Shown: piece after piece, positions 1-64,000 of the stretch | How the letters are laid out: the number at the start of each line of letters is the position of its first letter | Numbering within the stretch: the stretch's first letter is position 1 | Assembly: GCA_049975265.1 (NCBI GenBank) | Contig: JBNGDF010000012.1 | Location: 11,082-75,081 of the forward strand | Direction: 5' to 3' | Source of the DNA: Fidelibacterota bacterium | Lineage (GTDB): Bacteria > Fidelibacterota > UBA2242 | DNA length: 64,000 nucleotides | Notes under the pieces: model-generated | The model's input: the letters and a program-made list of their open reading frames with translations, nothing else | What the model was told of the DNA's origin: nothing | Database searches by the model: none | Position numbers and translations under genes: made by a program

Positions 1-907
1 GCTTGATTTGCATGTATACGACAACATCTTCGCCGTTGGTCATGCCGCCCTCGATACCGCCAGCGTGATTGGTCTTGCGGAAAAATCTGCTCTTTTTTTG
101 AAAGTAAATCTCATCCTGTGCCGCCGAGCCCGGTTTGTTGGCGATATCACGGTCGCCGATAATTACCCCTTTGACTGACGGAATAGACATCAGCGCCGCG
201 GCAATTTTGGCGTCCAGACGCTCATCCCACCGGGTGTATGTGCCCAGCCCGGGGCAGACCCCTGCGGCGCGGATTTCCGCCACACCGCCCAAGGTATCGC
301 CCTTTTTCGCCGCTGCATCAATCCGCTCCAGCATGCGCTGCTCCTGCAGCGGGTCGGCGCAGCGCAGCGGGGATGTTTCTGTTTCTTCCGCTGTCCGCGT
401 TCTCTGGTCAATTTCAATATCGGCGATGGCGATTGTCTGCGACGATAAATGAATTCCAAATTCCCGGAGAAAAAGTTTCATCAGCGCGCCAGCAGCCACC
501 CGTGCGGCGGTCTCCCGGGCGCTGGCGCGCTCCAGAACATTGCGCACGTCCCGAAAACCGAATTTCTGTACACCCGCCAGATCAGCGTGCCCGGGACGCG
601 GCGCGGTCACCGGTTCGTCAACGGTCAGTTTTTCCACATTCATCCGCCCCTGCCAGTTGGCATAATCCCGGTTTTGGATCCAGAGGGCAATGGGTGACCC
701 GAGCGTTTGACCGTCACGGACACCGGATAAAATTTCCACCTCGTCGGCTTCGATCTGCATCCGTCCGCCGCGACCGTAGCCCTGCTGCCGCCTCCGGAGT
801 TCGGCATTGATAAAGGCAATATCCACCGGCAGTCCCGCCGGAAAGCCGTCAATAATGACGCTCAGCCCTTTTCCGTGCGATTCTCCGGCGCTGATCATTT
901 TAATCAT
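1..907 (-). CDS. aroC: Chorismate synthase (partial, runs off left edge)
   Basis: Not in ORF track. Manual translation gives MIKMISAGESHGKG...RRQQGYGRGGRM...PRPGHADL...ERASARETA. ATG at 907 overlaps the aroE stop. Confidence 0.95.
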   Translation of the reverse strand, partial: MIKMISAGESHGKGLSVIIDGFPAGLPVDIAFINAELRRRQQGYGRGGRMQIEADEVEILSGVRDGQTLGSPIALWIQNRDYANWQGRMNVEKLTVDEPVTAPRPGHADLAGVQKFGFRDVRNVLERASARETAARVAAGALMKLFLREFGIHLSSQTIAIADIEIDQRTRTAEETETSPLRCADPLQEQRMLERIDAAAKKGDTLGGVAEIRAAGVCPGLGTYTRWDERLDAKIAAALMSIPSVKGVIIGDRDIANKPGSAAQDEIYFQKKSRFFRKTNHAGGIEGGMTNGEDVVVYMQIK

Positions 908-1679
908 GATTCATTCCTAACGCTTTTTGCATGACACCCACCGGCGCTTTTTCACCGGTAAAAATCTCAAAGGCTTTGACGCCCTGATAGAGCAGCATTT
1001 CCAGTCCGTTTACGCAGCGAATTTCGCCGCACTGCCGTAGGGAAAATTTGTAATTCAGGTCCAGATACAACGAACCCCTTTGCATGAAAGGGGTTACGTC
1101 GTCCTGAAAATCAACCGGGCTGGCATTGATCACCATAGCAGTGTTATTGAGAGTGGTCTGAAGAGCATCGGTGGCGATGACCGTCGCCGTCTTGTAGTGC
1201 GACGCCAGCGCCTCCGCCTTGGACCTTTCAATGTCATGGAGATACAGTCGTTCGGGCTGGTACTGATTCAGCACCCAGGCGGCGGCTTTCGCTACTCCGC
1301 CGGCGCCGATCATGAGCACTTTTTTGCCACGCAGATCGATCCTGGTGTGTTCCAGCAAAATCCGGAAACCGTAGATGTCGGTATTGTATCCGGAGAGACC
1401 ATCCTCATCGAAGACGACCGTGTTGACGGCACCCACCTCCTGCGCTTCTTTAGCTATGCGATTGAGAAAGAGCAATACCGTTTCTTTGTGTGGGTTTGTA
1501 ACGTTTACTCCCCTGCAGCCGATTACCCGGAGGGCGTCCAGGACGTCCTTCAGCCGGGTCGGTTCCACAGGTATCCGGAGATAGGCGCCGTCAATTTTTT
1601 TCGCCTGAAATGCCGCATTATGCATGCGGGGCGAATAGGTCGTTTCCAGCGGATAGCCGATAATGCCGGTAATCAGCAC
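900..1679 (-). CDS. aroE: Shikimate dehydrogenase
   Basis: SPRMHN, GVNVTNPHKE, GAVNT, GYNTD, GAGG motifs; operon context. Confidence 0.95.
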   Translation of the reverse strand: MLITGIIGYPLETTYSPRMHNAAFQAKKIDGAYLRIPVEPTRLKDVLDALRVIGCRGVNVTNPHKETVLLFLNRIAKEAQEVGAVNTVVFDEDGLSGYNTDIYGFRILLEHTRIDLRGKKVLMIGAGGVAKAAAWVLNQYQPERLYLHDIERSKAEALASHYKTATVIATDALQTTLNNTAMVINASPVDFQDDVTPFMQRGSLYLDLNYKFSLRQCGEIRCVNGLEMLLYQGVKAFEIFTGEKAPVGVMQKALGMNHD

Positions 1680-1682
1680 ACT

Positions 1683-2786
1683 CTACTCCTTTCCTGAAAT
1701 TTCCTCTCTGTTTAACCACTCCTTTGACCTGCACATGCTCTGAACGAAACGCTCCGGTTGATCGTTCATAACACAATCTATAAGAGCTGTCATAGCCTGT
1801 TGCATCTGCTCGTAAAGCTCTTTTTTAAAGGGATTATATTTCTGAATTAAATAATAGAGCTCCGGGTTTTCATTGATTACACTGGAAGCCGTCGCCATTT
1901 GCGAGAGAAAGGTGGTGCTGGCAATGTCGCGCATCTCGCTGTAGCGGAATCCGCTCCCCGCCAGAATTTTCATATAGATAATATTGCTGATATGCGAGAG
2001 CCCCAGCACGTAGGAAATCGCCCGGTCATGGGTGTCCAGCGCCAGGTCGACACTTCGGGCGGCGGTGTCTCTGAAAAAGGCTTTCGCCCGGTTCAGCGCT
2101 TCCGAACTGCCGCAATTGCAGTAGCAGACCACCTTGTCCGAAAGGGTGCGCACACTCGGTCCGAACATGGGGTGAATACTGGTAATCAGGAGTCCCCGCT
2201 GCCGGGCTCGTTCGATCGCCTCCCGCAGATGACCCTTGATGCTGGCGATGTCGAATACCAGCCCCCGGAAATTCAGGTCTGCGATCCGCATGATCATTTC
2301 GGGCACCGCATCCAGCGATACGGCAATCACGGTGCAGCTGGCGCGCGCCAGCCCCTCTTCCAGCGTCGCCACCGCCTTAAATCCCGGTGCCGTCTCCACG
2401 ATATCATAGACCAGTACCTCGTGTCCCTGGGTCTCAAAAAAAGAGGCGAGCCAGTGCCCCATTTCACCGGCACCGCCTACAATCAGGATGGTTTCCTTGT
2501 CACCGCTGTAGGCGCTGTAATGCTGCCGTTCCTGTTGCGTCCGGGACTCGCCGATCAGCAGCTGCATGACCGCTTTGACAAAATCCGGCGACAGATTCAA
2601 GTCCCGGGCAACCGCCCCGGCATTTTCCATGACCGCTTTTTCCACCTGGTAGTTCAGGAGCGGTAGACCGGCGGCTTTTTTAATCTGCCCGATGGTATGA
2701 GTCAGTTCGAGACGCCTGCCCACCAGCCGGATAATCTCCCGGTCCACCCGGCGCACTTCGTCGCGCATCTCTTCCAGTTTTTCCAT
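1683..2786 (-). CDS. tyrA: Bifunctional chorismate mutase (AroQ) / prephenate dehydrogenase
   Basis: N-terminal LEEMRDEVRRVDREII AroQ helix, then IVGGAGEMG, DIASIK, SIHPMFGP. ATG 2786 follows GAGG; GTG 2798 is an alternative start. Confidence 0.88.
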   Translation of the reverse strand: MEKLEEMRDEVRRVDREIIRLVGRRLELTHTIGQIKKAAGLPLLNYQVEKAVMENAGAVARDLNLSPDFVKAVMQLLIGESRTQQERQHYSAYSGDKETILIVGGAGEMGHWLASFFETQGHEVLVYDIVETAPGFKAVATLEEGLARASCTVIAVSLDAVPEMIMRIADLNFRGLVFDIASIKGHLREAIERARQRGLLITSIHPMFGPSVRTLSDKVVCYCNCGSSEALNRAKAFFRDTAARSVDLALDTHDRAISYVLGLSHISNIIYMKILAGSGFRYSEMRDIASTTFLSQMATASSVINENPELYYLIQKYNPFKKELYEQMQQAMTALIDCVMNDQPERFVQSMCRSKEWLNREEISGKE

Positions 2787-2805
2787 AACCTCTTTCACTT
2801 GTCAT

Positions 2806-2844
2806 TAAAACCAAAACGCGGGTCTTTTCAGGCCCGCGGTTTTT
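2806..2844 (-). terminator. Attenuator terminator upstream of tyrA
   Basis: Minus strand AAAAACCGCGGGCCTGAAAAGACCCGCGTTTTGGTTTT: CGCGGG/CCCGCG stem plus U-rich tail. Confidence 0.8.
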
Positions 2845-2862
2845 ATTCTTTTTCTGATTTGC

Positions 2863-2961
2863 TTAATGGTTTCGAATCCGCGGACCTGGCTCAATTTGCC
2901 CATTAAAATAGTAATATGTGGTGTAATTCAGAGGCATATTGAGCAGTTCACGCTTCATCAT
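2863..2961 (-). CDS. Tyr/Phe-rich attenuator leader peptide (32 aa)
   Basis: MMKRELLNMPLNYTTYYYFNGQIEPGPRIRNH*. CAGGTCCGCGG within the ORF can pair with CCGCGGGCCTG of the terminator 5' arm. Confidence 0.85.
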   Translation of the reverse strand: MMKRELLNMPLNYTTYYYFNGQIEPGPRIRNH

Positions 2962-2967
2962 GCACCA

Positions 2968-2996
2968 AATATAGGATTGAAAATCCTTAGTGTAAA
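2968..2996 (-). promoter_or_regulatory. Sigma70-type promoter of the tyr leader
   Basis: TTTACA-17 nt-TATATT, ending 6 nt before the leader ATG. Confidence 0.65.
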
Positions 2997-3118
2997 GAAA
3001 ATTTTTTCAAGGAGCCGTTTTTTTACACCGGGATAATTATTACTCCCCGGATGCCCGAAACAGTAACCGGATGGAGTCCGGCTGCGATGCTACTGACCAC
3101 AGCCGGACTTTCCGGATG

Positions 3119-4486
3119 CTATTTCCCATTTAGCGGCAGATGATCGAGAGCCGCCCGGATTTTCTCTTCGGGATATTCGTAATCCTCCAGTTTTCCGGAC
3201 AGGTAGGCGTCGTAAGCCGCCATGTCCACATGCCCGTGACCGCTCAAGCCGATCAGGATCGTCTTCGACTCGCCAGCCTCTTTACATTTCAGCGCCTCAT
3301 CAATGGCGACCCGCACGGCATGGTCGGTTTCCGGTGCGCAGATGATCCCTTCGTTGCGGGCAAACTGCAGCCCGGCTTCGAAGGTTCCCAGCTGGTGCAC
3401 CGCGGTGGCTTCCACCAGCCCCAGCTTATGCAGATGCGTCACAATCGGCGCCATGCCGTGATAGCGCAACCCACCCGCATGTACCGGCGGCGGCATGAAT
3501 TCATGTCCCAGGGTGAACATTTTCAGCAGCGGTGTCATACCGGCTTCGTCACCGTAGTCATAAGCGTATAATCCCTTGGTCAGCGTCGGGCAGCTGGTGG
3601 GTTCCACATTGATAATCCGCAGGTCCGGTTTCTTACCGTCCAGTTTGTCCTTTAAAAAGGGCAGATAGAGTCCTGCGGCATTGGAGCCGCCGCCCACGCA
3701 GCCGACGATGATATCGGGGTAATCACCGATATCTTCCATCATGGTTTTGGTTTCCTGCCCTATAATCGTCTGGTGCAGCAGCACGTGATTCAGCACGCTG
3801 CCCAGTGAGTAATGGGTGTCATCCCGGGAAACCGCGTCCTCCACCGCCTCGCTGATTGCCAGACCGAGACTGCCGGGGCAATCCGGGTCCTCTGCCAGGA
3901 TTTTCCGTCCCACCGCCGTTTCATCACTGGGGCTGGGTATGCAATTGCCGCCCCAGGTCTCCATCATGATACGACGATAGGGCTTCTGGTAAAAGCTGCA
4001 TTTGACCATATAGACTTTGATTTCCAGCCCGAACAGCGCTCCGCCAAAGGATAGCGCGCTGCCCCACTGACCGGCGCCGGTCTCGGTGGTGATCCGCTTG
4101 ATGCCCTCTTTTTTATTGTAATATGCCTGAGCGACGGCGGTGTTGGGCTTGTGGCTGCCGGGCGGGCTGGTGCCTTCGTACTTGTAATAGATTTTTGCCG
4201 GGGTGTCCAGAGCCTTTTCCAGACGCCGGGCGCGGTAGAGTATCGTCGGACGCCATAGCCTGAATATATCCTGCAGCTCTTCGGGAATCTCAATATAGCG
4301 CTCGGAACTCATCTCCTGCCTGATCAGCTCCATGGGAAAGAGCGGTGCCAGATCTTCAGGTCCCAGTGGCTGTTTGGTGCCCGGATGCAGTGGCGGCGGC
4401 AGCGGCGCCGGCAGGTCTGGCAACACATTATACCAGTGTGTCGGCATTCGTTTTTCGTCCAAAATGTACTTCGTCTGTTCCATCAT
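3119..4486 (-). CDS. trpB2: Tryptophan synthase beta chain, TrpB2 type
   Basis: [21 protein letters not shown] (PLP lysine), [23 protein letters not shown]. Confidence 0.95.
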
Positions 4487-4530
4487 TCACTCCTCTGTTT
4501 AGATTTATGGATTTCCTCTGACTGTCATAT

Positions 4531-4564
4531 AACAAAAATCGCGGGCTTTTTCAGGTCCGCGATC
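4531..4564 (-). terminator. Attenuator terminator upstream of trpB2
   Basis: Minus strand GATCGCGGACCTGAAAAAGCCCGCGATTTTTGTT: ATCGCGG/CCGCGAT stem plus U tract. Confidence 0.82.
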
Positions 4565-4586
4565 TATTTTGCTATGGTTTTTTGAC

Positions 4587-4679
4587 TTACTGTCGATGCC
4601 CGATCGGCAAACCTGAAAAGATATCTGCCTGGTGCCACCACCAGTTCCAGGTATTGTTTATTGTCAGGTTCGCTCGCAT
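4587..4679 (-). CDS. trpL: Trp-rich attenuator leader peptide (30 aa)
   Basis: MRANLTINNTWNWWWHQADIFSGLPIGHRQ*. TTTTCAGGTTTGCCGATC in the ORF pairs with GATCGCGGACCTGAAAA of the terminator. Confidence 0.9.
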   Translation of the reverse strand: MRANLTINNTWNWWWHQADIFSGLPIGHRQ

Positions 4680-4732
4680 CGGCAGTTAATATAAACCGAA
4701 AATCCAAAAACACAAAAGAAAATTTCTTTTTC

Positions 4733-4799
4733 AAACCTTCGGAAGGTTTTCACAAGCCCCGCTCGTATCAAATCTCTTCCGTCAAAACTTCCGAAGGTT
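4733..4799. repeat. Two REP-like palindromes, ~52 bp apart
   Basis: AAACCTTCGGAAGGTTT at 4733 and AAAACTTCCGAAGGTT at 4784. Confidence 0.75.
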
Positions 4800-4925
4800 G
4801 TATAAAGAAAGTCTTGCATTTTTTCGGTTTTTTTACATATTTCATAAGGAGAAATCGACATAATTATTCCTTCCGGGAAAATTTGCAGGAAAAGGTTTTG
4901 TGAATTATTTAACGAGGGGGAGACA

Positions 4926-6974
4926 ATGAAAAGAACCACGTACATACTATTGGTAGCCGGACTGCTCATCGCAGTGAGCGGGATGGTGATGGGGCAGACA
5001 GAGTTGCTGGAAAATGGAGGTTTTGAATCCTGGGATGACACTTCAACACCAGCTGGCTGGGATCACATTGAAAGTATCACACAAGAAGCAACTGAAGTCA
5101 GATCTGGTTCTTATTCGGCAAAGCATGTAGGAGGAACCAAAGATTTAGGCCAATATATTGCTGTTACTGGAGGAAAATCATATACTGTTACTCTTTGGTA
5201 TAAGGTAACTGCAGGCGATGGTACTGACGCAAGAATTTGGTCATATTGGAGAAGTAGCGGTTCTAATCTGGATGATAATGCTAGTGAATTAAGAGGTCCA
5301 AATAATTCATATTTTGATAACAATGGTGGTGTCTGGACACAGTATACCGTTACATTGGATGCTCCGCTTTCCGCGGATGAATTTTATTTTGAGGTTAGAA
5401 CATATTCTGGTGCTACTGTTTACTGGGATGATTTTTCGTTTCTTGAAAATTCAGTATCTTCGGATCCAGAACCAACAAATCATGTCAGCAGCTTTTCAGC
5501 AAGTCTAAATGGCTATAGTGCCATTGACCTTACCTGGTTAGATAACGATGGGACGGATGTTGCTTTAGGATTTTTAATATTGGCAAACACAAGTGGTTCT
5601 TTTACTGATCCAGTTGATGGAACACCTCAAGCAGATGACACCGATCTTAGCGACGGTTCCGGAGTAAAAAATATTGCCCATGGTGTTCAATCATATACAT
5701 TTACCGGATTAACTGCAGAAACAACTTACTATTTCAAAATTTATCCCTATAGCAATGTGAGTGAAAATATTAATTATAAAACGGAAGGGGATGTTCCAAG
5801 TGCAAGCGCCACAACTGAAACACTTCCCAACGCCTGGATCAATGAGATCCATTATGATAATGATGGTAGCGATGTAAATGAGGGGGTTGAGATTATCATT
5901 GAAAATCCTGGTGATTACACGCTATCGTCTTTTACTGTCACATTATACAATGGAAATGGCGGAGCGTCTTATGGTTCAGAAACATTAGATAATTTTACCG
6001 TAGGAAACTCTCAAGGAGATTTTACAATTTATTATAATACTTCAGCATGGGGAAGTGGAATTCAAAATGGAGCTCCAGATGGTCTTGCATTATCCTATCA
6101 GGGACATTTAATTCAATTCCTGAGTTATGAAGGTACATTTACTGCTACCGATGGTCCGGCTAATGGCATTACTTCAACTGATATAGGTGTCAGCCAAAGT
6201 GGATCTGATCCTGTTGGTGAAACTCTCCAACTCATAGGCGGCGGTACACAATACTCAGATTTCACTTGGGGCAGTTCTACATACCCTGCAACCTGGGGCG
6301 CTCCGAATAATGATGGAAGTACCGATCAATCCCTCCCCGTCGAGCTGAATGGTTTCAATGCCGTTCCTGGCAACGGCGAGGTGACGCTCTCCTGGACCAC
6401 CGAATCCGAGACGGAAAACCTGGGATTTATCATTCAAAGGAGACAGGAAACAACCTGCCTGACTGCGCAGAGCGGTCAGGGAGAATGGAAACTGGTAGCG
6501 GACTATACGACCGATGAAACCTTAGCCGGGCAGGGCAGTACTTCCGAAGCCCATGAATATACATACACCGACGCGCAGGTTGTGCCGGGCGCAACTTATC
6601 TCTATCGCCTCGGCGATGTGGATTACAGCGGTAAGGTTACGTGGCATAAAGAGGTCGAGGTTAAGGTTGAGGTTGAGGATGAGCAGGTGCCAGTGGTTTT
6701 CAGCTTAAAACCGGCGTATCCGAATCCCTTTAATCCGGAAACCACGCTGCGCTTTCAGCTGGGCGAAGCCTCCCATGTTCGGGTTCAGGTGTATGATCTG
6801 CTGGGCAACCTGGTGACGACGCTGACCGATGGGCGCTATCAGGTCGGGCGCTACAACCTGCACTGGAACGGATGCGATGACCGGGGACGCCTGTCCTCCA
6901 GCGGAGTCTATTTCATTTATATCAGCAGCAGCACCGGTTTTACGAGTACGCAAAAGGTTGTCTTTCTGCGCTGA
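4926..6974 (+). CDS. Secreted modular protein (CBM-like, FN3-like, lamin-tail-like domains, C-terminal sorting domain)
   Basis: Signal peptide; LLENGGFESW; WINEIHYDNDG...GIQNGAPDGLAL; LPVEL...YPNPFNP C-terminus. Confidence 0.8.
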   Translation: MKRTTYILLVAGLLIAVSGMVMGQTELLENGGFESWDDTSTPAGWDHIESITQEATEVRSGSYSAKHVGGTKDLGQYIAVTGGKSYTVTLWYKVTAGDGTDARIWSYWRSSGSNLDDNASELRGPNNSYFDNNGGVWTQYTVTLDAPLSADEFYFEVRTYSGATVYWDDFSFLENSVSSDPEPTNHVSSFSASLNGYSAIDLTWLDNDGTDVALGFLILANTSGSFTDPVDGTPQADDTDLSDGSGVKNIAHGVQSYTFTGLTAETTYYFKIYPYSNVSENINYKTEGDVPSASATTETLPNAWINEIHYDNDGSDVNEGVEIIIENPGDYTLSSFTVTLYNGNGGASYGSETLDNFTVGNSQGDFTIYYNTSAWGSGIQNGAPDGLALSYQGHLIQFLSYEGTFTATDGPANGITSTDIGVSQSGSDPVGETLQLIGGGTQYSDFTWGSSTYPATWGAPNNDGSTDQSLPVELNGFNAVPGNGEVTLSWTTESETENLGFIIQRRQETTCLTAQSGQGEWKLVADYTTDETLAGQGSTSEAHEYTYTDAQVVPGATYLYRLGDVDYSGKVTWHKEVEVKVEVEDEQVPVVFSLKPAYPNPFNPETTLRFQLGEASHVRVQVYDLLGNLVTTLTDGRYQVGRYNLHWNGCDDRGRLSSSGVYFIYISSSTGFTSTQKVVFLR

Positions 6975-7023
6975 TTATTACGCCCGTTAGTCCCCCGGAT
7001 TTTCGGGGGTGACTATCCACAAC

Positions 7024-7052
7024 GCCCCCGGCTACATCCGGGGGTATTTTTT
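7024..7052 (+). terminator. Intrinsic terminator
   Basis: CCCCCGG-CTACAT-CCGGGGG followed by TATTTTTT; a second hairpin lies at 6990-7013. Confidence 0.75.
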
Positions 7053-7080
7053 ATGATACTAATGATCGTTTGTCCCTGAT

Positions 7081-7202
7081 AACCTTCCGAAGGTTTTTAC
7101 AAGAATTTTATACCAGTCTGAGCATCTCACTAAAACCTTCGGAAGGTTATAATAAGAATCCTGTTCTAGTCTGACCATTACACTAAAACCTTCGGAAGGT
7201 TT
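7081..7202. repeat. Three REP-like palindromes in a degenerate 53-bp tandem repeat
   Basis: AACCTTC(C/G)GAAGGTT at 7081, 7134 and 7187; the linkers resemble each other. Confidence 0.8.
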
Positions 7203-7288
7203 CCGTATCCTGTGACAAAAATCGTTTTATTCCAACAAAAATCGCCGTAAACTTCACTGTTGACATCTAAGAATATCCAAAGGGACTC

Positions 7289-9163
7289 ATGTCTATTAAA
7301 AAATTCCTCTCACTCAGCATCGGCATTCTGCTGCTTTTTACAATTGCCGCCGAGGCGCAGATACCCGACGGTTACTACGACGCCGCCGACGGCAAAACCG
7401 GCTCAGAGCTGAAGGCGGCGCTGAACACCATCGTAAACACGGGCTTGAATCGAGTTTCCTATGGCGATTCCAGAAATATCCTGGATAAAACCGATCAAGA
7501 CCCGGATAATCTTGATAATATCATTTTAGTATACCGGGGAACTTCCGTAAGTGGCGACTGGGACGAGGGAACAACATGGAATCGCGAACATGTCTGGCCA
7601 CAGTCTTTGCTCGGATTAGAAGATTTAAGGAATACAGATAAAAATGTCGGAACCGATCTTCATAATTTAAAACCCGCCAATCCCAGCGAAAACAGCAGTC
7701 GGAGTAATAAATATTATGACAATCAAACCACATCTGCCAGCTATGCTCCAAGAGATGCCGTAAAAGGCGATCTTGCCAGAATTTTATTTTACATGGTTAT
7801 TGCTTACGAAACATATCCTCTGGATCTGGAACTTGTCAATCACGAACCAAATCTATATCAAATGGCGATGCTTGATGTTCTACTTGAATGGCATGAACAG
7901 GACCCTGTGGATTCTTTTGAGGAAAACAGAAACGAAATTATCTATAGTTATCAGCACAACCGCAATCCCTTCATTGATCATCCCGAATATGTCGCCCTGA
8001 TCTGGTCCGAAAATCCACCGCCGCAGCCGCCATCCGACCTGGTTGCACTGGATGCTGCGCAAACCTCGCTGCTACTCCGCTGGACCGACAACTCCGCCGA
8101 GGAGAATGGCTTTATTATCTATCAGAACAGTGTCAGGATCGACAGCGTCGCCGCCGATTCCACCAGCTACCAGGTGATAAATCTGCTGCCCGGCACCCTC
8201 TACTGCTTCGCCGTCACCGCCTATAATAATTACGGCGAATCCGCCGCCGCCGTTCTGGAAGTCACTACCCTGCCCGGCGATTCGAGCCAGACGACCCCCG
8301 ATTCACTCTTTTTCTCCGAATATATCGAGGGCAACGGTTTCAATAAAGCCTTGGAAATTTATAACGCATCCGGTCGTTCTGTAAACCTCTCCGGCTATTC
8401 CATTCTGGCTAATTCCAACAACAGTCCCTGGTACCAGACTCATTACAGCTTTCCCGCCGGGGCGGTCCTGGAACCCGGCTCCGTCTGGGTCATCATGAAC
8501 TCCGGTTTCGATTCGACGTATCACTCAGTCGCCGACGAGCTGACTTCCGCCACCGTTGTTAATTTCAACGGCAATGATGTCCGCGCTTTGGTAAAATTCA
8601 ATGCCGCCGATACGACCTTCCTTGATGTGATCGGCGTCTATGGCGATACCGCTGAAGTCGCCGCCTGGTCGGTCGCCGGAATCACCGGTGCCACCGAGAA
8701 TCATACCCTGGTTCGCAAACCATCGGTCAAGTGTGGCAATCCCGACTGGTACAGCAGCGCCGGAACGGATTCCCTTGATTCCGAATGGCTTGTCTATGCC
8801 GGCGACACCTTCGATTTCCTCGGCTATCATACTGTTGATACGGTCAGCGCTATCGATATTTGTAATGTGGCGCCTGCCGTCGAATATTTTCGGCTCTACA
8901 GCTGCTACCCCAATCCCTTTAACCCCACGACGAAAATCCGCTATGATCTCGAAACGATCGCTACCGTGACGCTGCAGATTTTCGATCTGCGCGGAGTCCT
9001 GGTCAAGACCCTTGTCCACACCCGGCAGCAACCGGGACACTACCGGGTAGCCTGGGACGCCCGGGATCAGCAGCAGCGCAGCGTTCCGGCGGGTGTCTAT
9101 CTCTACCGGTTGCAGACCGCCGACGGCTTTGGGCAGACCGGCAAAATGATGTACCTGAAATAA
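7289..9163 (+). CDS. Secreted endonuclease I family nuclease with FN3, lamin-tail and C-terminal sorting domains
   Basis: WNREHVWPQS, DLHNLKP, KGDLAR, HNRNPFIDHP; LFFSEYIEG; YPNPFNP. Confidence 0.88.
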   Translation: MSIKKFLSLSIGILLLFTIAAEAQIPDGYYDAADGKTGSELKAALNTIVNTGLNRVSYGDSRNILDKTDQDPDNLDNIILVYRGTSVSGDWDEGTTWNREHVWPQSLLGLEDLRNTDKNVGTDLHNLKPANPSENSSRSNKYYDNQTTSASYAPRDAVKGDLARILFYMVIAYETYPLDLELVNHEPNLYQMAMLDVLLEWHEQDPVDSFEENRNEIIYSYQHNRNPFIDHPEYVALIWSENPPPQPPSDLVALDAAQTSLLLRWTDNSAEENGFIIYQNSVRIDSVAADSTSYQVINLLPGTLYCFAVTAYNNYGESAAAVLEVTTLPGDSSQTTPDSLFFSEYIEGNGFNKALEIYNASGRSVNLSGYSILANSNNSPWYQTHYSFPAGAVLEPGSVWVIMNSGFDSTYHSVADELTSATVVNFNGNDVRALVKFNAADTTFLDVIGVYGDTAEVAAWSVAGITGATENHTLVRKPSVKCGNPDWYSSAGTDSLDSEWLVYAGDTFDFLGYHTVDTVSAIDICNVAPAVEYFRLYSCYPNPFNPTTKIRYDLETIATVTLQIFDLRGVLVKTLVHTRQQPGHYRVAWDARDQQQRSVPAGVYLYRLQTADGFGQTGKMMYLK

Positions 9164-9176
9164 AGGAGAGCCCCGC

Positions 9177-10052
9177 ATGAATGTACTGGAAAAGGCAAGA
9201 AGCACCGGACTCCTGTTCGACGGCGCCATGGGTTCCATGTTAATGGCAGGCGGCATGCCCACGGGGATGGCTTCGGAAATGATGAACATTGAAAAACCGG
9301 ATACCGTTCTGGCGATTCATAAAGCTTATCTCGAAGCCGGCTCCGACGTCATTACCACCAACACCTTCGGCGGCTCGCCGATCAAAATGAGGAGCGCTGG
9401 GATTGAACACTTAATGGAGCAAGCCAATCAAACGGCAGCTCGGATTGCCCGGCAGGCTGCCGGCAGTGAGCGGTTTGTCGCCGGCGACATCGGTCCCATG
9501 GGCGAGATGCTGGAACCGTTGGGACTTATTACCGCAGGCGAGGTAGAGGATAATTTTTCCCGGCAGGCGGAAATACTGGCTAAGAACGGTGTCGATCTCT
9601 TCATTGTCGAAACGATGTTCGATATCAATGAATCTCTGGCGGCGATTAAAGGAATCCGGGCGGTCACCGATCTACCGGTTTTTGCTACCTTGACCTTTGA
9701 GAAAGGTCCGCTGGGTTTCGCTACGATTATGGGTAACCGGGTGGATGAGAGTATGCACGCGCTTGTTGATGCCGGGGCGGTTGCCGTCGGCGCCAACTGC
9801 TCCATCGGCAGCGATCTGATGATTGAACTGGCGGCAGAAATCCGCCGATGTGTTACCGTGCCGGTTATTATTCAATCCAATGCCGGACTGCCGGAAAACC
9901 GGGATGGTCGGCTGGTCTATCCGGAAACGCCGGAGCGTTATGCGGAAAACATTGCAGAGATCAGAGCGCTGGGCGTGGAGATCATCGGCGGCTGTTGCGG
10001 CACGACGCCGGAGTACATCCGCAGAATACGCGAAATATTTACGAAAAACTAA
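9177..10052 (+). CDS. Homocysteine S-methyltransferase domain protein (stand-alone MetH N-terminal module)
   Basis: DGAMGS, TTNTFG, GANC, GGCCGTTP zinc motif. Confidence 0.88.
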   Translation: MNVLEKARSTGLLFDGAMGSMLMAGGMPTGMASEMMNIEKPDTVLAIHKAYLEAGSDVITTNTFGGSPIKMRSAGIEHLMEQANQTAARIARQAAGSERFVAGDIGPMGEMLEPLGLITAGEVEDNFSRQAEILAKNGVDLFIVETMFDINESLAAIKGIRAVTDLPVFATLTFEKGPLGFATIMGNRVDESMHALVDAGAVAVGANCSIGSDLMIELAAEIRRCVTVPVIIQSNAGLPENRDGRLVYPETPERYAENIAEIRALGVEIIGGCCGTTPEYIRRIREIFTKN

Positions 10053-10149
10053 AATGGCGGCACAAAGCATTTGAATCTTGTGGCGGGATTCCGTACTTTA
10101 TTTCTGCTGTGAAATCCATACCCAACGATAAAATGTCCGGAAGGTTGAG

Positions 10150-12180
10150 ATGAAAAAGTTATGTCTGCTTATAGCCCTTTTTATTACCGGAATTAGCGCA
10201 CAGCGTTTTCCCAGTCCCTCGGACATTTTCCGCCAGCCGGCTTTTTACGGCGATGCGCCGGAACAGATTTGCTGGTCCCCCGGCGACTCCGCTGTTGCCT
10301 TTGTCTGGAATCAAGAGGGTTACCCTGATGGCGATATCTGGCTCGCCCGGATTCCTTCCGGCAGGCTCCGACGGATCACCCGTTTTAATGACGACGGCGC
10401 CGGTCATCCGCTCACCGAGTTACAGTGGTTTCCCGACCAGCAGCGCCTGCTCTTTGTCCGTAACGGCGACATCTATACCCTGCAACCCGGCACCCAGGAC
10501 GAACCACTGGCGCTGACGATTACACCGTCGCCGGAGCTCTTCCCCCGGATTTCCCCGGCAGGGCGCTATGTCTCCTTTATCCGGGATAATACCCTGCGCC
10601 TGATCGATGTTAAGACGGGACGGGAGATTCAGCTCTCCGGCGCTATTCCCGCCGATTGGAATGCACTCGGTCTGCATTGCCGCAACAACCGGTATGCACC
10701 TTACTGCTGGTTGCCCGATGAAACCGCCTTGATCATGCCAGCCTATGAAGATCATCTCGCCAACCGGCTGTATCGGTTTGACCTGGTGAATCAGGAAACG
10801 GCGATACTGCCGCTCACCGGAAACGAAAAGGTGCTGGTCCGTGACGTTTTGTACATTCCGGGAAAAAACCGGCTGGCTGTGGATTACCTTGCGGCAACGT
10901 TGACCGCCCGGACGATTATCACAATTGATTTACATACCGCCCAAATCGACACCATCTATCACTGTAGCAATGAATTATGGTGTGGCGATTTCGGTGCCAA
11001 ACTCTACTGGCTGCCGTCACGGGAAAAATTGCTTTTCGGCGAACTTCAGAACGGCTATCAGCACATTTTCAGCACGGGTCTGGAGCATCCTACACCGATC
11101 GCCATCACCCGCGGGAAATGGCATGTCTTTGACTATCACGCCAATCCTGCCGACGACCAGCTCTATTTCTCCGCCAATAAGGAAAATTACCACGAAAAAC
11201 AGATTTATACAATTGATCAGAAAACCGGTAAGGTACTCAATCTTTCCTACCTGCGCGGCTGTCACGATTTTGTCCTGTCGGCTACCGGTGGTTATATCGT
11301 TGATATCTACTCTACCCCAGCGATCCCGCCGCAGCTCTACCTGACCCGCACATTTCCCGTCAGCAAAGCAGGACTGTTTTTAAAAGCCGACAGCCGAATC
11401 CCCAATGCCGACCACCTGAATACTGCTCTCGATCGTAAAATCGCCGACCCGCGCACCGGACAGGATATTCATTATAAGTTATGGTATCCCTCCGACCGGT
11501 TGAGCGCCGATAAGTACCCGCTGATTCTTTTTTTGAACCGGGCAAACGGACCGGTCAACGGATTGCACGAGTGGAAAATCAGCCATCTGCTTAGTCAGTG
11601 GCTTGCCAGCCGGGATTACGTCGTTGCCGAAATTGATGTCACCGGGCTTGACCGGATTCCCTGTCTGGAGGCGACCGTTGACACGCTGGCGCCCTGGGTA
11701 CAGCCGCTTTCCCAGATTTGTGAGGTTATCGGCGAATTGAGCCGGCAGGAATTTATTGATATGAGTCGCATCGGCGTCACCGGATTTGGCTATAGCGGCT
11801 ATCTCAGTATTATGGCGCTGCTGAATGTGCCGGAATATTTCAACACCGCGGTGGCGGTGTTACTGGATAATCGCTGGGAACCGGAGCCTTCACTTTACGA
11901 TTGGATTCTCTTTCAGCAGATTCGCCGGCGTCAACTCACTCCCGATTTGGCGTCTCCGGAAACGGTTGCTCGGTTACGCGGCAAGTTGCTGCTGTTTTAT
12001 GGCGACAACCGCCCACTCAGACCGCTGGTGGATAGCCCCGCACTGATCCGGCAGATGGTAACCCTGGAAAAGCGCATCGATTTTATTTACTATCCCTGGG
12101 AAGATGGCGTAATTACGTCGGGCCAGACCTATATAGATTTGTTCTATAAGCTTCTGGAGTATTTTGATCGGTTTCTTTAG
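10150..12180 (+). CDS. Dipeptidyl-peptidase IV (S9B)-like protein, catalytic triad apparently absent
   Basis: Signal peptide, beta-propeller (WSP, ISPAG, ITRGKW) and alpha/beta hydrolase domain; GFGYSGY in place of GWSYGG. Confidence 0.8.
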   Translation: MKKLCLLIALFITGISAQRFPSPSDIFRQPAFYGDAPEQICWSPGDSAVAFVWNQEGYPDGDIWLARIPSGRLRRITRFNDDGAGHPLTELQWFPDQQRLLFVRNGDIYTLQPGTQDEPLALTITPSPELFPRISPAGRYVSFIRDNTLRLIDVKTGREIQLSGAIPADWNALGLHCRNNRYAPYCWLPDETALIMPAYEDHLANRLYRFDLVNQETAILPLTGNEKVLVRDVLYIPGKNRLAVDYLAATLTARTIITIDLHTAQIDTIYHCSNELWCGDFGAKLYWLPSREKLLFGELQNGYQHIFSTGLEHPTPIAITRGKWHVFDYHANPADDQLYFSANKENYHEKQIYTIDQKTGKVLNLSYLRGCHDFVLSATGGYIVDIYSTPAIPPQLYLTRTFPVSKAGLFLKADSRIPNADHLNTALDRKIADPRTGQDIHYKLWYPSDRLSADKYPLILFLNRANGPVNGLHEWKISHLLSQWLASRDYVVAEIDVTGLDRIPCLEATVDTLAPWVQPLSQICEVIGELSRQEFIDMSRIGVTGFGYSGYLSIMALLNVPEYFNTAVAVLLDNRWEPEPSLYDWILFQQIRRRQLTPDLASPETVARLRGKLLLFYGDNRPLRPLVDSPALIRQMVTLEKRIDFIYYPWEDGVITSGQTYIDLFYKLLEYFDRFL

Positions 12181-12195
12181 ACCGTTAATCCCGGC

Positions 12196-12519
12196 TTAAT
12201 TGGGCAGGCTGCTTTTGGGCGGCGGCTGAAATCCGAAAGGCACGTCCTCGCTCTTGTCAGGCAGCTTGATGGTGCCGAATTTATCCTCGAATTTTTTGAT
12301 ATTGTCCTGCAGGGTATAGAGCAGTGTCTTGGCATGCGTCGGCGTCATAATCACGCGACTCTGCACAACGGCTTTGGGGGAACCGGGCATAATCCGCGCA
12401 AAATCGATCACGAACTCGGCGGCAGAGTGGGAAATGACCGTAAAATTGCTGTAATTTCCTTCCGCCCGGCTTTCGGGGAGCTCAATTTTCAGCTGTTTGC
12501 CCTCATTTTTACTATTCAT
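12196..12519 (-). CDS. DUF3467 family protein
   Basis: AEGNYSNF...HSAAEFVIDF...SRVIMTPTHAK...FGTI pattern. Confidence 0.85.
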   Translation of the reverse strand: MNSKNEGKQLKIELPESRAEGNYSNFTVISHSAAEFVIDFARIMPGSPKAVVQSRVIMTPTHAKTLLYTLQDNIKKFEDKFGTIKLPDKSEDVPFGFQPPPKSSLPN

Positions 12520-12580
12520 GGCATTTACCTTTTGGGTTCGTTGTTTTAAAATGTTTGCTCAATCATCGTCCCGGTCGTTG

Positions 12581-12982
12581 TTATTCGTCGTCATCAAAAT
12601 CGTCGAGATCATCCTCTTCCAGCACCTCGGGATCGATGATATCCCAAGCCTCTTCTTCGATGTCGCTATCATCCTGGAGACCTTCATTCAGTTCTATATC
12701 ATCCTCGAATTCGTCCCAAACCTCTTTGCGTTTCTCGAATTTGGAAGGATCGATATCCGGTTCGTCATAATCTTCCCGTTCCTCTTTCAGAATCTCCTCA
12801 CCGTACAGGCTCATATCAAAGAAATCAATATCATCAACGATATCGTTATAGACCAGCAGCTCGAGGAAGTCGATATACTTGGGATCCCGCAATTTTGTTT
12901 TACAGTGTTTACAGACCAGATTTTCACGTAAATCTGCTTCGTTTAGTGCGGCGCCACACTCGGGGCATACCAAATCTTCCAT
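12581..12982 (-). CDS. Hypothetical zinc-ribbon protein with very acidic C-terminus
   Basis: CPEC...CKHC; D/E-rich tail; AGGAG RBS. Confidence 0.75.
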   Translation of the reverse strand: MEDLVCPECGAALNEADLRENLVCKHCKTKLRDPKYIDFLELLVYNDIVDDIDFFDMSLYGEEILKEEREDYDEPDIDPSKFEKRKEVWDEFEDDIELNEGLQDDSDIEEEAWDIIDPEVLEEDDLDDFDDDE

Positions 12983-13088
12983 TGAAGTTCCTCCTACTTA
13001 GCGGCGGTAAATATAAAGCGATAGAGTGCCAGCGTCAAGGAAAATTTTCGATAAAAACAATCGCCTTGATAAGCGTCAATTTTACAGC

Positions 13089-13616
13089 TCAGATCAGACC
13101 TGTATCGCGTACCAGATCCAGCATGATCCGGTAAGAGGATTCGATGGGATCAGAGCTCTTTTTGGAAATTTGTATATTGTAAAAATAATCGGCGTATTCC
13201 GTCAGAAAACCGATCCGTTTGGGCGCTCCGCTTTGTAAAACAGCGGCGGCATTATAGGGGTGAAATTCCGGATTCAGGTCCAGCGCCACGGCAAACCGGA
13301 AGCGCTGGAGCTGCCGACTGATTGCTGCATCCAGCAGCGGTTCTTTCAGAATATTTTCCGGCAATGTCAACAGCAGCTGCTTTTCAGGCGGAATATCCGT
13401 GAGTATATCCAGTCCCGATTTCGCTATCAGATTGCAGGAGCTCAGCGCGGGAGATTTCAGCACCGGCGCGAAGACCCGGTAGGCGATCTGCTGGTGTTGT
13501 TCGTCAAAGGGGAAGGTCAGCAGGATCGCGGTGCGTCCGGTCTCTGCCGCCGAATCCGGCTGATTTCGCCGGCAATCCCGCAGGATTTTTTTTAATATTC
13601 GATTGGTGATTTCCAT
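13089..13616 (-). CDS. Hypothetical protein (DUF6913 / GT9-like fragment resemblance)
   Basis: FAVALDLN...SGAPKRIGF...YNIQI; GAGG RBS; co-oriented with the MFS gene. Confidence 0.6.
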   Translation of the reverse strand: MEITNRILKKILRDCRRNQPDSAAETGRTAILLTFPFDEQHQQIAYRVFAPVLKSPALSSCNLIAKSGLDILTDIPPEKQLLLTLPENILKEPLLDAAISRQLQRFRFAVALDLNPEFHPYNAAAVLQSGAPKRIGFLTEYADYFYNIQISKKSSDPIESSYRIMLDLVRDTGLI

Positions 13617-13634
13617 GAATCGATAGTGCCTCTT

Positions 13635-15299
13635 TTATTCCACCTCCTTCGGCGTCAGGAACTTATTGTAGAGGAATAACCCGATTATGGTTACGATGCC
13701 GATCAGCGAAAAGATTAACCAGAGCGTGCGTGGCTGTTGCAGACCGTCTACAAAATGGACATAGAGTTTTGCTCCGACGATGGCGCCGATGGATGAGCCG
13801 ATCACTCCGTATAGAAAGATGTAGCCCATAAAGGTCGCCAGCCGCTCCTTTGGTGCGGTCTGCCCGATGTAACTGATAAATTTCGGATGGGCGGTCATTT
13901 CACCGATGGAAAAGATCACGATCCCCGCCATGAAGACCCAGATGCTGGTGTTGATTGCCAATATCGCCATACCCAGCGTTCCCAGCCCGATTGCCACCAT
14001 CATGGTGGGCAGGGCTTTGGTGTTTTTTACCAGCATGGAGATGAAAATCTGTAAAATGATGATGGTCAGGGCATTGATCACCGTGACATGCTCAATGTCA
14101 AAGTGCCATTCATAACCGATTCCCAGAAACGCCAGCATCCGGTTTACGGCGGCATCCAGACTGGCGGCATCCACATAATCGTTTACGTACCACAGCACCG
14201 AGTCGAACATCTGGAAATAGAGTACCCAGAAACCGGAGTAGATGCAGATCAGCAGTAGAAATTTAAAATAGTCGATGAACTTCGCCGGCTCCGCCGAATC
14301 GATTTTAAACAGTGAAAAGACGGTTATGAAGATGACCGAAGTGACGATTCGGGAGTAGAGGGTCAGACCCGGTAGCAGCCAGAGGATCAAACCGCCGACG
14401 ACAAGGAGCATAACAGCCGCCCGTGTATGCGTACACGCTTTGAAAATCCCGCAACGGGATTTTACATTCAGGATGAAAAAACAGCCCGTTATCAACAGCG
14501 TGACATACAACAGGAAAAAGGAATTTTTAGCGATCAGCAGGTAGATCGCCAGCAAGGCAATCAACCCCGTGATACCGTAGATCAACCGGGCATTTTTTAA
14601 CGCCTCCCGCGCTTTTAGAAAGAGCAGCACAATGGGGCTGTAGATGATCTCAAAAGCATTGGCAATCGTCTGCAGCAGATCGGTCTCATGCTCCTTTCTG
14701 CGCTCGTGCATCGGAGGCTCTTTGTAGAGGAAAAAGGTGGGAATCAGCATAATTCCCGTTCCAATGCCCGAAGCGATGATCACCCAGCGCCAGCTGGGAT
14801 CCGCCGATTTCAGGAAAGGTACCAGAAACATGGGAAACAGAAACGCCCCGAGATTGATGCTCCAGTAGAAAATTCCGAAACCGAGTGAGGAATTGGATTT
14901 GTCCGTCACCCGGGCGATGGTCCCGGAGATAATCGGTTTGAAGGTTCCGGCGCCCAGCGCCATGATACAGAGCGCCAGAAAGACTGCCGCATAGCTGGTC
15001 ATCTGGCTGGTGATCAGGTAACCGGCGCCCAGCAGGGTAAACGCCACCGTCAGCGCCCGGCGGTACCCGAAACGGTCTGCCAGCGCTCCGGAGATGATCG
15101 GCAGAAAGTATAAAATCGGCTGGATTGTACCCTTTATCAAGCCGACGCTCTCCTTGGCGAACCCCAGTTTCTCCGTCATATAGACCGACAGAATACTCAT
15201 CATTCCGTAATAGGAACCGCGTTCAAAAAACTCCATTACGACCGCCAGCCAGTAGGTGGGCGGAAACGACCGGAAAGTTCCTTTTTTCTGTTCACTCAT
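13635..15299 (-). CDS. MFS transporter, POT/peptide-transporter-like
   Basis: EFFERGSYYG, GALADRFGYRR, GFGIFYWSINLG, SIGEM. Confidence 0.85.
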   Translation of the reverse strand: MSEQKKGTFRSFPPTYWLAVVMEFFERGSYYGMMSILSVYMTEKLGFAKESVGLIKGTIQPILYFLPIISGALADRFGYRRALTVAFTLLGAGYLITSQMTSYAAVFLALCIMALGAGTFKPIISGTIARVTDKSNSSLGFGIFYWSINLGAFLFPMFLVPFLKSADPSWRWVIIASGIGTGIMLIPTFFLYKEPPMHERRKEHETDLLQTIANAFEIIYSPIVLLFLKAREALKNARLIYGITGLIALLAIYLLIAKNSFFLLYVTLLITGCFFILNVKSRCGIFKACTHTRAAVMLLVVGGLILWLLPGLTLYSRIVTSVIFITVFSLFKIDSAEPAKFIDYFKFLLLICIYSGFWVLYFQMFDSVLWYVNDYVDAASLDAAVNRMLAFLGIGYEWHFDIEHVTVINALTIIILQIFISMLVKNTKALPTMMVAIGLGTLGMAILAINTSIWVFMAGIVIFSIGEMTAHPKFISYIGQTAPKERLATFMGYIFLYGVIGSSIGAIVGAKLYVHFVDGLQQPRTLWLIFSLIGIVTIIGLFLYNKFLTPKEVE

Positions 15300-15544
15300 A
15301 AAAAATATCCTCTTGCTTGTCTTAATGGAAAGAAAAATACGATTTTCCGTCTAAATTCCAAATAGTAATTCCGAATCGGCAGCAAATTCCTGATTCATGT
15401 CGCATGGCAAAGCCACTCTCAAATCATTTCCATAGTGACAATGACGACGGAGTTGGCTATATTAGATTCAGTTCGGTAACCGGGATGAATTATTGAAGCA
15501 TCACCATTATACCAGTCAATGATCAATAACGGAAGGGACAGACG

Positions 15545-16951
15545 ATGAACGCTTGGGAACTTACGCTGGATTTAAAAAACGTTGTGCTGGATTTTGCCTG
15601 GCTCAGCGGATTTTTGATTTTAGGGACAATTTTACGGCGCTACGGAAAATTCTTTCAGAAATTCCTGATCCCCAATAATATAATTGCCGGCTTTATTGGA
15701 CTGATTCTGGGACCGGAAATTCTCCGGCTGATTCCGCTAAACGGCGACCGGCTCGGGATGTATGTGTATCACCTGCTGGCGATCACCTTTGTGGCGATCG
15801 GACTCCGGCAGCAGAAGACACACTGGGGGCGCGGACCACTTAGTAAAGCGATCGCAAATCTGTCAGGGATTCTGATCCAGGGCGTCATTGGTCTGATGGT
15901 AACGTTTTTATTCGTTTATACGATCAAGCCCGACCTCTTTCCGGCAATCGGACTGCTTTTACCGCTGGGTTTCGGGAATGGTCCCGGTCTGGCGTATGCG
16001 CTGGGCAACAGCTGGGAGCAATACGGATTTGTCGGCGGTGGGGATGTGGGACTGACCTTTGCGGCGCTGGGCTATCTGGCAGCCTATTTCATCGGTATCA
16101 TCCTGATTTACCGGGGCATCAGAAACCGGGAAACCCGTCTGGTGAAAGGACTGGAGGGCATCACCGGAGATATGCGCCGGGGCGTCGTTAAAGAGGAAAA
16201 ACCGCGGGTAGCGGGTTATTTGACGCTCTCCACGGAAGCCATCGAACCGCTGGCGTTTCAGATTGCCACCATCGGCATCGTCTACCTGTTTACCTACTGG
16301 ATTGTCTGGAACCTGACGCATTTTATGGAGCGCATGGGCGCCGGCGGATTTGTGCCCACGGTCTGGTCGTTTCATTTTTTAATTGCTCTCCTGGTGGCGC
16401 TGTTTACCCGCAAGATTCTGGACTTTACCAGGAAAAGTTATCTGATCGATAAGGGTTTGATGAACCGCCTGGCGGGTGTGTCGGTGGACTATCTGGTGGT
16501 GGCGGCGATTTGTGCCATCAGCCTGAAGATTGTCTGGATGTATTGGGCACCGATCCTGGTGATGTCCGTTGCTGCGGCATTTGCCACCTATTTTTTGCTG
16601 GGCTATGTCTGCTGGCGGGCTTTTGACGATTACCACTTCGAGCGGTTTATCGCCCTCTGGGGCGAGCTGACCGGGACGCTGAACTCCGCGCTGGTCCTGT
16701 TGCGGGTGACGGACCCGGAGTTTGAGACGCCGGTGGCAGAGGATATGGTCTATGGCAGCGGCATCGGGCTGTTTCTGGGCTTACCGGTGCTGATTCTCCT
16801 GACCGTGCCGATGAACTTTTTCAACAATGAACTGCGGGGTTACTGGATTGTATTTGGGTTGATAATCGCCTATCTGTTAATCATCTGGGGTGTCTGGCGT
16901 CTGATCGGTTATATTAAATTCAAAAACCCCTATCCCAAAACCGTTAAATAG
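15545..16951 (+). CDS. Sodium/glutamate symporter (GltS-like) family protein
   Basis: FQKFLIP, GFGNGPG, GLTFAALG, LLRVTDPEFETP. Confidence 0.82.
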   Translation: MNAWELTLDLKNVVLDFAWLSGFLILGTILRRYGKFFQKFLIPNNIIAGFIGLILGPEILRLIPLNGDRLGMYVYHLLAITFVAIGLRQQKTHWGRGPLSKAIANLSGILIQGVIGLMVTFLFVYTIKPDLFPAIGLLLPLGFGNGPGLAYALGNSWEQYGFVGGGDVGLTFAALGYLAAYFIGIILIYRGIRNRETRLVKGLEGITGDMRRGVVKEEKPRVAGYLTLSTEAIEPLAFQIATIGIVYLFTYWIVWNLTHFMERMGAGGFVPTVWSFHFLIALLVALFTRKILDFTRKSYLIDKGLMNRLAGVSVDYLVVAAICAISLKIVWMYWAPILVMSVAAAFATYFLLGYVCWRAFDDYHFERFIALWGELTGTLNSALVLLRVTDPEFETPVAEDMVYGSGIGLFLGLPVLILLTVPMNFFNNELRGYWIVFGLIIAYLLIIWGVWRLIGYIKFKNPYPKTVK

Positions 16952-16958
16952 GTGATTT

Positions 16959-19841
16959 ATGCGAAAGATTATCGGCGGATTGTGTCTGTTCATGTTTCTG
17001 CGGGTCGGGCTAGCGCAGGTTCAGCCGGAGGAGCAGCTGTTCGTTCCCTGGAATGTTGACTCCATGGGAAATGTCAGCTATACTCTCGATCCGGAGGGGC
17101 GGGTCGGACCGCAAAATTTTCGGGTTAATGGTGACAATGTATATCTGCTGGATCAGCATCAGCGGGTCATTCACCACTATGTTTCGGGGCATTTGGCGGA
17201 TCGGCTGCCGGTTCCCCGGTCTGCCCGGGATTTTATCATTCAACCCGACGGTGAATATGCCTATCTGGCGGATAATGGGATTATTATTTACAGGAATGGA
17301 AAGATGGCTGCATCGATTCGGCAGAGCGGACCGTTGCCCATTATTCAGAAAATCAAACAGTTTCAAAATGAGATTGTCGCCATTAACCATGACGGCTCGG
17401 TATCAAAAATCACCAATCAGCGTCTGTCAAAAGCCGTTTCACCGGGGATACCCACCTGTGATCTGAAAAAAGAATCCCGGTCCCGGGCAACCGTCACCCT
17501 GTTGGATGAAAACGGGGACCGGACGGAAACAATCAATCTGGATATTCCCGGTCACAATCTGGGCTCCTTTGGTTTGGTTGGTGTTGACAAATATGATCGC
17601 CTTTTTCTGAATTTGGACCTGATTATCCGGGAGATTCCGCTGAAGGTTCAGCGGGAGGTCTGGATTGTGAAATCATCCGGAGAGCACGCCGGGACAATCA
17701 CGATTCCGCCCCATTGCTACGCAAAAATGTGGAACGATTTGCGCCTGGATGAAGACGGAATTCTCTATCATATGCTGTCTTCGGATGACGGGATTCATAT
17801 TATCAAATGGGATTTATCACGGGAAAATTCCACGATATTCGAAGCGGTCTATCCTGAGAAATTTCAACGCTACCTGCACTATAATGAGGCAATTCAGGAA
17901 GAATCGCCGGCATTGGAAAAAAAAAGCCCGCTCAGTAAACTCAGCGCCGTGGTAACTCGCAGCGAGGCGCTGGCGATTGCCGAGACCTATGTGGTGCATG
18001 GCTGGACGGCAACAGCGGCGAATATTACAAACGGATTAATCACCGATCCCGACGGGGTGGAACTCTGGACGCCGGAATGGGTTCAGTTGGGGACGAACTA
18101 TAAGGTTCCCTACAAGTGGGGCGGCTTCAATACAATCCCGCAATTCGATCAGGGATTATCGGATGGTAAATCCGCCGGAGACCGGGCGACCAGCGGCGTC
18201 AGCAGTTATGCCGTGGGGGTGGACTGCTCCGGTTTTGTGTCCCGCTGCTGGAAATTGACGTCCCATTATTCGACCCGCAGCATGGATGTCGATGTGAGCT
18301 GGGATAATGTCGATGGTCCGATCACAACGTTACTTGATTCCTGGGATATTATTAAACCGGGCGACGCCATCCATAAACACGGGCATGTGATCCTGGCGGT
18401 GTCCAATTTGGGGGATGGAAGTATACTTGCCGTGGAAGCGGCGGGCTCAAAGACCGATTGGCGGGTGAATTATACGAATCGCACCTATTCGGAGATTGCC
18501 GATTATTCTCCCCGCGAGTATATCAACATGATCGGTCCCTATATTCCTATGGCTCAACCAGTATTACTTACTACTATAGATAATGATATCCATGCATCGT
18601 TTAGTTGGAATCTTGGCTCTCAGGAAAATATCAGCGGCATCCGTGTTGAATATTCGGAAGACGGGGAAAACTGGATCTCATTGCTGGGCGATTCGCTGAT
18701 TGCAGCGGATATTACGAATGTTGATTATGAGTGGTCTGACGGTCCCGGGTTTATCCGGGTAAAGTCCATCAATAATGAAGGAGATGCCGACATCGAGAGT
18801 CTGCCGTCGGACACCTACGGTTTTTATACTGCTCCCGTGGCAGATGGGAAAGTATTGATCGTAGATGGTTTTGATCGGAGAGGCAGCTGGAGTTTGCCAT
18901 ATCATGCTTTTGCGCAATGGATGGGTGCCGATTTAGCCGCTTTGGGAATTTCTTTTGAGACCGTCGCCAATGAAGCGCTCACCGCCGGGGCGGTCCAACT
19001 CTCTGATTACCGGGCGGTTTACTGGATTTTGGGTGATGAAAGCACGGATGACGAAACTTTTTCCGATGTCGAACAGGATTTGGTTGAGGATTATCTGGAA
19101 AACGGCGGTCAGCTCTTTGTCAGCGGATCGGAGATCGCCTGGGATCTGGATTACGAAGGCAGTGCGGCAGACAAATCATTTTTTCTGCAATATCTCCATG
19201 CCGATTATGATAAAGACGATGCGGGAATTTACAATGTGATTGGTACCGAGGACGGAATATTTGCCGGTCTGACTTTTGAGTTTGACGATGGCTCCGGTGG
19301 GATTTATGAAGAAGATTATCCCGATCAGATTTCTCCCAAGCTGGGCGCTGCAGCCTGTCTTGAATACTCGTCCGGAAACGCTGCAGCAATTCAATACGAA
19401 GGAGCCTTTTTAGATGGCTCGACTCCGGGAAAACTGGTCTATTTCGGTTTTCCCTGGGAAACCATTACGGATCGCCAGCAACGCAGAACAATATTGAAAA
19501 TTATCTCCCAGTGGTTCGGTTTTGATTGTATGGATACTGCTCCCGATCATCCGCCTTTACCGGCGACCGCGACGCTCAGTCACGGCTACCCCAATCCCTT
19601 TAACAGTCGGGTCACTTTCAAACTGATGATACCGGGGAATGACCCTTTTGAGGGTTATATTTATAATTCCAGAGGACAGATTGTCCGCAAAATAAACCAT
19701 TACGGGAATAAACAGAAAGAATATTTACTGACCTGGGACGGATGCAATGCTTACGGGCAGAGCGTCGCTTCCGGCTGTTATTTGCTGCAGGTTGTCTGCG
19801 GTGATCAGGTTCTCACGGAAAAGATGGTCTTGCTAAAATAA
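16959..19841 (+). CDS. Secreted multidomain protein with NlpC/P60-like domain and C-terminal sorting domain
   Basis: PYKWGG...GVDCSGFVSRCW...PGDAIHKHGHV; VLIVDGFDR domain; YPNPFN. Confidence 0.78.
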   Translation: MRKIIGGLCLFMFLRVGLAQVQPEEQLFVPWNVDSMGNVSYTLDPEGRVGPQNFRVNGDNVYLLDQHQRVIHHYVSGHLADRLPVPRSARDFIIQPDGEYAYLADNGIIIYRNGKMAASIRQSGPLPIIQKIKQFQNEIVAINHDGSVSKITNQRLSKAVSPGIPTCDLKKESRSRATVTLLDENGDRTETINLDIPGHNLGSFGLVGVDKYDRLFLNLDLIIREIPLKVQREVWIVKSSGEHAGTITIPPHCYAKMWNDLRLDEDGILYHMLSSDDGIHIIKWDLSRENSTIFEAVYPEKFQRYLHYNEAIQEESPALEKKSPLSKLSAVVTRSEALAIAETYVVHGWTATAANITNGLITDPDGVELWTPEWVQLGTNYKVPYKWGGFNTIPQFDQGLSDGKSAGDRATSGVSSYAVGVDCSGFVSRCWKLTSHYSTRSMDVDVSWDNVDGPITTLLDSWDIIKPGDAIHKHGHVILAVSNLGDGSILAVEAAGSKTDWRVNYTNRTYSEIADYSPREYINMIGPYIPMAQPVLLTTIDNDIHASFSWNLGSQENISGIRVEYSEDGENWISLLGDSLIAADITNVDYEWSDGPGFIRVKSINNEGDADIESLPSDTYGFYTAPVADGKVLIVDGFDRRGSWSLPYHAFAQWMGADLAALGISFETVANEALTAGAVQLSDYRAVYWILGDESTDDETFSDVEQDLVEDYLENGGQLFVSGSEIAWDLDYEGSAADKSFFLQYLHADYDKDDAGIYNVIGTEDGIFAGLTFEFDDGSGGIYEEDYPDQISPKLGAAACLEYSSGNAAAIQYEGAFLDGSTPGKLVYFGFPWETITDRQQRRTILKIISQWFGFDCMDTAPDHPPLPATATLSHGYPNPFNSRVTFKLMIPGNDPFEGYIYNSRGQIVRKINHYGNKQKEYLLTWDGCNAYGQSVASGCYLLQVVCGDQVLTEKMVLLK

Positions 19842-19855
19842 ACAGAGGAGAGGAT

Positions 19856-21247
19856 ATGGCGAAGTTGACATTTTTGGGTGCGACGCAGACAGTCACCGGT
19901 TCCAAATTTCTGCTGGAAGCCGGTGGAAAAAAGTTGCTAATCGACTGTGGACTGTTCCAGGGTTTGAAGGAGTTGCGGTTGCGCAACTGGGAGGATTTTC
20001 CGATGGATCCCGCGAGTATTGATATGGTGATCCTGACGCATGCCCATATTGATCATACCGGCTACCTGCCGAAACTGGTGCAGCTGGGCTTTCAGGGAAA
20101 GATTTATGCGACGCCGGCGACTGCAGATCTGTGTGGAATCATGCTGCCCGATTCGGCGCATCTCCAGGAAGAGGATGCCAAATACGCCAACAAGAAGCAG
20201 TTTAGCAAGCACAAACCGGCGTTGCCGCTGTATACGGTGGCGGATGCGGAGCGGGCGCTGGAGCTGTTTGAGCCGCTGCCCTATGGCAAAAAAATCGAGA
20301 TCGGTTCCGGCATGACGCTCTGCTACCGAGATGCCGGACATATCCTTGGATCGGCGTTTGTGGATATCCGGATTCAGCAGGAGAAGGGTGAACGGAGGAT
20401 TCTATTTTCCGGGGATCTGGGGCGTCCGGCGCAACCGATTCTGCGCGACCCGCATACCGTGTATGGAACCGATTATCTTGTAATAGAATCCACCTATGGC
20501 GACCGCCTCCACGGTGAGACCGATCGCAAGGAGGATCTGGCGCGGATCATCAATGAGAGTTATGAACGCGGCGGCGTGTTGATTATTCCCTCCTTTGCCG
20601 TCGGACGAACCCAGGAGCTGCTGTTTACGATCCGGGAGCTGGAAGAGGAACAGCGTGTACCGATTATGCCGATCTTTGTGGACAGCCCGATGGCGATTCA
20701 CGCCACCGATGTGTTCGAAAAGAATACACAGGATCACGATCTGGAATCGAAAGTAGCGGCGCTGAAAGGGGTGGAAATTTTAAAAACAACGGATTTACGA
20801 GTCGCCCAGACAGCCGAACAGTCAAAAGCAATCAACAATATTTCCGATAAGGCGATCATTATTTCCGCCAGTGGAATGGTAACCGGCGGGCGCATTTTGC
20901 ATCATCTCAGTAATCGCCTGGGGAATCCTCAAAACACTGTGCTCTTCATTGGCTATCAGGCTGAAGGGACCCGGGGTCGGACGATCATGGAGGGGGCTGA
21001 GGCGGTGAAAATTCATGGTCAGCAGGTCCCGATCAATGCCAAAATCGAGCAGATCAGCGGCTTTTCAGCCCATGCCGATTACAATGAAATCTTAGCCTGG
21101 CTGTCGAATTTCAATGAGGCGCCGCGAAAGATTTTCATTGTGCACGGTGAGGCTTCGCAATCGGCGGCGCTGGGAAAACGAATTGCGGAAACATTCAACT
21201 GGGAGACGGTGATTCCGGAATATTTGCAATCCTTTGAGCTGAGCTGA
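19856..21247 (+). CDS. MBL-fold beta-CASP ribonuclease
   Basis: VTGS, DCG, THAHIDH, AGHILG, SGD, ESTYG, FSAHAD. Confidence 0.92.
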   Translation: MAKLTFLGATQTVTGSKFLLEAGGKKLLIDCGLFQGLKELRLRNWEDFPMDPASIDMVILTHAHIDHTGYLPKLVQLGFQGKIYATPATADLCGIMLPDSAHLQEEDAKYANKKQFSKHKPALPLYTVADAERALELFEPLPYGKKIEIGSGMTLCYRDAGHILGSAFVDIRIQQEKGERRILFSGDLGRPAQPILRDPHTVYGTDYLVIESTYGDRLHGETDRKEDLARIINESYERGGVLIIPSFAVGRTQELLFTIRELEEEQRVPIMPIFVDSPMAIHATDVFEKNTQDHDLESKVAALKGVEILKTTDLRVAQTAEQSKAINNISDKAIIISASGMVTGGRILHHLSNRLGNPQNTVLFIGYQAEGTRGRTIMEGAEAVKIHGQQVPINAKIEQISGFSAHADYNEILAWLSNFNEAPRKIFIVHGEASQSAALGKRIAETFNWETVIPEYLQSFELS

Positions 21248-21251
21248 TTTC

Positions 21252-22577
21252 ATGGAACTGTTTGATAAACAGGGAGAACAGGCGGCGCTTTTACCACCGC
21301 TGGCGGAGCGGATGCGACCGGCGGATATCGAGGACTTTGTCGGACAGGAACATCTGACCGCGGAGGGAAAAATTTTGCGGAAAGCGCTGGTGTCGGGCGG
21401 GGTCTTTTCGATGCTGTTCTGGGGACCGCCCGGCTCCGGTAAAACGACTCTGGCGAAAATCATTGCCAATCGAGCCGAAGCCAGATTCTTTCAGCTGAGT
21501 GCCGTATCTGCCGGCGTGAAGGATGTCCGCAAGATTATCGATCAGGCGGAACTGAACCGGCGCCAGAATCGGAAAACCATCCTCTTTATCGATGAAATTC
21601 ACCGTTTCAACAAGGCACAACAGGATGCGCTGCTGCATGCGGTGGAGAACGGTTCGATTGTCCTGATTGGCGCCACCACGGAGAACCCCTCGTTTGAGGT
21701 CATTGCACCGCTCCTTTCGCGCTGTCGGGTATTGAAATTGAAATCGCTGAGTGAGAAGAATCTGGAGACAATCCTCACCCACGCCCTGGAAAGCGACATT
21801 GTTCTGCAGAAGTGGGATATCCGGATTGAAGCCGCCGCCCGGCGGTTTCTGCTGCGGACCGTCAATGGTGATGCCCGTAAATTACTGAATGCGCTGGACA
21901 TCTGTCTGCATCTGGCAGCACCGGACGAAGGAAATCGGGTTCATATAGATCAGAACCTGATCCGGGAGGCTCTCCAGCAACGTAATTTGCTCTATGATAA
22001 AAAGGGTGATTACCATTATGATGTCATTTCGGCATTTATCAAAAGCGTGCGCGGCAGCGATCCCGACGCAGCGGTGTACTGGCTGACCGTTATGCTCGAG
22101 AACGGAGAGGACCCGCTGTTTATTGCCCGGCGTCTCATTATTCTCGCCAGCGAAGATATCGGCAATGCCAGTCCGCTGGCGCTGACTGTGGCGACGTCGG
22201 GATTTCAGGCGGTACATGCAATCGGGATGCCGGAGGCGGCGATCATTCTGGCACAGGTGACCAACTATCTGGCGGCTTCGCCGAAAAGCAATGCCTCCTA
22301 TCTGTCCCTGGAGCAAGCCCGTCAGGTGGTCAGAGAGGGCATACTTCCGATCGTTCCGCTACATCTCAGAAACGCACCCACCGGGCTGATGAAGTCACTG
22401 GATTACGGGAAAGAGTATCGCTACCCTCACGATTTCGCCGATGATTTTGTGGCACAATCCTATCTTCCGGAGGAATTGGGAGAGCAGCTGTTCTACCATC
22501 CGAAAGATCGTGGTGTGGAGAAGTATATCAAAGACCGCCTGAAACGGCTTTGGCCTAAGCGTTATCAAAAGGATTAA
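21252..22577 (+). CDS. rarA: Replication-associated recombination protein A
   Basis: [51 protein letters not shown]. Confidence 0.95.
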
Positions 22578-22723
22578 TTATAGCCATACCGGGGAGTTGC
22601 GGTATTATTGCGCAATATTTCGGTCGATTTATTGACAATTAATGATATTTTTTAAAACGGGGCTTGATTTTAATGATAATGTTAAGTATTTTGAGTCGAA
22701 TTTTTGAGCGAAGGGGCGAATCG

Positions 22724-22984
22724 ATGAAAAGAAAAATTGTACGAGTTGGTGCAAGTCTTTGTATACTATTACCCAAAGACGTGATTAAAACGATGGATTG
22801 GGACTTTGGCGATCCCATCGACCTGATCCTGGATGAAGAGAACGAGAAGGTGGTTCTGCGCAATCCCCCCGAAGAGGAGCCGAAGCAGAAAACCTATCTT
22901 GAGGAATTCAATAGTTTTCTGGAAGATTACGGCGGCGTTTTGGAACAGATTGACGCTGACGAAGAAGTAAGCAATCGAGGTTGA
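22724..22984 (+). CDS. AbrB/MazE/SpoVT-family antitoxin-like protein 1
   Basis: MKRKIVRVGASLCILLPKDV...GDPIDL; AAGGGG RBS before ATG 22724. Confidence 0.85.
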   Translation: MKRKIVRVGASLCILLPKDVIKTMDWDFGDPIDLILDEENEKVVLRNPPEEEPKQKTYLEEFNSFLEDYGGVLEQIDADEEVSNRG

Positions 22985-22985
22985 T

Positions 22986-23228
22986 ATGCAGCGAAAAATT
23001 ATACGGGTAGGATCCAGCCGGGGCGTACTGCTGCCGAGGGAAGTAACCAAAGCCATGCACTGGGATTTCGGAACAGAGGTCGATCTGGATGTAGACAAGG
23101 ATCGCAGGGAGGTTACCCTGAAAACCATCAAGGTCAGCCTGCCGGACGATTATGAAATGGAACATCTGCGGGGTATTGAAGAGCGATTAATGATGCATGC
23201 CGATCTGCTGGGAGGTATCGATGACTGA
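22986..23228 (+). CDS. AbrB/MazE/SpoVT-family antitoxin-like protein 2
   Basis: MQRKIIRVGSSRGVLLPREV...WDFGTEVDL; paralogous to the upstream gene. Confidence 0.85.
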   Translation: MQRKIIRVGSSRGVLLPREVTKAMHWDFGTEVDLDVDKDRREVTLKTIKVSLPDDYEMEHLRGIEERLMMHADLLGGIDD

Positions 23229-23619
23229 TGATCAGAAAAGAGAACTGAAGTTGCTCTGCTATGTCAATTGGATGATGGCAAAAAAGTTCGAAGATGAATA
23301 CGGGATTCGTGATCTTGACAAGCTGAAAAACGTGGTGGAGCTGCCGGGCGGCGGTTCGCTGACCAGTTTTTTAGGCGAGCGGCTCTCCAATCGCCGCGAT
23401 CTATATTCCCAGCTGGGTTGGTTTGTCTACTATATGATAGACGGCGAACCGTTTATCACCAGAAACCGTGCGATGGTGCTGTTGATGCTGATCTGGACCC
23501 TGAGTTACTACCGGCTTGAATTTGATCTCGAGGCGCTGGCGGACTTTGTCGTTATGCTGGACCCTATGAAACAGGGGAATTCGGATATCTCCCTGTGGTT
23601 GTCGAATAACTGCCGTTAG
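23221..23619 (+). CDS. Doc/Fic-like protein with degenerate active-site motif
   Basis: GIRDLDKL, LY, and EPFITRNRA where Doc has HPFxDGNKR; GGAGG RBS; overlaps the upstream stop. Confidence 0.7.
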   Translation: MTDDQKRELKLLCYVNWMMAKKFEDEYGIRDLDKLKNVVELPGGGSLTSFLGERLSNRRDLYSQLGWFVYYMIDGEPFITRNRAMVLLMLIWTLSYYRLEFDLEALADFVVMLDPMKQGNSDISLWLSNNCR

Positions 23620-23648
23620 CCGCCGCAGTGAACAACCGTTCTTGATGC

Positions 23649-23683
23649 AAAAAACACCTTCTGGGGCGAAGGTGTTTTTTTTT
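23649..23683 (+). terminator. Intrinsic terminator (potentially bidirectional)
   Basis: AAAAAACACCTTC-loop-GAAGGTGTTTTTTTTT. Confidence 0.8.
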
Positions 23684-23708
23684 ATATTTGTGAATTGAGG
23701 AGATTACA

Positions 23709-25421
23709 ATGAGCTTACAGAAAATGATCATGGCGGCGCGGGGACAGGTGCCGGCTGATCTGCTGATTACGAATGTGCGGGTGATGAACCTGTTGTCCGG
23801 AGAGATTATTGAAACCGCTGTTGCGGTTTTTGCTGGCAAAGTTATCGGCTTTGGTGATTATGAGGCTGGGGCGACAATCGATGGCGAGGGAGCTTATCTG
23901 GCACCGGGACTCATTGACGGTCATGTTCATCTGGAAAGTTCAATGTTGGGTCCGGCGGAGTTTGCCAGAGCGGTGGTGCCGATGGGCACAACGGCGATTG
24001 TTGCCGATCCCCATGAAATCGTCAACGTCATGGGTCTGGAGGGATTGAAATATCTGCTGGACGCCGGTATGGATTTGCCGCTGGAAATTTTCTTCATGCT
24101 GCCCTCCTGTGTTCCGGCGACTCATCTGGAGACCTCCGGTGCGGTGGTTACCGCCGATGATATACGTACGTGGATTGACAATCCGCGTATTCTGGGTGTC
24201 GGCGAAATGATGAATTTCCCCGGAGTACTGTTCGGTGACCCGGCGGTGCTGGATAAATTGGCGGTAGCGGGTGCGAAAAGGATTGATGGTCATGCACCGC
24301 TGGTACGTGGCAGGGAATTGTCCGCCTACATTGCGGCAGGCATCCGTTCCGACCACGAGAGCAGCGAGATTGAAGAGGCGCGGGAGAAGCTGCAAAAGGG
24401 GATGTTTCTCATGATCCGGGATGGTTCAGCAGCACGGAATCTGAAGGATTTACTACCGCTGGTTACGCCTCTGAATGCCCGCCACTGCGGCTTTGTCACC
24501 GACGACCGCCATCCCGATTTTCTGCTGGACTTCGGTCACATTAATTCCATGGTGCGGGATGCCATTGCGTTCGGGATCGATCCACTGATCGCCTTGCAGA
24601 TGGCGTCTCTGAATACGGCACAGTATTTCGGACTACGAACCAAAGGTGCCGTGGCACCCGGTTATGATGCGGACCTGATTTTATTCGATAATTTTGATAA
24701 TTTTACGATTAAAAAGGTATTTAAAACCGGTCGCCTGGTGGCTGAGAATGGCGAGATTGTGCCGTTTAAAGCTCCCCGGACAGCAGCGCTGCCCCGGACG
24801 GTTCAAATTAAGGAAATGTCTCTGTCTGATCTTGTTATCAGACCTGAGCCGGCGTCGCAGGTCAACGCCATTGTCGTTGTCCCAAACCAGCTGATTACCA
24901 AAAAGGTGGTTCTGGAGTGTCGGGTTGCAGACGGATGTGCTGTCAGCGATCCGGGGCGGGACCTGCTGAAAATGGCGGTGGTGGAGCGCCATCACGCCAG
25001 TGGCAATATCGGACTGGGATTTGTGCGGGGGCTTGGTTTGCAGGGCGGCGCGCTTGCCTCGACGGTGGCGCACGACTCGCATAATATTATCGTCATCGGC
25101 ACCGACGACAGAGATATGCTGTTTGCCGTTAAGGAAATTCAAAGGATGGGTGGTGGGCAACTGGTCGTGAAGGACCAAAAAGTCCTGGCGGCGTTACCGC
25201 TGCCGATCGCTGGTCTGATGAGTGACAGACCGCTACTGGAGGTTCGTGCCGCAATGGATAAGGTCAATGAGAAGGCGCGCGAGCTGGGTTGCTCATTGGA
25301 AAATCCCTTTATGACGCTGTCGTTTCTGGCGCTGCCGGTGATCCCGGAACTGAAACTGACCGATAAAGGATTGGTAGATGTAACGAAGTTTGATTTTATC
25401 CCGCTGTTTGCAAAAAAATAG
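23709..25421 (+). CDS. ade: Adenine deaminase
   Basis: PGLIDGHVHLESS, DPHEI, PSCVPAT, SDHE, TDDRHP, AHDSHN. Confidence 0.95.
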   Translation: MSLQKMIMAARGQVPADLLITNVRVMNLLSGEIIETAVAVFAGKVIGFGDYEAGATIDGEGAYLAPGLIDGHVHLESSMLGPAEFARAVVPMGTTAIVADPHEIVNVMGLEGLKYLLDAGMDLPLEIFFMLPSCVPATHLETSGAVVTADDIRTWIDNPRILGVGEMMNFPGVLFGDPAVLDKLAVAGAKRIDGHAPLVRGRELSAYIAAGIRSDHESSEIEEAREKLQKGMFLMIRDGSAARNLKDLLPLVTPLNARHCGFVTDDRHPDFLLDFGHINSMVRDAIAFGIDPLIALQMASLNTAQYFGLRTKGAVAPGYDADLILFDNFDNFTIKKVFKTGRLVAENGEIVPFKAPRTAALPRTVQIKEMSLSDLVIRPEPASQVNAIVVVPNQLITKKVVLECRVADGCAVSDPGRDLLKMAVVERHHASGNIGLGFVRGLGLQGGALASTVAHDSHNIIVIGTDDRDMLFAVKEIQRMGGGQLVVKDQKVLAALPLPIAGLMSDRPLLEVRAAMDKVNEKARELGCSLENPFMTLSFLALPVIPELKLTDKGLVDVTKFDFIPLFAKK

Positions 25422-25431
25422 AAGTCGAATG

Positions 25432-25920
25432 CTATTCGGTTTTCTCGAAGCGGTTCAGATCAACATTCTTGCGGGTGGAAAAGGGCTTAAATATCTGCCC
25501 GTTCATCGTCAGGTAAACTCCGTGAGGCAGGGTCTGGACGGCGGCTACTGCGCAGCCGATATTAAAGGCGGCATCACTGTTTTTAAACCGGGCGGGCTGC
25601 ATGGAGCCGGTCAGAACGATCGTTTTACCCTGAATGGCGGATAATGTTTTGGCAGTCTCGATCATGGTGTCGGTGCCGTGGGTGACGATTATGAATTCAT
25701 GGGGATCGGCGGCAATTTTATCGAGAACCAGTTGACGGTCAGTGTCGTCCATATCCAGACTGTCTTTCTGCATGACAGATTCGGTTTCAAAGTCGAAGGT
25801 CACGTTGGCTTCCTGCAGCACCTCAACGATTTTGGGATCGCCGACCTGGTAGGCGCTTTTCCGGTCGAAATAGATTTTGTCAATGGTTCCGCCGACGGTG
25901 AAAATTTTTATAAACGGCAT
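25432..25920 (-). CDS. Short asparaginase-domain protein
   Basis: TVGGTIDK, HGTDTM, LTGSMQP, SDAAFN. Confidence 0.88.
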   Translation of the reverse strand: MPFIKIFTVGGTIDKIYFDRKSAYQVGDPKIVEVLQEANVTFDFETESVMQKDSLDMDDTDRQLVLDKIAADPHEFIIVTHGTDTMIETAKTLSAIQGKTIVLTGSMQPARFKNSDAAFNIGCAVAAVQTLPHGVYLTMNGQIFKPFSTRKNVDLNRFEKTE

Positions 25921-26034
25921 AATGATTCCTTTTCAACATAAATCGCCTTTTAATTTAGGATTAAATCGGCAAATTGGAAATATTTCATAATCGAACCGGT
26001 TTGGTTAATTTACTTCTGGTAAACTTGAGGGTGA

Positions 26035-27075
26035 ATGGAGATGAAAACAGGATTCCGACTTTTTGTGGTGCTGCTGCTGAGTCTGGTTGTCTTACACGCC
26101 GGCGGCGAACAGCGTTTTGCCGAATTGGGTGATTTTAAACTGGAGAGCGGGCAGATAATCAAAGACTGCCGGATCGGTTATCGCATTCTTGGAGAAATGA
26201 ATGCTGAAAAATCGAACGTTATTCTATATCCGACCTGGTTTGGTGGCAGCAGCGAGCATGTTGCGAAATTGGTGGGTCCGGGAAAATTGGTGGATAATAG
26301 CGAATTATGTGTCATTGTTGTGGATGCCTTGGGCAACGGGGTTTCGTCGTCACCGTCGAACAGCCGGCGGCAGCGGAACGCCAAATTTCCGGAATTCACG
26401 ATTCACGACATGGTAGAGAGTCAGTATCGATTGCTTACGGAGCATCTGGGGGTCCGGCATCTATATGGCATTATCGGCGGTTCGATGGGCAGTTTTCAGA
26501 CCTTTGACTGGCTGGTGAGTTACCCAAAATTTATGGACAAAGCGCTACCTTATGTTTGTTCGCCGGCGCTGAGCTCATTTGATTTACTGAGGCAGCGGCT
26601 GGAGCTGGAAATTATCGAGACAGTCCGGGATGCCCGGCGACCCGAGCGGGAAATTCAACGGTTGACCAACATTTATACGGAACTGTTTGCCCGGACGCCG
26701 GAATATATTGTCAGGCACCATCCCAGAGAGGAATTTGAAACCTTTTTCGCCGGTTTTGATCGGGAACCATCAGAGCAATTTACATCCTGGAATAAAGCTG
26801 CGCAGCTGCGGGCGATGCAACATCACGATATTTATCGTCGTTTTCATAATTCGGCTGAAGAGACCGCTGCCGCGATCCATGCGGAAGTTCTGATGATCGT
26901 TTCGGCAACGGATCATCTGGTGAATCCGCTGCCGGCGATGGAATTTGCCCGGCTGCTGGATTGTGAAATCGTTGTGCTGGAAAATGATTGCGGGCATCTG
27001 GCGATCGGTTGCGAGATGGAACGCTGTGCCGCAATTGTCAATACCTTTTTCAAGAAATCGTTGACGAGTGAATGA
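26035..27075 (+). CDS. Exported alpha/beta hydrolase, homoserine acetyltransferase-like
   Basis: Signal peptide; PTWFGG, DALGNG, GGSMG, D and GH catalytic motifs. Confidence 0.8.
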   Translation: MEMKTGFRLFVVLLLSLVVLHAGGEQRFAELGDFKLESGQIIKDCRIGYRILGEMNAEKSNVILYPTWFGGSSEHVAKLVGPGKLVDNSELCVIVVDALGNGVSSSPSNSRRQRNAKFPEFTIHDMVESQYRLLTEHLGVRHLYGIIGGSMGSFQTFDWLVSYPKFMDKALPYVCSPALSSFDLLRQRLELEIIETVRDARRPEREIQRLTNIYTELFARTPEYIVRHHPREEFETFFAGFDREPSEQFTSWNKAAQLRAMQHHDIYRRFHNSAEETAAAIHAEVLMIVSATDHLVNPLPAMEFARLLDCEIVVLENDCGHLAIGCEMERCAAIVNTFFKKSLTSE

Positions 27076-27511
27076 TTTGATGATAAAAGAGAGACTGTCT
27101 GGAATCCAGAGACGCCGTATTTTGATCGCCCTGCTGATTTTGACGCCACTCGGGTTTTACACCAAATTTTATACCGGACCGCTGCAGGATTGGGTGAGGA
27201 ATTCGCTGGGAGGGGTGTTTTACGAAATATTCTGGTGCCTTGTGCTGGCTCTGCTTTTCAGGCGCTTGCGTCCGGTCACCATCGCCGGGGTGGTTCTTCT
27301 GGTGACCAGTGCGCTGGAATTTCTGCAGCTCTGGCACCCGTCGTTTCTGGGGTATTTACGAAGCACCTTTCTGGGTGTGACGATTTTGGGAAATTCCTTT
27401 ACCTGGAGCGACTTCCCCTATTATTTTGTCGGTTCGGCGTTGGGATATGTTTTGCTGATGCGACTGATACCCGGGAGTGACAAAACAGACCAGGCGGATT
27501 GTCCGCGGTAG
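27068..27511 (+). CDS. DUF2809 membrane protein
   Basis: LEFLQLWH...LRSTFLG...LGNSFTWSD. Confidence 0.8.
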   Translation: MNDLMIKERLSGIQRRRILIALLILTPLGFYTKFYTGPLQDWVRNSLGGVFYEIFWCLVLALLFRRLRPVTIAGVVLLVTSALEFLQLWHPSFLGYLRSTFLGVTILGNSFTWSDFPYYFVGSALGYVLLMRLIPGSDKTDQADCPR

Positions 27512-27517
27512 TATTTG

Positions 27518-28903
27518 TTACGAATAATCTGCCTGTTGAACTCTTGCAATGTAGTGGTCGGGATTGAATTTTCGGTGCAGTCCGCCGCTGCTCATATAGC
27601 GTACTTTTCCAAAGACCGGTCGTTCAAACCAGGGGCGGTCATGGAGTCCGCCGATGGACCACAAAATACCAGCATAGCCGTTGGGATCGCGCCCGTCAAG
27701 TTCGTATTTGTCGTTCAGGTAGACAGCGGTCTGAATCGCCTCTTCCGGAGACAGACTCCATTCGAGGATTTTTTTCGCCCAATACATGCGCATATAGCCG
27801 TGCATTTTGCCGGTTGTACACATTTCTAACTGGCAGGCGTTCCAGACCGGATCGTGTGTCGTGGCAGATTCGAATTGGTTCGGGGTGTAGAGAAACTCCC
27901 GCGGGTCTGCTTTGTGCTCGGTAAGGGTTTTTTTAGACCAGTCGGGCAGACCGTTCCAATTGTCATATTCGGGATTGTAAAAACAGAAGTTGTCGGAGAG
28001 CTCCCGGCGGACAATCAGCTCTTCCAAAAACGCTTCAGCGGACTCTTTATCCGTAGCGGTTTTTTCGATTTCAAGGGCGATACGCTGGGCGCTGATCTGT
28101 CCGAAGTGCAGGTAGGGAGACAGATTTGACAGACCGGCGAGAGCCGGATCGTTACGCTGGTTGTTGTAGTTTTGCAGTTTGTTCTGGATGAATGTGTTAA
28201 GCATTTCGCGGGCGCCTGTTTCGCCCGGTTGCAGCCAATCAACCGGCGGGACACTCCGATCGACCGGTAATGGTTTTAATATCTTTAACCAATCAATTTC
28301 CGCTTGCGGTGTAGCGTTGGCGGGCGACAGCGGTTCCAAAACCGGATATTCCTGCAGGTATTGATAGAGCTGCCGGTGAATTTTTGGACGAATTGTCCGC
28401 GCGGCAAACTCCTGTTTTGGGGAGGCGCTCCAGCAGGGGATGATATTGTGCGCATCTACTTCGAAAAGCGGAACATCGGTTTTTGTGGCGAGTTCCTGTT
28501 TCCAATGCCGGTAAATCCGCAGAGGCGAGAAGTCACAGATCACGGCACCGACCTGCTGATTTTTAATAAATTTCGGGATCGTTTCGTCGGGTTGACCGGT
28601 GAACAACAGGAAAGGAATATGCAGCTGTTCCAGATTGACAGCCACTTCCTGTAAACCTCTTACCATGAAGTCGTATTGGCGCAGGGTAGCTCCTAAAAAT
28701 TCCGGCATTAGATTGAAGATGACGAAAAGTGGCGCCTGGAACTTTTTCGCCATTTCGTACGCAAAAAGCAGCGCCCAGTTATCATTTACGCGCTGGTCGC
28801 GGCTCATCCAGTAGAGGATGGAACCGCCGGAATAGCGGTGCTGGTCCAGCTGGCGGATTCGGGTTTTGTCGACGAGCGATGCTGAAATGATTGATTGCAC
28901 CAT
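27518..28903 (-). CDS. phr: Class II CPD photolyase
   Basis: YWMSRDQRVNDNWAL, VDAHNIIP, LSPYLHFGQ, GKMHGYMRMYWAKKILEW, DGRDPNG. Confidence 0.95.
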   Translation of the reverse strand: MVQSIISASLVDKTRIRQLDQHRYSGGSILYWMSRDQRVNDNWALLFAYEMAKKFQAPLFVIFNLMPEFLGATLRQYDFMVRGLQEVAVNLEQLHIPFLLFTGQPDETIPKFIKNQQVGAVICDFSPLRIYRHWKQELATKTDVPLFEVDAHNIIPCWSASPKQEFAARTIRPKIHRQLYQYLQEYPVLEPLSPANATPQAEIDWLKILKPLPVDRSVPPVDWLQPGETGAREMLNTFIQNKLQNYNNQRNDPALAGLSNLSPYLHFGQISAQRIALEIEKTATDKESAEAFLEELIVRRELSDNFCFYNPEYDNWNGLPDWSKKTLTEHKADPREFLYTPNQFESATTHDPVWNACQLEMCTTGKMHGYMRMYWAKKILEWSLSPEEAIQTAVYLNDKYELDGRDPNGYAGILWSIGGLHDRPWFERPVFGKVRYMSSGGLHRKFNPDHYIARVQQADYS

Positions 28904-29053
28904 TTAAGATAAGGATATATATGGAATTAAAAAAGCAGGTACGGCAGGAGAATTGTCAATTAAAAAAAGGAGTGCTGATAAAGTCCGGGATTTTTAGAAA
29001 TAAAATTTGTAAAATAGACTGAGGTTTTTATTATATTTGGTGATGATGTTGCC

Positions 29054-29325
29054 ACTGACGAACGAAAAAAAGTTGGATTATAGACCCATTTGCGGGAGTC
29101 GGCTCCACACTTATTGCGGCGATAAAAAACAAGCGAAACTGTATAGGAATTGAAAAAGAATCCCAGTATTGTGAAATCTGTAAAAATAGAATTGACGAAT
29201 TAAGAGAGGGTACTTTAAAAATCAGACCGATAAACAAACCGGTCCATAAACCTTCCGAGAATGATAAAGTTGCCCGAATTCCAAAGGAGTGGTTGGCAAT
29301 AGAAAAAAATGGTTATCTTAAATGA
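29054..29325 (+). pseudogene. C-terminal remnant of an N4/N6 (beta-class) DNA methyltransferase
   Basis: Manual translation: LTNEK/(frameshift in A7 run)/WIIDPFAGVGSTLIAA...GIEKESQY...KIRPINKPVHKP...IPKEW...K*. No catalytic DPPY/SPPY half. Confidence 0.85.
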
Positions 29326-29447
29326 AAAATATGCAGAAAGAGATGTCTTCCGGACCACCCTGGTTCGAGAAAGAGGTTCATAATGTGCTCCGGCACGGGC
29401 GGACAAACCCGCCCGTTCCGCTGCTGATTCTCGGTATTGAACCTTAA
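29322..29447 (+). pseudogene. C-terminal remnant of a BglII/BstYI-family restriction endonuclease
   Basis: MKNMQKEMSSGPPWFEKEVHNVLRHGRTNPPVPLLILGIEP*; ATGA overlap with the MTase remnant stop. Confidence 0.7.
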
Positions 29448-29525
29448 AAATCTATCCGGTGATCAGCTTTTTTCAATGCTCTGTGATAAATATTCGTGCA
29501 CAATCAAATTATAATTGGAGGCTTG

Positions 29526-29945
29526 ATGGTCAATACCCCGAGTGCGTTTATTACCTGGGACGATAGCTGGTGCACCGGCATCACCACTATAGATGAGGAA
29601 CACCGCCGGCTGGTGAAATTAATTCAGAAACTGTTCGGCGCGCTAATTTCAGTTCAGGCGGCAGAGCACATCAGAGAAATTCTCCATGAACTGATTGATT
29701 ATACCCGTTACCATTTCAATAACGAGGAACAGGTAATGTCGGAATATGCTTATCCGGAACTGGCAGATCATAAGGTTCAGCATCAGGATTTGATTCGGCA
29801 GGTTCTGGATGTCAGTGACCGGATTCTGACTGAGGGTGAATCGGAACAGCTAAGTGATGATGTGTTCGAATTTCTAAAAGGCTGGCTGGTAAATCATATC
29901 ATCAATGAAGACTTAAAGTTTAAGTCGTATCTTGAGAAAAAGTAG
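29526..29945 (+). CDS. Bacteriohemerythrin
   Basis: IDEEH, HFNNEE, HKVQH, WLVNHIINED; GGAGG RBS. Confidence 0.92.
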   Translation: MVNTPSAFITWDDSWCTGITTIDEEHRRLVKLIQKLFGALISVQAAEHIREILHELIDYTRYHFNNEEQVMSEYAYPELADHKVQHQDLIRQVLDVSDRILTEGESEQLSDDVFEFLKGWLVNHIINEDLKFKSYLEKK

Positions 29946-29991
29946 CTGACGGTCAGCCCTCCTCTCGAAACCATCCGGTGGATTGTCGGCA

Positions 29992-30174
29992 CTACATGCA
30001 GAAATGTTGCAGGGCTTCAAACACGAAAAAGACCGGCCAGATGAGAGCTTTGAAAAAACCGAGCACACCCACCCAGAAACCGGTGGCATGAGAGATATAA
30101 TAGACCATTGCGCCGATCAAGCCAAGCCCGTATAAGGCGTTGGACGGAGCGCTGCACTGCAATTCGTTTTTCAT
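29992..30174 (-). CDS. Small membrane protein
   Basis: LYGLGLIGAMVYYI...GFWVGVLGFFKALIWP; GGGAGG RBS. Confidence 0.75.
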   Translation of the reverse strand: MKNELQCSAPSNALYGLGLIGAMVYYISHATGFWVGVLGFFKALIWPVFFVFEALQHFCM

Positions 30175-30224
30175 GATAAACCTCCCTTTTCAATGATGGT
30201 TGATAACTTGACAAAAAGTTGCAT

Positions 30225-30806
30225 TCATATGATAATATTGCGTTTAATAAGTGCCTTATGGAAGGATGTCCAATCGGTGAACTGAATTGCATTAAGACCC
30301 AGATTTCTGGCGGCGGTGACATGGGTCTCCCGATCATCTATGAACAGTGTATTTTCGGGGGTGGCTGCCAGCATTTGCAGAATTTTTTCGAAGGCTTCCC
30401 GTTGCGGCTTGATGAGCCGGTGCTCGGAAGAGATCAGCATTGCGTCGAACAGCTCGTTCAGCTGGTTGGTCTCGAGAATCGGGCGCAGCCACTGGGCGAT
30501 AAAATTTGTCAGCAGTCCGATTTTATAATCCTTTTGGCGGACGGATCGAATCAGTTCGACGACTTGTTTATTGAGGATGATATACGCCAGAATACCGTTT
30601 CGTATTTCCTTCTCCGGGAATCCAATTATCTGACCGATTCTTTTTATAAATTCGCCTTCCGAGATAGCGGCACTGTCGGCGAGCATTGAGAGCTCCAGCA
30701 GAGCGCTGCGGTGTTTTTCCAGACCGGGAACATTTTCTTCAAACCAGAGCCAGTAGCCGTCGGAAGCAATCACCCCGGCGAAATCAAATATGAGGGTGTT
30801 GATCAT
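30225..30806 (-). CDS. HAD-family phosphatase
   Basis: IFDFAGV, LLTN, KP, FIDD motifs. Confidence 0.88.
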   Translation of the reverse strand: MINTLIFDFAGVIASDGYWLWFEENVPGLEKHRSALLELSMLADSAAISEGEFIKRIGQIIGFPEKEIRNGILAYIILNKQVVELIRSVRQKDYKIGLLTNFIAQWLRPILETNQLNELFDAMLISSEHRLIKPQREAFEKILQMLAATPENTLFIDDRETHVTAARNLGLNAIQFTDWTSFHKALIKRNIII

Positions 30807-31046
30807 AGTTGAAAGAATTAAACCTCCGTTTTTGTCGGATAACTGGTGAATAAATATAATCACCGGTGGTGAAATTTGCGAATTGAAACGGAGAATATTG
30901 TAGAAATAATGTGACCGGAATTACTTTTCAAATGGTTCGGTTTCTTTACCTTACACTTAACAAGCATTCGTTTTAGGTGGTCAGGGGGACAGGCAACAGA
31001 GGTTGTTTCGGGGGTCGAAACAGCCGAGAGAGGCGGGTTTAGGCAG

Positions 31047-32819
31047 ATGAGAAAAATGGCAGTGGCGCTTTTAATGGTATTGAATTTTGGTAGTGTTCTT
31101 TGGGCGGCGGGAACGGAACCAACAGGCAGTCCACGGCAGGTATCCACGCGGGAACATCTGCTCTGGATTTGTACGAACAGCTCTTCCTGGGGCGATGACT
31201 TTATTCAAACAGCGGACATTGTATTTACACAGGAAGATTTCGAAAACGGCGGCGCTTTTTATAATGTCGGTGCCGGCTTTTCACCAATCGGCAACAACGG
31301 CACCAAATTCACAGGATCGTATGACGGGCAGGAATTCAGCATCGAGGGATTATTAATAAATCGGACATCTGATTATATCGGGCTGTTCGGCTGGATCAGT
31401 GATGCAACTATTCAGAATCTGAGTGTTACCAGCGTCGATATATCCGGTGGAACCTTTGTCGGCGGGCTGGTTGGTGTCAATACGGTTTCTGCCACAATAT
31501 CCAATTGTTCCACATCCGGCAGGGTAACCGGCACCGGTGATTATGTTGGCGGATTGATTGGATATAGCAATGCCATTATTGAAAATTCAAGCAGCGTTTG
31601 TCAGGTTATTGGTAATAGTTATATCGGAGGGCTGGTGGGTAGTAATGACGTGACTGTGAGTCGCTGTTATAGTTGTGGTGAGGTTACTGGAAATCAGCAC
31701 GCCGGTGGCTTGGTGGGATATAACACATCAACCATTGATAACTCTTTTTGTGTTGGAAGTGTAATCCGAGCCAGTGGAAGCACCTCAGAAAGTTTAGGTG
31801 ATTTCGTTGGGTATAATTATAATGGAGTGGTGGCATTCTGTTATTCAACGGGTAGTGTCAGTTATAATAGTGCCGAAAATCCAACGGATAAAGGTTTTAT
31901 CGGCGAGCAGGCTGGATCAGGTAATAGCTATGCCAATAATTTCTTCGATAGTACCGCTTCCAACCAGAGCAGCGATGCCGTCGGATCGGCAACTCCCAAA
32001 ACGACTGTTGAGATGAAAAATGTCAGAACCTTTACCGATGTGGAATGGAGTTTGGGTTTGTCATTCGCCTGGGACTTTGAAACCAATCCCTATGACGATG
32101 AAGCCAATAACAATTATTGGGACCTGGACCTCGATGGAATCATCAATAACGGCTATCCCTATCTCTCCTGGGAAGATGGCGCGGATGTGTCTCTGCCGGT
32201 GGTGTTGGTGAATTTCACTGCGGATCAGAGTCGTGATGGAGTGGTATTGCGGTGGACGACGGAAAGCGAGATTGAAAACTTGGGTTTCATTATATGTAGA
32301 AAGTGCAAAGTGTCTCCAACAGGAGTCCCTGAGGGGAAAAGTTCAAAATGGGAAGAAATTGCGAGTTATTTGACGGATGCAGCGTTGCAGGGGCAGGGTT
32401 CGACGGCGGAAAAACACGATTATCAGTATATTGACTTTGCGGTTCAACCGGGAATGACCTATGAATACCGATTAAGCGACGTGGATTTCGGCGGGAAGGT
32501 CACCTGGTGCGCCGGGGCAGAGATCAGGATTAAGGTCGGAGATGCCCCGGTGGCGACAGAATTCGGTTTACAAAAAACCTTTCCCAATCCCTTTAACGCG
32601 AACGTGACGCTCTGCTACAACCTTTCCGATAACGGTAAGACCAACCTGGCGGTTTACAACCTGCGTGGTCAATTGGTGGCAACCCTTGTCAATGTGGATA
32701 AAACGAAAGGTACATATCAGGTGAACTGGCAGCCGCGGCAGCTGAGTACCGGCATATATATTGTCCGTCTGGAATCGGGTGCCCGAACAACGTACCGGAA
32801 GATTGAATATGTAAAATGA
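31047..32819 (+). CDS. Secreted GLUG-repeat protein with C-terminal sorting domain
   Basis: PIG, FTGSYDG, repeated (V/I)GGL(V/I)G, GYPYL, LPVVL...FPNPFN. Confidence 0.85.
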   Translation: MRKMAVALLMVLNFGSVLWAAGTEPTGSPRQVSTREHLLWICTNSSSWGDDFIQTADIVFTQEDFENGGAFYNVGAGFSPIGNNGTKFTGSYDGQEFSIEGLLINRTSDYIGLFGWISDATIQNLSVTSVDISGGTFVGGLVGVNTVSATISNCSTSGRVTGTGDYVGGLIGYSNAIIENSSSVCQVIGNSYIGGLVGSNDVTVSRCYSCGEVTGNQHAGGLVGYNTSTIDNSFCVGSVIRASGSTSESLGDFVGYNYNGVVAFCYSTGSVSYNSAENPTDKGFIGEQAGSGNSYANNFFDSTASNQSSDAVGSATPKTTVEMKNVRTFTDVEWSLGLSFAWDFETNPYDDEANNNYWDLDLDGIINNGYPYLSWEDGADVSLPVVLVNFTADQSRDGVVLRWTTESEIENLGFIICRKCKVSPTGVPEGKSSKWEEIASYLTDAALQGQGSTAEKHDYQYIDFAVQPGMTYEYRLSDVDFGGKVTWCAGAEIRIKVGDAPVATEFGLQKTFPNPFNANVTLCYNLSDNGKTNLAVYNLRGQLVATLVNVDKTKGTYQVNWQPRQLSTGIYIVRLESGARTTYRKIEYVK

Positions 32820-32938
32820 AATAGCCAGAAGGTAATCATTCTTCCTGTGTTCTGAGACAGATGGTGCTTTTGCGGTCTGTTCAGCACCGAAAAACCATTC
32901 AAAGTTGAATAAATACAAGTCTTGTGTAATATTAATCC

Positions 32939-32967
32939 TTGACATTGTATTATTACAGCCTTATATT
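32939..32967 (+). promoter_or_regulatory. Sigma70-type promoter
   Basis: TTGACA-17 nt-TATATT upstream of the PRC-barrel gene. Confidence 0.6.
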
Positions 32968-33015
32968 GACCATGGTGGTATAATATTTGACAGATTGAGC
33001 AGAAAGGAGTTGGTT

Positions 33016-33762
33016 ATGTTAAGAAGTATAAATGAGATTGTTGGATATTCTCTGGATGCAGAGGATGGTAACATCGGTAAATGTTGGGATTTTCTGTTTG
33101 ATGATAAATTCTGGACGGTACGCTATATGGTTGCCGATACAGGTAAGTGGTTGCCGGGTCGTAAAGTCATTATTTCACCGATTTCTCTTGGTGAGCCGGA
33201 TTGGTCAGCGCAGGCGTTCCCGGTGCGATTGACGAAAAAGCAGATTGAGAATACTCCAGGTTTGGATGAAGCCGAACCGGTATCGCGGCAACATGAGATT
33301 CGCTTCTTTAAGTATTATGGCTGGCCTTATTACTGGGGTGGAGCGCATGTCTGGGGTGCCGTGGCATTTCCGGGATTGCTGTATGATCGTAAACCGGTGG
33401 ATAGTGATTCAGTGGACAAAGAATCCGGAGACGAGCATTTACGCTCGGCAAGAGAGGTGACGGGATATTATATTCAAGCCCGGGATGGAGAGGTTGGTCA
33501 CGTCGAAGATTTCATATTGGATGATGACGCCTGGATCATCCGCTATCTGGTTGTTGATACCCGCAACTGGCTGCCCGGTAAAAAGGTACTGCTTGCACCG
33601 GATTGGATCGAATCGATTGACTGGTCCTGTCAAAAAGTGGTGGTGGACCTGACCCAGGAAGAGATAAAAGCCAGTCCCGAATATGATCCCAAAGTACCGG
33701 TCAATCGGGAATATGAGGAACGACTGTACGATTTTTATGGTCGCCCGATGTACTGGGTGTAA
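33016..33762 (+). CDS. Double PRC-barrel domain protein
   Basis: Two GY-x-A-x-DG-x-G...D...W-x-RY-x-V-x-DT...WLPG-x-KV repeats; AAGGAG RBS. Confidence 0.88.
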   Translation: MLRSINEIVGYSLDAEDGNIGKCWDFLFDDKFWTVRYMVADTGKWLPGRKVIISPISLGEPDWSAQAFPVRLTKKQIENTPGLDEAEPVSRQHEIRFFKYYGWPYYWGGAHVWGAVAFPGLLYDRKPVDSDSVDKESGDEHLRSAREVTGYYIQARDGEVGHVEDFILDDDAWIIRYLVVDTRNWLPGKKVLLAPDWIESIDWSCQKVVVDLTQEEIKASPEYDPKVPVNREYEERLYDFYGRPMYWV

Positions 33763-33904
33763 TTGTCATCTTCGGGTTGGTGGTGATACCTGAACAGAAA
33801 ATCACACGTAGCGAGTGGTATCTGCTATAAGCGGGGCTGAACCTGCTTTGCTGTGCTCCGCAGGTCAGGCGGGATACAATGAGGCATGACTTTCCGATAA
33901 AAGT

Positions 33905-33930
33905 AAAAACCCACCTCCAAGGTGGGTTTT
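33905..33930 (-). terminator. Terminator downstream of tRNA-Asp
   Basis: AAAACCCACC-TTGGA-GGTGGGTTTTT. Confidence 0.8.
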
Positions 33931-33937
33931 ATGACTG

Positions 33938-34011
33938 CGGGGCCGACGGGATTCGAACCCGCAACTTCCGGCGTGACAGGCCGGTGCTCTAACCAGTTGA
34001 ACTACGGCTCC
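33938..34011 (-). tRNA. tRNA-Asp(GTC)
   Basis: GGAGCCGTAGTTCAACTGGTTAGAGCACCGGCCTGTCACGCCGGAAGTTGCGGGTTCGAATCCCGTCGGCCCCG; G73 discriminator; CCA not encoded. Confidence 0.95.
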
Positions 34012-34033
34012 ATTTTGAAAAATCATTGAGAAT

Positions 34034-34145
34034 TTCCGGAGTGATCCTGCTTCGCTGCGCTTCGCAGGACGAGTCCAGCCTCGCAATGCGACGCTGAACG
34101 CGCAGACCGGTGCTCTAACCCGATCTATCGGGAAACTACGGCTCC
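34034..34145 (-). pseudogene. Degenerate tRNA-Asp copy with palindromic insertions
   Basis: GGAGCCGTAGTT[TCCCGATAGATCG]GGTTAGAGCACCGGTCTG[58 nt]TCACTCCGGAA; T arm and 3' end missing. Confidence 0.8.
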
Positions 34146-34301
34146 ATTTTCAAAGTCCCGATTGCTCGGGCGGACGCAAATTTAAAGATTTTATCAGCCC
34201 AGCGCAAGCAGAAACAACAATGCCGGAAAAATTATTCCTACTCTGAAATATTCTTCATATTTTAATGCCAATGACGAAACAATACAATATCGGGAGATAA
34301 A

Positions 34302-35405
34302 ATGGGATTCAAATGCGGAATAGTCGGTCTGCCGAATGTGGGGAAATCCACCTTGTTCAACGCTTTGACACACGCCGGCGTGGCAATGGAAAATTATCCC
34401 TTCTGCACGATCGAGCCTCACGTGGGAATCGTCGAAGTGCCCGATCAACGCCTGGAGCTCCTGCGGAAAATCTATCAACCCGAAAAACTCATTCCCACCA
34501 CCCTGCAGTTCGTAGACATCGCCGGGCTGGTGAAAGGTGCTTCGCAGGGCGAGGGGTTGGGCAACCAGTTTCTCAGTTATATTCAGGCGGTTGATGCGCT
34601 GGTGCATGTGGTGCGTTGTTTTGAGGATATCAATGTAGCCCATATTGACGACCGCCTCGATCCCGCTCGGGATTTCGAAATTGTGGAGACTGAAATATTG
34701 CTGAAGGATTTGGAAACTATTGAGAATCGGATTCACAAAATCCAGGTCAAAGCCCGCAGCGGCGATCAGAAATTGAAAAAGCAGATGGTGATTCTGGAGG
34801 AGCTGAGGGAACTATTATCCCGGGGTAAGTCCGCCAAGAATTATCATGCTCATCCTGAAGAGGAGGGGTTTATCAGGGAACTGGGACTGCTGTCCCGCAA
34901 ACCGGTGCTGATTGTGGGGAATATCTCTGAAAGTGAAGCGACTTCCGGAAAAAAGACTCCCGTTACTACGGAGTTTGAACAATTCGCGCTTTCTACCGGC
35001 AACTTTTTTCTGACTCTCTCGGCGAATCTGGAGCTGGAGCTGACGGAGCTGGAGCCGGATGAACGGAAATTGCTGATGAAGGAGTGGCAGATCGCCGAAT
35101 CCGGACTGGAACGCCTGATCAAAGCCGGTTATTCGCTGCTGCAGCTGATCAGCTTCTTTACCATGGAATCCAATATTTGTCAAGCCTGGACGGTACCCAC
35201 GGGTTCGCCGGCGGTCAAAGCCGCCGCACAGATTCACAGCGGTTTTGAAGAACGGTTTATCAAAGCTGAAGTGCGCCACTGGCAGGACATTGAAAAAACC
35301 AAATCCGAGAAATTGCTGCATGAACAGGGTCTGATCCATATCGAAGGCAAGTCCTATATCGTCCGGGACGGCGACGTCATCACTTTCAAATTGGCGCCAG
35401 GCTAA
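34302..35405 (+). CDS. ychF: Redox-regulated ATPase YchF
   Basis: GIVGLPNVGKST, NYPFCTIEP, DIAGLVKGASQGEGLGNQFL. Confidence 0.95.
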   Translation: MGFKCGIVGLPNVGKSTLFNALTHAGVAMENYPFCTIEPHVGIVEVPDQRLELLRKIYQPEKLIPTTLQFVDIAGLVKGASQGEGLGNQFLSYIQAVDALVHVVRCFEDINVAHIDDRLDPARDFEIVETEILLKDLETIENRIHKIQVKARSGDQKLKKQMVILEELRELLSRGKSAKNYHAHPEEEGFIRELGLLSRKPVLIVGNISESEATSGKKTPVTTEFEQFALSTGNFFLTLSANLELELTELEPDERKLLMKEWQIAESGLERLIKAGYSLLQLISFFTMESNICQAWTVPTGSPAVKAAAQIHSGFEERFIKAEVRHWQDIEKTKSEKLLHEQGLIHIEGKSYIVRDGDVITFKLAPG

Positions 35406-35413
35406 GGATTTAA

Positions 35414-36109
35414 ATGTCCTCTTTTTTAGCGGAGCTGCAGAAACTGAATCAGAAAGCAAATTTTTTCAGCAGGGAGCGCCGGCTGCTGCTGGCTGTTTCC
35501 GGCGGCATTGACAGCCTCTGCATGGCGCAGGTGCTGGCAGAATACCGCCGCGTGATTAATCCCGGTCTGAGCCTGGAAGCGGCGAATGTGCAGATCCCCC
35601 AAACGGCGCTGAAAGATTCTGATATGCAAATCTTGCGCGATTTTTTTAAAGAAATGAATATTCCGCTAACGATAATCAATGGAAATGTTGACGATTCACA
35701 ACCATTCATCTGCTATATCTGCGCCAGGGAACGCCGCAAACGGATTTTCCAGCATGCCGCAGAGCGGAAAATCGGATTAGTCGCCCTGGGACACAATCTG
35801 GATGATTATCTGGAAACCGCCTTGCTGAATCTGGTCCACGCCGGACACATGGAGTCATTACAGCCGGTGCAATCCTATTTTAATAATAAAATTACAGTGC
35901 TGCGTCCGCTGCTTTCGATTCGTAAAAAGCATGTTACGGCTTATGCGAAAGAGCATCAATTCCCAAAATTGACTTCCCAGTGTGCTTATGAATCCGACAA
36001 CCGGCGTGCGGCAATTCGTACGCTTATGGCTCAGCTGCAACGCTTAAACCGGGCGTTTATTCCCAATCTGCGCAAGGCGGTGAACCGGTGGAATAAATTA
36101 GAGGTTTAA
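35414..36109 (+). CDS. TtcA-family PP-loop tRNA thiolation protein
   Basis: AVSGGIDS, CYICARERR, LGHNLDD, LRPL. Confidence 0.8.
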   Translation: MSSFLAELQKLNQKANFFSRERRLLLAVSGGIDSLCMAQVLAEYRRVINPGLSLEAANVQIPQTALKDSDMQILRDFFKEMNIPLTIINGNVDDSQPFICYICARERRKRIFQHAAERKIGLVALGHNLDDYLETALLNLVHAGHMESLQPVQSYFNNKITVLRPLLSIRKKHVTAYAKEHQFPKLTSQCAYESDNRRAAIRTLMAQLQRLNRAFIPNLRKAVNRWNKLEV

Positions 36110-37470
36110 AATTTCGGCGCTTCCACCAGTTTTAAAAGCTTCATCAGCAGTAATGAGATAATCAGTGCTCCGGCAAATACACCAACGGTTAGAAGAAGAC
36201 TCCAATTCCACCAGATCGGCGCGTTGATCAGGACACTATAGCCCAGAATCACCGGAACCATGAAGAGATTCATGATGCCGACCTCCACGGCGACCGGCGA
36301 TTTGAATTCCGGATCAACGATTCGGAGCAGCAGCAGTCCGCTGGAGACGGTGCCGGTGACCGTTCCGTAAATGGTTACCGACCGTTCAATGTTGTACGAG
36401 AACAGCCGCCGCCCCAGGAAAATCACCATGATAGTGGTTGTCAGACCGCCGGTCAGTGCAATCAGCGTCACCGGCAGGATGAATTTCCAGACCACTACCA
36501 CCTGGATCGCCATAATGGTGGACACAATCAGGTAATCCACCGAGAACCCGGTAATGCGCCGTTGCAGACCGGAATCCAGCAGATGGTCTATTTTAAGTTT
36601 TTTCATTATGAGTTTGACCAGAAAGGCAATCGCCATCCCGATAAAGAAGAAAAATCCCCAGAGCATTTTTGCCATGTCCGGAGGGAGCAATTTTCCCAGT
36701 AGCAGTGTGAAACCGTACGACAGCAGATAGACCAGTCCGATGACGGCGGCATGAAATGCCAGGGTTTCAATATTGCCGGAGTGCATGGTGAGATTCCCGG
36801 CGGGCTCTTTATCATGATCTTTTGGCACAATGCCTTTCAGAAAGTGGCGTGGCAGTGATCCGGGCACCTGTGCCGTAAGCCCCTTGCGGATGCCCCAGTT
36901 CGCAATGGGTACTCCGACGAAAAAGGAAAACAGAAATCCTAGGGCGGCAAAGGTCAGCCCGATCGTGGCGGCATGTTCGAATCCCACGGTCTCCCAGACT
37001 TTGCCGAAGGACAGCGCCTGCCCGGGTCCCTCCTCAAAGCCCAACGATAGGAGAAAACCGAAAGTCGGGAACAGTTTAAAACCCAGCAGCCCGATTACGA
37101 TGACGATAAGTCCCCCGATCACCGCTTGCATCGAAAAGGAGATGCTCTGAATCACCGCCATCCAGGCGGAGCCTTTCAGATAATCTCTGGCGCGGATGGT
37201 GTCCGGCTGATCTTCGTTGCTGCCGGACAGACCGACAGAAATAAAGGAAATATTGAAAAAATGATAGGCAAATGTTTCGAGTGCTGAGGCTTCGATCCTA
37301 AGAACGCCGCAGCTGATAAAGACCAGCCCGAGAATGCCACCCAGAAGGCAGCTGGGAATTAGGAAATATTGAAAGAAGTGCAGCTTGTTGCGGAGATAGG
37401 CTCCGATCAGCAGCATCACGGATAATGCCCCGAAGATCAGCATCGTTTCAAATGGAAATGGAATGTTCAT
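36106..37470 (-). CDS. Sodium/glutamate symporter (GltS-like) family protein, paralogue of 15545..16951
   Basis: FQYFLIP, GFEEGPG, GLTFAALG, LLRIVDPEFKSP. Confidence 0.82.
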   Translation of the reverse strand: MNIPFPFETMLIFGALSVMLLIGAYLRNKLHFFQYFLIPSCLLGGILGLVFISCGVLRIEASALETFAYHFFNISFISVGLSGSNEDQPDTIRARDYLKGSAWMAVIQSISFSMQAVIGGLIVIVIGLLGFKLFPTFGFLLSLGFEEGPGQALSFGKVWETVGFEHAATIGLTFAALGFLFSFFVGVPIANWGIRKGLTAQVPGSLPRHFLKGIVPKDHDKEPAGNLTMHSGNIETLAFHAAVIGLVYLLSYGFTLLLGKLLPPDMAKMLWGFFFFIGMAIAFLVKLIMKKLKIDHLLDSGLQRRITGFSVDYLIVSTIMAIQVVVVWKFILPVTLIALTGGLTTTIMVIFLGRRLFSYNIERSVTIYGTVTGTVSSGLLLLRIVDPEFKSPVAVEVGIMNLFMVPVILGYSVLINAPIWWNWSLLLTVGVFAGALIISLLLMKLLKLVEAPKF

Positions 37471-37666
37471 AAATCAGCATCCCCCACGTTTTATTCTCAT
37501 TGTTCCTCATAATGATGAATAAAGTTAGCAAACAGGATCAATATTGCAATATTGATGTTGTTTAATAAGGGGATCACTTTTTGTTTTTTCTATTAAATAC
37601 GGGAGGTAAACAGGGTTTAATTCACGGTAAAATACATTTTAAAGTCGGGATAAATTAAAAAAGATG

Positions 37667-37708
37667 TTGCATTTTAAAGTGGCGAATGATATAATTGTAT
37701 AGACAATT
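37667..37708 (+). promoter_or_regulatory. Promoter with overlapping operator 1 (etfB)
   Basis: TTGCAT-17 nt-TATAAT; AATTGTATAGACAATT at 37693-37708. Confidence 0.8.
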
Positions 37709-37888
37709 AATTTTAATACTCTTTTTTACAATGCTATTTAGAAAAATGAATACTGCATTTTTGGATGGAAAGTTTTAATTTCGGTTTGTCCAAATTCCGT
37801 CCGGTCGGGTACGGAGAACAGGGCTGGTAAAAATTCCAATGTAAATCCGAAGCGCCGCTGCGATAGGGCTGATAATCAGGGAGTAAGC

Positions 37889-38686
37889 ATGAAAATCATT
37901 GTACCGATTAAACAGGTTCCGGAAACCAGCAATGTCAGGATGGATCCGGAGACCGGAACCATGATCCGGGAGGGGGTCGAGCCGATCGTCAACCCGCTGG
38001 ATCTCTATGCCATTGAGGCAGCCATTCGGCTGAAAGAGCACGCCGGGGGTGAAATCATCGCTCTCACCATGGGACCGCCCAGTGCCCGCAAAGCGCTGAT
38101 GGAAGCAATTGCCATGGGTTGTGATGATGGCATTCTGCTCAGTAACAAGAAATTTGCCGGAGCGGATACCTGGTCAACATCATATGTTTTGTCGCAGGCG
38201 ATTAAAAAAATCGAAAAGTTTGACCTGATCCTCTGTGGCGAGCGCGCCACCGATGGTGATACCGGACAGGTGGGACCCGGAATCGCCGCCTGGCTGGATA
38301 TACCCTTTGCAACGTATGTCAGTAGGATTCAGGAGGTCCGTAACGGCAACCTGTACTGTGAACGGATGATTGAAACGGGGTATGAAGAGTTGGAGGTACA
38401 GCTGCCCTGCCTGCTGACTGTGGTCAAGGAGGTGAATTTTCCGCGCCTGCCGACATTAAAAGGAAAATTGCGTTCGAAAGCGGCGGAGCTGGAAACCTGG
38501 GGTCCGGCAGATATTGACGCCCAACCGGATTTTCTGGGTTTAAAGGGATCGCCGACCCGGGTAGTAAAAATTACCAAGCCGCAGGTGGCACGCCGGGGCA
38601 AAATTGTTGCGCCGAAAGATGAAAAGGAGTTAATGTCAGCGGTGGACGGACTGATTGAATTTTTAAAACAGAAAGAGATTGTCTGA
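37889..38686 (+). CDS. etfB: Electron transfer flavoprotein beta subunit
   Basis: IKQVP, NPLD, GADT, DGDTGQVGP, GLKGSPT. Confidence 0.95.
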   Translation: MKIIVPIKQVPETSNVRMDPETGTMIREGVEPIVNPLDLYAIEAAIRLKEHAGGEIIALTMGPPSARKALMEAIAMGCDDGILLSNKKFAGADTWSTSYVLSQAIKKIEKFDLILCGERATDGDTGQVGPGIAAWLDIPFATYVSRIQEVRNGNLYCERMIETGYEELEVQLPCLLTVVKEVNFPRLPTLKGKLRSKAAELETWGPADIDAQPDFLGLKGSPTRVVKITKPQVARRGKIVAPKDEKELMSAVDGLIEFLKQKEIV

Positions 38687-39723
38687 TGGATAGCAACGCA
38701 GCATATCAACATGTCTGGATTCTGGGTGAGCAGGAAAGCGGAATTATCCGGCAGGTCTCCTTTGAGCTGCTGAAGCGGGGGCGCGCTTTGGCGGATAAAC
38801 GCAGGTCACAGCTGGTGGCGGTTATCCTCGGTGATCGCTTTGAAGACCGTGAGTTGGCGCGCCTGTTTCACTACGGTGCCGACCGGATTATCGTTGTGCA
38901 GCGACCGGAGCTACGCTACTTTTTGCCGGAACCCTATACCAGGGTTCTGAAGACATTGATTAATAAATACCGCCCGGAAATTCTGATAGCCAGCGCCACG
39001 ACAACCGGAAGAACAGTAGCGCCGGCGGTGGCGGTTGTCTGTCATACCGGGCTGACCGCCGACTGTACCGAGTTGGATATCGATCCGGAAACGGGTAATC
39101 TGATTCAGACCCGTCCGGCGATCGGGGGCAATATTCTGGCGACCATCAAAACGCCGGCACACCGTCCTCAAATGGCAACGGTCCGGCCTCACTCCAACAA
39201 ACCACTGGAACCGGATGAGAGTCGCCGCGGCGAAATCATCCGGGAAACGGTGGAAGCAACGAGTCTGCAAAGCCGGGTCAAGCGGCTTGGATTTCGGGAA
39301 AACAGCGAAGCCGTGGGCAATATTCAAGACGCCGAAATCATCATCGCCGGCGGGAAGGGTTTCAAGAAAGATGAAAATTTCCGCATGGTGCGGGAACTGG
39401 CGGAGCTGTTTCCCGATGGTGCGGTCGGCGCAAGCCGGGATGCAGTAGACCGTGGTTGGGTCAGCTACACGCACCAGATCGGGCTGAGCGGGAAGACCGT
39501 CAGTCCGCGCTTCTATCTGGCAGTCGGGATATCGGGTTCAGTCCAGCATCTGGCGGGGATTAAGACGGCTGAAAATATTGCCGCCATCAATAACGATCCG
39601 GAAGCCCAGATTTTTCAGGTGGCGGACTACGGAATTGTCGCGGATTTATTTGAAGTATTACCACTGATCAAAGAGAAGCTGGCAGCCCTGAATCTGAAAC
39701 AGGAAGCGGAGGTGAGTGAATGA
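38686..39723 (+). CDS. etfA: Electron transfer flavoprotein alpha subunit
   Basis: GLTADCT, RPAIGGN, GASR, QIGLSGKTV, GISGSVQH. Confidence 0.95.
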   Translation: MDSNAAYQHVWILGEQESGIIRQVSFELLKRGRALADKRRSQLVAVILGDRFEDRELARLFHYGADRIIVVQRPELRYFLPEPYTRVLKTLINKYRPEILIASATTTGRTVAPAVAVVCHTGLTADCTELDIDPETGNLIQTRPAIGGNILATIKTPAHRPQMATVRPHSNKPLEPDESRRGEIIRETVEATSLQSRVKRLGFRENSEAVGNIQDAEIIIAGGKGFKKDENFRMVRELAELFPDGAVGASRDAVDRGWVSYTHQIGLSGKTVSPRFYLAVGISGSVQHLAGIKTAENIAAINNDPEAQIFQVADYGIVADLFEVLPLIKEKLAALNLKQEAEVSE

Positions 39724-41144
39724 ATCCGTCCAGTTATAAGCGTGTTGATTCCGGAATAGTGGAAATGTTAAAAAAAATTGTCGGTCCCCGTTTTGTGCTT
39801 TGGGATGAGCCGGATAAAATGGAGCCTTATTCACATGATGAGGTGGTGGACAAGCGCTACATGCAGATGCCCGAAGTGGTGGTGAAACCGCGGACTGCCC
39901 AGGAGGTGGCTCAGGTGATGCAGTTAGCCAGCCGGGAAAATATACCGGTGACGCCCCGTGGTGCCGGGAGCGGGCTTTCCGGCGGTGCTGTCCCGGTGTA
40001 CGGTGGAATTTTACTATCTGTGGAGCGCATGAACAGCATTTTGGAAATTGATAAAGCCAATATGGTGGCGGTTCTTGAGCCGGGTGTGATTACCAATGAC
40101 CTGAATTTACTGCTGGCGGAAGAGGGGCTCTTTTTTGCGGGCTACCCCATGAGCGTGGAGAGCTGTTTTATCGGCGGGAATGTGGCGGAAAATGCCGGGG
40201 GCGGGCGAGCGGTGAAATACGGTGTCACCGGACGCTATATTATCGGACTGGAGGTGGTTACGCCGGAAGGTGAGATCATCCAGCTGGGCGGCAAACGGGT
40301 CAAGGATGTGGTGGGTTACGACCTGATTCATCTGATGGTAGGCTCCGAAGGGACGCTGGGGATTTTTACCAAAATTTTTATTAAACTGTTGCCGCTGCCG
40401 TCAAAGCGGGTAGACCTGCTGGTCCTGTTTAAAGATATCGCCAGTGCGGTGGCGCTGGTGCCGAAGATCATCGCTTTCGGCAAAATCATTCCCACCGCTG
40501 TGGAATTTATGGATAAAACCGCCGTTGAACTCGCCTGCCGCTATTTAAATGAACAGCTCTATTCGCAGGACGTGGGAGCCATGCTGCTGATCGAGCTGGA
40601 CGGCAACGACGAGCCCGGGCTGGAGCGGGAATATGAAGTGATCGGTAAAATGTGCGAAGAAAACGGCGCCATTGAGGTCTATGTAGCCGATAACGCCACG
40701 ACTCAGGAGCGGGTCTGGGCGGTGCGGCGCAATGTACCGGAGGGAATCCAGACCTTTTATCCCGTTAAAAGTTCCGAGGATTTGGTGGTGCCCATTGCCA
40801 ACCTGCCGGAAATATTGCCGCAGATCACTGCCATCGCAAAAAAGCACGATGTCATCATCCCCTGCTTTGGTCATGCGGGCGACGGGAACATACATACCAC
40901 GATTGTTAAGAAACCGGAAATGTCAATGGACAGGTGGCATGAAGTTCAGGAGACGGTCCGGGTGGCGCTGTATCAGATGGTGCTTGCCAAAGGGGGCACG
41001 ATCAGCGGTGAGCACGGTATTGGTCACAAGCGGAAAAAATATCTTTCCATGGCACTCGATCCGGTAACAATCCGGCTGATGAAGCGAATCAAGCAGGCTT
41101 TTGATCCGGATCATATTCTGAATCCGGGGAAAATGTTTGAATAG
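39720..41144 (+). CDS. FAD-linked 2-hydroxy-acid dehydrogenase (GlcD/LctD family)
   Basis: RGAGSGLSGG, NAGG, KYGVT, GSEGTLG, GHAGDGNIH, GEHGIG, LNPGK. Confidence 0.88.
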   Translation: MNPSSYKRVDSGIVEMLKKIVGPRFVLWDEPDKMEPYSHDEVVDKRYMQMPEVVVKPRTAQEVAQVMQLASRENIPVTPRGAGSGLSGGAVPVYGGILLSVERMNSILEIDKANMVAVLEPGVITNDLNLLLAEEGLFFAGYPMSVESCFIGGNVAENAGGGRAVKYGVTGRYIIGLEVVTPEGEIIQLGGKRVKDVVGYDLIHLMVGSEGTLGIFTKIFIKLLPLPSKRVDLLVLFKDIASAVALVPKIIAFGKIIPTAVEFMDKTAVELACRYLNEQLYSQDVGAMLLIELDGNDEPGLEREYEVIGKMCEENGAIEVYVADNATTQERVWAVRRNVPEGIQTFYPVKSSEDLVVPIANLPEILPQITAIAKKHDVIIPCFGHAGDGNIHTTIVKKPEMSMDRWHEVQETVRVALYQMVLAKGGTISGEHGIGHKRKKYLSMALDPVTIRLMKRIKQAFDPDHILNPGKMFE

Positions 41145-41155
41145 CGAAAAAAAAC

Positions 41156-41197
41156 TTGCAGTTTTGAAACTGTTTAAGTATAATTGTATATACAATT
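41156..41197 (+). promoter_or_regulatory. Promoter with overlapping operator 2 (regulator gene)
   Basis: TTGCAG-17 nt-TATAAT; perfect palindrome AATTGTATATACAATT at 41182-41197. Confidence 0.85.
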
Positions 41198-41219
41198 GAA
41201 TCAGGAGTAAGATCCAGCC

Positions 41220-42317
41220 ATGATCATCGATCGAAACAGCCCGGTACCGCAGTATTTTCAGTTGCAAACCTGGCTACGGGAGCAGATTGAGCAGAGGGTT
41301 TTTAAACCGGGCGATAAGATACCGACGGAAGAGGAGCTGGTCCATATCACCGGTCTGGCGCGGGCAACGATTCGTCAGGCGATCAGCAATCTGGTGAATA
41401 TGGGCTATCTGACCCGCAAACGCCGTCTGGGAACTTTTGTCACCCGGCGCTCAAACAGGACCCAGCCTAAAAACATCATCGGTGTTTTGGTGCCCGACAT
41501 CCGGAGCGGCTATACACCGGAATTAGCCCGGGGTGTGGAAGATGCCGCCGCCAACAATAAACTGAGTACAATTTTGTGTAACACCGATGACCTGTTTATC
41601 AAGGCGGCTTTTCATGCGGAGCGTCTGCTTGAGAGCAATATCGGCGGGGTGATCTTTGTCCCCACCGCCGCTTCCGACGAAAAGAATCTGCAGATTATTG
41701 ACAAATTTCGCAAGCGGAATATCCCCGTGGTGCTGGCGGACCGCATCATTCCGAACACCGATGTGGACTATGTGACAACCGATAATTTTCACGGCGGTTA
41801 CCAGCTGACCAACTATTTAATCAAAAAAGGGCACCGCAGGATCGGCATCACGCTCAGCACGCTTTTCAGCACCGAGCGGCTGCGTTATGAAGGGTACCGC
41901 AAAGCCCTGGAAGAGGCGGGAATTTCACCCGAATCCGGCTGGATCAGACTGCATGACGGACCCTTTACAGAAAAGCATTATCAGCAGGTCGCCAAAGATC
42001 TGTTGAGCCATGACCGTAAAATCAGTGCCATGTTCGCTGGGCATGACCGGATTGCCTATGTTGTTTATTCGGTTGCCCAGAAATTAGGCATAAAAATTCC
42101 GGTGGATCTGTCGATCGTAGGCTATGATGATTTACATTCCACCTGCTCCCATCTGATTTCCCTGACGACCATGCATCAACCGATTTATGAGATGGGGCAG
42201 GAGAGTCTCGGAATTCTGGTTTCCAGGATGAATGGTGACAACGGGGGGCTCAAGCGACTGGAGTTAAAATCCAATTTGGTGGAACGCAACTCGGTCGTAC
42301 GCTTTAAGAATTCCTGA
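41220..42317 (+). CDS. GntR wHTH + LacI-type sugar-binding domain regulator (AraR architecture)
   Basis: PQYFQL...PTEEEL...RATIRQA...GTFV; then DNFHGG, GHRRIG, DLSIVGYDD, LTTMHQP. Confidence 0.9.
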   Translation: MIIDRNSPVPQYFQLQTWLREQIEQRVFKPGDKIPTEEELVHITGLARATIRQAISNLVNMGYLTRKRRLGTFVTRRSNRTQPKNIIGVLVPDIRSGYTPELARGVEDAAANNKLSTILCNTDDLFIKAAFHAERLLESNIGGVIFVPTAASDEKNLQIIDKFRKRNIPVVLADRIIPNTDVDYVTTDNFHGGYQLTNYLIKKGHRRIGITLSTLFSTERLRYEGYRKALEEAGISPESGWIRLHDGPFTEKHYQQVAKDLLSHDRKISAMFAGHDRIAYVVYSVAQKLGIKIPVDLSIVGYDDLHSTCSHLISLTTMHQPIYEMGQESLGILVSRMNGDNGGLKRLELKSNLVERNSVVRFKNS

Positions 42318-42347
42318 ATCCTAAAAAAAGTGAAAAGACATTAGTAA

Positions 42348-43361
42348 ATGAAAAAAATGATCAACATCGGATTGATTGGCACCGGACGGTTGGGGAGTAT
42401 GTATGCCGAATTTCTGGTTCAGCATGTCCCGCAGGCAAATCTAATTGCGGTGGCGGATTTGATTCCGGAGCGTGCACAAAAGATAGCGGAACAGTACGAT
42501 ATTCCGAAATGGTACGACAGTCATCAAGGGGTCAATCGCGATCCGCAGGTAGATGCGGTGGTGATTACGGCGACCACCGGCAACCACAAGGAGATTGTCA
42601 TTGATGCCGCCCGGGAAGGCAAACCGGTTTTCTGTGAAAAGCCGATGACGCTGAATCTTGACGATGCCCGGGAGATGAAGCGGGCGGTTATAACGGCGGG
42701 TGTTTTTTATCAGCAGGGTTATATGCGCCGGTTTGATAAGGGATTTTCGGCGGTAAAGCGGAAAATCGAAGAGGGTGTCATCGGAACGCCGGTGGTGTTT
42801 CGCGGATCATCCCGGGACCCCTTTCTGCCGGAGTTAGATTATCTTTTACCTGAGAACAGCGGGGGTCAGATTCTGGATATGGCGATTCATGATTTCGATA
42901 TTGCCCGCTGGTATATGGGTGATATTCGGTCGGTCTATACGATTGGCGGCGTGCTGGCATTTCCCGAAGTCAAGTCTACCGGTGATACCGATAATGTGGT
43001 CATGGCATTTACTTTTCAGTCGGGCGCACTGGGCGAAGTTGATATCAGTCGCAACGGCGTCTATGGCTATGATATCCGGGCGGAAGTACTGGGAACCAAA
43101 GGGACCCTAAAGGCGGGTTATCTGCGAGATACGCCTATTCTGGTAATGAACAAAGAGGGCGTAACCCACGACGTCGTACCCTATTTCCCGGAACGCTTTT
43201 GTGAAGCCTATGTCGCCCAATTGAATAACTATCTGAATAATCTTCGTAATGCAACCGACCCGCTGATCACCATTGACGACGGCATCAGTGGTTTGCAGGT
43301 CGCTGTCGCTGCGACAGACTCCCTGAAAAAGGAAACCGCCGTTAACGTTGCCGATTATTAG
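42348..43361 (+). CDS. iolG: Inositol 2-dehydrogenase (Gfo/Idh/MocA)
   Basis: IGTGRLG, CEKP, RRFD, SRDP, DMAIHDFD, YGYDIRAEV; context. Confidence 0.85.
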   Translation: MKKMINIGLIGTGRLGSMYAEFLVQHVPQANLIAVADLIPERAQKIAEQYDIPKWYDSHQGVNRDPQVDAVVITATTGNHKEIVIDAAREGKPVFCEKPMTLNLDDAREMKRAVITAGVFYQQGYMRRFDKGFSAVKRKIEEGVIGTPVVFRGSSRDPFLPELDYLLPENSGGQILDMAIHDFDIARWYMGDIRSVYTIGGVLAFPEVKSTGDTDNVVMAFTFQSGALGEVDISRNGVYGYDIRAEVLGTKGTLKAGYLRDTPILVMNKEGVTHDVVPYFPERFCEAYVAQLNNYLNNLRNATDPLITIDDGISGLQVAVAATDSLKKETAVNVADY

Positions 43362-43377
43362 AATTTTTTTTGAATAT

Positions 43378-43393
43378 TATTGTCTATTCAATT
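43378..43393. promoter_or_regulatory. Operator 3 (upstream of iolM)
   Basis: TATTGTCTATTCAATT; two mismatches to the reverse complement of operator 1. Confidence 0.65.
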
Positions 43394-43428
43394 ATATGAA
43401 TGTATCAATTAAAAAGAAAGGAAGATAG

Positions 43429-44616
43429 ATGAGAACCGTGACTCTTTTTGCCGACTGGGACCCTAAACCGGAGTTCAAGCTGGGTAGTAAGGATATCGAG
43501 GGTAAATTAACCTATCTTGGGAGCAAAGTCTGGCGGCATCCCCACGTGGAGATTGTGGAGAAAGAGATTCCGAAACCGGGTCCTTCGCAAGTGCTGATTG
43601 AAGTCCGGGCTTGCGGGATTTGTGGGAGCGACGTGCATATGCTGCAGACGTCGTCGGACGGCTACATTTTTTATCCGGGACTGACTGCTTTTCCGGCGAC
43701 GCTGGGGCATGAGTTTTCCGGAAAGGTGATTCAGGCGGGACCCCAAGCGATCAACAAGCGAACCGGTCTGCCCTACGAGGTGGGCGAGGCGGTCTGTTCT
43801 GAGGAGATGATGTGGTGTTCCTACTGTCGTCCCTGCGCCGACGGATTTCCCAATCATTGTGAGCATTTGCAGGAGATCGGTTTTTCCTGCGATGGTGCCT
43901 ATGCCAAATACATCGCCGTGGATGCCCGCTATCTCTGGAGCATTGAAGATTTACGACCAATTTACGGTGAGGAAAAAATGTATGAGCTGGGCAGCCTGGT
44001 GGAGCCGACGTCGGTGGCGTATAATGCGGTCATCGAACGGGGCGGCGGCATTCGACCAGGCGATAATGTGGTGATCATGGGCAGCGGTCCGGTGGGCATC
44101 GCTGCCTGTGCTGTTCTAAGTCGAGCCGGTGCGGCGAGAGTGATCATTTCAGAACCCTCCCAATCCCGGCGGGATATGGCGATTGCCATGGGTGCCACAC
44201 ACGGCATTGATCCGACCAGAGTGAATGCCGCCGATGCTATCCTAAATATTACCAATGGTGAGGGCGCCAAGCTGATTCTCGAAGCCACCGGTCTGCCCAG
44301 CGTGGTCTGGCCGGATGTGGAGAAGATTATCTGGGAAGGCAAAACTCTGAACACGACGGTGGTCATCGTAGCCCGGGCGGACGATAAAATTCCTATGAAC
44401 GGTGAAGTGTTCCAGGTCCGCCGGGCAAGTGTGGTTGGCGCCCAGGGGCATTCGGGACACGGAACCTTTCCACGGGTGATCAGCTCCATGGCAAGTGGCA
44501 TGGACGTATCGGGATTGATCACCAAGCGCATCAAGCTGGAAGAGGTACCGGAAAATCTGGTGCTGTTGCAAACCAATCGGGAAGAGGTGAAAATTACCGT
44601 TTTCCCTGAAGAGTAA
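43429..44616 (+). CDS. iolM: scyllo-inosose 3-dehydrogenase
   Basis: WDPKPEFKLGSKDIEGKLTYLGSKVWR N-terminus as in Thermotoga IolM; CGICGSD, GHE, GAQGHSGHGTFP. Confidence 0.92.
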   Translation: MRTVTLFADWDPKPEFKLGSKDIEGKLTYLGSKVWRHPHVEIVEKEIPKPGPSQVLIEVRACGICGSDVHMLQTSSDGYIFYPGLTAFPATLGHEFSGKVIQAGPQAINKRTGLPYEVGEAVCSEEMMWCSYCRPCADGFPNHCEHLQEIGFSCDGAYAKYIAVDARYLWSIEDLRPIYGEEKMYELGSLVEPTSVAYNAVIERGGGIRPGDNVVIMGSGPVGIAACAVLSRAGAARVIISEPSQSRRDMAIAMGATHGIDPTRVNAADAILNITNGEGAKLILEATGLPSVVWPDVEKIIWEGKTLNTTVVIVARADDKIPMNGEVFQVRRASVVGAQGHSGHGTFPRVISSMASGMDVSGLITKRIKLEEVPENLVLLQTNREEVKITVFPEE

Positions 44617-44649
44617 GATTCAACAAATAAAAAAAAGAGAGGTAACGAT

Positions 44650-45744
44650 ATGGAAGGCTGGCTGAAAACAGATCGAACCGACCTGAGTTTTGAGGACACG
44701 TCGGTCGGACGGCTGAAGAAGAAAATCTGGGAAGCTTCGGAAGATGAAATTTCCGAAATTCTGGAAAACTACGGAATTCCAACACCCTCGGAACTGGCGA
44801 AACCGGGTACCTATGTGCAGACAACCATTCGACAGAAAGTGGTGGAAAACCGCAAGAAAAATGATATTGTCTTTGTGCCTATTGGCTGTACCGAGCTGCA
44901 TGGTCGGCACACGGTCACTGCTTTGGACTCATTTATGGTGACCCAGATTCTGGAGGGTGTCCGCCGGGATTCGGTGAAAAAGGGCACGCCGGTGAATCTG
45001 GTCTGGAATCCGCTGAATTATGGCGGTCATCCCCATCACCATATCGGCATGCCGGGCACGATTCACATTGAGGATGAAGTGCTGAAACGGGTGCTGATTG
45101 ACGTCATGGTTGGTCTCTGGAATGACGGATTCCGTAAAATCATTCTGGTAAACAATCATGGTCACTCCTGGCTTCTGGAGGCGGCGATTCAGGAATTGCA
45201 GAAAACCTGGAATCTGCCGGGCATTTTCCGCACGATTGACTGGCATCGCGCCGTACGGGAGTTTTTCCGCACCAGAGATAGGGGCGGCGATTGGGAGGAT
45301 AATTTTTTCCATGCCGATGAAGCCGAAACCTCGGTAATGCTGCTGTTGGCGCCGGAATATGTCGAAATGGCGCTGGCGGAAGAGACCAGGGTAGAGGGCT
45401 ATCTGCCCGATGGTCACATGGATAAAGCGGTAGATCCCTTTGCTAGACCCTGCCGCTGGTCGGAGGGACAGGGGCACGGCCCGATGGAGATCAATTCGAT
45501 TCCCGAAGGGGTGGTAGGTCGTCCCACGATCGCCGAAGCCAGAAAAGCCCGGCGCACCATCGCTGCAATTTTGTCCTATCTGACCCTGTTATGGGAAGAG
45601 ATTCTGGAAGCCTATCCCGCCGGCACATTTCCGCCGATTGAAAAGACCACCATGCGAACGGAAAAGGAGATGGAACCGTACCTGAAGGAGCCTTTTACTG
45701 AGGGTTGGCGTCCAATCTATGCCATTCGCAAGATGGGATTGTAA
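44650..45744 (+). CDS. iolN: 3-dehydro-scyllo-inosose hydrolase (creatininase family)
   Basis: PIGCTELHG, HPHHHIGMPGT, NNHGH, HADEAETS; directly follows iolM. Confidence 0.88.
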   Translation: MEGWLKTDRTDLSFEDTSVGRLKKKIWEASEDEISEILENYGIPTPSELAKPGTYVQTTIRQKVVENRKKNDIVFVPIGCTELHGRHTVTALDSFMVTQILEGVRRDSVKKGTPVNLVWNPLNYGGHPHHHIGMPGTIHIEDEVLKRVLIDVMVGLWNDGFRKIILVNNHGHSWLLEAAIQELQKTWNLPGIFRTIDWHRAVREFFRTRDRGGDWEDNFFHADEAETSVMLLLAPEYVEMALAEETRVEGYLPDGHMDKAVDPFARPCRWSEGQGHGPMEINSIPEGVVGRPTIAEARKARRTIAAILSYLTLLWEEILEAYPAGTFPPIEKTTMRTEKEMEPYLKEPFTEGWRPIYAIRKMGL

Positions 45745-45824
45745 AAAATGAGAATGAATATCTGAAATAATCTGCCTGTGCCACAGATTGTGGTACGGGG
45801 CGGATTTAAATCGAAAGAAATCTC

Positions 45825-46817
45825 ATGAAGAGACAAAACATTCAATATTTATTGCTCAGTGCATTGATTCTGGCGCTTGCCATCGGTTGTCAACCCGAAA
45901 TACCCGGAACAGGCGAAGATGTTATTCCCCAACACGCCCAGTCTCTGGCGGAGCTGGAGGAGCCTTTTACATTTTTGATTGCCGGGGATCTGGGTCGCAA
46001 CGGATATTATTATCAGAAGCCCGTGGCGGAAATGATGGGGGCGGTTGTCGCCATCGTGGATGCGGAGTTTGTCGCAGCTGTGGGCGATGTCCACCATTTT
46101 CTGGGTGTCCGGTCGATTCATGATCCGCTCTGGGAGACCAACTTCGAGTGGATTTACAAACATCCCGAATTGATGACACACTGGTACCCGGTATTGGGCA
46201 ATCACGAATATGAGGGCAATACCCAGGCTGTTATCGACTATTCCGGAATTAGCCGCCGCTAGGAAATGTCTGCCCGTTATTATGAAAAGACGTGGCAGGT
46301 AGCCGGTAATACCGAAGTTCTGCTGCTTTTTATCGATACGGTGCCGCTAATTGACAAATATCGTAATAATCCGGAGGAGTACCGCGATGCCTGTACACAG
46401 TCCATGGAGCGGCAGCTGACCTGGATCGATTCCACTCTTGGCGCCTCCGGAGCCAAATGGAAAATCGTGCTGGGGCATCACCCCATTTATGCCGGTACAT
46501 ATAAAGATGATATTGAACGAACCGATTTGCAGAAACGCCTTCAGCCACTGCTTGACAAACATCATGTGGATTTTGTGGTTAGTGGGCATATTCACAATTT
46601 TCAGCATATCCGGGTGAAAGGCTCCGACATTGATTATTTGATCAACACTTCAGGTTCGCAGGCTCGTGAAGCTGATGAAAGACACCGGACGGAAGGACAA
46701 CTGTTTACAAGTTCGGATTCCGGCTTCTCCCTTTGTACGGTGAAAGAGGATGAGTTGATTATTACCTTTGTTAATAAAAAAGGGGAAATCATCTATCAGT
46801 ATGCCCGAAGCAAATAA
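45825..46817 (+). pseudogene. Purple-acid-phosphatase-like metallophosphoesterase lipoprotein split by in-frame TAG at 46260-46262
   Basis: Two ORFs in one frame: LAIGC lipobox, GDLG, GDVHH, GNHE | GHHP, GHIH. Junction reads SRR*EMSARYY. Confidence 0.85.
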
Positions 46818-46861
46818 TCCACGGAATGGTTTTTCCGGTTCCGGTAATTAGGAATGGAACA

Positions 46862-47674
46862 ATGAAGCTCAGTATAGTAATCTCGACCCAGCCGGCGACA
46901 TTCAATGCCCTGGCTTATAAAGGCAAAGTTGCAGAGAACATTGAAAAGGTGCGAAAACTGGGTTACGATGGCGTCGAACTGGCGGTTCGTGATCCGCGGC
47001 TGCTGGATTTGGCGGTGGTGAAGGCATTGACCATTGATACCGGATTTCCGGTGTCCGCCCTTGGAACCGGACAGGCTTTCGGCGAAGAAGGGCTGTCATT
47101 TTCCAGTCCCGATCGGACAATTCGCAGGAAAGCCATTGAAAGGATTAAATCGCACATTGATGTCGCCGCGCAGTTAAACGCAATTGTGATTATTGGATTG
47201 ATTCGCGGCATTGTGAAGCCGGGAGATGATCCGGAGCAAGCCGAGGCATGGATTATTGAGGCGCTCGATACGTGTGCCGCTGTTAATCCGGATGTCAAAT
47301 TGGTCATTGAGCCCTGTAATCGTTATGAAGCCAATACGGTCAACACGGTTGGCGAGGGCATGGCTCTGGTGGACAAACTGGGACGAGCAAATGTCGGTCT
47401 GCTGCTGGATACCTTTCATATGAATATCGAAGAGCCGGATATGCTGGAAAGTATTGAGAATGCCGGTCAGCGGTTATTTCACTTCCACATCGCCGATTCC
47501 AACCGCTGGTATCCGGGCGCCGGTCATATTGATTTTCAGGCGGTTTGCTGGAAGCTGTCCCAAATCGGTTATGCGGGCTTTCTGTCCGCTGAGATTCTGC
47601 CCTTACCCGATGCCGATACCGCCGCCGAAATGACCATTCATACAATGCGAAATTTGGAAAACATAAAAAAATAA
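46862..47674 (+). CDS. iolO: 5-keto-L-gluconate epimerase
   Basis: MKLSIVIST...F.ALA.KG, VELAVRDP, GTGQ, EPCNRYE, DTFHMNIEE, HIADSNR. Confidence 0.88.
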   Translation: MKLSIVISTQPATFNALAYKGKVAENIEKVRKLGYDGVELAVRDPRLLDLAVVKALTIDTGFPVSALGTGQAFGEEGLSFSSPDRTIRRKAIERIKSHIDVAAQLNAIVIIGLIRGIVKPGDDPEQAEAWIIEALDTCAAVNPDVKLVIEPCNRYEANTVNTVGEGMALVDKLGRANVGLLLDTFHMNIEEPDMLESIENAGQRLFHFHIADSNRWYPGAGHIDFQAVCWKLSQIGYAGFLSAEILPLPDADTAAEMTIHTMRNLENIKK

Positions 47675-47703
47675 AGCCCAATGGTATTGGGATTGGAGGA
47701 CCT

Positions 47704-48747
47704 ATGGAAATGATGAATGCGCTTGTTTTTAAGAAAGTCGGACAGATTGACTTTGAATGGATTCCAATTCCGAAAGTGACCGAGCCGAACCAGGTTCTGG
47801 TCAAAGTCGCCGCCTGTGGGATATGCGGCTCCGATGTTAAAATTCTCGAGGGTAAACATGCTTACCGGGAAAATACGGTACTGGGACATGAGTTTTGCGG
47901 AACGGTGGTTGAGGTCGGCAATAGAGTCACGGCTGTCAAAAAGGGCGACTGGATTGCCCTGGATAACAACTCCCGCTGCGGACTGTGTGAATTTTGCCGG
48001 ATGGGTATGAGCAGTCAGTGTGTGGAATTAAAGAATCGCACCCTGGGAGTTTTCAGGAACGGCGGTTTTGCGGAGTACACCCTGGCAACCGAGGACGTCT
48101 GTTTCAAAATTCCCGATACCATTGATGAAATTCTCGGGACTCAGGTGGAAACCCTTGGCACCGTGCTGAACGGAATGAATACCGTCCAGATGCAGTGTTA
48201 CGATTCGGTGCTGGTGCTGGGATGTGGTCCGATTGGTTACCTTTTTACCGCCATTGCCAAGAATGTTGCCGCCGAAGTTGCCGTAACGGAAATTGATCCC
48301 TTCCGGTTCAAAGTTGTGGAAAAGTTCGGAGTACCTGTTTTTAATCCCGATGAGTGTGATCTGGAAGCTGAGGTCATCAAACTCACCAATGGCAAGAAGT
48401 TTGATATTGTCATAGATGCGGTGGGGACCCAATTGGAGAATGCCCTGAAATATGTCACACCCGGCGGAAAAATTCTGGCATTCGGGATGGACAGCAGCTG
48501 TAAAGCGACGATTGATCCCTATATCGTTACCCGGAATGCGATTAAGATTCTGGGAACCTACATCGGGCAGAATACCATTTTGCCGGCGATTAAGCTCTAT
48601 CGAACCCATAAGCTGGAAATGGACAATTTTTTCACTGAAACACTGCCTCTGAGGGATGGTCCGGGTGCGTTTAGAAAGCTCGGTCTGGATTTAAAAACGC
48701 TGCAACACCTACCCAAACGGGCGATGAAGATTGTACTGAAGCCGTGA
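47704..48747 (+). CDS. Zn-dependent polyol/sugar-acid dehydrogenase (MDR family)
   Basis: CGICGSD, GHEF, CGLCEFC...C, GCGPIG. Confidence 0.88.
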   Translation: MEMMNALVFKKVGQIDFEWIPIPKVTEPNQVLVKVAACGICGSDVKILEGKHAYRENTVLGHEFCGTVVEVGNRVTAVKKGDWIALDNNSRCGLCEFCRMGMSSQCVELKNRTLGVFRNGGFAEYTLATEDVCFKIPDTIDEILGTQVETLGTVLNGMNTVQMQCYDSVLVLGCGPIGYLFTAIAKNVAAEVAVTEIDPFRFKVVEKFGVPVFNPDECDLEAEVIKLTNGKKFDIVIDAVGTQLENALKYVTPGGKILAFGMDSSCKATIDPYIVTRNAIKILGTYIGQNTILPAIKLYRTHKLEMDNFFTETLPLRDGPGAFRKLGLDLKTLQHLPKRAMKIVLKP

Positions 48748-48775
48748 AAATCAAGCTCGTTACAGAGGACTATGA

Positions 48776-50128
48776 ATGAATAAAATATTACGATTTTTCG
48801 CGACCGGTAAAGATAAACCGCTGATTCAGGATCAGGCAAAAGTCGACCGACTGTACAGGCGATACCGCTTGTCGGTTATGCTGGCGATCTCGGTGGGGTA
48901 TGGTCTGGCGTATACCTTGCGATTGGCATTGAATATGGTCAAGAAGCCGATTCTGGATGCGGGAATTTTTACCCCCACCGACTTGGGGAATATCGGTTCG
49001 GCGCTTCTCTATACTTATGCCATCGGTAAATTTACCAACGGATTTTTAGCCGACCATGCCAATGTCAAACGCTTTTTTGCGTTCGGGGTATTGATGTCAG
49101 CCCTTGTCAATATTGCGATGGGTTCTTCAGCGATTCTCTGGCTTTGGATCATATTGTGGGGGTTGAACGGCTGGTTTCAGTCTTTCGGTGCGCCCACGGG
49201 TGCGGTCACGCTTTCCAACTGGTTCAGTAAATCGGAACGGGGACGTTTCTATGGAATCTGGAGTACCGGTCACAATATCGGTGAGGGCTTGACCTTTGTC
49301 GTGACGTCGGCGGTCGTCTCCTATTGGGGCTGGCGGGCTGGATTCATTGTTCCGGGAGTGTTTTGCATATTGCTGTCCGGACTGATTTATCTGGCGCTGC
49401 AGGACAAACCCCGCACTCTGGGATTACCCCTGGTAGCTGACTGGAAAAAGGATTACAGTGCTCCGCCGGATCTTGAGAAAAATAAAACCGAGCTGACCTC
49501 CAAAGCGCAGTTGCAGGTTCTGAAAACTCCGGCGATCTGGGTTTTGGGTTTCGCCAGCGCCTTTGTTTACATGACCCGCTACGCCATTAACAGCTGGGGC
49601 GTGCTCTATCTCCAGGAAGCCAAAGGCTATTCGCTGATGGAGACGGGCGCGATTCTCGGTTTAAATACGGTTGCCGGTATTTTCGGCTGTATTGTGTATG
49701 GTTTCATTTCCGACAAACTGTTCAAAGCGCGGCGTCCGCCGGTGACTCTGATTTACGGGATCATCGAGCTGACAGCGCTGTTTATCATCTTTTTCAGTGC
49801 TCCAAATCAGCCTATTCTGGTGACGGCGGCATTTGTCTGCTACGGTTTTACCATGAGTGGTCTGCTGGCTTCACTGGGAGGCTTGTTCGCCATTGATATT
49901 GCGCCGAAAAAAGCCGCCGGCGCTGCGATGGGTTTTATCGGTATTTTCAGCTATATCGGTGCCGGTATCCAGGATCAGATCAGTGGTCTGCTGATTGAGA
50001 AGGGGTGCCGGATTGTGGATGGAGCCCTGACCTACGATTTTTCGAAGGTGATTATGTACTGGATCGGTTCATCCTTCTTATCAATGATTCTGGCTGCGAT
50101 ACTTTGGAAAGCTAAAACCAGCGATTAG
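48776..50128 (+). CDS. MFS organophosphate:Pi antiporter (GlpT/UhpT family)
   Basis: YAIGKFTNGFLAD, NGWFQSFG, WFSKSERG, WSTGHNIG, PKKAAGAAMGFIG. Confidence 0.88.
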   Translation: MNKILRFFATGKDKPLIQDQAKVDRLYRRYRLSVMLAISVGYGLAYTLRLALNMVKKPILDAGIFTPTDLGNIGSALLYTYAIGKFTNGFLADHANVKRFFAFGVLMSALVNIAMGSSAILWLWIILWGLNGWFQSFGAPTGAVTLSNWFSKSERGRFYGIWSTGHNIGEGLTFVVTSAVVSYWGWRAGFIVPGVFCILLSGLIYLALQDKPRTLGLPLVADWKKDYSAPPDLEKNKTELTSKAQLQVLKTPAIWVLGFASAFVYMTRYAINSWGVLYLQEAKGYSLMETGAILGLNTVAGIFGCIVYGFISDKLFKARRPPVTLIYGIIELTALFIIFFSAPNQPILVTAAFVCYGFTMSGLLASLGGLFAIDIAPKKAAGAAMGFIGIFSYIGAGIQDQISGLLIEKGCRIVDGALTYDFSKVIMYWIGSSFLSMILAAILWKAKTSD

Positions 50129-50146
50129 AAATCGGAGAAAAATTTT

Positions 50147-51028
50147 ATGAAACATTATGACACAGTAATTTTTGGGAATTATACCAGCGATACCATCATT
50201 ACCAAACAGGGCAGCCGCCATGTAGACGGTGGTGGTTTTAATTACGGCGCCCATGCGGCGGTGGGGCTGGGATATAAAGTAGCCGCCGTGACACGGTTGG
50301 CGAAAGCCGACAGCCATGTGATCAGCATGCTGGAAAACGCCGGAATTGATGTTTTCCCCACCTTTACGTCGTCATCCACCCAGATGGTTCTGGACTACCC
50401 GACGGATAATCCCGACGAGCGGATTCTGACCTGTCCGCAAACCGCTGGCAGTTATACGATTGACCAGTTTCGGGATTTTCGCGCCAAAGCCTGGCTGATC
50501 AACACCTCCGTCAGGGAGGAGGCGCCGGTGGAGCTGGTAGAGTATCTGCATGCTCAGCCGGGACTGCTGGTGGCGGACGCTCAGGGCTTCGTCAGAGTGC
50601 GTGGTGAGGGCGGTCGTCTGATTCATGCTGAATGGCCACAAAAGCGGCATGTGCTGAGCATGCTGAACATTCTGAAAGCCGATATCAAGGAGGCGGAGTC
50701 ACTGACCGGTGAGAGCGATCTGAAAAAAGCGGCGAAGATTCTCAACGAGTGGGGACCTGCCGAAATTGTTCTGACCCATCGCAGCGGTATCCTGGTGTAC
50801 GCCGATGGGAAATATTATGAAGCCGGATTTTTCCCGGAAAAGCTGATCGGTCGCAGTGGGCGCGGTGATACCTGTATTGCCTTGTATGCCGCTAAGCGAC
50901 TATCGGCGCCGCCGGAAGAAGCAATTATCTGGTCGGCGGCGGTGACGAGCCTGAAAATGGAAGCGGACTCGCCCTTTTTAAGACCGCTCGGCGACGTTGA
51001 GAAACTCATCGAAAGGAGATACCGATGA
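50147..51028 (+). CDS. iolK: PfkB-family kinase resembling Thermotoga myo-inositol kinase
   Basis: ADAQGFVRV, EAESLTG, GRSGRGDTC, AAVTSLKM; context. Confidence 0.75.
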   Translation: MKHYDTVIFGNYTSDTIITKQGSRHVDGGGFNYGAHAAVGLGYKVAAVTRLAKADSHVISMLENAGIDVFPTFTSSSTQMVLDYPTDNPDERILTCPQTAGSYTIDQFRDFRAKAWLINTSVREEAPVELVEYLHAQPGLLVADAQGFVRVRGEGGRLIHAEWPQKRHVLSMLNILKADIKEAESLTGESDLKKAAKILNEWGPAEIVLTHRSGILVYADGKYYEAGFFPEKLIGRSGRGDTCIALYAAKRLSAPPEEAIIWSAAVTSLKMEADSPFLRPLGDVEKLIERRYR

Positions 51029-51918
51029 ACAGGGGCAATACAATTTTAAGAAAGAGTTCCAGAACTGTCTTTATGGCGATTGTACTGGCGTTGATGCTGG
51101 TAATCCCGCTGTTCAATTGTTCGGTTGAAGAGCCGGTCTCCTTTATTGTCGCCCAGGATCAGCGGTATAAAGCCACAGAGGAGTATCACCACCCAGAATA
51201 CTTTATGGGAGCATTGCTGGCGATTAAAGAGGTCGGACCGGGCGACTTCATGCTCAGTCCGGGCGATCTGGACCCGATGTATGCCACCCGGGAGCTGGTA
51301 GCGGAAATTCTCGGTGCGGATTATCCCTGGTATCCGGCGGTGGTCAACCACGACATGGAGGATCCGGAAACTATGGCCTATTTTCGGGATTATAACCGCA
51401 ACGGGAATTCCCTGCCCCATATCGTCCGCAGTGGTCCGCCGGGCTGTGAGGAGACCACCTACTCTTTCGAAATCGGTGACTGTCATGTGGCGGTCATCAA
51501 CGTCTATTATGATGGGAAATCTGATGTGGGTACCGATGGCGATGTGGTTCCGGAGCTGCTGGAATGGCTTGAGGAGGATCTCAAAAACACAGATAAGCCC
51601 TTTATTTTTGTCGCCGGGCATGAGCCGTTGGTGGCGCAGCCGGATATGGATAATGGTCGCGTTCGGCACCAGGGCGATTCGCTGGATAAATATTTTCGCA
51701 ATGCCTACAAGCTGCGGGAGCTGCTGAAAAAATATAACGTTCAGGGAATTTTCAACGGGCATTCCCACGGCTCTTCGGTTGCCAAGGTCAATGGTCTCTG
51801 GCAGCTGGATGCCGGGCACGCCTACGGGTTGGAAAGAAAAACCCCGGAGCGAATGTACTGCTCCAGGGCACCAATTTCGGTGCCACCACCGACCGAACCG
51901 GTTATTTTTGTATTCTGA
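51025..51918 (+). CDS. Metallophosphoesterase lipoprotein, C-terminus probably truncated
   Basis: Signal peptide with Cys; QD, PGDLD, NHD, GHEP, GHSH. The tail after ~51850 is an off-frame read of the TBDR gene. Confidence 0.78.
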   Translation: MNRGNTILRKSSRTVFMAIVLALMLVIPLFNCSVEEPVSFIVAQDQRYKATEEYHHPEYFMGALLAIKEVGPGDFMLSPGDLDPMYATRELVAEILGADYPWYPAVVNHDMEDPETMAYFRDYNRNGNSLPHIVRSGPPGCEETTYSFEIGDCHVAVINVYYDGKSDVGTDGDVVPELLEWLEEDLKNTDKPFIFVAGHEPLVAQPDMDNGRVRHQGDSLDKYFRNAYKLRELLKKYNVQGIFNGHSHGSSVAKVNGLWQLDAGHAYGLERKTPERMYCSRAPISVPPPTEPVIFVF

Positions 51919-54500
51919 ATGTACCGGTGGGTACCTATACGGTGATGGTCTCGTATGTAGGATATGATGAGTATTCGGAGGCGGTGACGATTGGGGGATC
52001 GGATGAGCGGGTGACGCTCAATGTGGAACTCAGTCCCCGGAGTATTGAGATGGGTGAAGTACTTGTCACCGGTCTGCGCCAGGGACAGGCGAAAGCGCTG
52101 AGTCAGCAGAAATCGGCGGAAAGTATTAAGAATGTCGTAGATGAAGAGCAGATGCAGCTCTTTCCCGATATGAATTCTGCCGAGGTTCTGCAGCGCATTC
52201 CCGGGGTCTCGATCACCAGAGATCAGGGCGAAGGGCGCTACGTGCTGGTAAGAGGTACCTCACCGCGTCTGAATTCCACATCCGTCAACGGTGTCAAGAT
52301 TCCATCACCGGAAGGTGGTGACCGCAGTGTCATGCTGGATGTCATTTCCGCCGATAATCTGTCCGGAATTGAAGTGACGAAAGCCATTACACCGGACATG
52401 GACGGCGATGCCATTGGTGGCGCCGTCAATCTGAAAACCAAGAGTGCACTCGACTATCCCGGTAAAGTTCTCAGTGGAACGCTGGGCGGCGGCTACAACA
52501 ATCTGGTTGGTAAGGGCAATTTTCAGGGGGGTCTGAATTACGGGGATCGCTTTGGTGCTGACAACCATATCGGATTGATGCTTAGTGGCAGCTTCCAGCG
52601 CGCCAATCGGGGCTCCCACAACAACGAGATGGATTGGGGCGATGTGGATGATCCCAGCGGCGGAGAGTATGAATGGGCGCTGAAGACTCTGGAACTGCGG
52701 GATTACGTGATCAGACGGGACCGCATGACCCTGTCCGGAAATCTGGATTACATGATTAGCGAGGGCAATAAGTTTTACCTGTCCGGCATGTTTACGAACT
52801 ACAGTGACGTGGAGACCCGTCGCGCTATGGTCATTGATCCCGATAATGCTGAATTCTACAATACGCCGACCAATAGTCCCGAAACGGCATTTGCCTCGGA
52901 AATCAAGGACCGGACCCAGACCCAGATGCTGTATAATTTCATTGCCGGCGGCGAGAACCAGTTTGCCAAGTTGAAAATGGACTACTATGTCTCCTACGGA
53001 TATGCTCAGGAGGAAGAGCCGGATAAAATCGAGTATGCCTTCGAACTGGATGAAGAGCCGGAGGTTAACCTGGATATATCCGATCGGGACCTGCCATTAT
53101 GGAATATTGCCGGTCTGGCTGAGGGCTATGAATACGATCGGGCAAATTATGAGTTTGATGAACTCGAGGCGGACACAACCAAGACCACCAACCGTGACAT
53201 CGGCGCCGCACTGAATTTTGAAATACCCTATAGTCTGGCTGGCTATCAGGCGAAATTGAAGTTCGGTGGGAAAACAACGCTGAAGAAGAAAGATCGCGCT
53301 GAAAATATCTGGGAATACGGCTGGGAAGGCGATGCTGATGTTACGATGGACCAGTTTAATGAACCGGAAAGAGATAAATTATTTGGCGGTGATTATGTCA
53401 GAGTTCTGTCTCCTGACCCGGGAAAGGTCAGAGACTGGTTTATAGAAAACCGGGACAGTGGTCTGTTGGAAGGTGAGCTGTTATTGGATGATACTTACGG
53501 TGCCACCTATGAAGCGACGGAAGATGTCTATGCCTACTATGCCATGACTACGGCAAATCTGGGTCGGCTGATGCTGCTGGGTGGTTTCCGGCACGAGATT
53601 ACGAGGATCGATTATCTGGGACATGAAGTGATTTTTAATGAAGACGGTGACTTTGAACAGGTTCTTGACAGAGAAAATGAGAAGACATTGTCCCATATTC
53701 TCCCGATGGTCCATCTGCGATATCAAGCGACTGAACGAACCAATCTGAGATTGGCGTTGACCACCGGCATTGCGCGACCGGATTACGAGACGCTGGTTCC
53801 CTACAAGCTAATCTACCGGGAAGATGAGGAGATGGAGATCGGAAATCCGGACCTGGAGCCCACCACATCGGTGAATTTTGATCTGCTGGGCGAGCACTAT
53901 TTCCAGAACATCGGTATCCTGTCCGGTGGTATCTTTATGAAGTCGCTGGATAAGATCATCTACCCCTTTCAGTATGAAACGGAATCGGATGATCCGAATT
54001 ACCCGAAATACGATGTCGAAACATGTTTTCAGGGAAAAACCGCCAACCTGTTCGGACTTGAGGTACACTGGCAGCAACACCTGACCTTTTTACCGGGATT
54101 TCTGAAACATATCGGCATCTATAGTAATTATACCTACACGACATCATCAGCAACTGTTGGAGAACGTGAGGATCTGCCCCTGGCAGGTCAGTCGGCAAGT
54201 ATGGCAAATTTTGCCCTGAGTTATGACAAGGGTGGCTTCAGCGGTCGAATAAGTATGAATTATCACGGTGCATATCTGTCTGAATTAGGCGAAGAGGATG
54301 GCGAAGATATTTACTACGACGATCATGTTCAGTGGGATTTCTCTGCCAGCCAGAAACTGGTCGGCGGTCTGCAGTTCTATGTGCAGGCAGTCAATCTCAA
54401 CGATGCCTATCTGCGGTACTATATGGGTGAGACCAATCGTCCAATTCAGCGGGAATCCTATTCCTGGTGGCTGAATACCGGCGTGAAGTTTGAGTTGTAA
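51843..54500 (+). CDS. TonB-dependent receptor, N-terminally truncated (no signal peptide)
   Basis: Frame open from PGANVLLQGTNFGATTD (carboxypeptidase-regulatory-like domain); plug LQRIPGVS...DQGEGRYV...KAITPDMDGDAIGG; C-terminal GVKFEL. Confidence 0.9.
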   Translation, partial: PGANVLLQGTNFGATTDRTGYFCILNVPVGTYTVMVSYVGYDEYSEAVTIGGSDERVTLNVELSPRSIEMGEVLVTGLRQGQAKALSQQKSAESIKNVVDEEQMQLFPDMNSAEVLQRIPGVSITRDQGEGRYVLVRGTSPRLNSTSVNGVKIPSPEGGDRSVMLDVISADNLSGIEVTKAITPDMDGDAIGGAVNLKTKSALDYPGKVLSGTLGGGYNNLVGKGNFQGGLNYGDRFGADNHIGLMLSGSFQRANRGSHNNEMDWGDVDDPSGGEYEWALKTLELRDYVIRRDRMTLSGNLDYMISEGNKFYLSGMFTNYSDVETRRAMVIDPDNAEFYNTPTNSPETAFASEIKDRTQTQMLYNFIAGGENQFAKLKMDYYVSYGYAQEEEPDKIEYAFELDEEPEVNLDISDRDLPLWNIAGLAEGYEYDRANYEFDELEADTTKTTNRDIGAALNFEIPYSLAGYQAKLKFGGKTTLKKKDRAENIWEYGWEGDADVTMDQFNEPERDKLFGGDYVRVLSPDPGKVRDWFIENRDSGLLEGELLLDDTYGATYEATEDVYAYYAMTTANLGRLMLLGGFRHEITRIDYLGHEVIFNEDGDFEQVLDRENEKTLSHILPMVHLRYQATERTNLRLALTTGIARPDYETLVPYKLIYREDEEMEIGNPDLEPTTSVNFDLLGEHYFQNIGILSGGIFMKSLDKIIYPFQYETESDDPNYPKYDVETCFQGKTANLFGLEVHWQQHLTFLPGFLKHIGIYSNYTYTTSSATVGEREDLPLAGQSASMANFALSYDKGGFSGRISMNYHGAYLSELGEEDGEDIYYDDHVQWDFSASQKLVGGLQFYVQAVNLNDAYLRYYMGETNRPIQRESYSWWLNTGVKFEL

Positions 54501-54537
54501 TTCAGTCTCCGGTGCGTTAAAATTGTGGAAGCGGAAA

Positions 54538-54570
54538 TCTGCAGGGAGTCCACCGGGGACTCCCTGCAGA
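54538..54570 (+). other. Perfect 14-bp-stem hairpin between TBDR and phytase
   Basis: TCTGCAGGGAGTCC-ACCGG-GGACTCCCTGCAGA; no U tract. Confidence 0.8.
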
Positions 54571-54601
54571 GGCTGAAATTCGAAATTTGAATAAGGAGAA
54601 A

Positions 54602-55735
54602 ATGATGCGCCTGAAGATAATTATGCCCCTATTGATATTGGCAGTGATCGGACTGCTTATTGTTGATTCCTGCGGCAAAAGGACGAAGCTGATTTGCGGC
54701 GCGGTCAAGCCTGTCGCAGTGACCGAGCAGACCAAACATGATACCGACGATCCGGCGATCTGGATTCACCCTGATGATCCGGCGCGGAGCCTGATCATTG
54801 GTACCGATAAAGATAAAGACGGTGCGCTTTATGTGTACAATTTAGAGGGTAAGATTCTGCAGGATAAAGTAGTCCGTAATCTGAAACGTCCCAACAATGT
54901 GGATGTGGAGTATGGGTTGATGTTGAACGGTAATCCGGTGGATATCGCCGTTGCCACCGAACGAATGGCGAATAAAATCCGGGTCTTTGCCCTGCCGGAC
55001 ATGAAGTGTATTGATAACGGCGGCATCCCGGTTTTTGTGGGTGAAAAACTGCGGGCGCCCATGGGTATTGCGCTATATAAACGTCCCTCGGACGGAGCGA
55101 TCTATGCCATTGTCAGTCGTAAAGAGGGACCCACGGATGGAACGTACCTTTGGCAGTACCTTCTGAAAGATGATGGCAGTGGTAATGTCGCTGGTGAGCT
55201 GATTCGGAAATTCGGGAAATACAGTGGAGTCAAGGAGATCGAAGCCATCGCTGTGGATGATCCGCTGGGCTATGTCTATTATTCCGATGAACAGTATGGG
55301 ATTCGGAAATATTATGCCAATCCCTCTGTCCCGAATGCGGATCAGGAGCTGGGGATCATTCATGCTCAGGACTACTGGGAAGACAACGAAGGGATTTCCA
55401 TCTATCCACTTGACAGTAAGACCGGCTATATTCTGGTTTCGGATCAAAGCGCCAATCGTTTCCGGATTTATACCCGCGAGGGCACACCGGCGATTATCGA
55501 TCCCGGGGATCCCGAGGATAACGAGCCGGCGAAGCCGCATCAGCACAAGCTGGTGAAAATTGTCAATGTCTCAACGAATAACAGCGACGGATCGGACGTG
55601 ACGAATGTCAATCTCGGAGCAAAATTCCCCCATGGCATGTTTGTCGCCATGTCCGATAACAGGACATTTCAGATTTACAACTGGGACGATATCATTGGCA
55701 GAAATGTTCTGAGCACCGCCGACTACGGTAAGTGA
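54602..55735 (+). CDS. Beta-propeller (alkaline) phytase, probable lipoprotein
   Basis: DTDDPAIWIHP, IIGTDK, NNVD, EIEAIAVD, DNEGISIY, SDQ, SDG; AAGGAG RBS; DSC lipobox-like. Confidence 0.93.
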   Translation: MMRLKIIMPLLILAVIGLLIVDSCGKRTKLICGAVKPVAVTEQTKHDTDDPAIWIHPDDPARSLIIGTDKDKDGALYVYNLEGKILQDKVVRNLKRPNNVDVEYGLMLNGNPVDIAVATERMANKIRVFALPDMKCIDNGGIPVFVGEKLRAPMGIALYKRPSDGAIYAIVSRKEGPTDGTYLWQYLLKDDGSGNVAGELIRKFGKYSGVKEIEAIAVDDPLGYVYYSDEQYGIRKYYANPSVPNADQELGIIHAQDYWEDNEGISIYPLDSKTGYILVSDQSANRFRIYTREGTPAIIDPGDPEDNEPAKPHQHKLVKIVNVSTNNSDGSDVTNVNLGAKFPHGMFVAMSDNRTFQIYNWDDIIGRNVLSTADYGK

Positions 55736-55736
55736 C

Positions 55737-56591
55737 CTATTGCGTTGCATAGCAATAGAGACAGCGGTGTCGGCAGCGGTTGTATGTGCCGATATCACGG
55801 CTGACATAGCAGCCGCACTCCCGGCGGGTCGGTCGGATTTCGGTGGTGAAAGCAATATCCGGATAGAGCCTCTGTAAGAGTTTTGCATCGATGCAGTGAC
55901 CCCTGGTAATTCCCCCGGCGTCGGCAATATCGTTTTCACAACAGGTAAAAAGACGGATATTATGCTGTGAGGCGATCTGTTTCAGACGGCGGACAAAATT
56001 TACCTGGTCTTCGAAACGGGGTATCTGAAATAAAATCTGGTGTTTCTCAGTTACCCTGGCGAAGCGGCGGCGCACCTTGCCGTACAGGTCTACGAAGCTG
56101 ATATAGCAACGCCGGACGACACCCTCGAGATTTGCGGCAAGGGTGGTAAAGGCGGTGAGGCGCTCCTCTGCCGGCGTTAGTGCGGAGAATATGATTGGAT
56201 CGAAGCGCCAGAGAACGGTTTCCGGACCGTATGTTGACGACAGCACTGCCGCAGCCTGAACGGCGGTTTGCCAATCGGGAATACGGGGTTCGAAGATTTC
56301 TTTTGCCGGACCCTGGAAACCGTTGATGGTAAAGTGAAATAGGAAACGGTGGTCATAGAGTGAATTGATTTTTTCCAGTGCGGGGAAAAAGGGGCTGTAA
56401 TTCTTCGACCAGAAGACGAAGGCGCCGACGTCAGCGGGTTGTAAGGAGACCCGGCAGGTTTTTTTTGAGAAGGGATTGGGAACATCCACATAACCGATGC
56501 GAATCTGCCGCAACAGCCAGTCGCCCTGAGAAGCGGGAATATCTTCACGCCGGCTGGCAGAAATGATCGGAGCCGGGTGCAACGACGGCAT
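55737..56591 (-). CDS. DUF1848 family protein
   Basis: IISASRREDIPA, NPF, VFWSKN, WRFDPI, CID, CGC...DIGTY..C.H.CLYCYA. Confidence 0.9.
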   Translation of the reverse strand: MPSLHPAPIISASRREDIPASQGDWLLRQIRIGYVDVPNPFSKKTCRVSLQPADVGAFVFWSKNYSPFFPALEKINSLYDHRFLFHFTINGFQGPAKEIFEPRIPDWQTAVQAAAVLSSTYGPETVLWRFDPIIFSALTPAEERLTAFTTLAANLEGVVRRCYISFVDLYGKVRRRFARVTEKHQILFQIPRFEDQVNFVRRLKQIASQHNIRLFTCCENDIADAGGITRGHCIDAKLLQRLYPDIAFTTEIRPTRRECGCYVSRDIGTYNRCRHRCLYCYATQ

Positions 56592-56619
56592 GTTAAATTT
56601 TAAAATGCTCAGTGAGTTT

Positions 56620-56973
56620 TTATTCCGATTCGATTAAATCCTGATAGGACGATAGTGATCGCTTGTCCCGGATCAGTTGAATCAGCTTGTAGGTCTGGTC
56701 GGACGGGTGCAGATCGAAGGCGATTTCAGCCTCTTTGATAGCGTATTCGTACCACCCCTTTTTGGTGTAGGCGATGGCGAGATGGAGGTGGGCTTCATAC
56801 TGGTCGGAATCACTCTGGGTGGCGGCTTTGAATTCCAGAATGGCTTCGTCGGTCAAGCCCTTTTCCGAATACCATTTGCCCAGATCAAAATGATTTTGGT
56901 AGCTCTTTTTACCGCAGGCGGACAGGGCAACGATGCAGACCAACATTACCCAAAACAGACCAAATTTCTTCAT
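56620..56973 (-). CDS. TPR-repeat lipoprotein
   Basis: LSAC lipobox; HFDLG...A...F..A and HLHLA...KG..A TPR helices. Confidence 0.8.
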   Translation of the reverse strand: MKKFGLFWVMLVCIVALSACGKKSYQNHFDLGKWYSEKGLTDEAILEFKAATQSDSDQYEAHLHLAIAYTKKGWYEYAIKEAEIAFDLHPSDQTYKLIQLIRDKRSLSSYQDLIESE

Positions 56974-57098
56974 ATTATCTCCCGGAGTTGAACGGCTCAT
57001 TACAATCGTAAATTTAGGGCAAGAGTCTATAAAAACAAACAGATTCTGAGGATCAAATCCTGTTCTGCAACGTTAAGGTTAAAAGAAATCAAAAGAAT

Positions 57099-60000
57099 GT
57101 GTATATTATACGACGAGTTGTCAGTTATTTGCCCGGAGATTCCCGCTTGAACAGAATCCGAATTTTATGTTTTGTGCGCACCCTGGTGGTTTTTCCGATC
57201 GGGCTGTGGTGCGTTATGCTGAGTGCTAAACCCGGAGAGAAATTGCGTCTGGTTGGGGCGGATCGCCTGGAACAGATTACCCGGGGAGAAATTGTGCTGA
57301 AAAAGCTCACGGGCAATGTCCATTTCCGTAAAGGCGAAGTGGACCTGAAGTGCGATCTGGCGTACTGGTACGAAAAGGATGAGCGGGCGGATTTTTATCG
57401 CCATGTTCATGTCACGAAGCGAAATCAGGTTCTGCAAGCCGACACACTGATCTATCTGTCTGCCAGTGAAATCATTCTGGCGCATGGGAATGCGGTTTTT
57501 AATGACGGAGAGGTGAAATTGACGGCGCACCGGCTCAAGCATTATGTGGAGGATGACATTACCGAAGCCGAACGGAATGTGGAGCTCACCGGCACACAGC
57601 GAACGGTGTCGGCGGGGCGCCTGAGTTATTTTTCTGAAGAAGAGAAAGCCATTGCCCGGCAAAATGCCTGCATTCGTGACAGCCGGCGCAATATCACCCT
57701 GTTCGGTGACAGTCTGGTCTATTTTAACGAATCGGAAAACATCGAAGCGAGCCAAAATCCCTATGTTGTCAAGTACGACTCCACCGGCAGGGAGAATTTC
57801 CGGATTCGGGGCGATATTATCCGGGCATATGAAGATCAGGGGCGGTTCCTCAGTATCGGTAATGTCAAAATCTGGCGCGATGACTTCAGTGCTTATGCCG
57901 AGGAACTGGAGTATTACGACTCACTGGAGGTGGCGGAGATGTTCGGCAAGCCAAAGGTGTATCGGGATGGTCAGGACCTGTCCGGTGAGCGGATGAAACT
58001 GCAATTGCAGGACGAATTGCTGCAGGCGCTGTTTATTTATGAAAATGCGGTCGCCGCATCGCGCTCCGTTGCCTATCTGCCCTATGACGAGAGTGACTCC
58101 GTCGCCGTTGCCAATCGCGACTCGGTGCGAATTTATGACGAGATCACCGGTAAATTCATGGAAATCTATTTTGAGGAGGGGCAGACCGATTCGATCCGGG
58201 TTTCGGGGATGGCGACCAGTTATTACAATGTCACCGAGGACAGCGTTATTCAGGGTATCAATATTGCCAGCGGGGATACGGTGATCATGCTGTTTGACGA
58301 CCGGCGCATGCAGCTGATCACCGTGATCGGCGGTGCCGAGGGCAAATTTATTCCCGATCCTACCAATACCAGTATGGATACCACAGTGCTCTATTCCGCC
58401 GCGCGAATTGATTATTATCTCCGGGACAAGATCACTTTCCTGGAGGATCAATCTTCCATCGAATCGGGCGATACGCGCCTGACGGCGGGACGGATCGAGG
58501 TACAATGGAATGAGAACCTGCTCTATGCCTATCCCCGTGGCACGGCGCCCTTTGATTCCCTGTCCGGCGATCTGCCGACCCTTTACCAGACCGGCAGGGA
58601 ACCCTTCGCCGGCGATGAAATGGTTTATAACATGAAGACCAAAAGGGGGCGGATCGTTCAGGGTAAAACCAAAGAACAGGACGGTTTTTATTACGGTGAG
58701 GATATCAGCAAGGTTAATACCAGGGAATTTTATGTCCGCAACGGGGTCTATACCACCTGCGATATTGAAGAGGCGCCTCATTATTATTTTAAAAGCCGGC
58801 AGATGAAGCTGATTCACAAAGATAAAATCATCGCCCGTCCGATTGTACTCTATATTCACGATATACCGTTGTTGGCGTTGCCGTTCGGCATTTTTCCCAA
58901 CAAGGGGGGACGGCGCCATTCCGGCTGGCTGATGCCGACCTACGGCGAGAGCGGTCGGGACGGCGGCAATATCCGCGGACTGGGCTATTTCTGGGCGCCC
59001 AATGACTATGTTGATCTGAAATTGACGCTGGATTTCTACGATCGGGTGGGCATTATCACGAAATATGCCACGCGTTACAAAAAGCGCTATGTCTTCGACG
59101 GCTCGATCAGCGGGCGGTATACCAACGAGTTTCTGTCCGATTACATGCGCCGGGAGTGGACCCTGAATGTCTGCCACAACCACAAACTCAGCCCAACGAT
59201 GCGCTTCAACGCCAACGGCAGCTTCGTCAGCAGCGATGATCTGTACAAGCGCATGAGCTACAATCAGAGCGATCGCCTGAAACAGCAGCTGATCAGTAAT
59301 GCCACACTGTCGAAAACCTGGCCGGGAAAACCCTATTCGCTGTCCATGTCGCTGAACCAGACCATCAATCTCCAGGCGCAGAATCTGATCGCCAGTCCAC
59401 CGGAACGGGAGGGACAGAGAGTCAGCTATATCAGCCGATCGCTGCCCAATGTCTCGTTCAGCCGCAGCTCCAGACCGATCATTCCGCTGTCGTCGGGTAG
59501 CAGCGCCTCCGGCGGAAGGTGGTACAATAATGTCTATTTCAGTCTGAGTTCGAAATTACGCAACAACCAGAATATCAGCTACCTGGCGGAAACCCTGAAT
59601 GACTCGTTGCAATGGGTGAAGCAGAATATCACCCGCAGTGCGATTACCCATAATATTTCTCTGAACAGTTCACAGAGGGTATTGAAATTTATTACGTTAA
59701 ACCAGAATATGAGTATTGAAGAGGGCTGGGTCAGGGAATACGACATGCCGATGCTGGACTCCGGCTGTTTTGTAATCGAAAATAACCGGGTGAAAACGGC
59801 GCCGGTCACCGGATTCAGGGCTCGGCATACCGGCAGCGCTTCCATGAGTGCCCAGACGAAACTGTACGGCATGTTTCCGCTGCGGATCGGCAGTCTGCAG
59901 GCGCTGCGGCATGTGATCACCCCCCGGGTGGGACTTTCCTACCGACCCGATTTCACCGGCGAGATTCTGGGCTGGAATCCCGGGTATATCGAAACCGGTG

Positions 60001-60863
60001 AGGATTCGAGTGGAAACCCATGGTCGTATGATCCTTTCAGCAGTACTTTATTAGGCGGCACACCGTCAGGAGAATCGCGCGCCATGACTTTCAGTCTCGG
60101 GAATATCTTTCAGGCAAAAACAAAACGGGGTGACAAGGAGAACAAAATTGATCTGTTTACGATGAATTTCAGTGCAAATCACAATTTTGCCGCCGATAGC
60201 CTGAACTGGTCACCCATCAGCACCTCGATCCGGACGCAATTATCCAAAAAACTGGTGCTGAATGTGAGCGCCAGCCACGATCTCTATGCATTCAAAAATC
60301 GCCGGGTGAATGAATGGCACGACCAGTGGCATGGTATTCCCATTCCCCGGCTGACCAATGTGAGTGCCTCCACCGGTTTTTCGCTGTCGGGACGCCGCTT
60401 TGGTGCCCTGAGAACAGCGGACGCCGCTTCCGATACCGGGAGGGTTGACCGCGATCTGCTGGATGTGGTTGTCGATGATAAGGAACCGCTGGATCAATTT
60501 ACCCGGCGCGCCCAGGGCGGTGAATTGTGGAGCGCCAGCTTCAGTCTGCGCTACAGCCTTTCCCGGGCGAATCCGGCAATTAAAAGTGAGACCTTTTTCA
60601 TGTCCACCAATGTAAAGCTGAACCTGAGTTCCAAATGGAAAATCGGCTGGAATGCCAGTGTAGACCTGGTTGACAGAGTGATCGTTTCGCAGCGCTTCCA
60701 GATTACCCGCGACCTGCATTGCTGGGAACTGAGTTTCAGTTGGACGCCGAGCAAATACAGCTACGCCAGCCAGTATAATCTGATCATCAATGTCAAATCG
60801 CCGACGCTAAGGGATTTAAAGTACGAAGAGCGGGGCGGTCGCCGCAGTGGATGGGGATCGTGA
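57099..60863 (+). CDS. lptD: LPS assembly protein LptD with extended OstA-like N-terminus (start uncertain)
   Basis: OstA repeats (GNVHF, LQADTL); YTTCD...PHY, SGWLMP.YG, GYFW, ITRDLHCW. Confidence 0.85.
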   Translation: MYIIRRVVSYLPGDSRLNRIRILCFVRTLVVFPIGLWCVMLSAKPGEKLRLVGADRLEQITRGEIVLKKLTGNVHFRKGEVDLKCDLAYWYEKDERADFYRHVHVTKRNQVLQADTLIYLSASEIILAHGNAVFNDGEVKLTAHRLKHYVEDDITEAERNVELTGTQRTVSAGRLSYFSEEEKAIARQNACIRDSRRNITLFGDSLVYFNESENIEASQNPYVVKYDSTGRENFRIRGDIIRAYEDQGRFLSIGNVKIWRDDFSAYAEELEYYDSLEVAEMFGKPKVYRDGQDLSGERMKLQLQDELLQALFIYENAVAASRSVAYLPYDESDSVAVANRDSVRIYDEITGKFMEIYFEEGQTDSIRVSGMATSYYNVTEDSVIQGINIASGDTVIMLFDDRRMQLITVIGGAEGKFIPDPTNTSMDTTVLYSAARIDYYLRDKITFLEDQSSIESGDTRLTAGRIEVQWNENLLYAYPRGTAPFDSLSGDLPTLYQTGREPFAGDEMVYNMKTKRGRIVQGKTKEQDGFYYGEDISKVNTREFYVRNGVYTTCDIEEAPHYYFKSRQMKLIHKDKIIARPIVLYIHDIPLLALPFGIFPNKGGRRHSGWLMPTYGESGRDGGNIRGLGYFWAPNDYVDLKLTLDFYDRVGIITKYATRYKKRYVFDGSISGRYTNEFLSDYMRREWTLNVCHNHKLSPTMRFNANGSFVSSDDLYKRMSYNQSDRLKQQLISNATLSKTWPGKPYSLSMSLNQTINLQAQNLIASPPEREGQRVSYISRSLPNVSFSRSSRPIIPLSSGSSASGGRWYNNVYFSLSSKLRNNQNISYLAETLNDSLQWVKQNITRSAITHNISLNSSQRVLKFITLNQNMSIEEGWVREYDMPMLDSGCFVIENNRVKTAPVTGFRARHTGSASMSAQTKLYGMFPLRIGSLQALRHVITPRVGLSYRPDFTGEILGWNPGYIETGEDSSGNPWSYDPFSSTLLGGTPSGESRAMTFSLGNIFQAKTKRGDKENKIDLFTMNFSANHNFAADSLNWSPISTSIRTQLSKKLVLNVSASHDLYAFKNRRVNEWHDQWHGIPIPRLTNVSASTGFSLSGRRFGALRTADAASDTGRVDRDLLDVVVDDKEPLDQFTRRAQGGELWSASFSLRYSLSRANPAIKSETFFMSTNVKLNLSSKWKIGWNASVDLVDRVIVSQRFQITRDLHCWELSFSWTPSKYSYASQYNLIINVKSPTLRDLKYEERGGRRSGWGS

Positions 60864-61042
60864 TTCAATAAATGAGGTTAACAACAATGCGGCTCATGAT
60901 TGACGAAAAAGGGCAACATACCGCAAAATTTTGTGTCCAAGCGCAATTGATAGTTAAAAAAAAATGTGTAATTTTCAATTTCAATTCCGGAATAATTGTG
61001 AAACGGTTACAGTTTAGCCCAACATTTTAACAGGATTGTGCG

Positions 61043-62809
61043 ATGCCGCTGAGTATCATCCCCTTTATCATCCCCATGATCGCCGCAATTGTGATCTCTC
61101 TGCTTGTGCTGATGTATGCTATTCGCCATCGGGACGCCGTCGGTTCCCGGGCGTTTATTGTGCTGATGAGTGCCGTAACCCTTTGGCAGCTCGCCTATCT
61201 GTTTTGGTTGCTGTCAGTTAATCCGTCTATTAAAGTTCTCTTTGACAAGATCAGTTATATCGGCGTGATGCTGGTGGCGCCGGGCTGGTTTTGGTTTGCG
61301 CTTTTGTATGCAGGAGAAAAGCGGTGGGTGACCCCGCGCTGGATATGCGTTACCCTGGTTCTGCCTGTGTGTATGCTGGTTCTGGCATGGACCAATGAAT
61401 ATCATTGGCTGATCTGGCGGGACTACGATTTTTACAATGTCGGTAGCGTAGTTTTACAGCATGTTCATTACGGACCCGCCTTTTGGGTTATCATCGCCTA
61501 TTCTTACCTGTTGCTGTTAATCGGCTCCTATCTGATTATCAGAACCGTATCACGTACGACGCGGTATTATCGTAACCAATCGTTGTTCCTGCTAATCGGC
61601 GCGCTGTTGCCATGGGCGGGCAATATTCTCTATGTTTTTAAAGTAATTGACATTCCCGGTCTGGATTTTACCCCGTTTATGCTGGGAGTATCGGGAATTT
61701 GTGTCGGCATCGGACTGTTCTTTTTTCACCTGCTGAGTATTGTCCCCATTGCCCGTAAGACGCTGATTGATAAGACCGAAGACGGTTTGTTGATTCTGGA
61801 CGGGACCAGTCGTGTGGTGGACCTGAATCCAGCCTGTCGTAAAATCCTGGGTATTCGGGAGAGTAAAGTCATCGGTGAACAGCTCACTAAGGTCTGGGAA
61901 AACAGCCCGCTGCTGGAAAAATATATTGATAAAATGAAAGCGCACAGTGTTGAGCAGGTCGAGCGGTTTGGGGAGCTCTTCTACTATGATGTCCGAATTC
62001 AGCCACTTTACAAAGACAATGGCACCTTTTTGGGGCGGCTGGTCACGATTCGGGATATTACCGAGATTCGGCGCTCCCAGATGGACCGGGACCGTATTCA
62101 GAAACTCGAAACCTTTGAAATCATGGCGGGCGGCATCGTCCACGATTTTCACAATCATCTCTCCATTATTGACGGCAATCTGAAACTCATCGAAATGGCG
62201 CTGGCTGATGGTGGGGACATTAACAGATATCTCGGAAAAATACAGGAGGCGACCCAAAAAGCCAACACCGTAACCCGACAACTGCTGACTTTTACCAAAG
62301 GAATTGAACCGCAGAAAAAGATTATCAATCTGGCTGATCTGTTAAAAGAGACCGCCGAGCTGCTTCTCAGCGCCAGCGAGGTAAAATACGAGTTGAATAT
62401 TGCGGAAGATTTATGGGCGATTGATGCGGATAAGGACCTCTTAACACAGGTCTTTAGCAATCTGATCATCAATGCCGATCAGGCGATGCCTGGTGGCGGA
62501 ATCTTGAAAATCAGGGCGTTCAATGTGCAAACCGCCGCCGAACTGCCGGAAATCCTCAATCCCCGGTTTCGGTATGTCAAAATCTGTTTCAGAGATCAGG
62601 GTGTGGGAATTCCCGAAGACCAGCTGGTCCGGATTTTTGATCCCTATTTTACCACCAAAGCGAGGGGCAGCGGTTTGGGACTGGCGGTCAGTTTTGCAAT
62701 TGTTAAAAAACATAATGGGTATATTTCAGTACAGTCTGTATTGGGCAAGGGTACGACCTTTACCGTATTTTTGCCGGTTGTAACGTCTGAAGACAAAATG
62801 ATAGATTAA
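61043..62809 (+). CDS. Sensor histidine kinase (7TM N-terminus, PAS, HisKA, HATPase)
   Basis: LAWTNEYH, GIVHDFHN, NLIINA, DQGVG, PYFTTK, GSGLGL, GKGTTF. Confidence 0.92.
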   Translation: MPLSIIPFIIPMIAAIVISLLVLMYAIRHRDAVGSRAFIVLMSAVTLWQLAYLFWLLSVNPSIKVLFDKISYIGVMLVAPGWFWFALLYAGEKRWVTPRWICVTLVLPVCMLVLAWTNEYHWLIWRDYDFYNVGSVVLQHVHYGPAFWVIIAYSYLLLLIGSYLIIRTVSRTTRYYRNQSLFLLIGALLPWAGNILYVFKVIDIPGLDFTPFMLGVSGICVGIGLFFFHLLSIVPIARKTLIDKTEDGLLILDGTSRVVDLNPACRKILGIRESKVIGEQLTKVWENSPLLEKYIDKMKAHSVEQVERFGELFYYDVRIQPLYKDNGTFLGRLVTIRDITEIRRSQMDRDRIQKLETFEIMAGGIVHDFHNHLSIIDGNLKLIEMALADGGDINRYLGKIQEATQKANTVTRQLLTFTKGIEPQKKIINLADLLKETAELLLSASEVKYELNIAEDLWAIDADKDLLTQVFSNLIINADQAMPGGGILKIRAFNVQTAAELPEILNPRFRYVKICFRDQGVGIPEDQLVRIFDPYFTTKARGSGLGLAVSFAIVKKHNGYISVQSVLGKGTTFTVFLPVVTSEDKMID

Positions 62810-62811
62810 CC

Positions 62812-63888
62812 ATGAATACTCATTTTAAACAATTTTTGCAAACAGCTGCCGGGTGCCGGGTGCTGTTTGGCGTCATTGTCTTATTTGGCGGTCTCTTTTT
62901 GACTTCCTGCTCCCGGCAGATTTATCAGGCGGCGTATCCCACCCTGAATGACGGGATTTACGATACGGAGTTTCCCTACCGGAACTGCTCGAAGGAGTTG
63001 AAGCAGATCGGCGAGACCGTGAAAATGATCAACGCCATCGCCTATTACAAGAGTTATGTCTTTGATAAATCCGTGCAGCTGCTGCGCTGGAATATTACTC
63101 CGGAAGTGCTGAACAAAGAGGCGGTGGAGCACATCTATTTTAACAATTCCACTTCCGGTACTGCGACGATCATTTATCACGAAGGCAACCGGATTGCGCT
63201 TTTGACCTGTGCCCATATTGTCAGCTTCCCGGATACCATTGTCAGTTACCATACGCTGTCGGACGGCAAGCCGAGTATTTTTATTCAGTCGGTTGCTGTC
63301 AAAGAGCGTCAGTCCAATTATGTTTCCGATCTCTGGAAAATACCGGAGGTGAAGGTATTGATCGCCGATCAGGAACACGATATTGCTGTCCTGGGTGGCA
63401 AGCTGCTCGGCTCGGAATTCCCGCTGATTCCGGTTTTTGACTATCCCCTTGGTCGTGCGGCGGAGCTGGAGTGGGGCAGTTTCGTCTACCTGCTGGGCTT
63501 TCCCAGGGGATACAAAATGATTACCCGGGGAATTGTCAGCGATCCCAACCGCAGCAAATATGGCGAGTTTATCGTGGATGCGCTCTTTAATCGCGGGTGC
63601 AGCGGCGGACTGATTCTGGCTGTGCGGGACGGGGTGCCTAACTTTGAATTTGTCGGCATCGCCCGTTCTGCGGCGGCGGAATACGAATATGTTGTCCGCC
63701 CTTCCAAAAACTTTGACCAGACCAAACACGATCTGAACTTTCCCTACGGCGGCGAGCTGTATATTGATTATCGGGCGAACATCAATTACGGTGTCACTCA
63801 CATCATCCCGGTTGAACAGATTCGGGAATTTTTCCGGGTAAACCGGCAGGCACTGGCGGCGATGGGTTACGATTTATCCCGGTTTTAA
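62812..63888 (+). CDS. Trypsin-like serine protease domain lipoprotein
   Basis: LTSC lipobox; LTCAH, DIAVL, LGFP, NRGCSGG. Confidence 0.8.
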   Translation: MNTHFKQFLQTAAGCRVLFGVIVLFGGLFLTSCSRQIYQAAYPTLNDGIYDTEFPYRNCSKELKQIGETVKMINAIAYYKSYVFDKSVQLLRWNITPEVLNKEAVEHIYFNNSTSGTATIIYHEGNRIALLTCAHIVSFPDTIVSYHTLSDGKPSIFIQSVAVKERQSNYVSDLWKIPEVKVLIADQEHDIAVLGGKLLGSEFPLIPVFDYPLGRAAELEWGSFVYLLGFPRGYKMITRGIVSDPNRSKYGEFIVDALFNRGCSGGLILAVRDGVPNFEFVGIARSAAAEYEYVVRPSKNFDQTKHDLNFPYGGELYIDYRANINYGVTHIIPVEQIREFFRVNRQALAAMGYDLSRF

Positions 63889-64000
63889 GAGAAATAGCAA
63901 TTATTACACTATATTTTTTCGCCCGGCTCGCCGCCCGGCAAGGTCCTTCAGAGTTCTTTGAAATGAATTCCCGACGGTCTCATTGAGACTGCGGAATTCG

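Follow-up and report, generated by a model that had tools for sequence, protein, structure and literature searches.

A gene cluster joining a phytase to inositol breakdown occurs in several bacterial phyla, and a damaged copy of it lies in the window analyzed here, a 64,000-nucleotide stretch of contig JBNGDF010000012.1 from a Fidelibacterota bacterium (GenBank assembly GCA_049975265.1). In relatives with an intact copy, the cluster would serve as a route for using phytate-derived inositol phosphates as carbon, with a pyrophosphate (PPi)-dependent kinase running in reverse and a transporter exchanging the ester for phosphate, a reading to which we assign a probability of about 0.55.

The co-oriented gene run of the original prediction was confirmed. 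All named genes are on the + strand, in the order claimed, and span positions 37889 to 55735. Together with two operators, the features are as follows.

37693..37708, no strand: operator 1, a 16-bp palindrome that shares bases with a TG-n-TATAAT element noted by eye
37889..38686, +: etfB, electron transfer flavoprotein beta (PF01012)
38686..39723, +: etfA, electron transfer flavoprotein alpha (PF01012 and PF00766)
39720..41144, +: FAD-linked 2-hydroxyacid dehydrogenase, LctD/GlcD family (best PDB match LctD 7qh2, E 3e-105)
41182..41197, no strand: operator 2, one mismatch to operator 1, just 5' of the regulator gene
41220..42317, +: repressor with GntR-HTH and LacI-type sugar-binding domains (PF00392 and PF13377)
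42348..43361, +: iolG-like inositol dehydrogenase (TIGR04380, 332 bits; cut-off, 355)
43429..44616, +: iolM, scyllo-inosose 3-dehydrogenase (NF041097, 493 bits; cut-off, 450)
44650..45744, +: iolN, 3-dehydro-scyllo-inosose hydrolase (NF041098, 314 bits; cut-off, 245)
45825..46817, +: purple-acid-phosphatase-like lipoprotein, split by an in-frame TAG at 46260-46262 (the intact ortholog matches TRAP/PAP structures)
46826..47674, +: iolO, 5-keto-L-gluconate epimerase (NF041099, 360 bits; cut-off, 300)
47704..48747, +: Zn-dependent dehydrogenase
48776..50128, +: MFS transporter of the OPA family, clade unnamed; predicted to exchange inositol phosphate for phosphate
50147..51028, +: putative PPi-dependent ribokinase-family kinase, TM0415 family, L/L/S acceptor type (excerpts of PMC5931981)
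51025..51918, +: calcineurin-like metallophosphoesterase, truncated (homology stops at 51848, followed by an out-of-frame tail)
51843..51848, no strand: junction left by a deletion, 6 bases overlapping
51846..54500, +: remnant of a TonB-dependent receptor gene, start and signal peptide lost (TIGR01782, 514 bits; cut-off, 310)
54587..55735, +: predicted beta-propeller phytase, intact, with an N-terminal signal (PF02333, E 4e-46)

IolM, IolN, and IolO, as named in the original prediction, all exceeded their NCBIfam cut-offs; the gene called iolG fell just short of its own and is better termed IolG-like. From the start of its ortholog, iolO probably begins at 46862. The phytase assignment is a prediction from PF02333 and from homology to solved phytases, all four PDB matches being phytase structures (E about 1e-31). 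The Zn-dependent dehydrogenase was present in 8 of 21 iolM/N loci, each with zero or one Gfo/Idh gene, and 11 of the 13 loci without it had two or three Gfo/Idh genes; it is possibly a second inositol-isomer dehydrogenase.

The original prediction missed that the acid phosphatase, metallophosphoesterase, and TonB receptor are damaged in this genome. The TAG that splits the acid phosphatase reads TGG in the same-genus ortholog, there a single 355-aa ORF. Recoding of TAG was rejected because the same codon terminates the FAD dehydrogenase, iolG, and OPA genes and is thus an ordinary stop here. The metallophosphoesterase aligns with its relatives only to residue 278 of about 402, and the receptor lacks its first ~55 codons, including the start and signal peptide that are present in G014, a genome from another genus of the family (96% complete); the first in-frame GTG of the remnant is at 51927. 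One junction, at 51843-51848, accounts for both the phosphoesterase truncation and the receptor 5' loss and corresponds to a ~0.7-kb deletion (665 bases fewer than in the nearest strain, 1888 fewer than in G014). A contig about 98% identical, from sequencing run X1, spans both sides of the junction and has 665 extra bases there, and a contig of X3 runs on into the phosphoesterase at this point. A chimeric join of two unrelated loci was rejected on the basis of the full gene order in G014 and the single X1 contig across the junction. A sequencing run of the exact strain was sought and not found (best share, 0.50); the 6-base overlap leans towards the 665-base loss being real rather than an assembly error. 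Of the two phosphatases originally described as lipoproteins, the metallophosphoesterase lacks the canonical lipobox seen in the acid phosphatase, and with both of them and the receptor broken, this genome probably cannot run the outer half of the pathway.

The linkage itself is not an artefact, because G014 carries the whole gene order intact on one contig. Among 301 genomes surveyed in the phylum, beta-propeller phytase was found in 22, IolN in 21, and both in 11; these 11 of 22 phytase holders compare with about 1.5 expected under independence, an assumption that kinship among the genomes violates. Phytase and IolN lay on one contig within 11 kb of each other in seven genomes (five families). 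Genome context thus supports the original prediction in that phytase and TonB receptor are associated with iolMNO in relatives. Among 79 loci selected by the transporter alone, iol genes were present in 52, a beta-propeller phytase in 28, and phytase, iolM/N, kinase, and receptor together in 10, while in 15 no marker was seen for iol genes, phytase, kinase, or monophosphatase; in two other loci, a histidine phosphatase and a PTP-like phosphatase adjoin the transporter. The transporter clade is almost always found among inositol, phytase, or phosphoesterase genes.

The assignment of the transporter as an OPA-type MFS protein held in that it is OPA-like, but its scores were below the cut-off of every named subfamily (UhpC, 302 against 564; PgtP, 277 against 408; GlpT, 260 against 633; UhpT, 176 against 497). 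It groups with none of GlpT, UhpT, UhpC, and PgtP and forms its own branch, with 55-83% identity. Features typical of the OPA family, the R45/K80/R269 relay and the functionally relevant H165 of GlpT, are present. Within the clade, GlpT residues Y38, Y42, R45, R269, H165, Y76, Y270, and Y393 are kept and the K80 position is K or R, with W138, E299, Y362, and K46 replaced throughout, the first three by small residues. The K80-R45-R269 relay handles phosphate esters (excerpts of PMC12552596). A clade member with a tested substrate was sought and none was found; from residues and gene neighborhood we predict an inositol-phosphate:phosphate antiporter.

The pathway as first proposed gave no step removing the last phosphate after import and missed both the predicted PPi specificity of the kinase and its alternation with an inositol monophosphatase. 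The best solved relative of this kinase is TM0415 (E 8e-40). The window protein has all five PPi-specific residues of TM0415 (K171, F221, R229, R232, and M266), the RXGRGD motif, and D11/Q141/R145; K171, R229, R232, and D234 are found in it and in 40/40 relatives, among which position 266 is M, L, or V. The TM0415 acceptor set I76/N78/S89/L116 is absent, and the window has M/L/L/S, the pattern of homolog 49; L78/L89/S116 occur in 38 of 40 relatives. These residues point to a PPi-dependent kinase of the TM0415 group and of the homolog-49 acceptor type. Homolog 49 used PPi and formed three inositol monophosphates, none of them Ins(1)P, while the affinity of TM0415 for inositol was low (Km 12 mM); the authors of that work suspected a different acceptor and left the physiological role open (excerpts of PMC5931981). 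Only the forward reaction was measured for TM0415, and a word search of that paper found neither the reverse reaction nor the word "transporter" (excerpts of PMC5931981).

A six-frame search of the 79 loci detected the kinase in 40, an inositol-monophosphatase-family gene in 20, and both in none; the slot directly after the transporter was occupied by the kinase in 40 loci and by the monophosphatase in 17. In the reverse search, all 10 kinase genes of the close clade that had DNA upstream of them followed the transporter, four further ones lying at contig ends. The monophosphatase-type transporters nest within the kinase-type ones, so that the swap represents about two to four independent events, not 60. 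Cultured carriers of the transporter include Povalibacter uvarum, with canonical iol genes, phytase, and the kinase, and, for the monophosphatase type, Luteimonas cucumeris and a Caulobacter species. The kinase adjoins canonical iol genes in 11 loci, and 7 of these have an iolC of their own; it therefore does not stand in for IolC or depend on intermediates of IolMNO, and substitution for IolC was rejected for the L/L/S clade. A second kinase clade, in loci with iolD/E/B and no iolC seen, may yet make such a substitution. Kinases with the Ins(1)P-type residues of TM0415 form a separate clade accompanied by SSS transporters and metallo-beta-lactamase-fold hydrolases, and one kinase locus with an ABC importer (L119) also has a HAD hydrolase. 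The iol-linked monophosphatase scored equally against SuhB and HisN, under both cut-offs, and its substrate is therefore likewise one that we infer. Genome G000 has two other monophosphatase-family genes elsewhere that could perform the last dephosphorylation; one of them falls in a widespread clade distinct from that of the iol-linked gene.

Genes of the tagaturonate route lie on another contig of this genome, mannonate oxidoreductase and Gnd scoring above cut-off. UxaE was present in all five close genomes and UxuA in one of the five (none in G000); IolD above cut-off and inositol-1-P synthase were each found in 0/5. All five have a membrane pyrophosphatase and none a soluble pyrophosphatase of family I or II. 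The soluble enzyme occurred in 18 of 35 kinase holders, including 11 of the 12 proteobacterial ones, and in 14 of 15 phosphatase holders; PPi saving therefore cannot be general, and it was dropped as a general rule.

Operator sites with at most one mismatch numbered two genome-wide, both in this locus, and 8 of 30 related loci scanned had such a site; at up to three mismatches there were 6 sites, against 3, 3, and 6 in shuffled sequence, so that only the two near-perfect ones stand out. A promoter scan returned 25 sites (20.2 +/- 4.5 by chance) that did not include the TG-n-TATAAT candidate. The conserved operator points to control of the operon by the locus repressor.

Alongside the observed gene content, lesions, conserved linkage, residues, and operator, the scheme that we infer, including all its substrates, the kinase direction, and the cotranscription of receptor and phytase, would run as follows. 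Phytase and the exported phosphatases would trim phytate, and the OPA-family transporter would exchange inositol monophosphate for phosphate. The kinase, running backwards, would convert inositol phosphate and Pi to inositol and PPi, a reaction that is mildly endergonic in the standard state (about +4 to +8 kJ/mol). Freed inositol would enter IolG-IolM-IolN-IolO, and tagaturonate would pass through UxaE, mannonate oxidoreductase, a LarA-type epimerase, and Gnd. The PPi could be consumed by membrane pyrophosphatases or a PPi-type phosphofructokinase, which would save part of the ester-bond energy. The original claim of phytate as a carbon source is thus favored by the genome context (linkage, transporter neighbors, operator, and tagaturonate route), but the outer half is broken here. 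More tentatively, at slightly under even odds, the unnamed OPA clade would be a dedicated inositol-phosphate:phosphate antiporter in many phyla, the orphan PPi inositol kinases would act as reverse, energy-conserving phosphatases making phytate's last phosphate into PPi, and some Proteobacteria would have substituted a plain inositol monophosphatase.

The same importer and carbon pathway might instead operate with the kinase running forward, phosphorylating inositol or 2-keto-inositol with PPi (the product serving as inducer, as substrate for exchange, or as precursor of lipids), the last phosphate being taken by a housekeeping phosphatase. Forward is the only direction measured, and another acceptor was suspected by the TM0415 authors (excerpts of PMC5931981). 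Many loci have a sugar ABC importer that could supply free inositol, and the two monophosphatase-family genes elsewhere in G000, together with the missing inositol-1-P synthase, make salvage conceivable. We nevertheless regard a forward kinase as unlikely, since it leaves unexplained both the mutual exclusion of kinase and monophosphatase in the post-transporter slot and the position of the kinase between an ester importer and the catabolic genes of two routes.

TonB receptor-phytase pairs, as in Shewanella and Xanthomonas, are usually read as phosphorus scavenging, and the TIGR01782 receptor and PF02333 phytase found here make such a pair, but in relatives it is coupled to carbon catabolism, and in this genome it is broken. 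The receptor-phytase-phosphatase block might accordingly be a scavenging unit under its own control, often beside an inositol operon, with ring carbon a by-product: 11 of the 22 phytase holders in the phylum lack IolN, the operator scan of G014 found no site 5' of either the receptor or the phytase, in seven loci transcription of the phytase leads away from the iol genes, PhoD genes occur in many loci, and extracytoplasmic trimming frees up to five Pi irrespective of the fate of the ring. However, the receptor heads the iol run in most of those seven loci, receptor and phytase sit inside the iol run ahead of the transporter in one locus (L045), the antiporter would give back one Pi per imported ester, and a search of the intergenic DNA of the locus with an E. 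coli-type Pho-box pattern gave no match (a weak test; the DNA 5' of the receptor is deleted in this genome). All told, a scavenging unit seems distinctly improbable. We give still less credence to a natural cargo of inositol phosphates derived from the head groups of lipids or from further phosphodiesters (glycerophosphoinositol, cyclic inositol phosphate, mannosylated inositol lipids), with phytase as an accessory. Clade transporters without iol genes do adjoin glycerophosphodiesterases, exo/endo-phosphatases, and GH92/GH38 mannosidases, and 51 of the 79 loci have no beta-propeller phytase within the fetched stretch; yet among the 28 loci with phytase, 25 have the L/L/S kinase, and the Ins(1)P-type clade that would fit a lipid-derived ester is the separate one, with SSS transporters.

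The reverse-kinase route has its nearest parallels in Thermotoga maritima, where Rodionova (2013) reportedly established the IolM/N/O enzyme steps and found InoE to prefer inositol phosphate. IolM/N/O are shared with TM0411-TM0416 (IolR, IolM, IolN, IolG, TM0415, IolO) plus InoEFGK of that species, whose TM0415-family PPi kinase also has a counterpart here. In contrast to T. maritima, with its ROK-family IolR (excerpts of PMC3553997) and InoEFGK ABC transporter, the locus has a GntR-LacI repressor with a 16-bp operator, an OPA-type MFS transporter, a kinase of the L/L/S clade, phytase, receptor, exported phosphatases, and an ETF module. Free inositol does not support growth of T. maritima (excerpts of PMC3750489), a hint that its substrate, too, is phosphorylated. 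TM0415 and homolog 49 from Levilinea saccharolytica (Nagata 2018; excerpts of PMC5931981) have the same donor residues, RXGRGD motif, and D11/Q141/R145 as the window kinase, and homolog 49 the same L78/L89/S116 acceptor residues; in contrast, the kinase gene here is fixed behind a predicted phosphate-ester transporter. With the OPA antiporters GlpT, UhpT/UhpC, PgtP, and SLC37A4, the transporter shares the MFS fold class and the basic phosphate relay, differing from them in its subthreshold scores and separate branch.

Phytate as a carbon source is already known from other bacteria (excerpts of PMC7618129). Mitsuokella jalaludinii uses it through phytase, a transporter, and inositol genes, as proposed here, but there a periplasmic phytase yields free inositol for an inositol transporter, and the available part of that paper mentions no ester import, PPi kinase, or IolMNO (PMC7618129). 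In the literature within reach, which excluded most subscription journals, we found no OPA inositol-phosphate importer, kinase/phosphatase swap, or phytase with IolMNO, and a word search of a Caulobacter inositol paper returned no monophosphatase or TonB receptor. In soils and sediments, inositol phosphates are a main reserve of organic phosphorus; the survey of inositol use that states this tallies the IolBCDE route, with Thermotoga unmentioned in its available text (excerpts of PMC9430895).

If true, the proposed route would tell what an untested transporter clade carries and what the TM0415 kinase family is for, with a reversible, PPi-saving kinase performing the work of a phosphatase. It would also give anaerobic sediment bacteria a phosphate-neutral, PPi-yielding use of phytate, and perhaps of its stereoisomers too.

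The original prediction's gene order was borne out: a single co-oriented run extends across the window from etfB (37889) to the beta-propeller phytase gene (55735). At the core of the reading developed here are two of its genes:

48776..50128, OPA-like MFS transporter
50147..51028, TM0415-family kinase, predicted PPi-dependent, 3′ of the transporter

The transporter would exchange an inositol monophosphate for Pi and the kinase, running backwards, would release inositol and PPi, thereby feeding IolG-IolM-IolN-IolO. IolM, IolN, and IolO of the window passed the NCBIfam cut-offs, with the IolG-like gene slightly below; the MFS protein is OPA antiporter-like, yet under every named OPA cut-off. 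The host genome (G000) is 2.86 Mb and 95% complete, the window lying on its contig C12. Sediment metagenome contigs also map to the locus, one with ~98% identity across 4.7 kb. The ring chemistry is already known from the Thermotoga route, and the kinase family is also known; phytate use as carbon is described for Mitsuokella (PMC7618129). The transporter clade, the kinase/phosphatase swap, and the association of phytase with IolMNO were undescribed in the literature searched, the key Thermotoga papers being outside its reach.

Phytase and receptor genes proved to be linked to iolM/N in relatives. The complete gene order is present on a single contig in G014, from another genus of the same family (96% complete), and overlapping portions in the related genomes G002, G022, and G035. 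Among 301 genomes sampled from the phylum, 22 encode a beta-propeller phytase, 21 IolN, and 11 both; in 7 of these 11, from five families, the two genes share a contig at most 11 kb apart, while the other four, all fragmented assemblies, have them on separate contigs. IolN is absent from 11 of the 22 phytase holders. A second set, 79 loci chosen by transporter alone, came from the best 80 of 550 transporter relatives, with Neomarinimicrobiota and KSB1 records among the closer named ones; separate searches reached some loci more than once, and counts are not additive across searches. Here iolM/N occurred in 21 loci and canonical iol genes in 31, never together (0/79), and a beta-propeller phytase in 28. 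Phytase, receptor, kinase, and iolM/N were all present in 10 (KSB1, Ignavibacteria, and Acidobacteriota), and 15 had no marker at all.

Of the GlpT residues, the window transporter retains R45, H165, R269, and five tyrosines; the K80 position holds K or R. PMC12552596 links the K80-R45-R269 relay to phosphate ester transport. Small residues occupy the W138, E299, and Y362 positions across the whole clade, which may provide space for the ring. In the tree, the window protein and the 79 loci are separate from GlpT, PgtP, and UhpC, with support of 0.985 when one Plesiomonas MFS is included and 0.24 for the transporter clade alone. Where no iol genes are in view, clade members lie mostly beside phosphodiesterases, phosphatases, and mannosidases. 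In L041, L043, and L044 the transporter lies within a GH92 and GH38 mannosidase cluster, and in these and L050 a glycerophosphodiesterase and other phosphoesterases cluster with it, an arrangement that may serve degradation of mannosylated inositol lipids. Phytase-type folds of other kinds adjoin the same clade in L099 (7681-12700, Pleomorphomonas), where a monophosphatase and a histidine phosphatase flank the transporter, and in L073 (7227-8030), with a PTP-like phosphatase 5′ of it. L030, L031, L034, and L037 carry a tandem duplication of the transporter gene, with two divergent copies.

Directly 3′ of the transporter, 40 of the 79 loci carry the kinase and 17 an inositol-monophosphatase-family gene; four loci stop right after the transporter. 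A six-frame search, with profiles made from these post-transporter genes, found the kinase in 40 loci and the monophosphatase family in 20 with no overlap, besides one weaker match each. From the kinase side (27/301 genomes), kinases of at least 60% identity came directly after the transporter wherever upstream DNA was present (10/10 sites); those beyond this close clade are preceded by TRAP or ABC importers. Most simply, kinase and phosphatase would share one job, dephosphorylating the imported ester, though the swap amounts to about 2 to 4 events on the tree. Since the kinase accompanies the canonical route in 11 loci, seven with iolC, its function is independent of IolMNO intermediates. The iol-linked monophosphatase's substrate is itself one that we infer, and G000 has other monophosphatase-family genes.

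The closest solved relative, TM0415, takes PPi and not ATP and has five signature residues (PMC5931981); all five are in the window kinase, the three basic ones in 40/40 relatives. Its acceptor site, L78/L89/S116, is the same in 38/40, and homolog 49, with this pattern, yielded three inositol monophosphates, none of them Ins(1)P (PMC5931981). PDB 7e4l, a TM0415 structure, differs from wild type by N78L and S89L, the window kinase's natural residues. The double change is reported to move product formation to Ins(3)P. A second clade with residues nearer TM0415 (L143-L155, L046, L063, and L122) adjoins SSS transporters and metallo-beta-lactamase-fold hydrolases, not the OPA transporter; in several of its loci iolG/D/E/B accompany a transaldolase-like gene, with no iolC in view. 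L/L/S-type kinases adjoin a TRAP transporter in L136 and L137, and a related kinase an SBP_bac_6-type ABC importer and HAD hydrolase in L119, again not the OPA transporter.

The reverse kinase reaction is close to equilibrium (about +4 to +8 kJ/mol), and IolG and PPi consumption would draw it in this direction. A membrane pyrophosphatase is encoded in all five close genomes, a soluble enzyme of family I or II in none (0/5); G000 has a phosphofructokinase bearing the motif of the PPi type. PPi saving as a general rule is contradicted by family I pyrophosphatase in 18/35 kinase holders, including 11/12 proteobacterial ones (14/15 phosphatase holders; 50 of 60 marker-bearing loci covered).

Downstream, G000 gave no IolD or UxuA match. 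Its contig C8 encodes UxaE, mannonate oxidoreductase, Gnd, Eda, and a LarA-family protein under cut-off, within an apparent pectin locus. This large region, 41400-86900 (L110-L112), also with kdgK-like, kduI, uxaC, and TRAP-like genes, looks like one for pectin/hexuronate use and is a likely tagaturonate sink. T. maritima galacturonate genes are similar (PMC3750489). uxaE lies within 5 of the 79 loci.

A 16-bp palindrome at 37693 and 41182 has no other site within one mismatch in the genome; of the 30 related loci scanned, eight carry it at that stringency, 5′ of first genes or regulators. This would place the ETF module in its regulon and makes the GntR-LacI repressor a candidate regulator. 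None was found before the receptor or phytase in G014. By eye, a G+C-rich inverted repeat lies between these two genes in the window (54530-54565). The ETF-linked dehydrogenase is of the LctD family; a FAD oxidase unrelated to it occupies a similar position in three loci. A second etfB-etfA-FAD dehydrogenase trio (C8, 34097-37371), 65-71% identical to that of the window, lies directly 3′ of an Nqr-like operon. Zn dehydrogenase and extra Gfo/Idh genes alternate between loci, and the former may act on another inositol isomer.

The predicted assembly of phosphatases, TonB receptor, and phytase held as a linkage and in relatives, but both phosphatases and the receptor are broken in the window. An in-frame TAG interrupts the acid phosphatase (46260-46262; TGG in the same-genus ortholog), the metallophosphoesterase aligns with 402-aa orthologs only up to residue 278, and the receptor starts mid-domain, without start codon or signal peptide. 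One junction, 51843-51848, accounts for the latter two lesions. There, a contig from sediment run X1 matches both flanks, with a 6-base overlap and 665 additional bases in between; one from X3 runs on into the phosphoesterase; and G014 is longer by 1888 bases, including a second phosphoesterase. Assembly error instead of true decay may account for these lesions. On the reading as decay, this genome probably retains the inner half (transporter, kinase, and IolGMNO) plus phytase, while the receptor and both phosphatases are lost. The locus itself is genuine and occurs widely, its copy in the window being partly decayed, and the mechanism proposed from these sequences would be specific and cheap to test.

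Follow-up and report, generated by a model that had tools for sequence, protein, structure and literature searches.

Predicted operators of a GntR-LacI-type regulator link an etfBA-dehydrogenase unit to a Thermotoga-type inositol/phytate locus

In the AraR subfamily of GntR regulators, as outlined in PMC4494728, a GntR winged helix at the N-terminus is joined to a GalR/LacI-type domain at the C-terminus. In the published descriptions of Bacillus subtilis AraR, the protein controls arabinose genes and binds ATTTGTACGTACAAAT, with a central CG and a crucial G9 (PMC1950556, PMC4494728). L-arabinose is the effector of AraR. The inositol pathway of Thermotoga maritima uses IolG, IolM, IolN and IolO under a regulator, IolR (TM0411), for which the assays described in the reports on this system found no effector among inositol, 2-keto-inositol and other compounds (PMC3553997, PMC3750489, PMC5931981). 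In the window analysed here, a 64,000-nucleotide stretch of a Fidelibacterota genome, a 16-base palindrome occurs in three copies within one gene cluster. These copies are probably the operators of the adjacent GntR-LacI chimera, which we predict to be the repressor of its own gene, of inositol/phytate genes and of an etfBA-dehydrogenase unit.

The predicted repressor (41220–42317, forward strand, 365 aa) combines a NagR/HutC-like GntR winged helix (PF00392, residues 17–74) with a LacI/GalR-type effector domain (PF00532/PF13377, residues 86–359), the architecture of the AraR subfamily. Its helix domain is nearer to NagR/YvoA (2.5e-14) than to AraR (4.5e-9), and its box equals the HutC-subfamily operator consensus GTMTAKAC. 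Members of the HutC subfamily carry a C-terminal UTRA domain; the regulator gave no match to UTRA and has the LacI-type domain in its place. An assignment as AraR orthologue was rejected because of the MTAK core of the box, the helix closer to NagR/YvoA and the lack of a site at araA (C16:25478), the best score within 15–35 kb of that contig being 3.4 bits. The AraR analogy drawn by the first-pass annotation holds for the protein architecture and fails for the box, which is not an ara box. A single-sequence structure prediction of the regulator (pLDDT 37.7) was set aside.

Behind the regulator, all on the forward strand, lie an iolG-like inositol 2-dehydrogenase gene (42348–43361; TIGR04380, 332 bits against a cut-off of 355), iolM for scyllo-inosose 3-dehydrogenase (43429–44616; 493 bits, cut-off 450), iolN for 3-dehydro-scyllo-inosose hydrolase (44650–45744; 314 bits, cut-off 245), a metallophosphoesterase gene with an in-frame TAG at 46260–46262 (45825–46817; intact in relative G002) and iolO for 5-keto-L-gluconate epimerase (46826–47674; 360 bits, cut-off 300). 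IolM, IolN and IolO are clustered and all exceed their NCBIfam cut-offs, as expected of a Thermotoga-type inositol pathway. They are followed by a second Zn-dependent dehydrogenase gene (47704–48747), which has its own operator upstream in several distant orthologous loci, a GlpT/UhpC-type MFS organophosphate transporter gene (48776–50128), a homologue of the PPi-dependent myo-inositol kinase TM0415 (50147–51028; 6.7e-39), a C-terminally truncated metallophosphoesterase (51025–51918), an N-terminally truncated TonB-dependent receptor (51927–54500) and a beta-propeller phytase (54587–55735; PF02333, 4e-46). An onward route from D-tagaturonate is represented by the UxaE family on contig C8, and an SDR, a nickel epimerase and Gnd are present in the genome; UxuA- and UxaA-type dehydratases were not found in this 95%-complete assembly.

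The three candidate operators, all strandless, are O1 (AATTGTATAGACAATT, 37693–37708), the perfect palindrome O2 (AATTGTATATACAATT, 41182–41197), 38 nt 5′ of the regulator start codon, and the weaker O3 (TATTGTCTATTCAATT, 43378–43393), which carries a conserved A-to-T change at position 11. O1 and O2 share the final three bases of TATAAT with the −10 elements of two predicted forward-strand promoters, the sigma70-type P1 (37667–37695; −35 TTGCAT at 37667–37672, 17 nt, −10 TATAAT at 37690–37695) and P2 (41156–41184; −35 TTGCAG at 41156–41161, 17 nt, −10 TATAAT at 41179–41184). The first-pass annotation had reported both the three sites and this promoter register, and each proved exact in the sequence. 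Neither promoter was listed by a consensus promoter scan, since their −35 elements match TTGACA at three of six bases and fall under its cut-off; in five relatives, the TTGC, spacing and box of P1 align. No promoter was recognised at O3, either in the same register, where the −35 position reads CGATTA, or in an alignment of nine orthologous gaps, and an uninformative consensus terminator scan found no terminator-like site in the dehydrogenase-regulator and iolG-iolM gaps.

A pattern derived from the sites gave six strand-matches (three sites) where 0.26 were expected, and none of 100 shuffles reached six, but this pattern was built from the three sites themselves, which makes the chance test circular. 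We rely on an independent matrix of 32 distinct sites from distant orthologues, with the window genome and nine loci from its order left out. In the 2.86 Mb genome this matrix ranks O1 (26.0 bits), O2 (25.4) and O3 (18.4) first to third, with the next-best site at 14.4 bits. As 40 column-permuted matrices gave a mean of 1.6 (maximum 6) genome matches at 18.4 bits or more, O3 is not rare by score alone, and its support comes from where it lies and from its being conserved. When mismatches alone are counted, it is one of 22 sites that differ from the perfect palindrome at three positions.

The box, WTTGTMTAKACAAW, lies within 250 nt upstream of 65 of 67 regulator homologues, a count obtained with a matrix trained on those same upstream regions, and mostly overlaps the −10 in the same register; among shuffled upstream regions on average 0.1 (at most one) carried it. 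The 65 homologues are 48–88% identical and come from genomes labelled Marinimicrobia, KSB1, Calditrichia, Ignavibacteria, Bacteroidota and Acidobacteriota. Of 64 orthologous regions, 53 have a TTG at offset −26, no other offset having more than four, and 50 have a −10 that agrees with TATAAT at five or more of six bases. The two homologues without the box (45% identical) differ from the others in their recognition helix (RATIKHAV) and effector pocket, and another palindrome occupies the same register upstream of them. Regulator loci totalling 877 kb contain 95 high-scoring sites, of which 86 are intergenic, although intergenic DNA makes up 14.5% of that sequence; the sites precede genes for the regulator, a TonB receptor, iolM, the Zn-dehydrogenase, the FAD dehydrogenase, etfB or ABC proteins, and two further sites precede phytase genes. 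A one-mismatch whole-genome pattern search in five relatives gave counts at control level and had no regulon-finding power. Absence of the motif from orthologous loci had been named beforehand as evidence that would speak against the operators; the motif is instead present at the regulator homologues counted above and at 8 of 57 iolM orthologues, the other 49 being without a site of their own. The earlier proposal that repression extends from iolM onward needs qualifying: O3 is kept at those eight genes, but its mismatch is invariant and its promoter not identifiable, so that repression there through a separate promoter is at most putative. As the likeliest reading, O3 would serve as a weaker site of the auxiliary or roadblock kind.

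By analogy with NagR, AraR and the LacI family, a repressor dimer would read the TTGT/ACAA half-sites through its winged helices and block RNA polymerase at O1 and O2, and a ligand would close the LacI-type domain and thereby release the DNA. The regulator would in this way repress its own gene, with O2 predicting autoregulation, as well as the etfBA-dehydrogenase operon that precedes it and the Thermotoga-type inositol/phytate genes that follow; a sugar-like metabolite of the pathway would free the operators. As a guess that we slightly favour, this ligand would be a pathway intermediate (a keto-inositol, 5-keto-L-gluconate or D-tagaturonate) and not myo-inositol itself. The regulator likely replaces the ROK-family IolR of Thermotoga over a locus of IolG/M/N/O, phytase and PPi kinase.

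The unit in front of the regulator comprises etfB for the electron-transfer flavoprotein beta subunit (37889–38686; NF040731, 1.7e-80, below cut-off), etfA (38686–39723), whose product comes nearest to ETFs of the bifurcating type (CarE, T. maritima EtfA), and a gene for an FAD/metal-dependent D-2-hydroxyacid dehydrogenase of the LctD/GlcD/D2HGDH family (39720–41144; best PDB match Acetobacterium woodii LctD, 7QH2, 3.4e-105), all on the forward strand. Its membership of the regulon, as proposed by the first-pass annotation, is supported by comparison: operators of 22–25 bits precede all six testable regulator-adjacent etf/dehydrogenase units and none of 17 others, including the paralogue in this genome (scores of 1.2 or less). 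In relative G021, the orthologous etf-dehydrogenase (80%) and iolM (88%) both lack the operator, and the regulator was not found. A metagenome scan with the dehydrogenase returned 26 loci; the two with the regulator, apparently from the same organisms as relatives G002 and G040, both have operators, and a distant locus (L168) without the regulator has a 15-bit site.

The dehydrogenase is predicted to pass its electrons through the ETF. Its pocket, which we call type A (R336, P340, K350, S352, H385, H392, T394, E431, H432), has Pro340, Lys350, Ser352 and Thr394 at the hydrophobic-subsite positions of mouse LDHD in a sequence alignment of uncertain register; the match of K350 to LDHD Ala363 depends on the alignment, HMMER placing a two-residue gap there. 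Type B copies of the family adjoin murQ, anmK and namZ; the genome studied here has a type-B paralogue on contig C8. MurQ releases D-lactate, so that the D-lactate job looks taken by this other paralogue. The likeliest substrate, at about even odds, is an (R)-2-hydroxy acid whose tail is polar or anionic, and not D-lactate; the enzyme would then serve a side or redox function and not a main-line step. Type-A dehydrogenases stand beside the regulator in all nine regulator-bearing genomes of the order, and may there stem from one recruitment; they also occur in eight genomes of the order where the regulator was not found. Regulon membership does not prove a role in inositol catabolism, since the family is present in 30 of the 42 genomes of the order and since relative G013, discussed below, has the unit with neither iolM nor iolN found.

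The etfBA-dehydrogenase unit could be a passenger that plays no part in inositol use, a housekeeping D-lactate or D-2-hydroxyglutarate dehydrogenase left, once the ABC genes had gone, under an operator that came from the promoter of an inositol ABC importer, a reading that we consider possible but not the leading one. In relative G014, an ABC ATPase gene begins 34 nt after the homologous promoter-operator and etfBA-dehydrogenase is located downstream, and in G025 a perfect site precedes an ABC ATPase gene. On our main reading too, the O1 promoter would, in the ancestral layout suggested by G014 and G040, have driven the genes of a sugar ABC importer and, after them, etfBA-dehydrogenase; in the genome studied here the ABC genes were not found, and the promoter-operator would now read directly into etfB. 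The 180-nt leader between O1 and etfB showed no significant similarity to ABC genes as a remnant. A passenger would also fit the wide distribution of the family compared with iolM, found in seven genomes of the order, the location of several type-A copies near gltS-like transporters, and the encoded route from D-tagaturonate via UxaE, SDR, nickel epimerase and kinase to Gnd, which has no need for the dehydrogenase. However, the operator is retained at 22–25 bits through three different reduced layouts, with etfB first in G000/G002 and again in G013, and with the dehydrogenase alone in G016/G022. Moreover, an unrelated YdiJ-type dehydrogenase occurs in nine other regulator loci, never together with type A, and within the class sample in both iolM-positive genomes and in none of 249 others, hinting at an unassigned pathway step. 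Control of the divergent gltS by O1 was considered separately and is disfavoured, because the operator follows the direction of the ABC/etf genes in G013, G014, G016 and G022.

Tentatively, and with no more weight than the passenger reading, the operator may point to an unrecognised step in IolM/N/O inositol-phytate use, in which an (R)-2-hydroxy sugar acid, polar or phosphorylated, would undergo FAD-dependent oxidation by two unrelated enzymes, both recruited to the regulon. The substrate may be, for example, the D-enantiomer of 5-keto-gluconate from ring opening or a product of the TM0415-type PPi kinase. The Marinimicrobia considered here may use an ETF-coupled, possibly bifurcating enzyme of LctD type for it, and Ignavibacteria and Calditrichia an Fe-S fusion of YdiJ type. 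If so, the effector of the regulator would reveal a signal missed by the T. maritima IolR assays.

A less probable alternative, which we regard as improbable overall, is that the regulator senses keto-aldonates in general (tagaturonate/hexuronate), with inositol genes as its commonest and not its defining targets and the dehydrogenase as a core member. Pectin and this inositol route both yield D-tagaturonate, and G013 retains the regulator with unchanged effector-pocket motifs, two operators and the etf-dehydrogenase beside and upstream of a pectin locus. Yet G013 is a single, 93%-complete genome, 54 of 65 regulator loci carry iolM, and the C8 pectin/uxaE locus of the genome studied here has no site. 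It is very unlikely that another GntR/HutC-type factor binds the box: GTMTAKAC is a subfamily consensus and the genome has four to five other GntR-type domains, but the box tracks the regulator across phyla, changes with its helix and is missing where the regulator is missing, and the only three strong sites in the genome all lie in this locus. That the palindrome is a by-product of an AT-rich promoter, as its three-base overlap with the −10 and the AT-rich intergenic DNA here might suggest, is already largely refuted and scarcely credible, as the −10 leaves 13 of the 16 positions uncovered and still G5 and C12 show no variation in any of 65 sites, and 17 comparable promoters are without the palindrome.

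With the palindromes read as operators of the GntR-LacI chimera, the sequence comparisons sharply define a predicted regulator-operator pair for inositol/phytate use in uncultured Marinimicrobia, KSB1, Calditrichia and Ignavibacteria, where a regulator with no homology to IolR would run a Thermotoga-type pathway. Through the operator, genes with no other assignment become linked to this pathway, namely those for FAD dehydrogenases, Zn-dehydrogenase, MFS transporter, PPi kinase, TonB receptor and phytase. The control logic of an autoregulated repressor on the −10 is textbook and the switch design standard; the pairing of regulator and pathway is absent from the literature searched. Neither regulator nor box is described in the full texts searched for pathway, regulator or taxa, and a RegPrecise entry may exist.

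Among known systems, A. woodii LctBCD (PDB 7QH2) shares the gene order etfB-etfA-dehydrogenase and the metal and carboxylate ligands. Bifurcating lactate dehydrogenase has an Fe-S motif in its EtfA (PMC6085437); EtfA here (345 aa) aligns to LctC residues 70–389 only and is without the N-terminal extension of roughly 65 residues. The side pocket looks polar, with a putative Lys, in contrast to the hydrophobic subsite B of LctBCD, as judged from an alignment of uncertain register. Corynebacterium glutamicum IolR is likewise a GntR-type repressor of inositol genes, but by the description in a citing paper (PMC9603128) it controls the classical IolE/IolD route. The HutC subfamily (NagR/YvoA, HutC, DasR) has the GTMTAKAC operator and the closest DNA-binding domain, but its effector domain is UTRA, not the LacI/periplasmic-binding type. 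AraR, as described in PMC1950556 and PMC4494728, resembles the regulator in domains, length (~365 aa), a 16-bp palindrome with TTGT..ACAA arms and a single box at its own gene; it differs in targets, which here are inositol genes, araA having no site, and in the box core, here MTAK. The ACGT core occurs in none of the 65 best sites and in one secondary site (L078), and, set against the ara consensus, the three sites of the window show 4, 5 and 7 mismatches. Finally, the T. maritima system, to the extent covered by PMC3553997, PMC3750489 and PMC5931981, shares the IolM/IolN/IolO enzymes, the TM0415-type PPi kinase and local autoregulated control; its IolR is a ROK-family protein with a 23-bp site, non-homologous to the regulator described here and with another box, and the loci here add phytase, TonB receptor, MFS transporter and FAD dehydrogenase.

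All three palindromes claimed by the first-pass annotation were found on sequence inspection, at 37693-37708 (O1), 41182-41197 (O2) and 43378-43393 (O3), as was the identical promoter register described for the first two: O1 and O2 both overlap the last three bases of a TATAAT, with TTGCAT or TTGCAG as -35 elements 17 nt upstream. In the window's own genome (2.86 Mb, 95% complete), only O1 and O2 come within one mismatch of a perfect palindrome; sites with three mismatches number 22, O3 among them. The proposed genome-wide motif scan, with an independent matrix of 32 distinct sites from which this genome and nine loci of its order were left out, ranked O1 (26.0), O2 (25.4) and O3 (18.4) first to third, the next-best score being 14.4; permuted matrices gave a mean of 1.6 matches per genome at the score of O3.

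The motif also recurs at orthologous loci, where the annotation had made its presence decisive. From 78 loci with homologues of the regulator, a GntR-LacI chimera (41220..42317, + strand), we retained 67 after dropping nine distant LacI-type matches (29-35%) and two without a matched N-terminus. An iterated palindromic matrix, trained on these same regions, found a site (at least 12 bits, at most 250 nt upstream) before 65 of the 67, against a mean of 0.1 and a maximum of 1 in shuffled regions. The box reads WTTGTMTAKACAAW, with G5 and C12 invariant; a TTG lies at offset -26 in 53 of 64 upstream regions (any other offset, at most 4), and 50/64 have a -10 match of at least 5/6. An additional A(G/T)ACAA half-site immediately 3' of the palindrome in 25 of the 64 regulator promoters suggests tandem binding by a further protomer or dimer. 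In the two loci that lack the box, L080 and L081, the regulator (45% identity) is changed in its recognition helix and pocket, and another palindrome, TATTGAC(C/T)GAACAATA, takes its place in the promoter at an unchanged register (L080:9961-9976, L081:2417-2432); these loci represent a sister regulator subfamily, adjoined by a TonB receptor-like gene. The regulator loci total 877 kb and hold 95 sites, 86 of them between genes and placed ahead of the regulator, TonB receptor, iolM, Zn-dehydrogenase, FAD dehydrogenase, etfB or ABC genes. Longer Ignavibacteria loci have further sites ahead of phytase genes. One locus (L033:10001-13136) has the regulator directly followed by an ETF pair of another kind (48% identity) that lacks a dehydrogenase, with gnd and a LarA-family gene alongside.

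Assignment of the etf-dehydrogenase unit (37889..41144, + strand), in which the stop and start codons of etfB, etfA and the FAD-linked 2-hydroxyacid dehydrogenase overlap, to the same regulon agrees with its distribution. Among 42 genomes of the order, 30 have the dehydrogenase family, nine the regulator and seven iolM; in all nine regulator-bearing genomes the dehydrogenase adjoins the regulator or is one gene away. An operator of 22-25 bits precedes 6/6 regulator-adjacent units with an assembled upstream region versus 0/17 other etf/dehydrogenase units (best 1.2 bits; one unit with only 85 nt upstream), including a paralogue on another contig (C8) of the window's genome, although these genomes are kin and neither operator nor co-occurrence counts are independent events. 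One relative, G021, has orthologous etf-dehydrogenase and iolM, neither with an operator, and the regulator was not found there; left half-sites AATTGTATGAAA upstream of its etfB and iolM (L133 upstream of 2988; L134 upstream of 1236) are possibly decayed operators. In G014 the homologous promoter reads first into a sugar ABC importer, a gene order shared by G040; no such importer was found in the window's genome. A purely inositol reading of the regulon is weakened by G013 (93% complete), which retains the regulator, both operators and etf-dehydrogenase upstream of a pectin locus, and in which iolM and iolN were not found.

The operators keep their register, are conserved, and co-occur and co-vary with the regulator. 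On this comparative evidence, the regulator and the three operators very probably form one regulon. A regulator dimer over the -10 and start region would block initiation at the predicted promoters P1 (at O1) and P2 (at O2), the latter giving negative autoregulation, and binding of a sugar-like ligand to the LacI-type domain would release the DNA; that this effector is a pathway intermediate is a guess we favour slightly.

For O3, the claim of an operator at iolM stands in part: 8 of 57 iolM orthologues have their own site, 40-53 nt from the gene, but no -35/-10 pair is recognisable at O3 in the promoter register or in the orthologous gaps. Those sites and O3 share an invariant TTGT-TATTCAAT, i.e. 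a fixed A-to-T at position 11, a position reported in work on AraR (PMC1950556, PMC4494728) to be crucial for its binding. We infer that O3 has been tuned to be weaker and serves as an auxiliary or roadblock site. The other 49 of 57 loci have no own site at iolM, which would there be covered by the regulator's promoter.

Behind the dehydrogenase follow the 365-aa chimera, iolG-like, iolM, iolN, a split phosphoesterase, iolO, Zn-dehydrogenase, a GlpT/UhpC-type MFS, a TM0415-like kinase, a truncated phosphoesterase and TonB receptor, and phytase. IolM, IolN and IolO score above curated cut-offs and IolG slightly below. The closest relatives carry Neomarinimicrobiota labels. The kinase (50147-51028) is homologous to TM0415, a PPi-dependent inositol kinase, and the motifs around its Lys171, Arg229 and Arg232 appear conserved in the alignment. 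An in-frame TAG (46260-46262; TGG in the relative G002) splits the metallophosphoesterase into frames of 145 and 183 aa. At 51025-54500, the second phosphoesterase aligns only with residues 1-278 of its 401-aa orthologue, and the TonB receptor, in a different frame, only from residue 54 of 937, consistent with a deletion. Together, the TAG and this truncated pair suggest that the phytate-uptake end of the locus is decaying. Divergent from etfB lies a gltS-like symporter (36106-37470, - strand).

The closest solved relative of the window dehydrogenase is A. woodii LctD, and EtfA most resembles ETFs of the bifurcating type, although it lacks the N-terminal extension of LctC. Two pocket types occur in the order. 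Type B (xQSLED) fits D-lactate as substrate, because some copies adjoin murQ/anmK/namZ and the MurQ reaction releases D-lactate; three loci (L143:6408-19061, L144, L145) hold type B etfBA-dehydrogenase inside a MurNAc recycling cluster (murQ, anmK, namZ, alanine racemase), likely for ETF-linked disposal of that lactate. Type A (xKSSED) comprises all regulator-adjacent copies, plus copies in eight genomes in which the regulator was not found; gltS-like genes near it in G008, G014 and G031 may point to its substrate. Mouse LDHD has a hydrophobic subsite of Trp351/Ser365/Ile407, with Ala363 nearby; the type A counterparts are Pro340/Ser352/Thr394 and, probably, Lys350, in an alignment of uncertain register. 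That its substrate is a polar non-lactate acid is an evenly balanced guess. An unrelated 950-aa YdiJ-type FAD/Fe-S dehydrogenase occurs in 9 of 69 loci examined, never sharing a locus with the LctD type; among 251 genomes sampled from the class of G061 it is confined to the two that bear iolM, of which one is the query genome, and lies adjacent in each. In about three quarters of the fetched loci both enzymes are missing from the stretch covered, and the window's genome and the G061 locus each encode an onward route (UxaE, SDR, nickel epimerase, kinase, Gnd); the enzyme is therefore more likely to perform a side or redox step than a main-line one. The C8 contig (27350-86886; L095-L097) carries an nqr-like operon (read from ORF starts), the operator-less etfBA-dehydrogenase paralogue and a pectin locus with uxaE, kdgA/kdgK, kduI, uxaC, SDR, gnd and a LarA-type nickel epimerase. 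No dehydratase of the UxuA or UxaA type turned up in this 95% complete genome, which suggests a mannonate-to-gluconate epimerase route.

No published description of the regulator or its box was found in a full-text literature search, RegPrecise being outside its reach. The AraR-type label of the first-pass annotation holds for domain architecture, and B. subtilis AraR shares this and the predicted working mode, but the box core (MTAK), a helix domain nearer NagR and the lack of a site at araA led us to reject AraR orthology. The box equals the HutC-subfamily consensus, as given in PMC4494728; unlike that subfamily, the regulator showed no UTRA domain in a domain search. Further sources were PMC8579813, PMC12632266, PMC10589216, PMC13234733, PMC6085437 and PMC9603128. 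Thermotoga maritima has the same inositol pathway, but under the ROK-family IolR, for which no effector was identified among inositol, 2-keto-inositol and other compounds (PMC3553997, PMC3750489, PMC5931981). The operator prediction is real and well-supported, describing a local sugar repressor of a familiar kind; its main value is the link it draws between inositol/phytate use in uncultured phyla and an otherwise unassigned FAD dehydrogenase that occurs in two unrelated forms.
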